Part shown: positions 1 to 64,000 of the stretch, piece by piece | Layout of the letters: each line of letters starts with the position of its first letter | Numbering within the stretch: the first letter of the stretch is position 1 | Assembly (NCBI RefSeq): GCF_036321535.1 | Contig: NC_087436.1 | Span: forward strand, 69,256,001 to 69,320,000 | DNA length: 64,000 bases | Reading direction: 5' to 3' | From: Camelus dromedarius | Lineage: Eukaryota | Translations under genes and position numbers: made by a program | Notes under the pieces: generated by a model | Databases searched by the model: none | What the model was told of the DNA's origin: nothing | What the model saw: the letters and a program-made list of their open reading frames with translations, nothing else

Positions 1-55
1 AATTTTGATACTGTGAGTAGACTTGTTATGGTTCTTTTGTACGTGCATACCATGT

Positions 56-255
56 NNNNNNNNNNNNNNNNNNNNNNNNNNNNNNNNNNNNNNNNNNNNN
101 NNNNNNNNNNNNNNNNNNNNNNNNNNNNNNNNNNNNNNNNNNNNNNNNNNNNNNNNNNNNNNNNNNNNNNNNNNNNNNNNNNNNNNNNNNNNNNNNNNNN
201 NNNNNNNNNNNNNNNNNNNNNNNNNNNNNNNNNNNNNNNNNNNNNNNNNNNNNNN
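56..255. other. Assembly gap (200 N)
   Basis: Run of N from 56 to 255; it truncates the adjacent L1. Confidence 0.99.
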
Positions 256-3200
256 TATCCTATTTCTTGAGGGTGTAATGCTCTGAAAATATCCACCAAA
301 TCTAGTTTTTCTATTGTAGTATTTAATTTTTCTGTTGCCTTGTTTATTTTCTGTCTGGAAGATCTGTCTAGTGATGTTAATGCAGTGTTAAAATCTCCAA
401 CTATGATTGTATTCCCATCAATATCCCCCTTTATCTCTGTTAGTAATTCTTGTATGTACTTAGGTGCTCCTATATTGGGTGCATATATATTAACGAGTGT
501 AATATCCTCATCTTGTATCACTCCTTTAATCATTATAAAATGTCCTTCTTTATCTTTCTTTATGGCCTTTGTTTTAAAGTCTATTTTGCCTGAAATCAGT
601 ACTGCAACACCTGCTTTTTTGGCTTTTCCATTTGCATGGAATATCCTTTTCCATCCTTTCACTTTCAATCTATATGTGTCCTTCTCCCTAAAGTGTGTCT
701 CTTGTATGCAGCATATTGAAGGTTCTTGCTTTATTATCCAGTCTGCCACTCTATTCTTTTGACTGGAGCATTTAGTCCATTAATATTTACAGTAATTAAT
801 GATAGATGTGTGTTTATTGCCATTTTGAACTTATCTTTGCAGTTGAATTGGTATATCCTCTTTGTTCCTTTCTTCTTCCTATTGTGCTTTGGTAATTTTC
901 CTTTGTATTTTCATGGATTTTATTTAATTTTTGTGACTCCTTTGTAAATTTCTGGCTTGTGGTTACCCTTTTTTGTAAATCTATTAACCCATTACTATAA
1001 CTGTTTTTATTAAACTGATAGTAACATGCTCTCAAACCCATCCTACTGTTAAAAAAATTTTAAAAAGAAAGAAAAAGATATTCTATATTTCCCTGCCTCC
1101 CTCTCCCACTCTCAGTGATTTGTATGTCTTCTTTTATAATTTCATGTTTACTTTATTTGTAATTCATGAGTTAATCACCTTTCCAGTTGTGTGTTTCTCA
1201 TTTCTGTAGCATCCTGCTGCTTTTCTATTTAGAATAGCCCTTTCAATATTTCTTTTAGCATGGGTTTAGTGTTGCTAAACTCCTGCAGCTTTTTTTTTTG
1301 TCTGTGAAACTCTTTATTTCTCCTTCTATCCTAAAGGATAGCCTTGCTGGATAAAGGATCCTAGGCTGCATCTTTTTTTCATTCAGGGCTTTGAGTATAT
1401 CTTGCCACTCGCTTCTGGCCTGTAATGTTTGTGTAGAGAATCAGCTGAGAGCCTTATGGGGGTTCCCTTGTAACTTACTCTTTGCTTTTCTCTTGCTGCC
1501 TTTAGAATCATTTCTTTATCCTTGACTCTGGCCATCTTGATTATGATATGTCTTGGTGTGGGTCTATTTGGGTTCTTCCTGTTTGGGACCCTCTGAGCTT
1601 CCTGTACTTGGATATCTGATTCCTTCTTTAAGTTTGGGAAGTTTTCAGTCATGATTTCTTCAAAAACCTTTTCAATCCCCTTTGATCTTTCTTCTCCTTC
1701 TGGGACCCCTATTATGCGAAGATTAGGACGCTTTATGTTATCCCATAGGTCCCTTATGCTATTTTCATTATTTTTTACTTGCTTATCTTGTAGTTCTTCT
1801 GAATGGGTGCTTTCTATTGCCCTGTCTTCTAGATCACTAATTCGTTCCTCTGCATTATCTAGTCGGCTTTGCACAGCTATTAGATCATTCCTCATCTCTG
1901 TCAATGAGTTTACCCATTCTACTTGGCTATTCTTTATAGCTTCAATTTCATTTTTGACATATTTTATATCTCTAAACACTATCTCTTTTAATTCCTTCAG
2001 CAATTCGATCACTCCTTTTTTGAAATATTGATCTAGTAGGCTATCGATGTCTATTTCATTGATCTTTCTTTCAGGGGGTTTCTCTTGTTCTTTTAATTGG
2101 GAAAGGTTTTTCTGCTTCTTCATCTTGCTCATACCTCTCCGGCACTGTGGTTTATGGAGTATCAGTTGTTTATTTTGGTCCTTAAGGATTTTATCTATCT
2201 AATGCCTATTTAGGAATAGAACTTAGGAAAAAAAGAAAAAATAAATAAGAGAGAGAGAGAAAGAATTTTAAAAGAAGGGAGAAAGAGGGTTTGAAAACAG
2301 TGTATAATGAATAATAGAAGAGCGAGTTGAAGCAGAGTATTAATCGGGTTGAGACGTCCTTTTAAAACCTTAACAAAAAAAAGGGGGGGGGAGATGAATC
2401 GATGTATTTGAAACCTGTGTCTAATCAATAACAGGACATCAAAACCCAAGAGAAATAGAAATGAATTAAGAAGTAAAAATTAAGAGAGTAATAGAAAATA
2501 GAACAGGTAAAAACAGATTTAAAAAAAAAAGGGGGAGGGGTGGGTTTGTCCGTGTTCTCCTGGAGTCTGTGTGCTTTTAATGTGAAGTCTTTCTGTCTTG
2601 TCTCCTGTTTTGGAAGCTCAGCTTACTGTTTTCAGAGGCCCTCCGTTGGCGCCCTCTTCCGTGCTGCTCCCAGCACCTGTCCGCAAGCAGATCGCGCCTC
2701 CTCCTAACACTGGGTCAGGTGCAGCTCTCCTCTGCTGTGGGCGGGTGGGTCGCTGCCCCTCTGGATGCCGCAGTCAGATGTTGCAGACTGGCCGGGTAGG
2801 AGCGCGGGTCGTGCCCCGTCCCAGCACCTCGGTCAGGGGCTGTTTTCCTGCCCAAAAGGCGGGGGGCTGCTCTCGCTCTACCTGCGTCGCCGGTAGCTCC
2901 GCTGCTCTGTGCGGCTGTGCGCTCTGCCCTGGTCGGCGCTCCGCATGTGGGCTCGGGGAAGACCGAGGGACAGCCCTGTCCCTGCTCCGAGCCAGAACCC
3001 AGCTCCTTGTTTGTCTTTGTGGAGCAAGTTCTCTGAGGGACCAGGATGGAGGATCCTATCTGCCCCAGGCTGCAGGCCAGTCTGTCTGGCCTTTGAGGCT
3101 GCTAAGCGCTTCGGTGTGGATGCAGGTTTCGCCCCTGCCTCTGCCTGGGTGCTAAGTGCCGGAGGATATGGCGGCTGTGCCTGAGCCCTGCCTCTCTTCC

Positions 3201-3816
3201 CCCAAAAACTTTCCGTGGGTTTTCAGAGATGGGGGTGTGCACCCTTCCCCCGAGAGCACATCAACCTTGCTGTTTTATGGAGGGCCCAGGTTGTTCTGCC
3301 CTGTGCACCCACAGCCACGGCGCGCAGCCCCTTGCGTTCCCCCGGGGCTGCCTCCGTGCAGCCGCCCCCGTCCTCCGCCCGGCTTGTGCAGCCTGGCCCT
3401 GCCCGCCGCTGCCGGCCCGCGTCTCAGGCTGGGTGTCGGGGGGACGCTGTGTGCCCGTTTAACTTAGTTCTGTCAGTCAAGGGCTGCTCTGTACAGATCC
3501 GAGCCTCGGAGGCTCCCCCTCCGTCCCGCTGGCCTCTCAGTTGGAGAGGGGAGACCCAGCGAGCGAGCGCCAGTCCTCCTTTGCCACTCCCTCCCCGCGG
3601 GACCCGTCCCGTGCTGCTTTGCCTTTTGTTCTTTCTTTTTTCCTTTTCTCCTACCAGATTTTTGGCGTCTTTACCTTTTGAAGAGGGCGATGTTCTGTCG
3701 GAGTTCCACAGGTGCTCTGGTTGGCTGAGTGGGTCTGTAGATGTGGGTCTTGGTGTATTTGTGGGAGAGGGTGACGTGCGAGTGTCCTTCTACTCTGCCA
3801 TCTTCTCCGTCTCTCT
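256..3816 (-). mobile_element. LINE-1, 5' portion: CpG-rich 5' UTR, ORF1 (~2132->1229, frameshifted) and the start of the ORF2 endonuclease (ATG at 823), cut by the gap
   Basis: ORF 1383..2132 translates to L1 ORF1p (LRIIGVPEGEE, RPTPRHIIIK, YKGTPIRLSAD). The minus-strand 5' end reads ...AAGATGGCAGAGTAGAAGG, as in the L1 at 4590. ORF2 begins ATGGCAATAAAC. Confidence 0.95.
2640..3810 (-). promoter_or_regulatory. CpG-island-like L1 5' UTR (internal promoter)
   Basis: GC-rich with many retained CG dinucleotides in an otherwise AT-rich window. L1 5' UTRs are known to carry internal Pol II promoters. Confidence 0.7.
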
Positions 3817-4225
3817 GTAATTTATTGATTAAAACATCTGATAACACTATGAACTAACTCGAGTTCATAATTTAAATTATAAAAAATCTTAATTAACATC
3901 TATTTGATCTATTTGTAGGTTAATACCAACCAGGCACTTCCTCTCTAATATTGACTTTATTATATTTGTTTTCAAGCCTAGCTAGTGAGATCAGGCAACT
4001 TAAATGACTGAAATAGAACTGTATCTTATCTAATTTATGTATTACTGGATGATTTATAATGCGCCACTGCAACTAACTTCTGAGAGAGCCTTGTATCCAT
4101 GTATTATCACAATACAGTGATTTCTGTTCTGTTTTGTGCTATGAACTTCTTTGATCTCAAATAAGATCAGAACAGATGCCGAAGGGAGAAAAAAATGCTG
4201 AAGTGCGTTCACAAAGTTTGTGGCA

Positions 4226-4390
4226 GGGGGAGGGTATAGCTCAGTGGTAGAGGGTGTGTTTAGCATGCATGAGGTCCTAGGTTTAATCCCCAGTACCTCC
4301 ATTAAAAACAAACAAACAAACCTAATTACCGCCCCCCTCCAAAAAAAAAAAAAAGTAAAAAATAATAACAATTAAAAAAAAAAAAAACAA
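4226..4390 (+). mobile_element. tRNA-derived SINE (camelid Vic-type)
   Basis: GGGGAGGGTATAGCTCAGTGGTAGAG (A box) ... GGTTTAATCCCCAGTACCTCC (B-box-like), followed by an A-rich tail. Confidence 0.85.
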
Positions 4391-4589
4391 GAAGGAACTT
4401 CGATACTGTCCTACATAGTGGCTGCACAATCTACACTCACACCAACAGTGTAGGAGGATTCCCTTATCTCCACATCCTCTCCAGCATCTATTGCTTGTAG
4501 ACTTCTTAATGATGGCCATTCTAGCTGGTGTGAGGTGATATCTCATTGTAGTTTTGTTCTGCATTTTTCTTCCAATTAACAATGCTGAG
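4391..4589 (-). mobile_element. L1 ORF2 3'-region fragment
   Basis: Minus-strand translation contains [26 protein letters not shown], the L1 ORF2 C-terminal Cys-rich region. Confidence 0.85.
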
Positions 4590-7500
4590 AGAAGGGGCCA
4601 AGATGGCAGAGTAGAAGGATGCTCATAACTCACCCTGTCCCACAAATACACCAAAACTCACATCAACGGACCCACCCAGCCAACCAGAGCACCTGCTGAA
4701 CTCCAACAGAACATCGCCCTCTTCAAAAGACAAAGACGCCACGAATCTGGTAGGATAAAAGGAAAAAAAAAAAAAAAAAGAAGAAAAAGCAAAACAGTTC
4801 AGGACAGGTCCTGCGGGGAGGGAGTGGCAAAGGAGGACTAGTGCTCGTCCGCTGGGTCTCCCCTCTCCAACGGAGAGGCCAGTGGGACGGTGGCAGGGAG
4901 CCTCCGAGGCTCAGATCTGTACAGAGCACCCCTTGTCCGACAGAACTAAGTTAAACGGGCACAGAGGGTCCCCGCAACACCCAGCCTGAGAAGCGAGCCA
5001 GCAGCTGGGGCCGGGACAGGCTGCCCGAGCCGGGCGGAGGACTGGGGCGGCTGTACTGAGGCAGCCCCGGGGGACTGCAGGGTGCTGCGCACCATGGCTG
5101 GTAGGGCATATGGAGCAGAACAACCTGGGCCCCCAAAAATTACGAAAAAAAAAAGAGCAAAGCAACACTGCTGGTGTGCCCTGGAGGGAGGGGTGCCATA
5201 GCCTTTGTCTTCTCAGACCCGCGACACCATTACTGGCACTTCCTGGGAAAAGAGAGACTGGGGAGAAGAGAGGCAGGGCGCAGCCACAGCTGCCATATCC
5301 TCCTGTGTGCAGCGCCTGGGCTGGAGTGGGGCCTAGCCCTGAATCCGCACCTGGGGGCTCTGCAACCTCCTAGGTAGGACTGAGCCTTGTTTACAGCCCG
5401 AGGAAGATAGGATCTTTCTGCCCTGGCACCTCAGAGAACTTGCTCCACCAAGACAAACAAGGAGCTGAGTTTTGGCATGGAACAGGGGTGGGGCACTTCT
5501 GCTTTCTTCCCTGAGCCCACCTACAGAGTGCTGACCCAAGGCAGAGTGGGCAGCTGAATAGAGCAGGGGAGCGACCTGTGCCAGGAGTGCACAGGTGGCC
5601 ACCCCCCTTCCTGGCAGGAATGCAGCACCTGACCATGGTGCTGGGAGGGGGCACGATCCGCCCGCCTACCTCGCCCAAGCTCGGCATCTGACTGCAGCAT
5701 CAGGAGGAGGAGGAGTGACCAGCCCGCCCACCCTGAAGGAGTAAAGCACCTGACCCACTGTTGGGAGGGGGCATGATCTGTTTGCTGACAGGCACTGGGA
5801 GCAGCACAGATGAGGGCGCCAATGAAGGGCCTCTGGAAACTGCAAGCTGAGTTCGCGAAAAGGGCGAAGACAGAAAGACCTCTTGATAAAATCATTAAGA
5901 GTACAGAGTCTCCAGGAGAACGAATCCCTTTTTTTTTAAATCTTTTTTTCATCTCTTCTATTTTTTATTACCTTTTTAATCTTTACTTTTTAAACAATTG
6001 TATATATCTACAGTTCTAATCCTTTTTAAATTTTTCTTTTCAAATCTGTTAATTATTATTATTTTTAAAAATCCACCTCATTTCATTTTTATTTCTCTTG
6101 GTATTGACCTTCTGTAATTGATTATACACAGGTCTCAAATATTGCATTTTGATTTTCTTTCTCCTTTTTTAAGGTTTTTAAAAGACATCTCAACTCGAAT
6201 GCCATTCTGCTTCAAGTTGCTCTTCTATTATTGATTTTACTGTTTTCAAACATTTTTTTCTCCCTTCTTTTAAAGTTCTCTCTCTCTCTCTCTTTTAAGC
6301 TTTATTTCTGCATAGGCTTTAGATAAATAAATTAACTCCTTAAGGACCACAATAGATAACTGATACTCCATAAGCCACAGTGCCAGAGAGATATGAGCAA
6401 TATGAAGAAGTAGAGGAACCACTTCCAATTAAAAGGGCAAGAGAAATCCCCTGAAAGAACAATCAGTGGAATAGACGTTGATGGCCTACTAGATGAAGAT
6501 TTCAAAAAAGGACTGATCAAAGTACTGAAGGAACTAAAAGAGAGTGTTTAGAGGTATAGAATATGTCAAAAATGAAACTGAAGCTATAAAGAAGAGCCAA
6601 GTAGAATTGGTAAATGCATTGGCTGAGATGAGAACAGATCTAAAGGCTGTATAAAGCAGGCTAGATAATGCAGAGGAATGAATAAGTGACCTAGAAGACA
6701 GGGCAACAGAAAGCACCCAATCAGAATAGCTGAGAGAAAAACAAATAAGTACAAATGAAAACAATATAAGGGACCTATGGAATAGTATGAAGCATGCCAA
6801 TCTATGCATAATAGGGGTTCCAGAAGGGGAAGAAAGACCAAAGGGAATTGAAAAGGTATTTGAAATCATGACTGAAAACGTCCCAACCATAAAGAAGAAT
6901 CAGATATTCAAGTGCAGGAAGCTCAGAGGGTCCCAAACAGAAAGAACACAAACAGACCCACAGCAAGACATATCATAATCAAGATGGCCAGAGTCAAGGA
7001 TGAAGAAATGATCCTAAAGGCAGCAAGAGAAAAACAAAGAGTGAGTTACAAGGGAACCCCCATAAGGCTCTCGGCTGATTTCTCTACACAAACACTACAG
7101 GCCAGAAGGGAGTGGCAAGATATATTCAAAGTCCTGAATGAAAAAAAGATGCAGCCTAGGATACTTTACCCAGCAAGGCTATCCCTTAGAATAGAAGGAG
7201 AGATAGAGAATTTCACAGACAAGCAAAAACTAGAAGAGTTTAGCAACACTAAACCCATGCTAAAAGAAATATGGAAAGGTCTACTCTAAATAGAAAAGAA
7301 GCAGGATGCTATGGAAAAGAAAAACTGATAACTGGAAAGGTGATACCTACCATGAATTACAAATAGAATAAACACAACATTGTAAAAGAAGACATCTAAA
7401 TCTTTAACAGTGGAAGAGGGAAGCAAGAAAATATAGAGTATTTTTTTTCATTTTTAAAATTTTTTGTTCTCTGTAGGATGGGTTTGAGCTCGTATTACTG

Positions 7501-10500
7501 TTTAATACAAACAGTTATAGTAATGGGTTAATAGACTTACAAAAAGGGTGACCACAAGCCAGAAAGTTACAGGTGAGTCACAAAAACTAAATAAAATCCA
7601 TGATAATACAAAGGAAAATTACCAAACTACAAAAGAAAGAAGAAAGAAACAAAGAGGAAATACCAAATCAACTGCAAAAATAAGTTCAAAATGGCAATAA
7701 ACACACATCTATCAATAATTACTGTAAATGTTAATGGACTAAGTGCTCCAATCAGAAGACATAGAGTAGCAGACTGGATAATAAAGCAAGAACTTTGAAT
7801 ATGCTGCATACAAGAGACCCACTTTAGGGAGAAGGACACATATAGATTGAGAGTGAAAGGATGGGAAAGGATATTCCATGCAAATGGAAAAGCCAAAAAG
7901 GCACATGTAGCAGACAAAATAGACTTTAAAACAAAGGCCATAAAGAAAGATAAAGAAGGACATTTTATAATGATTAAAAGAGTAATACAAGATGAGGATA
8001 TTCCACTCGTTAATATACATGCACCCAATATAGGAGCACCTAAGTACATAAAACAATTACTAACAGAGATAAAGGGGGAAAGTGATGGGAATACAGTCAT
8101 AGTCGGAGAGTTTAACACCACATTAACATCACTAGACAGATCTTCCAGACAGAAAGTAAATAAGGCAACAGAGCAATTAAAGAATACAATAGAAAAATTA
8201 GAGTTGGTGGATATTTTCAGAGCATTACACCCCTCAAAAATAGGATATACATTCTTTTCAAGAGCACATGGAACATTTTCTAGGATTGATCATGTACTTG
8301 GGCACAAAAGAAGCCTCATCAACTTTAAGAAGATAGAAATTATCTCTAGCACCTTTACTGATCACAATGCCTGAAACTAGAAATCAACTACAGAGAAACA
8401 AAGGAGAAAAAAAGGAAAGCATGGAGATTAAACAAGACGGTATTAAAAACGTAATAGGTCAATGATGAAATCAAAGTTGAAATTAAAAAAATACCTTGAG
8501 ACAAATGAAAATGAAAACACAACCACACAAAATTTATGGTATGCAGCAAAGGCAGTGCTAAGAGGGAAGTTTATAAGGAACGATACAGGCTTTCCTCAAA
8601 AAAGAACAATCTCAAATAATCTAACCCACCAGCTAAAAGAATTAGACAAAGGGGCAAAAAAGTCCGAAAGGCAGCAGAAGGAATGAAATAATAAAGATCA
8701 GGGAGGAAGTAAATAAAATGGAGTTTAAAAAAACAATAAAAAATCAATCAAACCAAAAGCTGGTTTTCAAAAAAGTAAATAAAATGGACATACCTCTGGC
8801 CAAACTCACAAAGAAGAAAAAAGAGGGAGCACAAATCAGCAAAATAAGAAATGAAAATGGAGAAATTACAACAAATAACATAGAAATACAGGATATCATA
8901 CAAGAATATTATGAAAAACTATATGGAACCGAACTGGATAACCTAGAGGAGATGGACAAGTTTCTGGGAACACACAGCCCACCAAGACTGAACCAAGAAG
9001 AAACTGACCACTTGAACAAACTGATCACTAGATATGAAATTGAATTAGCAATAAAAACCCTCCCTACAAATAAAAGTCCAGGACTGGACAGCTTCACCAG
9101 GGAATTCTACCAAACATACAAGGAAGAACTCATACTAGTCCTTCTCAAACTCTTTCAAAAGATTGAAAAGGAGGGAATACTCCCAAACTCATTCTATGAA
9201 GCCACCATCACCCTGACACGAAACCAGGCAAAGACACCACCAAAAAAGAGAATTATAGGCCAATATCACTGATGAACATAGATACAAAAATCCTCACCAA
9301 AATATTAGCAAATAGACTCCAACAGCACATGAAATAGATTATACATCATGACCAAGTGGGGTTCATCCCAAGGACACAGGGTGGTTCAATATATGCAAAT
9401 CCATCAATGTAATACATCACATCAACAAGAGAAAGGACAAAAACCACATGATCATCTCAACAGATGCAGAAAAAGCATTTGATAAAATTCAAACCCATTT
9501 ATGATAAAATCTCTCACCAAAGTGGGTATAGAGGGAACATATCTCAACATAATAAACCTATATATGACAAACCTACATCCAGCCTAGTACTCAATGGTGA
9601 AAAGCTCAAAAGCTTCCCACTAAAATCTGGGACAAGACAAGGCTGCCCACTATCACCACTCCTATACAACATAGTCTTGGAAGTCCTAGCCAGAGCGATC
9701 AGGCAAGAGAGAGAAATAAAAGGGATCCAAATTGGAAAAGAAGTGGTAAAAGTGTCATTAAATGCCGATGACATGATACTATGTATAGAAAACCCTAAAA
9801 GGTCCACACAAAAACTAGTAGAGCTGATCGAAGAATTCAGCAAGGTAGCAGGTTACAAGATTAAGTTTCAGAAATCAGTTGCATTTCTTTACACTAATGA
9901 TGAATCAACAGAAAAAGAAAGTAAAGAAACAATCCCCTTAAAAATATCACCCAAAGTAATAAAATACCTAGGAGTAAATCTAACCGAGGAGGTGAAAGAC
10001 TTATAAGTGGAAAACTATAAAACACTGATTAAGGTAATTAAGGAAGACTTAAAGAAAAAAGGAAAGATATCCCATGCTCCTGAATTGCAAGAATCAATAT
10101 TGTTAAAATGGTCACATTGCCCAACGCAATCTACAGATTTAATGCAATCTGTCCCAATTTACCCAGGACATATTTCACAGAGCTAGAACAAATCATAATA
10201 AAATTTATATGGAATGACAGAAGACCTAGAATTGCCAAAGCATTACTGAAGAAAAAGAAAGAGGCTGGAGGAATCACTCTCCAAGACTTCAGACAATACT
10301 ATAGAGCTACAGTCACCAAGACAGCATGGTATTGGTACAAAAACAGACATATGGACCAATGGAACAGAATAGAGAGCCCAGAAATGAACCTACAAACTTT
10401 TGGTCAACTAATCTTCGACAAAGGAGGCACGAATATGCTATGGAATAAAGACAGTCTCTTTAGCAAATGGTGTTGGGAAAACTGGACAGCATCATGTAAA

Positions 10501-12115
10501 TCAGTGAAGCTAGAACACTCCCTTACACCATATACAAAAATAAACTCAAAATGGATCAAAGAATTAAACATAAGACAAGATAAAATAAACCTTTTTTAGA
10601 AGAAAATATAGGCAAAACATTATCTGACATACATCTCAAAGATTTTCTCCTAGGACAGTCTACAAAAGCAATAGAAATAAAAGCAATAATGGGACCTAAT
10701 TAAACTTACAAGCTTCTGCACCACAAAGGGAACCATAAGCAAAACAAAATGACCACCTATGGAATGGGAGAAAATTTTTGTAAATGATGAAACCCACAAA
10801 GGCTTGATCTCCAGAATATATAAGCAGCTTATATGACATAATAAGAAAAAAAAAAACAACACAATCCAAAAATGGGCAGAAGACCTCAACAAGCAATTCT
10901 CCAAGGAAGAAATACATATGATCAATAGGCACATGAAAAAATGCTCAGTATCACTAATTATCAGAGGAATGCAAATCAAAATTATGATGAGGTATCACCT
11001 CACACCAGTCTGAATGGCCATCCTTCCAAAGTCCACAAATGACAAATGCTGGAGAGGCTGTGGAGAAAAGGGAACCTTCCTACACTGCCGGTGGGGATGC
11101 AGTTTGGTGCAGCCACTGTGGAAAATAGTATGTAAATTCCTCAAAAGACTAGGAATAGATTTACCATATGACCCAGTCATCCCACTCCTGGGCATATATC
11201 CAGTAGGAACCCTACTTCAAAAAGACACCTGCACCCCAATGTTAATAGCAGCATTATTTACAATAGGCAAGACATGGAAATAGCCTAAATGCCTATCAAC
11301 AGATAATTGGATAAAGAAGATGTGGTATATTTATACAATGGAACACTATTCAGCCATAAAAACCAACAACATAACACCATTTCCAGCAAGATGGATGTTC
11401 CTGGAGAATGTCATTTTAAGTGAAGTAAGTCAAAAAGAGAAAGAAAAATATCATATGAGATTACTCATATGTGGAATCTATAAAAAAAGAACATAAATAC
11501 AAAACAGACTTGAGGTGAAATCATACCAAACATAGGATGGGCCCTAAATCCAATGACAGATGTCCTTATAAGAGAAAGCATAGGGAGACCTGAGCCAGAG
11601 ACACAGAAGGCAGCCGTGTGGAGAGGGGCAGAGATTGGAGTGATGCAGCCACAAGCCCAGGACTTCTGGAGGTACCAGGAGCTGGAGAAAGCCAGGAAGG
11701 ATTATCCCCTATACACTTCCAGGGAGAGTAGCCCTGCAAATATATTGATTTTGTACTTCTGGCCCCCAGAACTATAAGATAATAGATTTCTGTTGTTTTA
11801 AGCCAAAAAAAAAAAACAAAACAAAACAGAAACAAACTCATAGACATAGAATACAAACTCGTGGTTGCCAAGGGGGTGGGGGGTGGTAAGTGACACACTG
11901 TGAGTTCGAGATTTATAGATACTGAAAGGTATATATAGAATAGATAAAGAAGTTTATACTGTATAGCACAGAGAAATATATTCAAGATCTTGTAGTAGCT
12001 GATGGTGAAAAGAATATGAAAACGAATATATGTATATTCATTTATATCTGAAAAATTGTGCTGTACACTAGAAATTGACACAACATTGTAAACTGAGTAT
12101 AACTCAACAAAAAGA
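4590..12115 (+). mobile_element. Full-length but inactivated LINE-1: 5' UTR, ORF1 ~6393-7289, ORF2 ~7691-11480, 3' UTR, A-rich tail
   Basis: ORF1 fragments (RLSADFSTQTLQARREW). ORF2 endonuclease (HGTFSRIDHVLGHK), RT ([12 protein letters not shown], degenerate YADD as NADDM, KYLGVNL) and C-terminal region ([10 protein letters not shown]). Many stops and frameshifts, e.g. TAG at 6411. Confidence 0.96.
11509..11820 (+). mobile_element. MLT1-type (ERVL-MaLR) LTR fragment with poly(A) tail, inserted in the L1 3' UTR
   Basis: MLT1 motifs (GGGCCCTAAATCCAATGAC..GTCCTTATAAGA; GAGATTGGAGTGATGCAGCCACAAGCC; CCAGAACT...TTTCTGTTGTTTTAAGCC), then A12. Flanked by ACAAAACAGA at 11499-11508 and 11821-11830. 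Confidence 0.85.
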
Positions 12116-12166
12116 AAAATTTCTTCCTATCTACTGGAGGAAAAATGTAATAAACCACTGACTTAC

Positions 12167-12881
12167 CTAATACTTCACTGCAAAATATATCCCATTTCTT
12201 CTTGTTGAAGGTCTGAAATGAGAAGCTAAAATGTAGGTGATACAACATATTTGTCACCCTTTCCATAAATGTCATTTTGTCACTAAGTTCTGATATGATA
12301 ACAGGTACATAGGAAGGAGGCAATATAAGCCCTCCACAGAGTTTTTTGTATGTTTTGCCAAGGGTAGACCGAAGACTGTAGACACAAGGTAGGTTAAGTA
12401 GTTCAGATAGCAGCTCAGCACAAGGAGAAACGGGATCTCCAAGAACAACATCAAATCTGGATTCTTGCACTTTCTTCGTAAGTTTTTTGTTCAACACTGC
12501 ATCCTCACAGAGCTTTTGAGCAGTATCAGAGTATTCATAAAATGTTTTTTGCATCTTTGAATCATATGCCCATAATGTACTCTTTGGTAACTCATGTGTC
12601 CACATCTTGACCCATTTCATATACTACAAATCAAGCTCATTCTTAGTAAAGGATGTAGGATAAACCTCAAGTTTAAGGGCTGATGATTTATTAGGATCTA
12701 CAAGTATGGAAGCTGAAGATGCGAGCACAGTGACTTCATGTCCCCTCTGAGCAAGTTCATCCAATATTGTCTTTAAATTGATCCAATGACTGTATTCCAT
12801 TGGCCACACCAACACCTTTCCTCAGGATGCACAGCTGAAATAAAAATACAGCACAAGAACAGAAACCCATGTCTTAGACAT
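12167..12881 (-). pseudogene. UGT2B-like exon 1 with two premature stop codons
   Basis: ATG at 12881 gives [52 protein letters not shown]...ELDL*YMKW...SEVLG. TGA at 12822-12824 and TAG at 12624-12626 are in frame. The exon is 715 bp with a phase-1 donor G|GTAAGT at 12167/12166. No downstream exons are seen in 256-12166. Confidence 0.9.
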
Positions 12882-12937
12882 CTTGGGAAAATCTAACCCT
12901 TCTTCATAAACTCTCTTAACTTCAGTTATAGTTTTCA

Positions 12938-12979
12938 TTTATATCAAGGAAAGAATCTGATAAGTAGTTAATATTAACT
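12938..12979 (-). promoter_or_regulatory. Putative proximal promoter of the UGT2B-like exon: TATAAA plus HNF1-like palindrome
   Basis: TATAAA on the minus strand at 12938-12943, about 57 bp upstream of the ATG. Palindrome AGTTAATATTAACT at 12966-12979 resembles the HNF1 consensus GTTAATNATTAAC. HNF1 sites at similar positions are known in UGT2B promoters. Confidence 0.5.
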
Positions 12980-13799
12980 GGTACATAGCAAAGTCACAAT
13001 GACTAATGAGCTAAAGACTGCTTTCAGGAGTGCAACCCTAGTAATCTCTCTGCCAGCTAATCTCCAGCTCAGAGATTTTGGATAGCAAATAAATAAAAGG
13101 TTAGATGACCTTATGTCTGTTTGTGCACACAATGAATCCCAGTATCATTGTAAATGCCACTGCTTCTAAACTAAGAGGGAATTACCTTACAAATAGGGAT
13201 TTTCCAAGTAAGAAAGCAGAATTGTGTCAATACAAATCTATTCTTATTTATTTGAGCATTTCAAATCATTTCTTTCTCTATATTTTCACATCTGTTTTAT
13301 TAGCTTCATTTCATTTACATTGCCTTGGGTTTTTTTCACTGTAGATACTCCCACTCTTTTTTTTTTTTCTACCTAAACATGGACATGCTTTGAGTATCGC
13401 TTTAGTTACTTTCCTTTATCTGAGAATATTACCTCTGAATTATTATCTTTTCATTTCCAGCACTCCTTATGTTACTCTCACTTCTTTAATACTTCTTCAG
13501 TATTTACTCTTAGAAAGTATTTATCCTCTAAGTACCTTCTGAACTTTGTTTTCTATATTGCCTTTGTAATCCAGGTAAGTTATAGTTTTAAAAAAAATCT
13601 TACCAGGATTTCCCATTAAGTTAGAAGTAGGAAGGGAAAGATGCATGTCATGGGATAGATTTGTTTTCATGTTATCTGTATTCTATTGACTTGAGATGAG
13701 AGGAGAATCTACCTTAAAAAGGATTTGGATGTAGATTCTAAGCAGAACATTGCCAGCAGAGTTTCAATATCCTTCAATCTTGGTAATGTCCCATGATAG

Positions 13800-16750
13800 G
13801 TGCTTTAATGTGTTAACCAGATTCTTTTTTTGGGACTGTAGAAACTATTTCCCAGCTCATGAGATTTTCAGTTGACACTCCTTATCTACCATCTTTCTTT
13901 GAGGATTGCCTCTGCTAAAAGAGAGAGATCTAGTCTAAAGCAATGTATCTTTCCTGGGCCCATGTCCAATGCCTAGACTTCTCATTTTAATTTTGGTCAA
14001 CTCTTCAAGGTTATCTTAGCTTCAGAGGTCCCAGTGGTTTGCTTGAGATTTACTCTGAAATTGCATTATTTCTATTTTTTCCACTGTCCAGTTTTGCTTC
14101 CTACCCTTCACTTGCACAGTTTGTTTCCATGAACATGCCATAACAATTTTCCTGCAAACTAATCTCCAGCTCTGAATCTGCACATTGAGGGCACTCAATG
14201 TTTTATAATCAGTGCCAAGGGTGGAATAAGAGAGAGACACCAAGGTCATATTTTGGAGCTGGATCATTCACCACAGATTGTAATGTGGTCTCTATCACAT
14301 GGTGAGACACAAATAGCTCTTGAATTGCGATAACGTGAAAGTTTTACTACTTTCAGTGAAGATGAATTGAGAGTACATTGAACGAAAGGTACTAGTAGTT
14401 GTGATATATCATATATTTGATAAATAAGGGAATAAATTAAGAAAATGGAAATAGGTGGTTATGTTAGTAGAATTGATGCTTTGGAGAGTATAATGGAAGA
14501 GTGTGGGCTATTAACCATCAAATTAAGGCTAAGTTTGAAAGCCAGAGGAACTGCCTTGGTAGCATGTAAAGAAAGCCTCATATCTTGGAGAAGGGCTAAA
14601 ACAATCTGCATAATTTTTAAAATAAAATATTTCCAATTCTACTTAAATTGCTAACCTAATTGCGGTAGGGATCATTACCTCTATATCATCCAAGCTTTTG
14701 ATGACAGTACTGAAAAACCCTCAGAGACATGACAGTGCTTGTGATTTATTATGTATTATGGAGCAAGGACCAGACAGTCCCAGTGGATTCCACTTGGCCT
14801 TTTGTGAAGATCTCTTGTGGGGTAATTGAAAAGACTCACAGGGCTCCACAAAGAATATTCAACATAATGCTTTTAATAAAATATATATATATAGATCTCG
14901 TGGAGCTATAGTAGGAGAAAGAGAGTAAGGTGAACATTGAGGTTCCAAGAGACTTCCAGGCACAGGTCCTCAGGGTCCTCTTTTATTTGCACAGGATACA
15001 GTTTGTCTCCAGATATGAAACACCAAGATTTGTATGATGAATTTTAATTATACAAGACAAAAAAGGTTGGTTTTCTTTGCACTCCTCTAGCCATTTAATC
15101 AAGCCAACTGATCTCATGGGTTACATCAAGTGTTACAGGCCATCAGTAATCAAACTTGCCTTGGATACTAAAGGGAAGAGGGTTGGAGGAGAGACTTGCA
15201 CACTTTTAATAGAAAACCATAAATCATTAGTTAGCTGCTCATTCTTATCATGGCCCAGAGTTATAAACAGAATTTTATTTGTCCATGAAGGTAACCATGG
15301 TGCTGTCAGCATGCAGGTGAGGTGACCCAAATGGAGATTCTATCAATTACTGAATGTACCTGCATTCTGGGTCAGAGAAGTCACATAAGATGATCCATAA
15401 TCTTAATGAATCCATTGTAAGAATAACTGAGGGCAAATCTTTACCTATTACTTGACCTTTATGAGCTCTCAGTCTTCTTTTTGTACAATAGTGATGTTTA
15501 GTGTCTCCAGAGATTAGTGTCAGTTCAGAGTGATAGTCTGATAACCTCTAGAGATTTAAATATTTCTCTGTTTACAAAAGCAAGCACCTTGGTCAATAGA
15601 CTCTGGGTAATTTCTTCAGTAAAGAGATCTTGTCTGAATTGTAATTGAAATCAATTTGTGATTTAGGTTGGGGTAAATTTCTGCATCACAAAGGCACTAA
15701 ATAATAGAGGAGAGATGTTCTAAGAAATGATCAGAAGAAGAACATGGAACATGCAGGTAAGATTGCATTATATTTCGCAGTAAGAAGAAAAAAATGAGTA
15801 GCACCTCATACCAAGCTATTATATGGACCCAGGAATGAGGGACAGGTCCATGATCAAGTCCACATTCATAATCCTTCTAGGATGAGCATGATTGGGTAGT
15901 GGGGCAATTGTTCTTTAATAATCATTGGCAGATAATACATTTATGACTTCTGGAGGCTCTAAGAGTAGCAACTATTTGGGGAACAGCATCGTTATCATCT
16001 GGCCTTGTAAACATATAAAAGTTATGAGTGGATTCACATTTATAATTTTAAAATTCTCCAGAGATATGGCATTGCATTTTGTGAAGATTGAAATGGAAGG
16101 TGGCCACTAACTAAAACAGAGGAGATTTCTTCTACCTCTCACACAAATAATATGATACTGTCGTGACACCTGGAAAATGAATTCTCCCTCAGTTCCTAGT
16201 AATTATTGATGAAATAGCAGTTATACATCAACAAAGGAAGAAAGACCTAGTTTATTCCAAAATTCTCAATGAGTTTTAGGATCTCCTCTATCATTGCCTG
16301 CATGATGAGCTTTTATGTCTGGGAGTCCTGGAAAGGAGACAGGAACTAAATTGAAGCATGTAAATCAGGGCAGAAGTAGTCCAGGACAGTGAGGTGGCTT
16401 CCCTACATGGAAGAGTCATGATTTTACCGTCTGACAATTGCTTTAAGGGTGAAAGATAGGTGCTTGCATGTCATAATGTCATTTGGATTGCTGACATCTT
16501 ATATGAGGGGATTCCATCTGACGGTATGAAAGACTGTCTGGGGGAAATGAATGGTAGGAACTAAGAGTGAAAGATAGGATCTCAGGCTCTTTGGCTAAGT
16601 TTAGAGCCAGAATTGAGAACAATGTAAAATCAGAATGGGATTCAGAAAAGAAGAACCTGGGGAGAAAACACAGTTGAGAAGCAGAAGGTAGGTGGCGATT
16701 CAGTGTGCATCGCAGAAGTTAAATGTTCTCTGTTCCTTAGGCAGCATATT
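13800..16750. mobile_element. Highly degenerate LTR/ERVL-like remnants (subfamily and boundaries uncertain)
   Basis: The sequence resembles old ERVL/MaLR LTR and internal pieces, with an LTR-like block at ~14660-15130. No intact ORF. Recognised by eye only. Confidence 0.4.
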
Positions 16751-18815
16751 CTTCTAAGTCTCAACTGTATTACCTTTTAAAATATCATAGTTGGTATTTC
16801 CACTAATTTAGGGAGCATAGTAAATCTGAGCCTGCAGGTGAATCATTATTTTTGGTAAAATTTGTAGAACATAATAGAAACCAATACTTCCCTCAGAGTA
16901 AAAGGCAAGCAAGTTTAAAAATCAAAGCATGCAATAATATGAATCATTTTTTATTTATAACATGTAGGACTTGATTTGTATTCACATATACATGCATGTA
17001 CACATGTACAAAATATTTCCACCTACCTATCAGCATTTTCAATTAAGTTGTGATCCAGAAGAAACTTGAGCAGAATTTCAAAATATTGTCACATATGAAT
17101 TGTAAATAGTTTTAAAATAAAATACTTTAAAATATAATATTTTAACTGACTAGGAAACCCAGAGGTCATAAAACTTCAGAAAAATCTGTTTTTATAAAAA
17201 CTTAAACTGGAAAATATAACATATTAATGTTTAGCCTCTGCATTCCTAAAATTATTACAAATTGTTAACAATATTTAATATGATCACTCATAAATGATTT
17301 AAATAAGTAACATTTGTGTTTAAGAAAGGCTTTGGTCTCTACAAGATAGAATATCCTTACTTATTTGTCAGGGTAGTTCTTCTGAATAAACTCAGAAATG
17401 GCTAACAAGGTATACAAACCTTGAGTTTACTTAAACTTACTATGTTACACCATTTTATAATAATGAAGAAGTGAAGGGATATCTTGACTTTAATATAAAA
17501 TGACTAAAGATTAAACTATGATTTTTAAGATTACTTCAGGAAAAAAACATTATCTTATTACCAAAGTAAGTGATTTAGCACTGTGGTAAATTATTGCTTT
17601 GATTACATGATTTAGATCTTAAAACAAATAGCATTAATGCTTACACTTTGAAAACTTTATGCAGTATAATTATTTAATTATAAAACCTCATAAAATTGAG
17701 AATATATCTTTTCCCCTATATCTCTTCATAGTTAATTCCCCATCTAAGAATAAGTTTATGATTAACTTGCTATTTTTTGTGCCATTATTACTGTTAAAAA
17801 ACCTGTAACAGCCCAAATGATTTATATTTGTTCTAAGATAGAGCTGTAATTTTAGGTCTCTCAAGTTTGGGTTATAAATATCAAAGTCTGTAATAATCAT
17901 TTAACGAACTTGGTTACTAGGTAAGGCCACCAGAGTTAGACTGAACTGAATTCTTTGTAGAAAAGAAAGTAAAAGACATCTTTATTTTTTAAAATACAAA
18001 TTGTGTTCATGTTACTGTAGATTCTGACAGATTCGAGCTAATAAGAAGCCTAAGTATTTGTGCTTGGTATAGTGATCTCAGTACAGTTTATGAGAGGACC
18101 AGGAGAAGTGACGGGGTAAAAGAAAAGTAAGAAATGAAGAAATTCACCGAGTGTGATTAGTTGGAGAGATCACCCCCATAGGAAAGAGCATTTCTGAGAA
18201 ATGCGTTTCCTCCCAGCTCTATCTAAGTAGTTTGTTTCTTCTTTACAAATATTTATATTGTAAGTAAAATTGGAGTAGGAGAGAATCAAGTAGATTTTTA
18301 GTTACTTTAAAAGGGTAGGTGCTCCACCACACCATCAGTCACGCTAACTTATGAAAATCAGCTAGTCTGAAGCTACAAAGTATTACAACACACATGAAGT
18401 ACTGTCACTTTTAGTATCCAAATGAAGGGAAATCTTTAAATCAAAGACAAAAAAGAGTGTTTTTTATCTGAGGGGACACAGTCTGATGTGTCAGATGAAA
18501 ATAAATTGATGGCATCAAGTGTGCTTTACGGCAGAGGAGAAACCCTGACAGCCTCCTGATCTTCCTGACCTGAAGGGAAGCTCTGGCTGGAGTGTGCTCT
18601 GCACTACTCTTGCCTGGTTCCTTTAGAGAACATGCAAGAACTATAACACACTGGGCACAGGATGATGTTATGTATTTAGAAAATCTTCAATATGATTAAT
18701 ACTGAGATTAGAATTAATCACTATGTTCCCAAGGCCTCAAAGAGCATCTCAATTAGTTCAGCTGAAAGTAGTGAATAAAATAAAGCACTGAGTCTTAATT
18801 AGCGACATCCATGTG

Positions 18816-18821
18816 TTTATT
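18816..18821 (-). other. Candidate polyadenylation signal (AATAAA) of UGT2C1-like copy A
   Basis: TTTATT on the plus strand, about 210 nt past the stop. Copy B has an AATAAA at a near-equivalent position (52747-52752). Confidence 0.4.
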
Positions 18822-19032
18822 TGTTTATCTTCTCTTTTCAACGAATAGATTATTTTAAACATTAGTGCTAAATCATGTGGCACATTTTCGTGTTGTCTTT
18901 GACAGTTGACTTGATAAGCTGAGGAATGGACAAGAACCCAGAAGAGCAGGAGAGGAATCTGTTCAAATCAGTAGCTGGATTAATTCGGATGGACCCTACC
19001 AAGGTTTCCAGTCAAATCATTAATAAAAAACC

Positions 19033-19312
19033 CTACTCTCTCTTTTTCTTCTTTGTAGTTTTACCAAACTTCAGGCAACAAAACAGACAACATTTTGTGA
19101 TGACGAACACAGCAGTTGCCACACAGGCCAACAGGAACCCAATCACATCCAGAGAGTGGTTCTGGTACCAGGTGAGGTCGTGGAGGGCTGGTCGCAGGTG
19201 CTTGGCTCCTTTGTGGCGCATGACAAACTCTATCCAGAAGACTGCTCGGTCCAGGGGCTTTACAGGCTGATCGTGGTGGATTCTTGATAACTTCATAGCG
19301 TTCTCTTTATAG
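19033..19312 (-). CDS. UGT2C1: UGT2C1-like copy A exon 6 (coding part, 280 bp)
   Basis: Acceptor CCTCAG|C TAT AAA GAG AAC. Encodes [40 protein letters not shown]...KKKKRE*. Confidence 0.95.
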
Positions 19313-22300
19313 CTGAGGATTGAATATATAGATAGCAACTTGAAAAATTCATTGAGGACATGACACACCTAAAATTATGTTATATATTAAAGAATCAAAA
19401 AGAAAGACTATGTGTAAATATGTATGCATAATGAATACAACGTTGTAAATCAACTATACTTTAATTAAAAAGTATATTACATAATTACACAATAAATTAT
19501 GTCATAAGTGACATTACCCAGAGCACTGAAAACATAAGAAAATTTCTTTCATCTTGAGATATTTCAATATAATAGTCTATCAACTGGAATTGGTTGGATG
19601 TTTCAAAGTGTAATTAACAATTGGAGTAGGGGAAAAAAGAATTTCTATTGGAAATAGCATTTTAAAAATTCAGAATAGGAATGTAGACTACGTAATTGAT
19701 AAAACAGCATTTTGCTTTCATTTGCAGAGGGTGGTATTGTGAACATGATAGTGACAGGAAGCAGTACTGAGGGCAGGTCTATGAGAGAGGAACCCTTCCC
19801 CCACCCCTCCACCTTCCCCAGGTTTGGTCTGGAGTGTTGGTGTTAACAAGAAGCTAGTATTCAACAGCATCAGGTAATGGTTTCCATCCGTGATCTTCAT
19901 GGCCCTGACATTTCAGATGAAAACAGAAAATTTAATGTCACCCTATGGGCAAGAAGTAGGGCTCTAGAGTGAGTAGATGCTGGAATCTTTGCTTCAGGCT
20001 ACAGAGGGATGCAAGCGCCAGTGGTGAGATGGGAAATGGCAAGAGCCAGAACACAAACCCTCTACCTTCTGTCAAGGGACAAAAGAACAGGCCAGTGTTT
20101 TGTTTTGAGGTTTTGGATGGCTGACCTAAATGAAGCATTTCCTTGGATTTGTGAAGGAGGTGAAGTTAGCAGGTGATTCTTCCACACTCAAGTGCCATGA
20201 TCATTTAAATTAAAAATCATTAAATTGCAGAAAATGGTGAAACAGCATGTAGAAAGTTCTGAGGAGAATTGTGATCCAAAAAAACAAAAATCTTATACAA
20301 AGCCCTGTTGCCCTTTGGTTTAAGAAAAATAAGGCAGGGCTTTGTTAATACACAAGAATTTAAGGAATAAGTACGTCTGCCTATATCTCAGGGATCAAGG
20401 AAACAACAGCAACAGAAGCTCCAAAAATAGAAATAAAGTATTTGTCAGATGAAAAATTAGTACCAACAAAACCTGACAGGTACAGAAAGACTGTACTAAA
20501 ACAAACAGTGCATCATTAAATCCGTATAAATACAAAAGTAGGGCTAAAATGTATTGGGAAGTGTGATCATAGACAATGTTGTATGTTGTAAGCCTTGATA
20601 ATGTTATAATGATTATACATCAAGCAATAATTGAGCTGTGATATAGAAGAGAGAAATGGAAAGTTGAGAAGTAGCTTCCTAGAGAAAAGTCATTCAGTAT
20701 TAGCCAAAATTGGAAATAGTTTAAAAATAATTATTTTAGTCTCTAATGTCAATATTTATTCATAGATGTCTATGAAATTTTTAGTAAGAATTTATCTGAT
20801 ATTAAAAGAAGTATTTATCCAAAGCCTGGAAAGTATTATCATTTTGATATAGTTTCTTTTTTTCCTCCAAGATTATATTTATTAGATTTATTTGAAATAC
20901 AATAACAGAAATGTAACCATTCCATATTGAGAATTTATTTATTTTTGATCACAGCTCATCGCCATGTTGTACAAAGTTCCCCAGAACTTGTTCATTTTAT
21001 TACTGAAAGTTTGACCCTTTGACCAATATTTCTCTACTCCCTGAACCCCTAGTCCCTGGTAAACACCACTCTACTTTCTGTTTCTATGCATTCGCCCCTT
21101 TAGATTATACATAAAAGTGACACACAGTATCTGTCTTTCTTTGTCTGACTTGCTTAGCATAATGCCATGTTGTCACAAATGGCAGGATTTCCCTCATTCC
21201 TATAGCTGAATGATATTCCTTGATAAACATACACCACATCTTCTTTACGTATTCATCCATAGACAGACAGGCTATTTTCATATCTTAGTTATTGTGAATA
21301 AAGCTGCAGTGATCATGTGAGTGCAGATATCTCCTTCATATTCTATTTTCATTTCCTTGAGTCATAATGCCAGTAGTGGGATTGCTGGGTAATGTAGTAG
21401 TTCTATTTTTAATGTTTTGGGGAACGTGCATACTGTTTTCCATAGTGTCTGCAGCAATTTCTATTCCCATCAGCAGTGCCCTAGAATTCCCTTTCTTCAC
21501 AGACGCACCACCCTGGATATACCTAGTGTTTTGATGCTGGCCTATCTGACAGGTGTGAGGTGATGTCTCACTGTGGTTTTGATTTGCTTTTCCTGATGCT
21601 TGGTGATGTCAGGCCCCCTTTCATGTACTTGTGGGCCATTTGTATGTCTTTGGGAAAATATCTATTCAGTAACTCTGGTCTTTTGAGAACATTCTTTTGG
21701 CTTAGAGTTAAATGAGTTTTTTTATATTTTGTGTATGAAGTGCTGATCAGATATGACGTTTGAAAATATTTTCTCTCATTTTGTAGGTTGCCTTTCATTT
21801 TTTAGAGAATTTTATTTTCTGTGCAGAAGTGGTAAGTGTGATGTAGACTCATTTGTTGATTTCCACTTTTGTTCTTTGTGCTGTTGCTGTCATTTCCAAA
21901 ATATTGTTGCAAAGACCCTTATTCAAGGAGCCTTTTTCTCTGTTTCCTTCTAGGGCTTTTTATGGTTTCAGGTCTTCTGTTTAAGTCTTTAGTTCATTTC
22001 CAGTTAATTTTGGTAAGTGATGTCAGATAGGGGCCCAAATTCATTCTCCTTTATGTGATTATCCAGTTTCCCCAGCACCAGTCATCTGTCAATGGACATT
22101 TAGGTTGCTTCTATGTCTTGGCTATTGTCAATAGTGCTGCTATAAACGTCAGGGTGCATGTATCTTTTCAAATTAGAGTTTCCTCCAGGTATATACCTAG
22201 GAGTGGAATTGCTGGATCATATGGTAAGTCTATTTATAGTGTTTTAAGGAATCTCCATAGAATTTTCCATAGTGACTTCACCAAATGCATTCCCACCAAT

Positions 22301-25300
22301 AGTGTAGAATGGTTCCCTTTTCTTCACACCCTCTCCAACATTTATAAATTGATTAATTATACATAATCAGCAGTACATAGTTAATATCAAATATGATTGT
22401 CTTGTACTTAAATTCTATGAAGGAATTTTGTCATGTACTGTCCCTGAGCAGTAGATTGTAACTTCAAAGAAATATTAAACTTATTTAAAGAAATTAAGCT
22501 ATTGTTACAGAGACACAATCTTTTCTTATTATTGATAGTTTTTTCTTTTCAAAACAGAAAAATATCATATGATATCACTTATATGTGGAATCAAAAAATG
22601 GCAAAACTGAACATATTTTCAAAACAGAAAGAAACTCACAGACATAGAAAACAAACTTATGGTTACCAGGGGGATGATGAGAAGGGGACCAATTGGGAGT
22701 TTGGGATTTGAAGTCACTAATGGCTATAAACAGATAGAGAAACAGCAAGGTTGTACTGTATAGCACAGTGAACTATATTCAATATCTTATAATACCCTAT
22801 AATAAAAAAGACTATGAAAAGGAATATATATATATGTATACACATAACTGAACCACTATTGTGTACACCAAAAACTAGAAAACATTGTAAACCAACTATA
22901 CTTAATAGAAAAATTTAAAAAGTAATTAATTGAATTGAATGAAACAGTTCACTCCTATTAAAAAACAGGATGACTCTCAGAAAAGAATATATTGTATACT
23001 CACGAAGGGTTGTTAATAACCTCCTTCAAAGCATGAAGCAGATCAGAACTTGTCATTGTGGGCAAGTCTACTTCAACAGCTGCCCCTTTGGCTTTTACAC
23101 GAGCAACATTATCATGCTGATCACCAAACATGGGAATTCCCACCATAGGCACCCCATGGTAAATAGCTTCATAGACCCCATTGGTTCCACTGTGAGTGAT
23201 AAAAGCTCTGGTTTGGGGATGGCCTAAAAAGAAAAAGAAAATCATTATTCTGTGTTGTATGTGTTTCAGAAACAAAAAAACATGACCGCTGTATACGTCA
23301 CCAATTCAATTAGGCAGCATTTCCTATGCAATTCTGTGCCCTGTGGCTTTGTATATATTCCTATAGGCTCCAAAGAAAGTGGCAGCTAATGATTCCAGGC
23401 TGAGCAGCAATGAATGATTCTAGCAATTAAGTCATTCCACAAAACCCTGAAGGTTTGTGCAGAGGGAACTGATGGGGAGCAGTTGCCATGGACAAGTTGT
23501 TGGGAAAATACATCAATCAAAAGGAATGAAGGGATTTCAGAAAACAAATGCTTGTGTGGATGGGGAAGAGGAGCTGAGATGTGCAGAGTTTCAATGTGAG
23601 AATGTGGGCATAACAGGCTAGAAAGGTAGACTAGGGCAAGATCCTGAGGTACTGTAAGAACATGGGATTTTGCACATGATGTTACATTAGTATGGAACCA
23701 TGAATAATATCGCAGATGGTGAACGGAATTGTCAGGTTTTTTTTTTTCACAAATTTATAGTGGGGAGGAGAGAAAAGAGGTGGGAGGGAATGGATAGAGA
23801 GATTCAGGAGGCAGCTGAAATACTCTGCAAAATTTCGTGAGAGACTGTTCGAAAGGGACATTCATTGATTCTGAGGAGGGAGGTTGTATCATCAATGGGG
23901 AATTATAAATTCCACATTTATGTCAGACCTTGAGAAAAATTCTGTTCACAACCAAACCCTAGTCAGATTTCTCTGAACTCTCTTCCCCACTGGGTCCTGA
24001 TATGGAGCTTCTTTGTTTATCTCTGCTTTGCCCAGTTTAGTAAGAATCCTACGAAGCCAGTTTAGCTAGACTCCACCATCCTTGATGTCCAGTCACCCTT
24101 TATAGCTGTTGCGTCATTCTTCACAATCCCTCAGATGATGTTTGACCACCCTAGCTTGCCATTGGCAAGAATCAGATTAGGTCAGTTTTGCCGGAGCCCC
24201 CTTTGTCCCTGATGTCTCCTCTTAGTAACTTTCCACCCAGTGGTACCCAATTTTGCTCTTTGGCTATAAATTTCCCAATTTTCCTGTTTGTATTCAGAGT
24301 TGAGTCCAATCTCTCTGTCTCACTGTCAAAGTCCACTGCAGTAGGATGTAAACTTAACATGATGGTTTTGAATAAACTGTGTCTTCCAGTCTTTAACAAG
24401 TGTCTGGAAGATTTTTCCTTAACAAGCCCCAGAAGAAAGGTGATGAAGATGTTAAGGGTGGTTTTTTGGTTGTTTTTTTTTTTTTTTTTCGCTTATTTTG
24501 AATTCAAATTTGTTGAATTTTTTTTTTTAACTGAGGAATCATTTAGCTTATCCCTCATTGAACTCTGTGCAAATTTCTCCTCTGTGGTCTTACCAAGAAG
24601 ATCATTTTGCGGAATCCATTCATACAGCCGGGTATTGGCTCCGAGTGTATCTGGTTTCTTTCCTGTGTATCTCCACAGAACCTGTTAAGATACATGCCTT
24701 TACTCAATTAGAAGACTTTTAGAATCACATCCTGTCAGAAGGAGGCAGTTAACTTAGAATTAATCTAGTTCGATGTCACCAGGTTATAGATGAGAAACTG
24801 AGGCCCTAAGTGATTAAGTAATGAATGTTTCTAAACCATGGACGCTACAATCATGTTTTCAAATGCTTGGAATAATCCTAATAGATCGGCTATCAACATG
24901 AGATGGATTCTAATTTAGTAGAGGAAGGCAATCTGTATCTGAGACAACTACATATTGGTGTCGCTAGGCCATTGTGGTAGAGGAGATTTTTGAAAGAATG
25001 TTTTCAGAGGCAAAAGGGAGGGATGTTACCTACCTCACTAAGAAAGTGTTAGTGCTTTGACCTTTGTAATACATTGGCAGTAACACAGAAGCAAGCATTG
25101 CCTTTCTATCTTTGTAAGTATTGTAAGTTTAGAATTTGGTGGCGTTCAATAGATCAACAATGTTGTATAACCATTAGCACTATCTATATCCCAAATGTCT
25201 TCTTCATCTGAAGCATAAACTCTGCCATTTAGCAAAAACGTCCTGTTCCCTGCCCTCCCTAGTCTGGTAACCTCTATTCTTCCCGTCTCCATGAACTTGA

Positions 25301-28300
25301 CCGCTCTAGGTACCACATATACTGGAAGCATACAGTAATTGTCCTTTTCTGATTTAGCATTATTTCACTTAGCATTGTCTTCAAGGTTCATGCATGTGTA
25401 ACATATCAAAATCACCTTTCTTTTTTAGGTGGAAAAATATCCCATTGTGTGTATATATAACACTTCCTTTATCCATTCAGTTTTTGATTGTAGATAATGT
25501 TGCTGTGACCATCGGTGTACAAGCATCTGTTGAGGCCCTGATTTCAGTCCCTTTGACAGATAGCCAGGATTAGAGTTATTGGGTCATATGAGAGCTCTAT
25601 GTTTAACTCTGTGGGGGACCACGGACATGTTTTCCAGAGCAGATACCTCACTGTGCACCCTTACCAGCAATGCGTGAGGCCGCACGTCTCCACATTCTCA
25701 CCAGTACTTGATAGTTTCCATTTTTTGATAATAGCTATTCTAATGAGTGAAGCAGTATCTCTTTGTGCTTTTGATTTGCATGTCCCTAATGATGAATGAT
25801 GCTGGACACCTTTTCATGTACTTTTTGACCATTTGTATGCCTCCTCTGGAGAAAAGTCTGTTCAAGTACTTTCCCATTTTTCAACTGGTTTTTTTTGTTG
25901 TTGTTGTTGTTGAGTTGTAGGAGTTCTTTATAAACTGTGCACATTCATTCTTTATCATAACCACGATTTGCAAATATTTTCTCCCAATCTGTACATTGTA
26001 TTTCACTTTCTTGATAGTATCTTTTGATGCAAAATTTCTCTTCCTTTGATGTAATTCAATTTATTTATTTTTTTCTTTTCTTACTTGTGCTTTTTTGTGT
26101 CATACTTATTGAAATCATAGCAAAATCCAAAGTGATGAAGTTTTCCTTTAGGGATATTTTGTAAAAGTGTTACTGTTTTAATTCTAAAGTTTCACTCTCT
26201 GAACTACCTTGAGTTTATTTTTGTATGTGGTATAAGATACATGTCGAGTTTCCTTCTTTATCATGTAGATATCAAGATTTTCTTGGCTAGTCTTTCCTTT
26301 TTTTTCTCATAAATGGTTTCTCTGTAAATTGTTGCTATTTTGGTGCCTGAGGGAAGAGGTGAGCTGAGGGTCTTCCTTCTGTGCCATCTTGGCAACATTT
26401 CTTTCATATCCTCTCAAATCAATCAAACGAGGACACTTCTTCACATCATACACAAAAATAAACTCAAAATGGCTTAATGGCAAATATCAAGTATGATACC
26501 AGAAAACTCCCAGAAGAGAATGTAAGCAAAACATTCTCTGACATAAATCATATCAATACTTTCTTAGATCTGTCTTCCAAGGCAATAGAAATAAAAGCAA
26601 TAATAATCAAATGAGACGTCATCAACTGTGTAAGCATTTGCACAGCAAAGGAAACCATAAGGAAAACAAAAGGACAAACTAGGAGTGGGAGAAACTACTT
26701 GCAAATGACATGACCGACAAAGACTTAACTTCCAAAATACACAAGTAGTTCATAAAACTAAAAACAGAAAAACAAACAAACACAAAAAATCTCAAAAAAT
26801 AGACAGAAGATCTAAATGGACATTCATTCAAAGAAAACATGTACATGGCCAAAAGTCACACTAAAAGATGCTCAAGATCGAGAAATGCAAATCAGAACCA
26901 CAATGAGGTATCACCTCACATAGATCAAAATGGCCATCATTGGAAAATCTACAAATAATTGCTGGAGAAGGTGTGGGGAAAAGGGAACCCTCCTACGCTG
27001 TTGGATGGAATGACAATTAGTGCAGCCATTATACAGAATGGTATAGATGTTCCCTAAAAAACAAAATAGAGTCATCATATGATCTAAAAATTCCACTGTT
27101 GGGCATACATCTGTAGAAGACAAAAATTCTATTTCGAAAACACACATGCACCCCGTTGGTCATCGCAGCACTATTTATAGTAGCCAAGACATGGAAGCAA
27201 CCTAAGAGTCCATTAACAGACGAAAGGATAAAGAAGATATGGTGTGAATATATACACAATAGAATACAACTCAGCCATGAATAGAATGAAATGATTCCAT
27301 TTGCAGCAGTATGGATGGACCTAGAGATTGTCACAGAGGGTTAAGTAAGTCAGACAGATAAAGGCAAATACTACATATCAATTATATTTGAAAAAATTTT
27401 TAAATTATGTAAATGAACTTATTTATAAAACAGAGGTGGACTTATAGATGTAGAAAACAAACTTCTGGTTACCAAATTGGAAGGCGAATGGGAGAGATAA
27501 ATTGGGAGTGTGGGTTTAACAGATGCAGACTGCCACATGTAAAACAGATGAATAACCAGGATTTACTCTATAGTACAGGGAACCGTGTATTCAATATTTT
27601 GCAGTAAAGAAGAATTGGAAAAGATTATAGATATATACATATGTATGTATAACTGAATCACTTTGCTGTATACCTGAAACTAGCACACTATTATAAATCT
27701 ACTGTAATAAAAATAATTCCCTGTAAGCCCTAGTTTCTCTGCATCTCTTCTTTGGTTTGTATTTGCATTCATTTAAAAATATTTTTGAATGCTCTTGTGA
27801 TTTATCTTTGGACCGATTTATTGCTAACTTCAAAGTGAACAGAAACTCTGCTCCTGTATATCGCCATTTCCCTTTCTGTTATTGACGTGTACATACTTAT
27901 ACACTGTGTTCCTAGTTACATGAATTAATAATTTTTATGCATCTTCTTTTAAATGACTGAGAAAATTAAAATAAATCAGAATTATAACCAAAATTACAAT
28001 AATAGTAGCTTTTATGGTTGCTTTTGTTTTTACCTTTACTGCAGATCTTTATTTCATCGTATGATTTTTTATTAATGTCCAGCAGCCTTTCATTTCAACC
28101 AGAAAGGGTCTCTTTTGCATTTTTACAGGAAAAGTCTAGTGCTATTCACACCCTTCGTCTTTTGTTCATCAAGCAGTGTCTTCATTTCTACCTCATTGTT
28201 GAAGGAAATTTTGCCTGATAAAACTCTCAGTTAACAATTTTGTCTTTAAGACTTTGAATTTATCAACCCACTGCCTTCTGGCCTCCAAGGTTTCTAATGA

Positions 28301-31300
28301 GAATTGGCTGATTATTTTACTGAAGTTAACTTTCATGTGATGATTTTCTTCTTTCTGGCTCCTTTCAAGCTTTTCTCATTGTCTTTGTCATTCAGCAGCT
28401 TGATTCGAATATGTCTTTGTGTAGCTCTCTTTGAATTTATCCCACCTGTAGTTCACTAAGCTTCTTGGATTTATGTCTTTCATTAAAAGCAGTATATTTT
28501 GAGACATTATTGCTTTAAATATCTTTTCTGCCCATTTCTGTCTCTCTGGGACTCCCAGCATGTGTCTGCTCATGCACAGGATGGTGTCCCACAAGTCCCT
28601 TAGGCTTTGCTCATTTAGCTGCATTTGTTTCTCTTTCTGTTCTTTGAATTTGCTAATTTCAGTTACTCTGTTTTCATTTTGCTGGTTCTTTTGCTCGCTC
28701 TTGTCTGATTTGGAACCCCTGAGGTAAAATTTTCATTTTAATTCTTGAAATTTTTAGCTGTAGAATTTCTTCTTGACTCTTTTAAAAGAATTTATTTCTC
28801 TTTATCAATATTTTATATCTTATCTATATCTTTTGTTCTCTTTATAACTGTCTCCCTGTGGTTCTTTGTGAATTTTTAAGACAGTGCTATTAAAATCTTT
28901 TTCTGGTAATTCCAAAATCCACGCTCCTTCACTAATTGTTTCTGTCTATTTTGTTCCTTTGATTGGACCATCTTTTCACCTATGTATGCCTTGTGATATT
29001 TTTTTTCACCTATGTATGCCTTGTGATATTTGCTGAGAACTGTACATTTGAGGTTTTTATAAAGTTCTAACTCCAGAAATCAGAATTTCCCCTTCTTAAT
29101 TTTTTTTTTTATATTGTTGAAGGGTTTCTCTTTGCCAGGAATCAGTCTGAGGTAAAAGCTTTAGGTTTTCACAAGTCTTTTGTCAGCCTATGGTTTTCCC
29201 TGGACATACACATAGCTTTCTAAATTTCACTGTATGTGAAGTTTTAAAAAAATGGCCCCATTGGTGATTGTCTGACTCCCAGAGAAAAAAAGAAAAAAAA
29301 ATAGTGCTCATCCTTTAAAATCCCTGGAAACTTCTGCTAATCGAAGTTGAAACAACTGTGGCCAACTTCTGTGCCTACATGCCAGTGAACAAAGCATCAG
29401 TCATCAATCAGAATGCAGAACCAAAATCTGGAGATTAAGGTCATTATTTCCCAGCATAGCTCCAGCAAATCACACCAGGAATAAAACATGTTGGCTGTCA
29501 TGGGACTGGGTGAGGTAGACTTAGAACTTGCTGCTATGCTAAATGGTTGAATTTGTTTTAAAAAATTAACCACAAATTACTAGTCAGTCTCTCCACCGAA
29601 AAATTCAAGTGCTCACATAGAGTCCATATTTCCATCATAGTTACTTCAGACAATTTCTTGGTGCTTCTGAATCTACCTTGATGTGACCCTTAAGCACTGT
29701 ATTTTAATACAGTTGAAAATTTAATATTTTTCTGAAGATGCCATTTAGATGAGATGTTTAAATGGATATTGCTTCCACAAAATGATTTTTGAAAGTAATT
29801 TGGTTATGTGCACAAGACTTGTCATGATGTTTTGGAACTTAAAATTGCATATAAAGTTAGCTATTTTATCTAAAGCTACAAGGTAAAAAGTGTCCCTGGC
29901 AAATTAGGAACACCATCACTCAGTTATAACCTAGGATGCTATCAATTAAAAAAATGCATAGTTTGTGGGAATGCCATAGAGTGAACTGCCATTAATCTTT
30001 TACAGTATTACTAAAATCTTTAACTGTTTACATAGAAGCATCACATTTAGGAGTATTCCTGGAATCTAAGCTGTCAGTTCCAGGTCCCAAACAATTAATT
30101 AAAAGGAGATGTACTCCGAGGCAGCCTGTGAATCAATGGTATAATTTTGAGTGTCTCTTCCTGTATTCTCTGACATGTTAGTTGTACCTTGTGTATATGC
30201 CACAGATTTAAAAAACAAATAACACAAAAAGAGGTTAGATTTCATGGAAACCTTAAAACCTAGGCAAACAGCTGACCTATTGTTTAAGATCGAGAGTGAC
30301 TTAGTTTTATCCCATTACATAAAGAAAATACGGCAATATGTTTTCCTGTCAGTAATGCCACATTTAAAGCAAGTAGCATAAAATATCTTCTTGTAACATT
30401 TAATATTTTTTCTTTACACTTTAGTTAAATTGATGCTAATATCAGTAGCTTTTCTTACATTTTTAAAGTGCACATTTAAGGAGATCCTCATAGATTTTAA
30501 AACAGCTGCTCTTCCAAAAATAACTTTATCTGACCTTCTGTGGAATCTGGGCAAGGGCTGATGCAATCATCTTGGCCTTTTCTTCCGTGAGGTTTCTGAT
30601 CATTGACCCCAGAGTAAACACCACAACTCCATCTTCTCCAGAGCTTTGGACAAACTCTTCTAAGTCCTGTGAAGAAAACAATCTTTGTAATATGAAAGTT
30701 AACACTTACAAGAATAAGATAGTCACACACTTTTCTCAATGTGTCTGAATTATTAGAAAGTTTCTGCTTTTTCATATGTTAACCATTTCAGAGTATGAAA
30801 CATATGGCCTGAAATCCTTGGTTATTAGGCAAATTAAGAATAATTTAATTGTAAAACATGGGGGGAGATAGTCAATATATTGTAATAACTGCAAATGGAA
30901 AGCAACCTTTAAAAATTATATGAGATAAAAGATTTTAAAAATAATTTAAGCTGGAGGCTCCCTACTAGTATGTTCTAGACATTTCTGAGGTGTGTTTGTA
31001 TCTCTGTTTACAAATCATTGACTACATGTTATCATTTGCCATGTGTTGAGCTCTTTATATGTGTCATTACACTCAGATATATGGTGATCTTAAGATATAT
31101 GTATACATTTGCAGATGGGAAAGCTACCTCAGAGAGGTAAAATAATTTGTTGAAGGCTATAAAGCAGTAGCTGGCAGAGTCAGGTTTCTATTTAAGCTTG
31201 TTGTTTGTAAAGTGAATGACTATATTAGATACTGTCTATTGCCTTCCAACAGCCTCTCCACAAATCTCCAGATGAAGAATATCTGATTTCTGCTTCATGT

Positions 31301-34300
31301 TAAATAGTCCTGGTGCTTCATTTCATATTTAGCCTTGGGTGATAATAAGATTATCATTCTTTCTTCTGCTGAATCCTGGTCAGAATAATGACATCCTTTT
31401 GGTACAATTTACTTTGTTCTGTTTTCTGAATTTCAATTTGTTTTTAATTTGGCCACATTTATACATTAGATAAGTTTCCACAAACACATTTAGGATTGAG
31501 GAAGCCATATAATTTCTGACCAGGTAATTGATGCAGGAATTCCTCTAATGCATACTTTGCAAATGACAGTAATAGTATAGAAAAATTAGGCTTGGAATCC
31601 AAAATAAAAATAGCATATTTAATCTTCCTGAAGTAAAAAGAAATCTTTTCATCCTATGTTTAGTTCCTAACTAAGCTAAGTCAACCAAATAAGATAAGGA
31701 AAACATGCATGAGGTTTGAAATTGAAGACAGGGAAGAGATTTATTTTAAGCATTTGACTCACATGATTATGGAGGCCAGCAAGTTTAACATCTACAGAAT
31801 AGGCCATCAGACTGAAGACTCAAGGAGCAGTCCCTGTTATAGGTCAAGTCTGAAGGCCCTCTTGGCAGAACTCTTTTTCACATGGGAGAGTTCAGTCTTT
31901 TCTATTCAGTTCTTCAACTCATTGGATGAGGCTCACCCACAAATGCAGAGCAGTTTACTTTACTCAAGGTCCACATATTTAATGTTAATGTCAGCCAAAT
32001 ACACCCTCACAGAAACTTCCAGAGTGATGTTTGGCTAAATAGCTGGGTCCCAGGCCCAGGGAAGCTGACACATAAAATTAACCATATACTATTCTGATAG
32101 ATGGATTGATTTAACATGGAAATTTATTTTCAATGACAGCAGAGTATTCTTGAGATACTGGGAAATATTTTAACATTTCTGCAGAATGTACATGTTCATA
32201 AAGACTTAATGAAGTATGAAAAAGGAAAGGAAATATGGGGACTACTTCAACCAGATAATAACACATAATACAAAAGGAAGGCTCCTGACCTGCTGATTGC
32301 AGTCTACTGGTGTAAGAGAGTCATGACCGCTAATTCCTGAGCATGTGTTTTCAGCTGGCAGATCAAATACTATCAATAACAAACTGGAAATCATTTCAGC
32401 AGGTAAGTTCTCAAACAGGCAAAATCAGCACATTCAAGTACCTTCGGTAGGGGCTTCGCAGGCTTGCAGTGCAGTCCTCCAACAAATTCAACATTAGGTA
32501 AGTATGGTTGAGGAAATTCAAAATCCCAGTAAGTTCGAATCAACCACATTTCAGCTTTCCCCATAGTCTCACATAATGTGGTAGGTTTTCCTGAATAAAA
32601 ATGAAGGATGATAGAGAGGAAACAAGCTGACATGTTATAAGGGAACTGTTTCACCATCTACTTTTCTAAGAGAAATCTTTGAAGATACTGGCCCTATGTT
32701 ATCTCTGTGAAATCCATTGACCTTTTCCCCAAGAGTACAAATAGTGAGATTATCAATAACCAAAGACCAATTTAAGCATGGAACAAAGCCAAAAGCCCGC
32801 CGCTTCATCTCTGCCAACAGAGTCTTCTGCTTGAGCTAAGCCTGAGCCCCACTCCACGCTCAGCAAGGACACCTGCTCCGAGCCAGGAACAAGAAACTCA
32901 GGCAGTGATCCTCAAACTTCTATGGTCGGGTCTCCTCCTCTTCTTGAGAACCCTCTTCTCCAATTTTTTGCATCCTTGTTGCCCCAAGAACCTCTGGTTT
33001 CTTAAAAAAAACAACTTTTTACTGTATCCATCTTTTCCCCTAGTGTTTTCCAGTGTGCTGTCACAACTCATTACATCATATCGGGAATGAATTATTAAAA
33101 GGAAATTTTTTTAAGTGATTTTCTCCTTTGCCATACAAAATGGAAGTTCCTGTTGGACAAGCCTTTTGTCCTCTTTGGGGAAGATATAGCAATGTTTAAT
33201 AAGCTGGTGGTGAAATATTTAGTATTTTGACACATTTAGCTGACTAACAGTAAAAAGGGGGTCTCTTTCAACTGAATGGCAACGAAGTGACTATTAACAG
33301 CTTAAGAACTGAAAGTAGTGACTGAGAAGTAAATCACTTCTCTTTGTTTGGAGTCCGAGCTGCATTTCTGCATTCTATTCAATTACTGTGGTGTAAGGAA
33401 CCTTATCCAGGGTTTTGGCGTCCTTTTGAAATACATACTCAGTATCACTAATATGAAGACACTGTAGCTTTATGTTGTCCCATCACATGGCTTTTTGAAT
33501 ATTCTCCTTGATGTTCTGAGTGTGCTTAAGTTCTGATTAGCAAATGTGAGGGATTTTGAACTGACCACTACAATCTATCTGTGTAAGAGATCACAAGCAA
33601 ATCTCAGTAATTTAAGTGTTTGATTCTGATAATGAGAACGGAATTCAAAATCCAGTTTCATACTCAGTGCTTGTCCCATTTCAGTGGCTTATTGGTGTAG
33701 CCTTGGGTATAATCTTCTTCCCTTTGTGTGATGCTTCACTCTCACACCATCTTTTTGACAGGTTTATTAAGATAGAATTTACATATTGTATAATTCTTCC
33801 TTTTAAATATACAACTGAGTAGTTTTTAGTATATTCATAAGGTTGTGAAACCATCTCCACTACTATATTTTACAAATTGTTATTACTCCTGAAAGAGAGC
33901 CCGTATCCATTGGTAGTCATTCTCCCTTTCTTCCTTTTCTGAGCCCCTGACAACCACTGATCTACTTCTTTCTTTATTTGACTATTCCAGAAAATCTCAT
34001 TTCATTTAATGTAAATGAAAGTATACACTGCGTGGTCTTTTGTGCTGCCTTCTTCCCCTTAGCATAGTGTTTTCAAGGTTCATCCCTGTGGTAGTGTGTA
34101 TCAGTACTTCCTTACTTTTTATTGCTGAGTAATACTTTTGTTTGGCTATACTTCATTTTGTTTATCCACTCATCATTGATGACCATTTGGGTTGTTTCCA
34201 TATTTGGATACTGTGGATAATGCTCTACGAGCAATCATGTATATGTTTTGTGTTGACACATGTTTATTTCCCTTGGTTACAAACCTAGGAGTAGAAATTG

Positions 34301-37300
34301 AGGAACATATGGTTCCTTCACTTTGTTTCATAACAATATCTTTTTGTTGTTAAATCTGCACTCCTATATTAGTACTATGTTGTGTTTAATGGATTGAAAT
34401 GAAGACAATATATTTTGAGAGGTAAAAAATAATGTTTGATATGCATGACATGATTGTGAAAAGATATCTCAAAGTTGGAAAGGCATTTCACAAATTTTGA
34501 AAGGACATGCCACTTTTGATGTTATGTTGGGGCATTTCTTGAGGAATGAATGATTTGAAGATTAGTTACATATATAGAAAATTGTGCATATATATGACTT
34601 TGTCACTTATTATCATTTTATTGTGGATTTTTGAGTTCAGATAGTTTGAATTTGAATGTGAACTTGTATGTTTCTGTCTGGTAGAAATGAGCATCCCCCC
34701 AAAATATGTCTTTATTGCACTATGGGATTTTTACCATTTTGGGGTCTAACCTAGCACTATTACTCTAATATTCCTCTTTCCCTCAAAATGATCTTAAATA
34801 GTTCCTCAAAATACGTTTTGAAAGAGGTGCTGTCTTACTGGTTTCCTCCTCAATTATTTCAACATATCTATGACATGGTTCAATTAATAATTGTATAAGT
34901 TATGACTTATATATTTAGAATTTGAAACACACTTTAAATAGATTTTATAATAAAGATCCTAAATTCTGAATAGCAAAATAACAATCTGTACCTTACAGCA
35001 TTTTTAAATGTATGATGAGAGTAAAGAAAGTATTTTTCCTATTTACAAAGTCTTTATTCTTCTTTCTCAGATTGATATACTGCTACCCTCCAAATATTCT
35101 TAAGTAAAAACAGCTATGAAATATTTAGAGACTATGATCACTGTGTCCTACCAGTAATGCTTCATTATGAAAGAGGTTTCACCACTGAGTACCAAACTGC
35201 TGGAATCAGAAATAAACAAATAACCTTGATTCAGCTGTAGATCAGTCACTGTTTGATGTATGACTCAGTAATGTCACCACGAGTAGATTTTAAATTATCT
35301 ATTCTCAGTTTTGCCATTTGCAGTTTGGATTCTGAACATGGGTGACTGGTGACTGATGGGTACAGCAGCTTTTGTGCACATTTTCTTTAGGGTCAAGTTT
35401 AGAGAAATAAACACATTCTTCTCTCACAGAATGCCTAGGAAATGTTTCAAAGCAATTTGTCAACCTTGATTATGACACATGCCGTTCTGAACATAAGGCA
35501 TATTCCTGGGCAGCATTCTTTAGAGGCACTCATAGTGTTTGTGAGTTGTTGAAAAAATAATTTTGCAGAGGGAATTTAGAACAGATATCTCAAAAAACAA
35601 AGAGGGAAATGGCTATATATAACAATAGTTCACAAGTACAAACAAATTTAAAAAATTTTAGGAATGAACACAATTTTTAGGAATGATAGATTATTAGACA
35701 TATACTCTGTTAAAATTAGTAAGAAGGAAAATAATTGAAAAATTCATACGTAACTGCAAAAGACCCCAAATATCCAGTCATCCTGAGATAGAAGAAGAAA
35801 CCTGGAGGCATCACACTTACTGATTTCAAGCAGTATTATAAAGTTATACTAATCCAGGTCTTTTTTGCGGTGTGGGGGGGATTATTACATTTATTTATTT
35901 ATTTTTCAGAGTTACTGGGATTGAAGTGGGACCTCGTGCATGCTAAGCATGCACTCTACCACTGAACTATACCTTGGAGCTATACTAATCCAAACCATAT
36001 GGGACAGGCATGAAAACAGACACACGGAAAAGCAGAACAGAATGAAGAGCCCAGAAATAAACCCATGCATATTTGGTCAACTAATATTTCACCAGAAGGC
36101 CAAAAAATATTCCAAGGAGGAAGACAGTTTTTAAAAAAGTTCTTGCTGAAAAAGTTAGATATTCACATGCAAAAGAATGAAGCTAGACCTTGATCTTACT
36201 CCACTATAAAAGTACTCTTAAATGAATGACAGACTTAAATGTAAGACCTAAAACCATAAAATTCCTAGCAGAAAACACAGGGGATGTATTTCTTGACATG
36301 GGCCTTGACAGAGATTTTTAAAAGTATGAAAGTTAATGCATAAACAACAATGTTAAAAATAAACAAATGGGACTACTTGAAACTGAAAAGCTTCTGCACA
36401 GCAAAAGAAATGATCGACATAATGAGAAGGCAACCTATGAAGTGGGAGAACATATTTGCAAACCCTATGTCTGACTAGGTGTTGCCACCTGAAATACATA
36501 AGGAACTCACCTAAATCAATAGCACGAAACCAAGCAATTCAATAAAAAAAATTATCAAAGGACCTGAATAGACATTTTTCCAAAGAAAATATTCAAATGG
36601 CAACAAATACATGAAAAGATGCTCAACATTGCTAGTCATCAAGGAAATGCAAATTGAAATCAAAATGAGGTATCACCTTTCACCTGTTAGGATGGCTATT
36701 ATCAAAAAAAAACAAACAAACAAACAAACAAACTGAGAGACAACAAATGGTAGCGAGGATGTGGAGAAAAAGGAGCCGTGTGCACTGTCAATGGGAAGGT
36801 ACATGGTGCAGGACTATGGAAAACAATATGGAAATAAAAGTACCATATGATCCAGCAATTCCACTTCTAGGTATATACCTGAAGGAAAGGTTATCCCTGC
36901 ATCCGCATGTTCACTGCAGCATTATTTACGACAGCCCAAACTGGAAACAATCTCAGTGTTTATGGATAGGTAAGTGAATAAAGAAAATATGGTTATTATA
37001 CAACGAGCTGTCTCAATATGGACGGAGATTGGGGAAATTATGTTAAGTGAAGTAAGTCAGAAAGGAAAAGTTATAACTTATATGTAGAATCTGAAGAGAA
37101 ACAAATCAAAAAAGAAAGTGGACTCATAGAAACAGAGAACCGATTGGTGGTCACCAGATATTGGGGTTGGAAATTGTGCATAATAGGTAGGAGAGGGTGG
37201 ACAAATTGTACAGATTTTCTGTTCTAAAATAAGTAAAGCAGGAGATGTAATGTCCAGCATGGTGACTAGAGTTAATCACATTGCACTATGTATTTGACAG

Positions 37301-39454
37301 GTACTAACAGTAGATCTTAAAAGTGCTATCTCAGGATAAAAAATTTTGTAGCTCTTTGTAGTGGTGGATGTTATCTAGTGTTACTGTGGTGATTATTTCA
37401 TGATACATACCAATAAAAAATCATTATGTTGTATACCTGTGTTGAAACAATATGATTTTAAGTCAGGAGAAGAAAAATTTTACTAAAATTTTCTTTGCCA
37501 TTTGAATCACTACACTGTTGTCTCCCTTTCACTGTACATTGTGCATCTGCATTATACATTAACCAGATCCCCTCGGAAGACACAGGAAAACTTACTCACC
37601 AAAAAAAAACAATTTTGTACTGATGCTAGCAATGTAACACCTTTAAAGATAACATTACTCCCTTAATCCCTTAGGGGTTACAATGACCCACTACATGGCC
37701 TTTTGGACTTAACTGTCAATACATTGCTTTGATGTATAAAACTTTTTGTGGTATAATCCATTGTCTCAAAAACTTATATAACTGTGCTGTGGCTTCTAAT
37801 GGGCAGAACATTCCTTAGAGCTTCTCGACAAACTCTCTCCAGGATTATAATCCTCAGGTTGATGGCAATAAATTTTTCATTTCTTTTGTAGGGTGACTAT
37901 TGAATAATTTTTTGTCAATATCTGAAAATAATACAATGTTACATATGCTAAGCGTATTTTTTAAAAACTAACTAAATAATGTAAGCAGGGTCCTGCTTCC
38001 TCAGAGGTAACTAGTCTCTTAGGCAAAATTTCCTCAACAAAATTATATAAAAAAATTTAATTAAAAAAATTAATTATGCAAAAGGGACAAAGAAGAGTAA
38101 ATAGAGTTGGTAAAATAGAAAAAAATCTTTGTGCTTAGGGTCACAGCTAGTTGACCTCTAATGTAATTTTGCATAGAAAAACAAGAAAACAATGAGTTAA
38201 GTTAAAAATCTAGAAACATGGTCCTTTTGAGAAAAATCTTCCTTTTCTTGCCTTTTCAAAGAAGAGCAGATGAAACTTAGGTACATTTATTTGTTTTCTA
38301 GTTTCATGTTTACCCCATGCCAAGTCCAGCAACCAATCAACCAAGCCTTGATAGGAGGCAAAAAGAAAGTCTGAGAAAAAGCAAGTTAATTAGAAAGAAA
38401 ACAGAGTGTATAAAAGTAAACAAGAGAGTAGTCCAAACTTATAGAAATAAAAGACATTGTCATATTTGGTTTCTCCAGTTACTCTAAAAATCTTATTAGT
38501 ATCAAGCAAGACCTATGAATATAGAGAATATTTTCTTCTCTGATATGGTGCCAGTACTCAATTATGGAAAAATACAATAAGAAAAGATTACTATTTTTTC
38601 CACTCAAAATAGTTTAGGTACAAGAACTAGGGTCCTCCCTAAAAATCCCTTTTGTCAGTTTTCATACAGTCAGACAAATATTTACATTTAATATATGAAA
38701 TAAGAATCCTTATTACATGCAAATTTCTCTTACCTAAAACCTTGCTGTAATATGCATCCCATTCCGGAAATACATAGTAAGAATACAGCATATCAATTAG
38801 TGTGTACAATAACCAATTCTCCAGCCTCTGTACAAAAGTCATGTTGTCTGTCAGTCTTGATGTACTTCCAGGAACGTAGGAAGAAGGCATCGGAAGCCCA
38901 GCACACCATCTCTCAATGACATTCCCATAGGAAAACCGGAAAGAGTATATAAATGGAATATTGAGGAGCTCAGCCACTAACTCCCCACAAAAGCTTAAAG
39001 GGTCAGCCAAGCAGATATCAAACTTAGCTGCCTGTAGTCTGCTGAGTAAATCCTTATCTGTGATAGCACTGTCACATATTCTTTTCATTGTTCTAAAAAA
39101 ACTTTGGCCTATTTTTGTCAGTTTTATATGCATTTCCCACCAGGAGAGATTTGGCAGTTCAAAAGAAGCTGAATAGAGAGCTGTGTCGAGTTCTTCCCTG
39201 AGAGTTTCTTTAGTTACTGGAAGTTGGAGGATCTCCACATTAAAAGGAATCTTGGTATGATCAAGCAGGAGACTTGGTGAAGGTACCAGGACAGTTATCT
39301 CGTGCCCACGATGGCGGAGTTCTTCCAGAATCACATTTAAATTAATCCAGTGACTGAAATCCATGGGCCATACAAGTACTTTCCCAGTCCTTCCAGAGTC
39401 AAAGAAACCCAGATGCAGCATGAAAAGGACACAGAAGCCTTTCACAGTCTTCAT
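19033..39454 (-). CDS. UGT2C1: UDP-glucuronosyltransferase 2C1-like gene, copy A; complete spliced CDS join(39454..38734,32590..32442,30666..30535,24681..24594,23223..23004,19312..19033), 529 aa
   Basis: Six exons with UGT2-typical sizes summing to 1590 nt, in frame, all introns GT-AG. Signal peptide, H35/D151, R259, signature [46 protein letters not shown] helix and KKKKRE. Exon 1 ([44 protein letters not shown]) matches my recollection of rabbit UGT2C1. Confidence 0.9.
20860..22345 (-). mobile_element. L1 3'-region fragments in intron 5 (an older piece joined to a second piece at ~22080)
   Basis: L1 antisense motifs (GGTGTGAGGTGATGTCTCACTGTGGTTTTGATTTGC; GGAATTGCTGGATCATATGGTA). Duplicated at ~54740-56220. 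Confidence 0.8.
22555..22920 (+). mobile_element. L1 3' UTR fragment
   Basis: ATATCACTTATATGTGGAATC...CATTGTAAACCAACTATACTT followed by an A-rich tail. Duplicated at ~56430-56800. Confidence 0.8.
23004..23223 (-). CDS. UGT2C1: UGT2C1-like copy A exon 5 (220 bp)
   Basis: Acceptor TTTTTAG|GC CAT CCC; donor CCT TC|GTGAGT. Encodes [38 protein letters not shown]...INNPS. Confidence 0.96.
23921..24424 (+). mobile_element. Solo LTR, ERV1-like, in intron 4
   Basis: About 500 bp from TG to CA, with TATAAA (GGCTATAAATTTCCC) and AATAAA near the 3' end. No clear TSD. Duplicated at ~57798-58301. Confidence 0.6.
24594..24681 (-). CDS. UGT2C1: UGT2C1-like copy A exon 4 (88 bp)
   Basis: Acceptor TTAACAG|GTT CTG TGG; donor CTT G|GTAAGA. 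Encodes [29 protein letters not shown]. Confidence 0.96.
25130..26290 (-). mobile_element. Old L1 3' fragment in intron 3
   Basis: L1 antisense 3' motifs (TTATTTCACTTAGCATTGTCTTCAAGGTTCATGCATGT; TTTTGATTTGCATGTCCCTAATGATG). Confidence 0.75.
26430..27715 (+). mobile_element. 5'-truncated L1 (ORF2 end, 3' UTR, A tail)
   Basis: Collinear with ~10515-12110 of the full-length L1 (CACAAAAATAAACTCAAAATGG; ATGAGGTATCACCTCACA). Ends AATAAAAATAA. Confidence 0.85.
27716..29690 (-). mobile_element. Old L1 ORF1/5'-region fragment
   Basis: Degenerate ORF1 translation ([12 protein letters not shown]...[17 protein letters not shown]). Confidence 0.7.
28973..29031 (+). repeat. 30-bp tandem duplication (TTTTCACCTATGTATGCCTTGTGATATTT x2)
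   Basis: Seen directly; also present in copy B at ~62820-62878. Confidence 0.9.
30535..30666 (-). CDS. UGT2C1: UGT2C1-like copy A exon 3 (132 bp)
   Basis: Acceptor TTCACAG|GAC TTA GAA; donor CAG AAG|GTCAGA. Encodes [44 protein letters not shown] (not captured in frame by the ORF track). Confidence 0.96.
31040..31230. mobile_element. MIR-like SINE remnant
   Basis: CATTTGCAGATGGGAAAGCTACCTCAGAGAGGTAAAATAATTTG...AGCAGTAGCTGGCAGAGTCAGG resembles the MIR core. Confidence 0.55.
31660..32087 (-). mobile_element. MLT2-type (ERVL) solo LTR
   Basis: Ends GCTGACACATAAAATTAACCAT, the reverse complement of the MLT2 start. Internal motifs GAGATTTATTTTAAG..TTGACTCACATGATTATGGAGGC and TTGGATGAGGCTCACCCAC. 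Confidence 0.75.
32442..32590 (-). CDS. UGT2C1: UGT2C1-like copy A exon 2 (149 bp)
   Basis: Acceptor TTATTCAG|GA AAA CCT; donor CCG AAG|GTACTT. Encodes [49 protein letters not shown]. Confidence 0.96.
33755..34315 (-). mobile_element. Old L1 3' UTR fragment
   Basis: CCCCTGACAACCACTGATCTACTT; TTAGCATAGTGTTTTCAAGGTTCATCCCTGTGGTAG; CATTTGGGTTGTTTCCA. Confidence 0.7.
35857..35977 (-). mobile_element. tRNA-derived SINE (Vic-type) with TSD
   Basis: Reverse complement of the 4226 SINE head (GCATGCTAAGCATGCACTCTACCACTGAACTATACC). TSD AG(T/C)TATACTAATCCA at 35842-35856 and 35978-35992. Confidence 0.85.
37440..37920 (+). mobile_element. Solo LTR (probably ERV1-class) inserted in an L1 3' tail
   Basis: Starts TGTTGA and ends TCAATA (imperfect terminal inverted repeat). 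4-bp TSD CCTG/TCTG. TATA-like CTTATATAA and AATAAA inside. The L1 tail resumes on the other side. Confidence 0.7.
38734..39454 (-). CDS. UGT2C1: UGT2C1-like copy A exon 1 (721 bp; signal peptide and aglycone-binding domain)
   Basis: Open frame from ATG at 39454 ([11 protein letters not shown]...[16 protein letters not shown]...YYSKVL); phase-1 donor TTA G|GTAAGA at 38734/38733. Confidence 0.96.
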
Positions 39455-39498
39455 GATTAACTCTTGCTGAAAGCAAATCTGAGCTTAAACCAAGTGCA

Positions 39499-39580
39499 TG
39501 ACTCACAGTACAAAGACATTTCCTTGTTCTAAGCAATCAGTTTATACTAGGTTGGGCTGAACTTTGAAGTGTGTACTTTG
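39499..39580 (-). promoter_or_regulatory. Putative UGT2C1-like proximal promoter: TATAAA, two HNF4-like motifs, AP-1-like site
   Basis: On the minus strand: TATAAA at 39541-39546, CAAAGTTCA at 39558-39566 and CAAAGTACA at 39572-39580. TGACTCA at 39499-39505 on the plus strand. Motif matches only. Confidence 0.45.
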
Positions 39581-39714
39581 TATTATGGATTAAAATGAAT
39601 CGAAACTACTTTGATGGAGAAAAGAAAGGTTGAGAAGATCAATATCCTGAGTTATGAAAGAAATACTCAGAATGAGAATTTCAAAACTTTTTTTGGAGGA
39701 TATAAAAATAAAGA

Positions 39715-40790
39715 GCCACACAGCTACAGGTGGCAAGAATATACACTGGAAAAAAGATAAACTCTTCCACACGTGGTGTTGAGAAATCTGGGCAGCTGCA
39801 TGTAAATCGATGAAGCTGGAATATTCCCTCAAGCCACACACACTGGAGTAAAAAGTTCGTGGGATCAGGAGAAGGCTCACAAGCACAAGCACTTCAGGCT
39901 CTGCTCTAGGGAAAGCAATGGGGGGACCCCAAAACTCAGATCAGCAATGCAGACTCAATAGAAGGTATTTAATCTGGGGATATTCCTGGAGGATTTCTTC
40001 TTCTCAAGTGAGAAGAAGAAACATGGAGGAGGTGTATCCAAGAAACACCTGAGGAAGTCTCAGAATGTCTAGTCAGACTGATGGGTGGAAGTATTTGTGT
40101 CTCAAAGCCAGTCAGTAAAGACTGGACTTGGTGACTGATTCCTTAAATGCAAATTCCAACACAAGCCTATGAAGAACATGAGAAATCAAGGAAGTACAAC
40201 ACCACCAAGGGAGCACAAGGATTTTCCAGCAAACAACTACAAAGAAATACAGATGTATAAGTTGCCTGAAAAGAATTTTAAATAATGTTTTTAGGAAGCT
40301 GAGGAAGCTATGGGAAAACAGAGGCAAGGAAATGCAGTTCAATGAAAAGACATCACTACTGACCTGATTGAAATAGGAGACTGAATACAGAAATAAGAAA
40401 AATTAAAAGTAAAGTGGGAAAAATCATTAAAAAAAGATGGTTAGCTTAATTAAGAACAACAAGAAGAAACAAGGAAACAAACCTGCCATAAATCTTGGAG
40501 CTAAGGAATCTGCTGAATGAAATGAAAAATGAATACAGGGCCTCAGAAGCAGACTCAATCAAGCAGAGTAAAGAATCTGTGAACACAAAGACAGGTCATT
40601 TGAAGTTATACAGTTAGAGGAGAGGAAAAAAAAAACTAGAAAAGTGTGAAGTAAACTTATGGGTATCATAGGATAACTTAAAGTTGAGAATAGTTGCACT
40701 GTGGGCTTCATAGAAGGAGTAGAAGGGAAGCAAGGTACAGAAATCTTATTTAAGAAATAATACCTAAAATATTGGGTAATATCTTATATC
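39715..40790 (+). mobile_element. L1 fragments: a short ORF2 piece at ~39715-39845, then a degenerate 5'/ORF1 region
   Basis: AAACTCTTCCACACGTGGTGTTGAGAAATCTGGGCAGCTGCATGTAAATCGATGAAGCTGGA (ORF2-like); AGCAGACTCAATCAAGCAGAGTAAAGAATCTGTGAA (ORF1-like). Confidence 0.65.
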
Positions 40791-42465
40791 AGTGATTCTT
40801 CTTTATAAGTTTTATTTTGAACCACGGAGGAGATAAAGAACTATGACCTTCAGTCAATGAATTCATCCATTATCAGTATTACTCCAACAGTATTATTAAG
40901 TGTACTTTGGTCTGGTTTTTAATCATTTTGCATGTTAGTAGGAAGAAATATACAAAGTGCTTCAGTTATTATTTAATTTATAGAAGTCTGGAAAAATAAG
41001 AGGATGTACATTTTCTGAGATATGAGTTCAGTTAGTCACTAAACTTCTACATTACAAAAATCCCTTTCTTGTTATAAAGACTCCTCAGTTTCTGCTGTAA
41101 TTTGTCCACTAAAGTAAGTTCCAAGTTGACTGAACTGCTTAGGAATTGAGGGATTGACTCCAGTTCTGGCTATGATGGTATAACTGGGGCCAAAATAATT
41201 CTCTGCCATAAGCAACTAAAAAGTTCACCAAATTAGTTAAAAAAATTGGCCAAATTATATGTAACAGTTTTCTTCAGATATTGAACAGTAGGCATCACAG
41301 AAACTTGAGAACTAAGAGAAGGGAAGCTTATGAGGTGAACCTTAGACTCTCTAGCTTTAAGACTCTAGCCACTTTCGAGGTTTCCTTGTAAGGACCAGGA
41401 TCTCTAGCAGAAACTGTGGGTACCACGGATTGACGTAAAAGAAGGTCGGGTCTAAGGATGCTTGATATCTGGAATAAGAATTGCATACATTGGGAATTCA
41501 AAATGTCCCACCATGTCTTCTACTGAACAATTAAGCTGCTCATTTAAGAGTTCAGGTTGACATGCTGAAGTTAGTTTTCACTCATGGTGTTCAAATATTT
41601 TGATTTTATACCACTTTAAAAAATGTCAGCCTTATGAACTGTTTAAATTACTAAAATCCCAGTTAGGTAAACAGAATGTGACCTTTTTGCAGAGTTCATG
41701 AGATAATAAGATAAAGTCATTCCCAGGATATGTGTCTACTACTGTTAGGGTAAATGCCTGTGTGAAAGAGAGACAATTAGGATCCTGGCCCCAAGCGTCC
41801 AGTTGGTATACTCATGCAGTAGTGCCATATCAGAAACTCAGTGTTTAATTCCACTCCCAGCAGATGTGACCCTCTCAGCACTCATCTGGGGTGTAGTTAG
41901 GGGAACCTTGGTCCATAGGAGCCCATACACTGAGTCCCATGCATAGCTTTATTCTCTGCCACCAAAGACACCCCAATAAATTGCTCTAGGGGCTGGCACT
42001 GCTTGGATGATTATGGAGGGTGCCTGATGTTACCTGGCTGAGTACTTTTGCCTACCTTCTTGCTTACTGTCTAGTCTGTGATGGATGTTCTATGGTGGGA
42101 ATTAACATGGTGTCCCATGGTTGAGCCCTCCATCTCTTATAGGGTTCCATAGCATGTCAGTTGTTTTTCCAGATAGAGGTTAATTCTTCATTCCAGATGA
42201 TATTGCCTTGCTGTGTTGTGTTTCTGCCATTCAGCTTGGCATAGATGCCACACAGTGCCTTCTCTCACTGCTGATGTGTGAAATACTAAAACATCTCCAT
42301 AATATTATAACCCATCACAGCCTGGGGCTACTGTGGAGTTCTTTCCCAGTCAGGTCCCTCTCAAAGCTGGCAGTCTTTTGAGTTACGTAGCACATTTGTC
42401 CCAGAATGGAATATATATTCTTCCCCCAATTCTTGAAAGACTTAAAAATCACTGTTTCTTTTTCC

Positions 42466-42500
<35 letters not shown>

Positions 42501-44896
42501 GTAAAATGCAAAAATCTATTCTCCTTTGGAAGTAATGGCCTCAAATACACCTGACCACTGGATCTCAATTAATTTTATTGGTCTGGCAGATCACACTTGA
42601 ATATTCATAGGGTTATCTTACACTTTGTAAGGCACGTGTATCACACTCAGGTTTCCAACATATTAAACAATAGTGTATCCTGTTTGATTTGCAAAATGTC
42701 ATCAATACAATCAGTCAGTACAATTTTCTGAAGGATATCCAGGTAATTTAAATCTCGTGGGTTATAGTTCATGGAAAGAGAAGAAAGTTTTATAGTACAG
42801 TCCTGATGTAAAAGAGGAAATGTGTGCTGTTTGTTCCAAGTGAAAAAGAATCATTTCTAAACGTCTTTTCTAGTAGGGATGGTGAAGAACACGCCCATCT
42901 AAGCAGTGGCCTCACTCTGTACTGAAGATGTCTGAGTCTTCCCTAGCAGAGATACCACATCTGGCACAGAGGATGAGATTGGAGTGTTGTCTTGGATGAA
43001 TTTGCACAAGTGTGCTATCAATTTGAAGAAAATGTTGGTTTTGTATTGGCCAGATATATTGGAGTTGATCATTCTGCCTCCTTGAAACATTTAATAACTT
43101 TCATTTCCACCATCCCCAGAAACATGATGTGATTTTATGTTTCTGTTTTGGCTGGGGTCAGGAGGGTGGTGAGAGGAAGTTGTTCCAAGAGTGGATGGGT
43201 TTGAATAGCGGACCCCCAAATATGTCTAAGTGCTAACCCCAGATCCTATGACATTGACCTTAAATGGAAAGATTTTGCAATGTGCACGCATACCTTGTTT
43301 TATTGTGCTTTGCTTTATTCTGCTTCACAGATACCGCATGTTTTACAAACTGAAAGTTTGTGGCAACCTGACTAGAGGAAGTCTATCAGCACCACTTTTC
43401 AAATAGTATTTGCTCACTTTGTGTCTCTGTTACATTTGGCTAATTCTTGAGATATTTCAAGCTTTTTCTTTGTTATATGTGTTATGGTGATCTGGGATCA
43501 TTAATGTTTGACATTACTATTGTAATTATTTGAGGGCACTGCAAAACCTCCGTCATATTAGATGGCTGATAATTGTTAAATATTATGTGTTATCATTGCT
43601 CCATCAAGGGCTATTCCCCTGTTTCTCTCCATTTCCTCAGGGCAACCTGTTCCCTGAGATCAAAAATATTGAAATCAGTCCCATTAATAACCATCAATGG
43701 CCTATAAGTTTTCAAGTGAAAGTAAGAGTTGCAAGTCTCTCATTTTAAACCAAAACCTAGAAATAATGAAGCTTAGTGAGTAAGGCATGTGGAAAGCTGA
43801 GACAGGCCAAAAGCAAGGCTTGTTGCAACAAAGTAAGAATTTTTTTTGCAAAGGAGAAATTTTGGAAGGAAATTAAAAGTGCTACTCTAGTGAACACAGA
43901 AAGGATAAGAAACTAAACCTTATTGCTGATACGATGAAAGTATTTTGTGGTCTAGATGGAAGGTCAAAACATCCATGACATTCCATTAAGCCAGAGCCTA
44001 GTCCAGAGTGAGGCCTTAACTCCTTTCAATTCTATGAATGCTGAGAGAGGTGATGAAGCTGCAGAAGTAAATTTTGAGACTAGCAGAGTTTGATTAATAG
44101 GTTTTAAAGAATCAAGCTGTCTTCATAACATGAAAGTTCAAGATGAAGCAGAAAGTGCTGGTGGAGAAGCTGCAGCAAGTTATCCAGAAGGTTTAGCGAA
44201 GATAACTCATGAAGGTGTCTGTAATCAACAACAGATTTTCAATGCAGGTGAAACAGCCCTCTGTTGGAAGAAGATGCCATCGGGGATTTTCATAGCTAAA
44301 GGGGAGATGTCAATGTCTGGCTCAAAAGTTCAGAGGACAGGCTGACTCTCCTTTAGGGGTTAATGCAGCTGGTGACTTGAAATTGAAGCCAATGCTCATT
44401 TCTCAAGGCTCAAATCCTAGAGGCCTTAAGAATTATGCTAAATCTACTCTGTCAGAGCTCTATAAGTGGGACAACAAAACCTAGATGACACAGCAAATCT
44501 GCCTACAACATGGATATTGAATATTTTCAGCCCACTGTTGAGACCTGCTGCTCATTAAAAAAAAAAGTTTATTTCAAATATACTGCTTCTAGGTAATGTA
44601 CGTGGTCACTCAAGAGCTGTAATGGAGAGGTCTAATGAGGTTAATGTTGTTTTCATGCGTGCTACCCCAACATCCATTCCATAGCTTAGGGACCAAAAGC
44701 AATTTCAATTTTCAAGTCTTATCATTTAAGGCATACTTTTGTATAGCTGTAGCTGCCATAGGTAGTGATTCCTGTGATGGATGTGGGCAAAGTCAGTTGA
44801 AACGTTTCTGGACAGGATTTACCATTCTAGATTCCATTAAGATGATTCATGTTTCATGGGAAGAGGTCAAACTATCAACATTAAAAGGAGTATGGA

Positions 44897-47800
44897 GGGA
44901 AGCAAGATGGCGTAGAAGGACGCTTGTATCTCACCTCTCCCACACATACACCAAAACTCACATCTACGGACCTACTGAGCCAACCAGAGCACCTACTGAA
45001 CTCTGACAGAACATCGCCCTCTTCGAAAGACAAAGACGCTAAAAATCTGATAGGAAGAAAGGAAAAAAGAACAAAAGTATAAGCAAAACAGTTCGGAACC
45101 GATCCTGCAGAGAGGAAGCGGCAAAGGAGGACTGGTGCTCTTTCCCTGGGCTCCTCCTCTTCAACAGAGAGGCCAGTGGAACAGAGGGGGAGCCTCCGAG
45201 TCTCAGATCTGCCCCCAGCATCCCTTGACAGACAAAACTGAGTTAAACAGGCACAAAGGGTCCCTCTGACCCACAGCCCAAGATGCAAGCTGGCAGCTGG
45301 GGCCGGGACAGGCTACCCGAGCCGGGAGGAGGACTGGGGTGGCTACAATGAGGAAGCTCCAGGGGACTGCAGGGTGCTGGGCGCCGTGGCTGGGAGGGGA
45401 TAAGGAACAGAACAATCTCGGTCCCCCATAAATTGCAAAAAAAGCAAAGCTACAGGGCTGGTGTGCCCTGGGGGGAGGGGCGCCGTAGACTTTGTCTCCT
45501 CAGACCTAATCACCATTACTGGCGCTTCTAGGGAGAAGAGAGGCAGGGCTCAGCTACAGCCGCCATCTCCTCCTCTCCTCAGTGCCAGGGCCGGGGTGGG
45601 GCCGAGCCCTGAATCCACACCTGGGGGCTCCGCAACCTCCTAGGCAGGACTGAGACTTGTTTACAGCCTGAGGCAGATAGGCTCTTTCTGCCCTGGCACT
45701 TAAGAGAACTCGCGTAGCCAAGCCAAACAAGGAGTTGTGATTTGGCACGGAGCAGGGGCGGGGCCATTCCACGGTCTTCCGAGTCCACCTTTGGAGTGCA
45801 GACCTGAGACGGAGTGCAGACCTGAGACAGAGCGGGCAGCTGCACAGAGCAGCGGAGCGACCAGCGCTGAGAGAGGGCAGGTGGCCACCCCGTTTCCTGG
45901 CAGGAATGCAGCACCTGACCATGGTGCTGAGAGGGGGCCCGATCCGCCCACCTGCCTCCACAGGAGCACAGCATCTGACTGTGGCATTGGGAGGGGGAGT
46001 GACCCACCTGCTCACTGGTAGGAGCTCAGCTCCTGACCCAGTGTTAGGAGGGGGAGAGATCTGCTAGCTGACAGCCACTGGGAGCAGCACAGACAAGGGC
46101 GCCAACAGAGGGCCTCTGGAAACAGCAAGCTGAGTTCGGAAACAGGGCCAAGACACAAAGACCTCTCGATAAAATCAAGACCGTCTCCAGGAGAACTAGA
46201 TAACTGATACTCCTTAAGCCATTGTGCCAGAGAGATATGAGCAATATGAAGAAGCAGAGGAACCACTCCCAATTAAAACATCAAGAGAAATCCCCTGAAA
46301 GCACGATCAAGGAAATAGACATTGATGGCCTACTAGATTAAGATTTCAAAAAAGGAGTGATCAAAGTACTGAAGGAACTGAAAGAAATAATTTAGAGATA
46401 TAAAATATGTCAAAAATGAAATCAAAGCTATAAAGACGAACCAAGTAGAATTAGTAAACTCATTTGCTGAGATGAGAGCTGCTCTAAAGGCTGTACAAAG
46501 CAGACTAGATAATGCAGAGGAACGAATAAGTGTCCTAGGAGACAGGACAACAGAAAGCACCCAGTCAGAACAACTGCAAGATAACAAATAAAAACAAATG
46601 AAAACAATACGAGGGACCTATGGGATAATATAAAGCATGCCAATCTTCACATAATAAGGGTTCCAGAAGGGGAAGAAAGACCAAAGGGAACTGTAAAGGT
46701 ATTGGAAGAAATTATGACTGAAAACTTCCCAAACCTAAAGGAATCAGATATCCAAGTACAGGAGGCTCAGAGGGTCCCAAACAGGAAGAACCCAAACAGA
46801 CCCACACCAAGACATACCATAATCAAGATGGCCAGAGTCAAGGATAAAGAAATGATCCTAAAGGCAGCAAGAGAAAAACAAAGAGTGAGTTACAAGGGAA
46901 CCCCCATAAGGCTCTCAGCTGATTTCTCTACACAAACACTACAGGCCAGAAGGGAGTGGCAAGATATATTCAAAGTCCTGAATGAAAAAAAGATGCAGCC
47001 TAGGATACTCTATCCAGCAAGGCTATCCTGTAGAATAGAAGGAGAGATAAAGAACTTCATAGACAAGCAAAAACTAAGAGTTTAGCAACACTAAACCCAT
47101 GCTAAAAGAATTATCAACAGATCTACTGTAAATAGAAAAGAAGCAGGATGCTACAAAATTGAGAAACTCATAACTGGAAAGGCGATAACTACCATGAATT
47201 ACAAAAAAAATAAACACAAAATTGTAAAAGAAGACATCTGAATCATTAAGAGTGGGAGAGGAAGCAAGGAAAGCCACTGTGGAAAACAGTATGCAGAGCC
47301 CTCAAAAGACTAGGAATAGACTTACCATATGACCCAGGAGTCCCTCTCCTGGGCATATATCCAGAAAGAAGCCTACTTCAAAATGACAGCTGAACCCCAA
47401 TGTCATAGCAGCACTATTTACAATAGCCAAGACATGGAAACAGCCTAAATGCCATCAACAGATGACTGAATAAAAAAGAAGTGGTATATTTAAATGATAG
47501 AATGCTATTCAGCCACAAGAACAGACAACATAATGCCATTTGCAGCAACATGAATGTTCCTGGAGAATGTCATTATAAGTGAAGTAAGCCAGAAAGACAA
47601 AAAAAAAAAAAAAAAAAATGCAAAATGAGATTGCTCATATGAGGAATCTAAAAAAAAAAGTACAAAACAGAAACAGACTCATAGACATAGAATACAATCT
47701 TGTGGTTGCCAAAGGGGATTGGGGTGGGAAGGGACAGACTGGGATTTTAAAATGCAGAATAGATAAACATGATTATACTGTATACAACAGGGAAATCTAT

Positions 47801-47951
47801 ACAAGATCTTGTGGTAGCACATAGTGAACAAAAAAAGTGTGACAAGGAATATATGTATGTTCATGTATAACTGAAAAATTGTGCTCTCCACTAGAATTTG
47901 ACACAACATTGTAAAATGACTATTGCTCAATAAAAATTAAAAAAATAAAAT
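44897..47951 (+). mobile_element. Internally deleted L1 (5' UTR, ORF1, very end of ORF2, 3' UTR), HAL1-like architecture, with a 13-bp TSD
   Basis: TSD AAAGGAGTATGGA at 44884-44896 and 47952-47964; TT/AAAA site at 44881-44886. Disrupted ORF1 at ~46238-47130. The junction at ~47270 joins sequence matching ~7430 to sequence matching ~11111 of the full-length L1. Confidence 0.9.
45793..45828 (+). repeat. 18-bp tandem duplication in the L1 5' UTR (GGAGTGCAGACCTGAGAC x2)
   Basis: Seen directly. The other two L1 5' UTRs have a single equivalent unit. Confidence 0.85.
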
Positions 47952-50900
47952 AAAGGAGTATGGAAGAAGTGATTCCTGCTCTCAAGGATGACGTTGAAGA
48001 GTTCAAGAATTCAGTGGAGGAAGAAATTGCAGATGAGGCAGGAACATCAGGAGAACTAGAATCAGATGTGGAGCCTGACTATGTGACTAAGTTGCTGCAA
48101 TTTCATGATAGAAGTAACAGGTGAGGAGTTGCTTCTTATGGATGAGCAAAGTGATTCCTTCTGATGGAAGCGACTCCTGGTACAAATGCTGTGAAGATAG
48201 TTAAGTAAAAACATAGGATTTAGAGTATGACATAAACTTAGTTGACAAAGTGACAACAGGGTTTGAGAAGACTGACTCCAATTTTGAAAGAAGTTCTTGT
48301 GGGCATAAAATAGCATCAAACAGCATTGCATGCTATAGCGATATCATTCGTGAAAGGTAGAGTCAATTGATGTGGCAAACTTCAATGCTGTCTCATTTAA
48401 GAAATGGCTACAGCCCCCTTAGTCTTAAGCACCACCACTCTGATCGGTTGCTAGTTATAAACATTGAGGCAAGACTCTCCACCAGCAAAAATTGTGACTC
48501 ACTGAAGTCTCGTATGATGATTAGCATTTCAGGGCAAAAATTATTTTTTAAACTAGTGGATGCCCATTGTTTTTTGGCAGAAAGCTTCTGCACCCTTAAG
48601 AAACTAAAATGGAGTAATTTTATATGCACTGAGAAACCCCGTAAGTTTCTGTGACTCATTTTATTGTGATGTTTGCTTTGTTGTGGTAGTCCAGAACCAA
48701 ATTTACAATATCTTCAAAGTATGCCTGTAATTAGTTCAGAATACTAAGATAAATTCATAATAATTTAAGATTGGCTCAAAATCCAATGACAGGTGTCCTT
48801 CTGAGAAGGAAGATGGAGGAGGATGAGAGATGCACAAAAGGAAATGTGACATGAAGACAGGCACAGAGATTGGAGAGAGCTACAGACAAGGAACACAAGC
48901 ATTGTCAGCAGCCACCAGAAGCTAAGAGAGTGGTATGGAATGAACACTTTCCCAAACACTCAAGGAGGTCTGGACACTGACGACACTTGATTTCAGACCT
49001 CTGTCCTCCAGAACTGTGGAAAAATAAATTTCTGTTGTTGTCAGCTATCAGATTTGAAGTAATTCGATACAGCAGCCCTAGAGACCCGATACACAGTGCA
49101 TCTACTTGGCTTTTCCCACTGTGACAGCCCTCATCCCACAGGCCAGTGATGCAATTAGTGAGTTGTGCCCTCGACAAAGTGAATGTATTCAAGTATACAT
49201 TTAGGGACTGAGAACATCATCATTGTTTCAAGATGCTGTTGTCATTTTGGGAAGGATTTGAGGGAATCATTAACGTGTACACTTACGGTGATGGTACAAG
49301 TTTCTTTCTCTGACAGTCCCACTCCCTTCATTAGTCAGTGGATCAGGACAATCCTCAGGTCCCAAAACTTCTCAAGTGAATATGATTTTAAGGAAACAAT
49401 CATCCTCTAACTCTGAGACCTATCTTTCAACCCTTCTGATAGTATAGACACAGCAATTCCTTCTTGGTCGTCTGTCTATTCTGTTTCTAGGGCTGCCTGC
49501 TCTATCACCATATCCACAGCTCTTCATGGGTTAAGCCTGCCTGGCTGCCACCCCAACCATATTGTTCACCGTGATCACTGTGACCACCTGACTTCTGATT
49601 ATTGATGGCTCCTACTGGTCTCTGTTACTTTTGTATTTGATTTTAATTAGCATAATGAGCTAAGTTTTATAATTACCAACAATCCTGCCCCTCAGAGAAT
49701 AACCACCCTGAACATCTTATAGCTTCAGTAAAGACTCCTTTTGTGGATTTTACTGACATAAAAAGCATATCTATCTTTATATGTCTACTACCCTAAGCCT
49801 TTGGGTTCCTTCTTCCACTGTTTGCCATGACATTTCCAGCACATCAGTTTTACTTCCTGAGGACCATCATTGTTGCCAAGTTTCTACAGACATCATGGTA
49901 GTCTGTTCCCACCATCTCCTGGAGTCTGAATGCAGGTAGTAATTATACTGTGTCCTGAGAGAGTGCTTGAAAATTTTAAAAATGCTCCCTTATACACCTT
50001 TATGTTGACTTTCCTCAAGTCTGTCCCTGAGTGTACAATTCCATATATAATCTCCCAGTTCCTGCTAGTAAATTTTGGATGGGTTCTTCAGTTCTTTTGA
50101 GTTATACTGTCTTTCCTTCCTTAGTAGGTCCAGCTTATAGCTGACTGTATTGCAGTGTGACTTTACTCTTGTTATTGGCTTGTGTTCAAGAGGGGAGATA
50201 AGAGCAGACCCTGAGAAGGACACATGATGTCCTGTGGGGTAGAGGACGCTCTGTCATCCTCCCACAATGGCGAGGTGCTATCATCCCTTCACAGAGAGGA
50301 GTGGGACACTTCTGAGGACTCGAAGGGCTCAGGGGCATCTAGGAATTCAAGATTCTCACTAACTGTTTATCAGATGCCTTGCCATTCTGCCTACCACAAG
50401 TAGGGTCCTGATCTTGGAAACATTTCAGACTAGGTCTGACTTTAAGTAGAACAGGAAATGTCTTATTTTAAAATAAAAGAAAAAACTTTTTTGGTGAGGA
50501 AATTCTGCAAAGGACGAGAATCTCTTTATATGCTGCCAAGCAGGTCTTCTGCCTTTCTTACTCACCACTCACGTAATACGGTGGTTTAAAGGCTTCACTC
50601 TATCATTATATTTTTTCAAAGAACTAATTCTCTAGAGCAAAACTTTATCTCCATTTTCCTCATCATTTTTCTGTATAACAAAAAGCTACTGTGTCACAAT
50701 AACTAGTACCTGTTCTTCCAACACTATAAGGTCCCAGTTCACCATGACTAATATCATTAGAAATTTCACGGTTACCAGAGTCCTGGGTTTATCTTAATAC
50801 AGTAGAGTATTAGGTGTTTCATTGTTTTATCTATTCCATTTTTATTTCAGCATTTGTTAAAAAATCTTACTTCTGTGATTGTAAAATATATACGTATGTA

Positions 50901-52130
50901 TGTGTATATTATATGAAATTAAAATTTAAAAAGATTTTATATTTTGTTAAGAGTAGTGAAGAAAGGGAAGTATGATAATTTCCAATTGAAAATATATCAA
51001 CCACTCTAGAGAGCTTGTACACATAACCTCGACGTTTGTGATGCTCTAGACCTCCCTCCAACTGACACTTATCCACTATATTAATATTCTTCGGCCTTGT
51101 TTATTTAAAGTGCTATGTATGCACTTTGTTCTTCATGAATTATAATGCATCTGTTATTGGTGTAAAGCCAACCATCCTGAACCTTACTCCTTTATGTTAC
51201 CTCATTTTATAATAATGAAAAAGTTAATGGATATCTTGCCTTTGGTATAAAATGAACAAAGATTCAACTATAATTTTAAACAGTCCTTTAGAAGAGCACA
51301 GTATTTTATTGCCAGAATAAATGATTTTGCATTGTGGTAAATTACTGCTTTGACTACATGATTTAGATCTGAAAACAAACAACATTAGTGTTTACAGTTT
51401 TGAAAAAATTATACATTAAAGCATTATAATTTTTTAATTATTTCAAAACCTCGTAAAATTAAAAAAATCTTTTTTTCCTATATCTTTTCATAGTTAGTTG
51501 CCCATCTAAGAACAAGTTTATATTTAACTTGCTCTTAATTGTGCCATTATTACTGTCAAAACCAGAAAATTGTGGAAATGATTTATATTTGTTCTAAGAT
51601 AGAGCTGTAATTTTGGTTTTCTTAAGTTTAGGTTATAATTCTCACAGTCCATGGCAATTATTTAATGAACTTGGTTACTATGTAATGCCATCACAGTTAG
51701 ATTGAATAATTTTTTGACCTCAAGGCCAAAACACTGGCAAACATACTAGAAGACAGATTTTTTAGGAAAGAAATTAAGAGACATCTTCATTTGTATTAAA
51801 ATACAACTTGTGTCTTCATGTTTACCGCAGATCTCTGGCTGATGCTTTTTAACAGAAGTCTAAGTACTTGTGCTTCATAGAGTGGTCACAATTAAGGTTC
51901 CTGAGAGAACCAGGAGAAGTGATAGGGCAAAGTAAAAGGAAGAAATGGGCAATGTCCTGAGTCTGTGATTAGATGGAAAAAATCACCCCTTTAGCAAAGA
52001 GCAGTTCTGAGAAATGGACTCTCCCCCTCAAAGTATCTGCAATGCAGCTGTAACTAGTTTGCTTCTTCTTTACAAATATTTATAAGTATAATTAATATAT
52101 GAATGAATTAAATAAAATTTCTAGTTACTT

Positions 52131-52219
52131 TATTTTTTTAATGGAGGTAGTGAGGATTGAACTCAGGACCTTGTATGTGCTAAACACACACACTACCACT
52201 GCACTTTACAACCTCTCTT
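52131..52219 (-). mobile_element. Short Vic-type SINE specific to copy B
   Basis: TTTTTTTAATGGAGGTAGTGAGGATTGAACTCAGGACCTTGTATGTGCTAAAC... flanked by TAGTTACTT on both sides. Copy A has a single TAGTTACTT (~18299-18307). Confidence 0.8.
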
Positions 52220-53000
52220 TAGTTACTTCTATAAAGTAGGTATTAAATTCCAGTTATTTGCTCCATGCTAACTTACAAAGTTCAGCTACTTCTCTGAAGC
52301 TACGAAAGTGTTACAATCCAAATGAAGAATTAACATTATTAATTTCCAAATGAAGAGCAATCTACAAATCAAAGGCGAAAAAGCGTGTTTTGTAGTGCAA
52401 GGGGGACACAGTCTGACGTGTCAGATGAAAATAAATTGATGGTATCAAGTGTGCTTTACTGTAGAGGAGAAACCCTGACAGCCTCCTGATCTCCCTGACC
52501 TGAAGGGAATCTGGCTGAGTGTGCTCTGCACTACTCTTGCCTGGTTCCTTTGGAGAACATGCAAGAACTATAACACACTGGGCCCAGGATGACGTTACGT
52601 ATTTAGAAAGTATTCAGTGTGATCAATGCTGAAAACGGAATTAACCATTTTGTTCCTAAGGCCTCAGACAACATCACAATTTGTTGAACTGAAAGCTGTG
52701 AATAAAGCACTAAGTCTTTATGGTAGCAACTCCATGTGTGTATTTGTTTATTTTCTCTTCTTAAAGAATAGGTTTTTGGGAAAGAATTTGAAACCTTAAT
52801 TCTAAATCATGTGGCACATTTCGGGGGTGAGTCTTTGATCTTTGATTTGATAAGCTGAGAAATGGACAAGAACCCTGAAGAGTAGGAGAGGAATCAGTTC
52901 AAGTCAGTGGATGGATTGATTTGTATGGGCCCCACCATGGTTTCCACCCAACTTGTTAAAAAAAGAAACAAACAAAAAATATCAACAGAAAAACCAAATC

Positions 53001-53280
53001 CTATTCTCTCTTTTTCTTCTTTGTGGTTTTACCAAACCTCGAGCAACAAAACAGGCAACATTTAGTGACCAAAAATATAATAGTTGCCACACAGGCCATC
53101 AGGAACCCAATCACATCCAAAGAGTGGTGCTGGTACCAGGAGAGGTTGTGGAGGGCTGGGCGCAGGTGCTTGGCTCCTTTGTGGCGCGTGACAAACTCGA
53201 TCCAGAAGACTGCTCGGTCCAGGGGCTTCACTGGCTGATCGTGGTGGATTCTTGATAACTTCATAGCATTCTCTTTATAG
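53001..53280 (-). CDS. UGT2C1: UGT2C1-like copy B exon 6 (coding part, 280 bp)
   Basis: Acceptor CTTCAG|C TAT AAA GAG AAT; open to TAG after KKKKRE. 11 amino-acid differences from copy A. Confidence 0.93.
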
Positions 53281-56200
53281 CTGAAGATTGAATATATGGA
53301 TAACGACTTGAAAAAACCATTAAGGATGTGGTATACCTAAAATTATGTTATATGTTATTAAAAGTATTTTAAATAGTTGTATAATAAATGATGTCATAAA
53401 TAACATCTCCAAGAGCACCAAAGCATGTGAGTTTGTTTCCTCTTGAAATATTTCTATATAGTGGTCTATCAGCTGGAATTTTTTGGATGCTTCATACTGT
53501 AAATAACAATTGGAGTTAGGGGAGAAAAGAACTTCTATTGGAAATAGCGTTTTCAAAGTTCAGATATAGGAATATGAATACAGCATTTTACCCTCATTTG
53601 CTGAGGGGGTGGTATTGAGAACATGATAGTGACAGGAAGCAGCACTGAGGGCAGGTCTGTGAGAGAGGAACCCTTCCCCCACCCCTCCACCTTCCCCAGG
53701 TTTGATCTGGAGTGAGGGTGTTAACAAGAAGCTAGTGTTCAACAGCATCAGGTAATGGTTTCCCTCCATGATCTTCATGGCCCTGACATTTCAGATGAAA
53801 ACAGAAAACTTAATGTCACCCAATGGGCAAGAAGTAGGTCCCTAGAGTGAGTAGATGCTGGAATCTTTGCTTCAGGCTACAGAGGGATGCAAGCGCCAGT
53901 GGTGAGATGGGAAATGGCAAGAGCCAGAACACAAACCCTCTGCCTTCTGTCAAGGGACAAAAGACCAGGCCAGGGTTTTGTGTTGAGGTTTTGGATGGCA
54001 GACCTAGAAGAAGAATTTCCTTGGATATATGAAGGAGGTGTAGGAGACAGGTGATTCTTCCACACTTCAAGTGCCATGATCATTTAACTTATAAATCATT
54101 GAACTGCAGAAAATGGAAAACAGCATGTAGAAAGTTCTGAGGAGAATTGTGATCCAAAAAAACAAAAATCTTATAGAAAGCCCTGTTGCCCTTTGGTTTA
54201 AGAAAAATAAGGCAGGGCTTTGTTAATACACAAGAATTTAAGGAATAAGTACGTCTGCATATATCTCAGGGATCAAGGAAACAACAGCAACAGAAGCTCC
54301 AAAAATAGAAATAAAGTATTTGTCAGATGAAAAATTAGTACGAACAAAACCTGACAGGTACAGAAAGACTGTACTAAAACAAACGGTGCATCATTAAATC
54401 CATATAAATACAAAAGTAGGGCTAAAATGTATTGGGAAGTGTGATCATAGACAATGTTGTATGTTGTAAGCCTTGATAATGTTATAATGATTATACATCA
54501 AGCAATAATTGAGCTGTGATATAGAAGAGAGAAATGGAAAGTTGAGAAGCGGCTTCCTAGAGAAAAGTCATTCAGTATTGGCCAAAATTGGAAATAGTTT
54601 AAAAATAATTATTTTAGTCTCTAATGTCAATATTTATTCATAGATGTCTATGAAATTTTTAGTAAGAATTTATCTGATATTAAAAGAAGTATTTATCCAA
54701 AGCCTGGAAAGTATTATTATTTTGATATAGTTTCTTTTTTTCCTCCAAGATTATATTTATTAGATTTATTTGAAATACAATAACAGAAATGTAACCATTC
54801 CATATTGAGAATTTATTTATTTTTGATCACAGCTCATCGCCATGTTGTACAAAGTTCCCTAGAACTTGTTCATTTTATTACTGAAAGTTTGACCCTTTGA
54901 CCAATATTTCTCTACTCCCTGAACCCCTAGTCCCTGGTAAACACCACTCTACTTTCTGTTTCTATGCATTCGCCCCTTTAGATTATACATAAAAGTGACA
55001 CACAGTATCTGTCTTTCTTTGTCTGACTTGCTTAGCATAATGCCATGTTGTCACAAATGGCAGGATTTCCCTCATTCCTATAGCTGAATGATATTCCTTG
55101 ATAAACATACACCACATCTTCTTTACGTATTCATCCATAGACAGACAGGCTATTTTCATATCTTAGTTATTGTGAATAAAGCTGCAGTGATCATGTGAGT
55201 GCAGATATCTCCTTCATATTCTATTTTCATTTCCTTGAGTCATAATGCCAGTAGTGGGATTGCTGGGTAATGTAGTAGTTCTATTTTTAATGTTTTGGGG
55301 AACGTGCATACTGTTTTCCATAGTGTCTGCAGCAATTTCTATTCCCATCAGCAGTGCCCTAGAATTCCCTTTCTTCACAGACGCACCACCCTGGATATAC
55401 CTAGTGTTTTGATGCTGGCCTATCTGACAGGTGTGAGGTGATGTCTCACTGTGGTTTTGATTTGCTTTTCCTGATGCTTGGTGATGTCAGGCCCCCTTTC
55501 ATGTACTTGTGGGCCATTTGTATGTCTTTGGGAAAATATCTATTCAGTAACTCTGGTCTTTTGAGAACATTCTTTTGGCTTAGAGTTAAATGAGTTTTTT
55601 ATATTTTGTGTATGAAGTGCTGATCAGATATGACGTTTGAAAATATTTTCTCTCATTTTGTAGGTTGCCTTTCATTTTTTAGAGAATTTTATTTTCTGTG
55701 CAGAAGTGGTAAGTGTGATGTAGACTCATTTGTTGATTTCCACTTTTGTTCTTTGTGCTATTGCTGTCATTTCCAAAATATTGTTGCAAAGACCCTTATT
55801 CAAGGAGCCTTTTTCTCTGTTTCCTTCTAGGGCTTTTTATGGTTTCAGGTCTTCTGTTTAAGTCTTTAGTTCATTTCCAGTTAATTTTGGTAAGTGATGT
55901 CAGATAGGGGCCCAAATTCATTCTCCTTTATGTGATTATCCAGTTTCCCCAGTACCAGTCATCTGTCAATGGACATTTAGGTTGCTTCTATGTCTTGGCT
56001 ATTGTCAGTAGTGCTGTTATGAACATCAGGGTGCATGTATCTTTTCAAATTAGAGTTTCCTCCAGGTATATACCTAGAAGTGGAATTGCTGGATCATATG
56101 GTAAGTCTATTTATAGTGTTTTAAGGAATCTCCATAGAATTTTCCATAGTGACTTCACCAAATGCATTCCCACCAATAGTGTAGAATGGTTCCCTTTTCT

Positions 56201-56880
56201 TCACACCCTCTCCAACATTTATAAATTGATTAATTATACATAATCAGCAGTACATAGTTAATATCAAATATGATTGTCTTGTACTTAAATTCTATGAAGG
56301 AATTTTGTCATGTACTGTCCCTGAGCAGTAGATTGTAACTTCAAAGAAATATTAAACTTATTTAAAGAAATTAAGCTATTGTTACAGAGACACAATCTTT
56401 TCTTATTATTGATAGTTTTTTCTTTTCAAAACAGAAAAATATCATATGATATCACTTATATGTGGAATCAAAAAATGGCAAAACTGAACATATTTTCAAA
56501 ACAGAAAGAAACTCACAGACATAGAAAACAAACTTATGGTTACCAGGGGGATGATGAGAAGGGGACCAATTGGGAATTTGGGATTTGAAGTCACTAATGG
56601 CTATAAACAGATAGAGAAACAGCAAGGTTGTACTGTATAGCACAGTGAACTATATTCAATATCTTATAATACCCTATAATAAAAAAGACTATGAAAAGGA
56701 ATATATATATATGTATACACATAACTGAACCACTATTGTGTACACCAAAATCTAGAAAACATTGTAAACCAACTATACTTAATAGAAAAATTTAAAAAGT
56801 AATTAATTGAATTGAATGAAACAGTTCACTCCTATTAAAAAACAGGATGACTCTCAGAAAAGAATATATTGTATACTCAC

Positions 56881-57100
56881 GAAGGGTTGTTAATAACCTC
56901 CTTCAAAGCATGAAGCAGATCAGATCTTGTCATTGTGGGCAAGTCTACTTCAACAGCTGCCCCTTTGGCTTTTACACGAGCAACATTATCATGCTGATCA
57001 CCAAACATGGGAATTCCCACCATAGGCACCCCATGGTAAATAGCTTCATAGACCCCATTGGTTCCACTGTGAGTGATAAAAGCTCTGGTTTGGGGATGGC
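56881..57100 (-). CDS. UGT2C1: UGT2C1-like copy B exon 5 (220 bp)
   Basis: Same splice sites as copy A. One coding difference seen: AGT>AGA (Ser>Arg) at 56925. Confidence 0.94.
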
Positions 57101-58470
57101 CTAAAAAGAAAAAGAAAATCATTATTCTGTGTTGTATGTGTTTCAGAAACAAAAAAACATGACCGCTGTATACGTCACCAATTCAATTAGGCAGCATTTC
57201 CTATGCAATTCTGTGCCCTGTGGCTTTGTATATATTCCTATAGGCTCCAAAGAAAGTGGCAGCTAATGATTCCAGGCTGAGCAGCAATGAATGATTCTAG
57301 CAATTAAGTCATTCCACAAAACCCTGAAGGTTTGTGCAGAGGGAACTGATGGGGAGCAGTTGCCATGGACAAGTTGTTGGGAAAATACATCAATCAAAAG
57401 GAATGAAGGGATTTCAGAAAACAAATGCTTGTGTGGATGGGGAAGAGGAGCTGAGATGTGCAGAGTTTCAATGTGAGAATGTGGGCATAACAGGCTAGAA
57501 AGGTAGACTAGGGCAAGATCCTGAGGTACTGTAAGAACATGGGATTTTGCACATGATGTTACATTAGTATGGAACCATGAATAATATCGCAGATGGTGAA
57601 CGGAATTGTCAGGTTTTTTTTTTTCACAAATTTATAGTGGGGAGGAGAGAAAAGAGGTGGGAGGGAATGGATAGAGAGATTCAGGAGGCAGCTGAAATAC
57701 TCTGCAAAATTTCGTGAGAGACTGTTCGAAAGGGACATTCATTGATTCTGAGGAGGGAGGTTGTATCATCAATGGGGAATTATAAATTCCACATTTATGT
57801 CAGACCTTGAGAAAAATTCTGTTCACAACCAAACCCTAGTCAGATTTCTCTGAACTCTCTTCCCCACTGGGTCCTGATATGGAGCTTCTTTGTTTATCTC
57901 TGCTTTGCCCAGTTTAGTAAGAATCCTACGAAGCCAGTTTAGCTAGACTCCACCATCCTTGATGTCCAGTCACCCTTTATAGCTGTTGCGTCATTCTTCA
58001 CAATCCCTCAGATGATGTTTGACCACCCTAGCTTGCCATTGGCAAGAATCAGATTAGGTCAGTTTTGCCGGAGCCCCCTTTGTCCCTGATGTCTCCTCTT
58101 AGTAACTTTCCACCCAGTGGTACCCAATTTTGCTCTTTGGCTATAAATTTCCCAATTTTCCTGTTTGTATTCAGAGTTGAGTCCAATCTCTCTGTCTCAC
58201 TGTCAAAGTCCACTGCAGTAGGATGTAAACTTAACATGATGGTTTTGAATAAACTGTGTCTTCCAGTCTTTAACAAGTGTCTGGAAGATTTTTCCTTAAC
58301 AAGCCCCAGAAGAAAGGTGATGAAGATGTTAAGGGTGGTTTTTTGGTTGTTTTTTTTTTTTTTTTTCGCTTATTTTGAATTCAAATTTGTTGAATTTTTT
58401 TTTTTAACTGAGGAATCATTTAGCTTATCCCTCATTGAACTCTGTGCAAATTTCTCCTCTGTGGTCTTAC

Positions 58471-58558
58471 CAAGAAGATCATTTTGCGGAATCCATTCAT
58501 ACAGCCGGGTATTGGCTCCGAGTGTATCTGGTTTCTTTCCTGTGTATCTCCACAGAAC
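58471..58558 (-). CDS. UGT2C1: UGT2C1-like copy B exon 4 (88 bp)
   Basis: Appears identical to copy A exon 4, with intact AG/GT. Confidence 0.94.
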
Positions 58559-61500
58559 CTGTTAAGATACATGCCTTTACTCAATTAGAAGACTTTTAGA
58601 ATCACATCCTGTCAGAAGGAGGCAGTTAACTTAGAATTAATCTAGTTCGATGTCACCAGGTTATAGATGAGAAACTGAGGCCCTAAGTGATTAAGTAATG
58701 AATGTTTCTAAACCATGGACGCTACAATCATGTTTTCAAATGCTTGGAATAATCCTAATAGATCGGCTATCAACATGAGATGGATTCTAATTTAGTAGAG
58801 GAAGGCAATCTGTATCTGAGACAACTACATATTGGTGTCGCTAGGCCATTGTGGTAGAGGAGATTTTTGAAAGAATGTTTTCAGAGGCAAAAGGGAGGGA
58901 TGTTACCTACCTCACTAAGAAAGTGTTAGTGCTTTGACCTTTGTAATACATTGGCAGTAACACAGAAGCAAGCATTGCCTTTCTATCTTTGTAAGTATTG
59001 TAAGTTTAGAATTTGGTGGCGTTCAATAGATCAACAATGTTGTATAACCATTAGCACTATCTATATCCCAAATGTCTTCTTCATCTGAAGCATAAACTCT
59101 GCCATTTAGCAAAAACGTCCTGTTCCCTGCCCTCCCTAGTCTGGTAACCTCTATTCTTCCCGTCTCCATGAACTTGACCGCTCTAGGTACCACATATACT
59201 GGAAGCATACAGTAATTGTCCTTTTCTGATTTAGCATTATTTCACTTAGCATTGTCTTCAAGGTTCATGCATGTGTAACATATCAAAATCACCTTTCTTT
59301 TTTAGGTGGAAAAATATCCCATTGTGTGTATATATAACACTTCCTTTATCCATTCAGTTTTTGATTGTAGATAATGTTGCTGTGACCATCGGTGTACAAG
59401 CATCTGTTGAGGCCCTGATTTCAGTCCCTTTGACAGATAGCCAGGATTAGAGTTATTGGGTCATATGAGAGCTCTATGTTTAACTCTGTGGGGGACCACG
59501 GACATGTTTTCCAGAGCAGATACCTCACTGTGCACCCTTACCAGCAATGCGTGAGGCCGCACGTCTCCACATTCTCACCAGTACTTGATAGTTTCCATTT
59601 TTTGATAATAGCTATTCTAATGAGTGAAGCAGTATCTCTTTGTGCTTTTGATTTGCATGTCCCTAATGATGAATGATGCTGGACACCTTTTCATGTACTT
59701 TTTGACCATTTGTATGCCTCCTCTGGAGAAAAGTCTGTTCAAGTACTTTCCCATTTTTCAACTGGTTTTTTTTGTTGTTGTTGTTGTTGAGTTGTAGGAG
59801 TTCTTTATAAACTGTGCACATTCATTCTTTATCATAACCACGATTTGCAAATATTTTCTCCCAATCTGTACATTGTATTTCACTTTCTTGATAGTATCTT
59901 TTGATGCAAAATTTCTCTTCCTTTGATGTAATTCAATTTATTTATTTTTTTCTTTTCTTACTTGTGCTTTTTTGTGTCATACTTATTGAAATCATAGCAA
60001 AATCCAAAGTGATGAAGTTTTCCTTTAGGGATATTTTGTAAAAGTGTTACTGTTTTAATTCTAAAGTTTCACTCTCTGAACTACCTTGAGTTTATTTTTG
60101 TATGTGATATAAGATACATGTCGAGTTTCCTTCTTTATCATGTAGATATCAAGATTTTCTTGGCTAGTCTTTCCTTTTTTTTCTCATAAATGGTTTCTCT
60201 GTAAATTGTTGCTATTTTGGTGCCTGAGGGAAGAGGTGAGCTGAGGGTCTTCCTTCTGTGCCATCTTGGCAACATTTCTTTCATATCCTCTCAAATCAAT
60301 CAAACGAGGACACTTCTTCACATCATACACAAAAATAAACTCAAAATGGCTTAATGGCAAATATCAAGTATGATACCAGAAAACTCCCAGAAGAGAACGT
60401 AAGCAAAACATTCTCTGACATAAATCATATCAATACTTTCTTAGATCTGTCTTCCAAGGCAATAGAAATAAAAGCAATAATAATCAAATGAGACGTCATC
60501 AACTGTGTAAGCATTTGCACAGCAAAGGAAACCATAAGGAAAACAAAAGGACAAACTAGGAGTGGGAGAAACTACTTGCAAATGACATGACCGACAAAGA
60601 CTTAACTTCCAAAATACACAAGTAGTTCATAAAACTAAAAACAGAAAAACAAACAAACACAAAAAATCTCAAAAAATAGACAGAAGATCTAAATGGACAT
60701 TCATTCAAAGAAAACATGTACATGGCCAAAAGTCACACTAAAAGATGCTCAAGATCGAGAAATGCAAATCAGAACCACAATGAGGTATCACCTCACATAG
60801 ATCAAAATGGCCATCATTGGAAAATCTACAAATAATTGCTGGAGAAGGTGTGGGGAAAAGGGAACCCTCCTACGCTGTTGGATGGAATGACAATTAGTGC
60901 AGCCATTATACAGAATGGTATAGATGTTCCCTAAAAAACAAAATAGAGTCATCATATGATCTAAAAATTCCACTGTTGGGCATACATCTGTAGAAGACAA
61001 AAATTCTATTTTGAAAACACACATGCACCCCGTTGGTCATCGCAGCACTATTTATAGTAGCCAAGACATGGAAGCAACCTAAGAGTCCATTAACAGACGA
61101 AAGGATAAAGAAGATATGGTGTGAATATATACACAATAGAATACAACTCAGCCATGAATAGAATGAAATGATTCCATTTGCAGCAGTATGGATGGACCTA
61201 GAGATTGTCACAGAGGGTTAAGTAAGTCAGACAGATAAAGGCAAATATTACATATCAATTATATTTGAAAAAATTTTTAAATTATGTAAATGAACTTATT
61301 TATAAAACAGAGGTGGACTTATAGATGTAGAAAACAAACTTCTGGTTACCAAATTGGAAGGCGAATGGGAGAGATAAATTGGGAGTGTGGGTTTAACAGA
61401 TGCAGACTGCCACATGTAAAACAGATGAATAACCAGGATTTACTCTATAGTACAGGGAACCGTGTATTCAATATTTTGCAGTAAAGAAGAATTGGAAAAG

Positions 61501-64000
61501 ATTATAGATATATACATATGTATGTATAACTGAATCACTTTGCTGTATACCTGAAACTAGCACACTATTATAAATCTACTGTAATAAAAATAATTCCCTG
61601 TAAGCCCTAGTTTCTCTGCATCTCTTCTTTGGTTTGTATTTGCATTCATTTAAAAATATTTTTGAATGCTCTTGTGATTTATCTTTGGACCGATTTATTG
61701 CTAACTTCAAAGTGAACAGAAACTCTGCTCCTGTATATCGCCATTTCCCTTTCTGTTATTGACGTGTACATACTTATACACTGTGTTCCTAGTTACATGA
61801 ATTAATAATTTTTATGCATCTTCTTTTAAATGACTGAGAAAATTAAAATAAATCAGAATTATAACCAAAATTACAATAATAGTAGCTTTTATGGTTGCTT
61901 TTGTTTTTACCTTTACTGCAGATCTTTATTTCATCGTATGATTTTTTATTAATGTCCAGCAGCCTTTCATTTCAACCAGAAAGGGTCTCTTTTGCATTTT
62001 TACAGGAAAAGTCTAGTGCTATTCACACCCTTCGTCTTTTGTTCATCAAGCAGTGTCTTCATTTCTACCTCATTGTTGAAGGAAATTTTGCCTGATAAAA
62101 CTCTCAGTTAACAATTTTGTCTTTAAGACTTTGAATTTATCAACCCACTGCCTTCTGGCCTCCAAGGTTTCTAATGAGAATTGGCTGATTATTTTACTGA
62201 AGTTAACTTTCATGTGATGCTTTTCTTCTTTCTGGCTCCTTTCAAGCTTTTCTCATTGTCTTTGTCATTCAGCAGCTTGATTCGAATATGTCTTTGTGTA
62301 GCTCTCTTTGAATTTATCCCACCTGTAGTTCACTAAGCTTCTATTTTGAGACATTATTGCTTTAAATATCTTTTCTGCCCATTTCTGTCTCTCTGGGACT
62401 CCCAGCATGTGTCTGCTCATGCACAGGATGGTGTCCCACAAGTCCCTTAGGCTTTGCTCATTTAGCTGCATTTGTTTCTCTTTCTGTTCTTTGAATTTGC
62501 TAATTTCAGTTACTCTGTTTTCATTTTGCTGGTTCTTTTGCTCGCTCTTGTCTGATTTGGAACCCCTGAGGTAAAATTTTCATTTTAATTCTTGAAATTT
62601 TTAGCTGTAGAATTTCTTCTTGACTCTTTTAAAAGAATTTATTTCTCTTTATCAATATTTTATATCTTATCTATATCTTTTGTTCTCTTTATAACTGTCT
62701 CCCTGTGGTTCTTTGTGAATTTTTAAGACAGTGCTATTAAAATCTTTTTCTGGTAATTCCAAAATCCACGCTCCTTCACTAATTGTTTCTGTCTATTTTG
62801 TTCCTTTGATTGGACCATCTTTTCACCTATGTATGCCTTGTGATATTTTTTTTCACCTATGTATGCCTTGTGATATTTGCTGAGAACTGTACATTTGAGG
62901 TTTTTATAAAGTTCTAACTCCAGAAATCAGAATTTCCCCTTCTTAATTTTTTTTTTTTTATATTGTTGAAGGGTTTCTCTTTGCCAGGAATCAGTCTGAG
63001 GTAAAAGCTTTAGGTTTTCACAAGTCTTTTGTCAGCCTATGGTTTTCCCTGGACATACACAAAGCTTTCTAAATTTCACTGTATGTGAAGTTTTAAAAAA
63101 ATGGCCCCATTGGTGATTGTCTGACTCCCAGAGAAAAAAAGAAAAAAAAATAGTGCTCATCCTTTAAAATCCCTGGAAACTTCTGCTAATCGAAGTTGAA
63201 ACAACTGTGGCCAACTTCTGTGCCTACATGCCAGTGAACAAAGCATCAGTCATCAATCAGAATGCAGAACCAAAATCTGGAGATTAAGGTCATTATTTCC
63301 CAGCATAGCTCCAGCAAATCACACCAGGAATAAAACATGTTGGCTGTCATGGGACTGGGTGAGGTAGACTTAGAACTTGCTGCTATGCTAAATGGTTGAA
63401 TTTGTTTTAAAAAATTAACCACAAATTACTAGTCAGTCTCTCCACCGAAAAATTCAAGTGCTCACATAGAGTCCATATTTCCATCATAGTTACTTCAGAC
63501 AATTTCTTGGTGCTTCTGAATCTACCTTGATGTGACCCTTAAGCACTGTATTTTAATACAGTTGAAAATTTAATATTTTTCTGAAGATGCCATTTAGATG
63601 AGATGTTTAAATGGATATTGCTTCCACAAAATGATTTTTGAAAGTAATTTGGTTATGTGCACAAGACTTGTCATGATGTTTTGGAACTTAAAATTGCATA
63701 TAAAGTTAGCTATTTTATCTAAAGCTACAAGGTAAAAAGTGTCCCTGGCAAATTAGGAACACCATCACTCAGTTATAACCTAGGATGCTATCAATTAAAA
63801 AAATGCATAGTTTGTGGGAATGCCATAGAGTGAACTGCCATTAATCTTTTACAGTATTACTAAAATCTTTAACTGTTTACATAGAAGCATCACATTTAGG
63901 AGTATTCCTGGAATCTAAGCTGTCAGTTCCAGGTCCCAAACAATTAATTAAAAGGAGATGTACTCCGAGGCAGCCTGTGAATCAATGGTATAATTTTGAG

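Follow-up and report, generated by a model that had tools for sequence, protein, structure and literature searches.

The question raised by this locus is how two tandem copies of one gene can be clearly diverged at their 3' ends and almost identical from within intron 5 onward. The DNA analysed (the window, 64,000 nucleotides from the dromedary, Camelus dromedarius) belongs to the UGT2C1 (UGT2E)-like cluster and carries a complete gene, A, and the 3' part of a second gene, B (Table 1). The history considered probable is that an unequal crossover in intron 5 joined two old paralogues, P and Q, into a hybrid of the anti-Lepore type, and that gene B was formed later by crossover or conversion between gene A and a gene of that hybrid lineage, C. 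Such a hybrid is a known kind of event that was not found in print for camels; literature searches on camel or UGT2 hybrids and on the subfamily, mostly of freely accessible journals, found no paper on this cluster.

Table 1. Features of genes A and B and of the spacer between them, in window positions.
Feature	Coordinates	Strand	Remarks
P-type 3' flank, exon 6 and 3' end of intron 5	17441..19717		~81% identity to 51193-53593; AATAAA 211 nt past stop
Intermediate block, intron 5	19718..20239		93.5% identity to 53594-54117; 34/521 differ
99.29% stratum	20240..23048		vs 54118-56925; 20/2,808 differ, 15 transitions
99.92% stratum	23049..30151		vs 56926-64000; 6/7,073 substitutions; longest perfect run 3,181 bp
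Gene A (parent P) exon 1, substrate-binding N-terminal domain	38734..39454	-	721 nt
Gene A exon 2	32442..32590	-	149 nt; AG/GT sites
Gene A exon 3	30535..30666	-	132 nt; encodes K322
Gene A exon 4	24594..24681	-	88 nt
Gene A exon 5	23004..23223	-	220 nt
Gene A exon 6, P-type	19033..19312	-	280 nt; UDP-binding domain end, TM helix near residues 491-509, KKKKRE tail
Spacer, A exon 1 to B 3' flank	39455..51192		11.7 kb
Putative Q-derived part of gene B	51193..54117		3' flank, exon 6, end of intron 5; AATAAA 248 nt past stop
99-bp B-only insertion in B 3' flank	52117-52215
Gene B exon 6, Q-type	53001..53280	-	vs A: 26/280 nt, 11/92 aa differ
Putative P-derived part of gene B, intron 5 to intron 3	54118..64000		Hybrid junction at left edge
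Gene B exon 5	56881..57100	-	Single change vs A: S422R, only in B among records examined
Gene B exon 4	58471..58558	-	Identical to A

Spliced gene A has six coding exons with AG/GT sites and encodes 529 aa without internal stops, identical to XP_064341187 (Camelus dromedarius); this splicing confirms the labelling of exon 6 and intron 5 in an earlier reading made from the letters of the window (the sequence-only reading). The protein matches PF00201 over its full length (residues 24-525, E 9e-225), and its nearest named relatives are UGT2C1-like proteins. The C-terminal transmembrane helix, the dilysine tail and the functional residues His35 and Asp151 are present in the A, C and Q records, and the tail also in B. 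The solved structures that matched were the C-terminal domains of UGT2B7, 2B10, 2B15 and 2B17 only, and no relative of solved structure was found with exon 1 alone. The UGT2C1/UGT2E proteins of rabbit, pig and carnivores share the 529-aa six-exon form and are the best named matches. According to the available text of PMC9658400, the NCBI name 'UGT2C1-like' corresponds to UGT2E1 in carnivores, the gene is expressed in liver in rabbit and pig, and its substrates are unclear; that text on UGT2C1/UGT2E contains no occurrence of camel or alpaca and no hybrid genes.

Self-BLAST aligned the two copies at an offset of 33,877 bp, from 17441/51193 (left copy/right copy) to the window end at 30151/64000, with 73.5% identity for 17441-18309 vs 51193-52132, 81.5% for 18340-19389 vs 52264-53357, and 98.5% for 19468-30151 vs 53360-64000. 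In a global alignment the dense differences ended at 20238-20239/54116-54117, and the 9,881 aligned columns right of 20239/54117 contained 26 substitutions together with three indels, one of 30 bp and two in T runs (1 bp and 2 bp). The switch had been placed by eye at 20243/54121, within 4 bp of this end, and the shared block of ~9.9 kb had been credited with ~30 differing sites and one 30-bp indel, in good agreement with the count. Identity blocks were set by change-point fitting on the global alignment, scored by BIC, which fell from 4040 for one segment to 2809 for two and 2757 for five; five-, six- and seven-segment fits were approximately equal, and all three retained identical right-hand blocks. 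Left of 19718 there were 413 differences in 2,168 positions (~81% identity), and the diverged block held 31 indel events, including a 76-bp A-only insertion besides the B-only insertion of Table 1, as the earlier description of many indels and copy-specific insertions had it. Difference density was higher in the 99.29% than in the 99.92% stratum (Fisher p = 4e-7, overstated since the boundaries were chosen from the data), in line with the denser differences noticed by eye over the first ~3 kb of the shared block. Formal alignment thus gave a stepwise rather than a uniform profile. The single abrupt step of the sequence-only reading is real, but it belongs to a staircase whose intermediate 93.5% block had been missed.

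Of the 26 substitutions in the near-identical block, 19 are transitions and 7 lie at CpG; the spectrum looks mutation-like, and alleles would show the same one. A perfect 30-bp tandem repeat, distinct from the 30-bp indel at 28465, is present at 28973-29031 and 62820-62878; because both copies carry it, the repeat predates the youngest exchange.

Gene B was compared with protein records from camelid protein clusters that were covered at 7 of 7 and 11 of 11 members, with another covered at 2 of 2. As records, which are not proven genes, there are three P-type and one Q in dromedary, two P-type and Q in Bactrian camel, one P-type and Q in wild camel, and one P and Q in alpaca; Q is thus recorded in four camelid species. 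Both parents of the hybrid are on record, A in the window and Q as records, and the alpaca P (XP_015101830) is flagged as low quality. The alpaca record reads A-L-D where camels have S-F-C at 154-156, and may represent a broken gene or a model error. The visible exons of B are open, and all three are identical over 195 residues to XP_064341197. Exons 1-3 of B were taken from this record; its annotation was probably made on the window's own DNA, and it is hence not independent of the window.

The diagnostic set comprised the 61 residues that distinguish the two A rows from each of the five Q rows; 54 of them lie in exons 1-5 and 7 in exon 6. Gene B shows the A state at 53 of the 54 and the Q state at all 7 (p = 1.8e-8). 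For the dromedary C record the figures are 50/54 and 7/7, and for the Bactrian record XP_074200501 they are 50/54 and 5/7 (p = 2.7e-5); the wild camel P record is in the A state throughout exon 6 (7/7) and at 50/54 in exons 1-5. The alignment and the diagnostic residues agree on a single ancestry switch at homologous positions of intron 5, in register. Judged by these residues, B is a hybrid with A's type in exons 1-5 and the exon 6 of paralogue Q, and C and XP_074200501 are hybrids too. The exon 6 of XP_074200501 is otherwise Q-type but departs from Q within residues 480-494, at A480, T484, Y488 and T494; the first three of these are shared with hippo and rabbit, and the patch is possibly derived from another UGT2 gene.

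The alpaca P record carries the same exon 6 type as A, with 1 difference from A in 92 residues against 12 from B. By this comparison of sequences gene A is the intact, unrecombined parent P; a P gene with A-type exon 6 predates the camel-alpaca split, and B is the derived form. The proposal of the sequence-only reading that unequal crossover had built a chimera whose exon 6 came from another paralogue is supported by the Q states in exon 6 of B and by the polarity that alpaca P provides.

Trees of 24 proteins were built by exon block. The P-type rows grouped together in the exon 1 tree (99/97) and the exons 2-5 tree (99/95), and C's exon 1 grouped across species (99/94 starred). The trees agree with the hybrid reading, with uneven support: in exon 6 the hybrids joined Q weakly (81/74) and a single P clade was not rejected by the AU test (p-AU 0.092). 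A reversal of the usual UGT pattern of variable N-terminus and conserved C-terminus had also been claimed, and this is not supported: the usual pattern is seen between P and Q, which differ at 49/240 residues in exon 1, 17/197 in exons 2-5 and 9/92 in exon 6. Ancestry, not selection, accounts for the 'reversed' variability between A and B, exon 1 being where P and Q are most different; selection acting in reverse on the N- and C-terminal halves was rejected.

The proposed history would begin in ancestral camelids with an old tandem pair of UGT2C1/UGT2E-like genes, P and Q, both of which are recorded in alpaca at the protein level. Misalignment of P with Q and crossover in intron 5, beside the block of raised identity, would account for the hybrid anatomy described above and would have added a gene with P exons 1-5 and the exon 6 and 3' flank of Q. 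For genes on the minus strand the resulting order would be P, hybrid (Q 3' end and P 5' end), Q. The first half of this order is visible in the window, where B adjoins A and its Q-type flank faces A exon 1, the side predicted for a hybrid between its parents. The spacer is predicted to be the old P-Q spacer. It gave one reversed 66% match and no colinear match to A's own 3' (left) flank; the reading that P was duplicated in tandem together with its 3' flank was rejected. The 93.5% block is likely to be the product of an older P/Q exchange that supplied identity for the crossover; an alternative reading is that it is a conserved intronic element.

The first hybrid lineage would be C, of which both dromedary and Bactrian camel have a record. 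In exon 1 the B record differs from A at 3 of 240 residues and C at 10, and in exon 6 B differs from C at 1 of 92. Later, in the dromedary lineage, A (P) and C would have misaligned in their turn, and a second exchange somewhere in the shared exons 5-2 would have produced B from the 3' part of C and the 5' part of A, with A-B-C-Q as the predicted order. This second exchange would explain both the A-like exon 1 and C-like exon 6 of B and the two young strata, of which the 99.29% stratum (0.71% divergence) would represent A vs C and the 99.92% stratum (0.085%) A vs an allele of A. The reciprocal product would carry C exon 1 on A exon 6, as found in both wild camel records, whose make-up represents either a reciprocal deletion hybrid or assembly collapse.

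Strata were dated at 2.2e-9 per year; a mutation rate of 1.1e-8 per 5-year generation is given in the accessible text of PMC7305198. The resulting ages, which are rough and clock-dependent, are ~0.19 (0.07-0.42), 1.6 (1.0-2.5), 16 (11-22) and 50 (45-56) My. Given the cross-species grouping of C in exon 1, the first hybrid probably either predates the dromedary-Bactrian split or was carried across it by gene flow. The accessible text of PMC12337305 describes gene flow between dromedary and Bactrian camels in both directions and quotes a species split of 4.4-8 Ma. The earlier description of the crossover as recent applies to the 99.92% stratum only, the same hybrid type being on record in the Bactrian camel. 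Some observations fit the proposed history poorly. The 0.71% stratum, at 1.0-2.5 My, is younger than the species split, a gap that calls for later conversion, introgression or a slower clock; the three residues at which exon 1 of B differs from A exceed the prediction of the 0.085% stratum; S422R, with which the substitutions of the 0.71% stratum end, is carried by B alone; and the Bactrian hybrid departs from Q in the patch at 480-494.

Gene B could instead be an assembly chimera or false duplicate, in which the assembly passed through the near-identical block from A's second allele into the 3' end of C or Q; hybrid C would still be real, and the dromedary would have three genes rather than four. 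Six substitutions in 7,073 positions are what two dromedary alleles would show (P of at least 6 = 0.17-0.95 for pi of 0.5-1.5e-3; pi is 0.52e-3 in the available text of PMC7305198 and 1.5e-3 in a study cited there), the exact B protein is on record from a single contig only, a 200-N gap lies at 56-255, and no B-like record (A-like exon 1 and Q exon 6) was found in another species among the records searched. Against a chimera, the 20/2,808 stratum is above allelic diversity (Poisson p <= 2e-8, with coalescent variance ignored), the longest perfect run could be spanned by long reads, and B has residues of its own, R422 and, among P-type rows, I222; it also has T468 in common with C only and M498 in common with one Q record of another dromedary assembly. 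Although the Bactrian hybrid argues at the sequence level that this type of junction is real, it does not follow from it that B is a copy separate from C. Of the 24 runs listed, 20 contained 0.87-0.97 of 679 sampled words of 49500-56000, which is no evidence for the junction since A and Q supply both sides; with a possible source sample set aside, 16 rows from 9 studies contained 0.87-0.91 of these words, which shows only that words of both sides occur in other animals too. Overall, a chimera is considered rather improbable.

Conversion without a hybrid-forming crossover, by which P overwrote exons 1-5 of a Q duplicate or Q overwrote exon 6 and flank of a P duplicate, is judged improbable as well. 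A staircase profile is compatible with nested tracts, M498 is common to B and a Q record, and K322 (exon 3) is common to dromedary A, B and C only, being absent from Bactrian, wild camel and alpaca P-type records, though exon 1 groups C across species. K322 is however one residue. For the Q-duplicate form, Q must have been duplicated separately and the tract must extend for at least 19 kb, from 20240 to exon 1, leaving Q residues in B at only 1/54, and the P-duplicate form predicts a return to A's 3' flank beyond the tract, of which none was found. The left edge of B shows no such return, and the B record is P-type through to exon 1. Old duplication followed by long-tract conversion, as offered by the sequence-only reading, is less economical alone than crossover, but conversion does seem to act: the sharing of K322 and of M498, each a single residue, suggests conversion on top of the crossovers. 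A single old duplication with an identity step caused by selection or by mutation-rate differences along the gene has nothing to recommend it beyond the existence of two copies and is refuted, its probability being negligible; across the step, the identity of neutral intron and repeat sequence changes from 99.7% to 81%, and exon 6 of B matches a third gene, Q.

If B arose by the two exchanges proposed, it should be an ER glucuronosyltransferase, as predicted from its sequence, with the aglycone-binding domain of P and the membrane anchor, tail and 3' UTR of Q. Four of the 11 exon-6 differences between A and B fall at 468-488, five in the predicted TM helix and two in the tail, and the 3' UTR was swapped in B along with exon 6. 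The effect of B is likely to concern dose, (mRNA) stability, localisation or membrane behaviour; its substrate range is probably unaffected because the aglycone-binding domain is P-type. In a search for transcripts, none of the best 120 of 346 short matches listed was a camel transcript-derived fragment. The differences between C and A in exon 1 (residues 92-126) cluster near 116-118, with EHN vs GQS, in the variable N-terminal domain, and are a candidate for altered substrate preference in C.

The locus would provide a dated, polarised case of hybrid-gene birth in a UGT2 cluster and predicts copy-number variation in camels of a probable liver conjugating enzyme, of relevance to veterinary dosing. 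In short-read genotyping, A, B and C are indistinguishable over exons 2-5. The type of event is familiar and here alters gene number and the enzyme tail, not the substrate-binding part; nothing in it points to a novel mechanism or enzyme specificity. On a wider and more speculative view, which is thought unlikely as a whole, both outcomes of one recurrent exchange may persist in Old World camels, the dromedary carrying the duplication hybrid, B, and the wild camel the reciprocal deletion hybrid; UGT2C/E genes would then number 4 in dromedary, 3 in Bactrian and 2 in wild camel, the catalytic front of P type would have been multiplied behind the Q 3' UTR and anchor, dromedary copy number would still vary, and clearance of plant toxins and drugs would be affected.

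Anti-Lepore and Lepore globins are unequal-crossover hybrids of two intact parents, the reciprocal product being a deletion hybrid, of which the wild camel record may be the equivalent. Globin fusions are rare alleles, whereas the camel hybrid type is recorded in two species and has apparently been duplicated again. The human CYP2D6-2D7 hybrid tandems (e.g. *36+*10) likewise involve tandem drug-metabolism paralogues with a 5'/3' hybrid beside a parent, as described in the accessible part of PMC7692531; there one partner is a pseudogene ~94% identical to the other, whereas both camel parents have intact records, the flanks are ~81% identical and the visible exons of B are open. Vertebrate Ugt2 clusters show lineage-specific whole-gene duplication, as in camel, and the human and rodent clusters follow birth-and-death evolution with little conversion (accessible text of PMC1885805).

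An isolated UGT2-type exon 1 on the minus strand at ~12167-12881, with two in-frame stops (near 12822 and 12624), lies downstream of gene A and is followed by L1; by its look it is a pseudogene fragment of another UGT2 subfamily. The assembly gap is followed by L1 copies opposed in orientation (256-2465 vs 6082-8247, 85.5%), and 256-11500 is a hard-to-assemble region, 17 kb from the switch. Within the spacer, an L1 at 44884-47964, with 13-bp direct repeat flanks, consists of 5' UTR and ORF1 and then jumps to the 3' end near 47272. The element around it is presumably a Tigger1 fossil, and the L1 is a good marker for repetition of the spacer.
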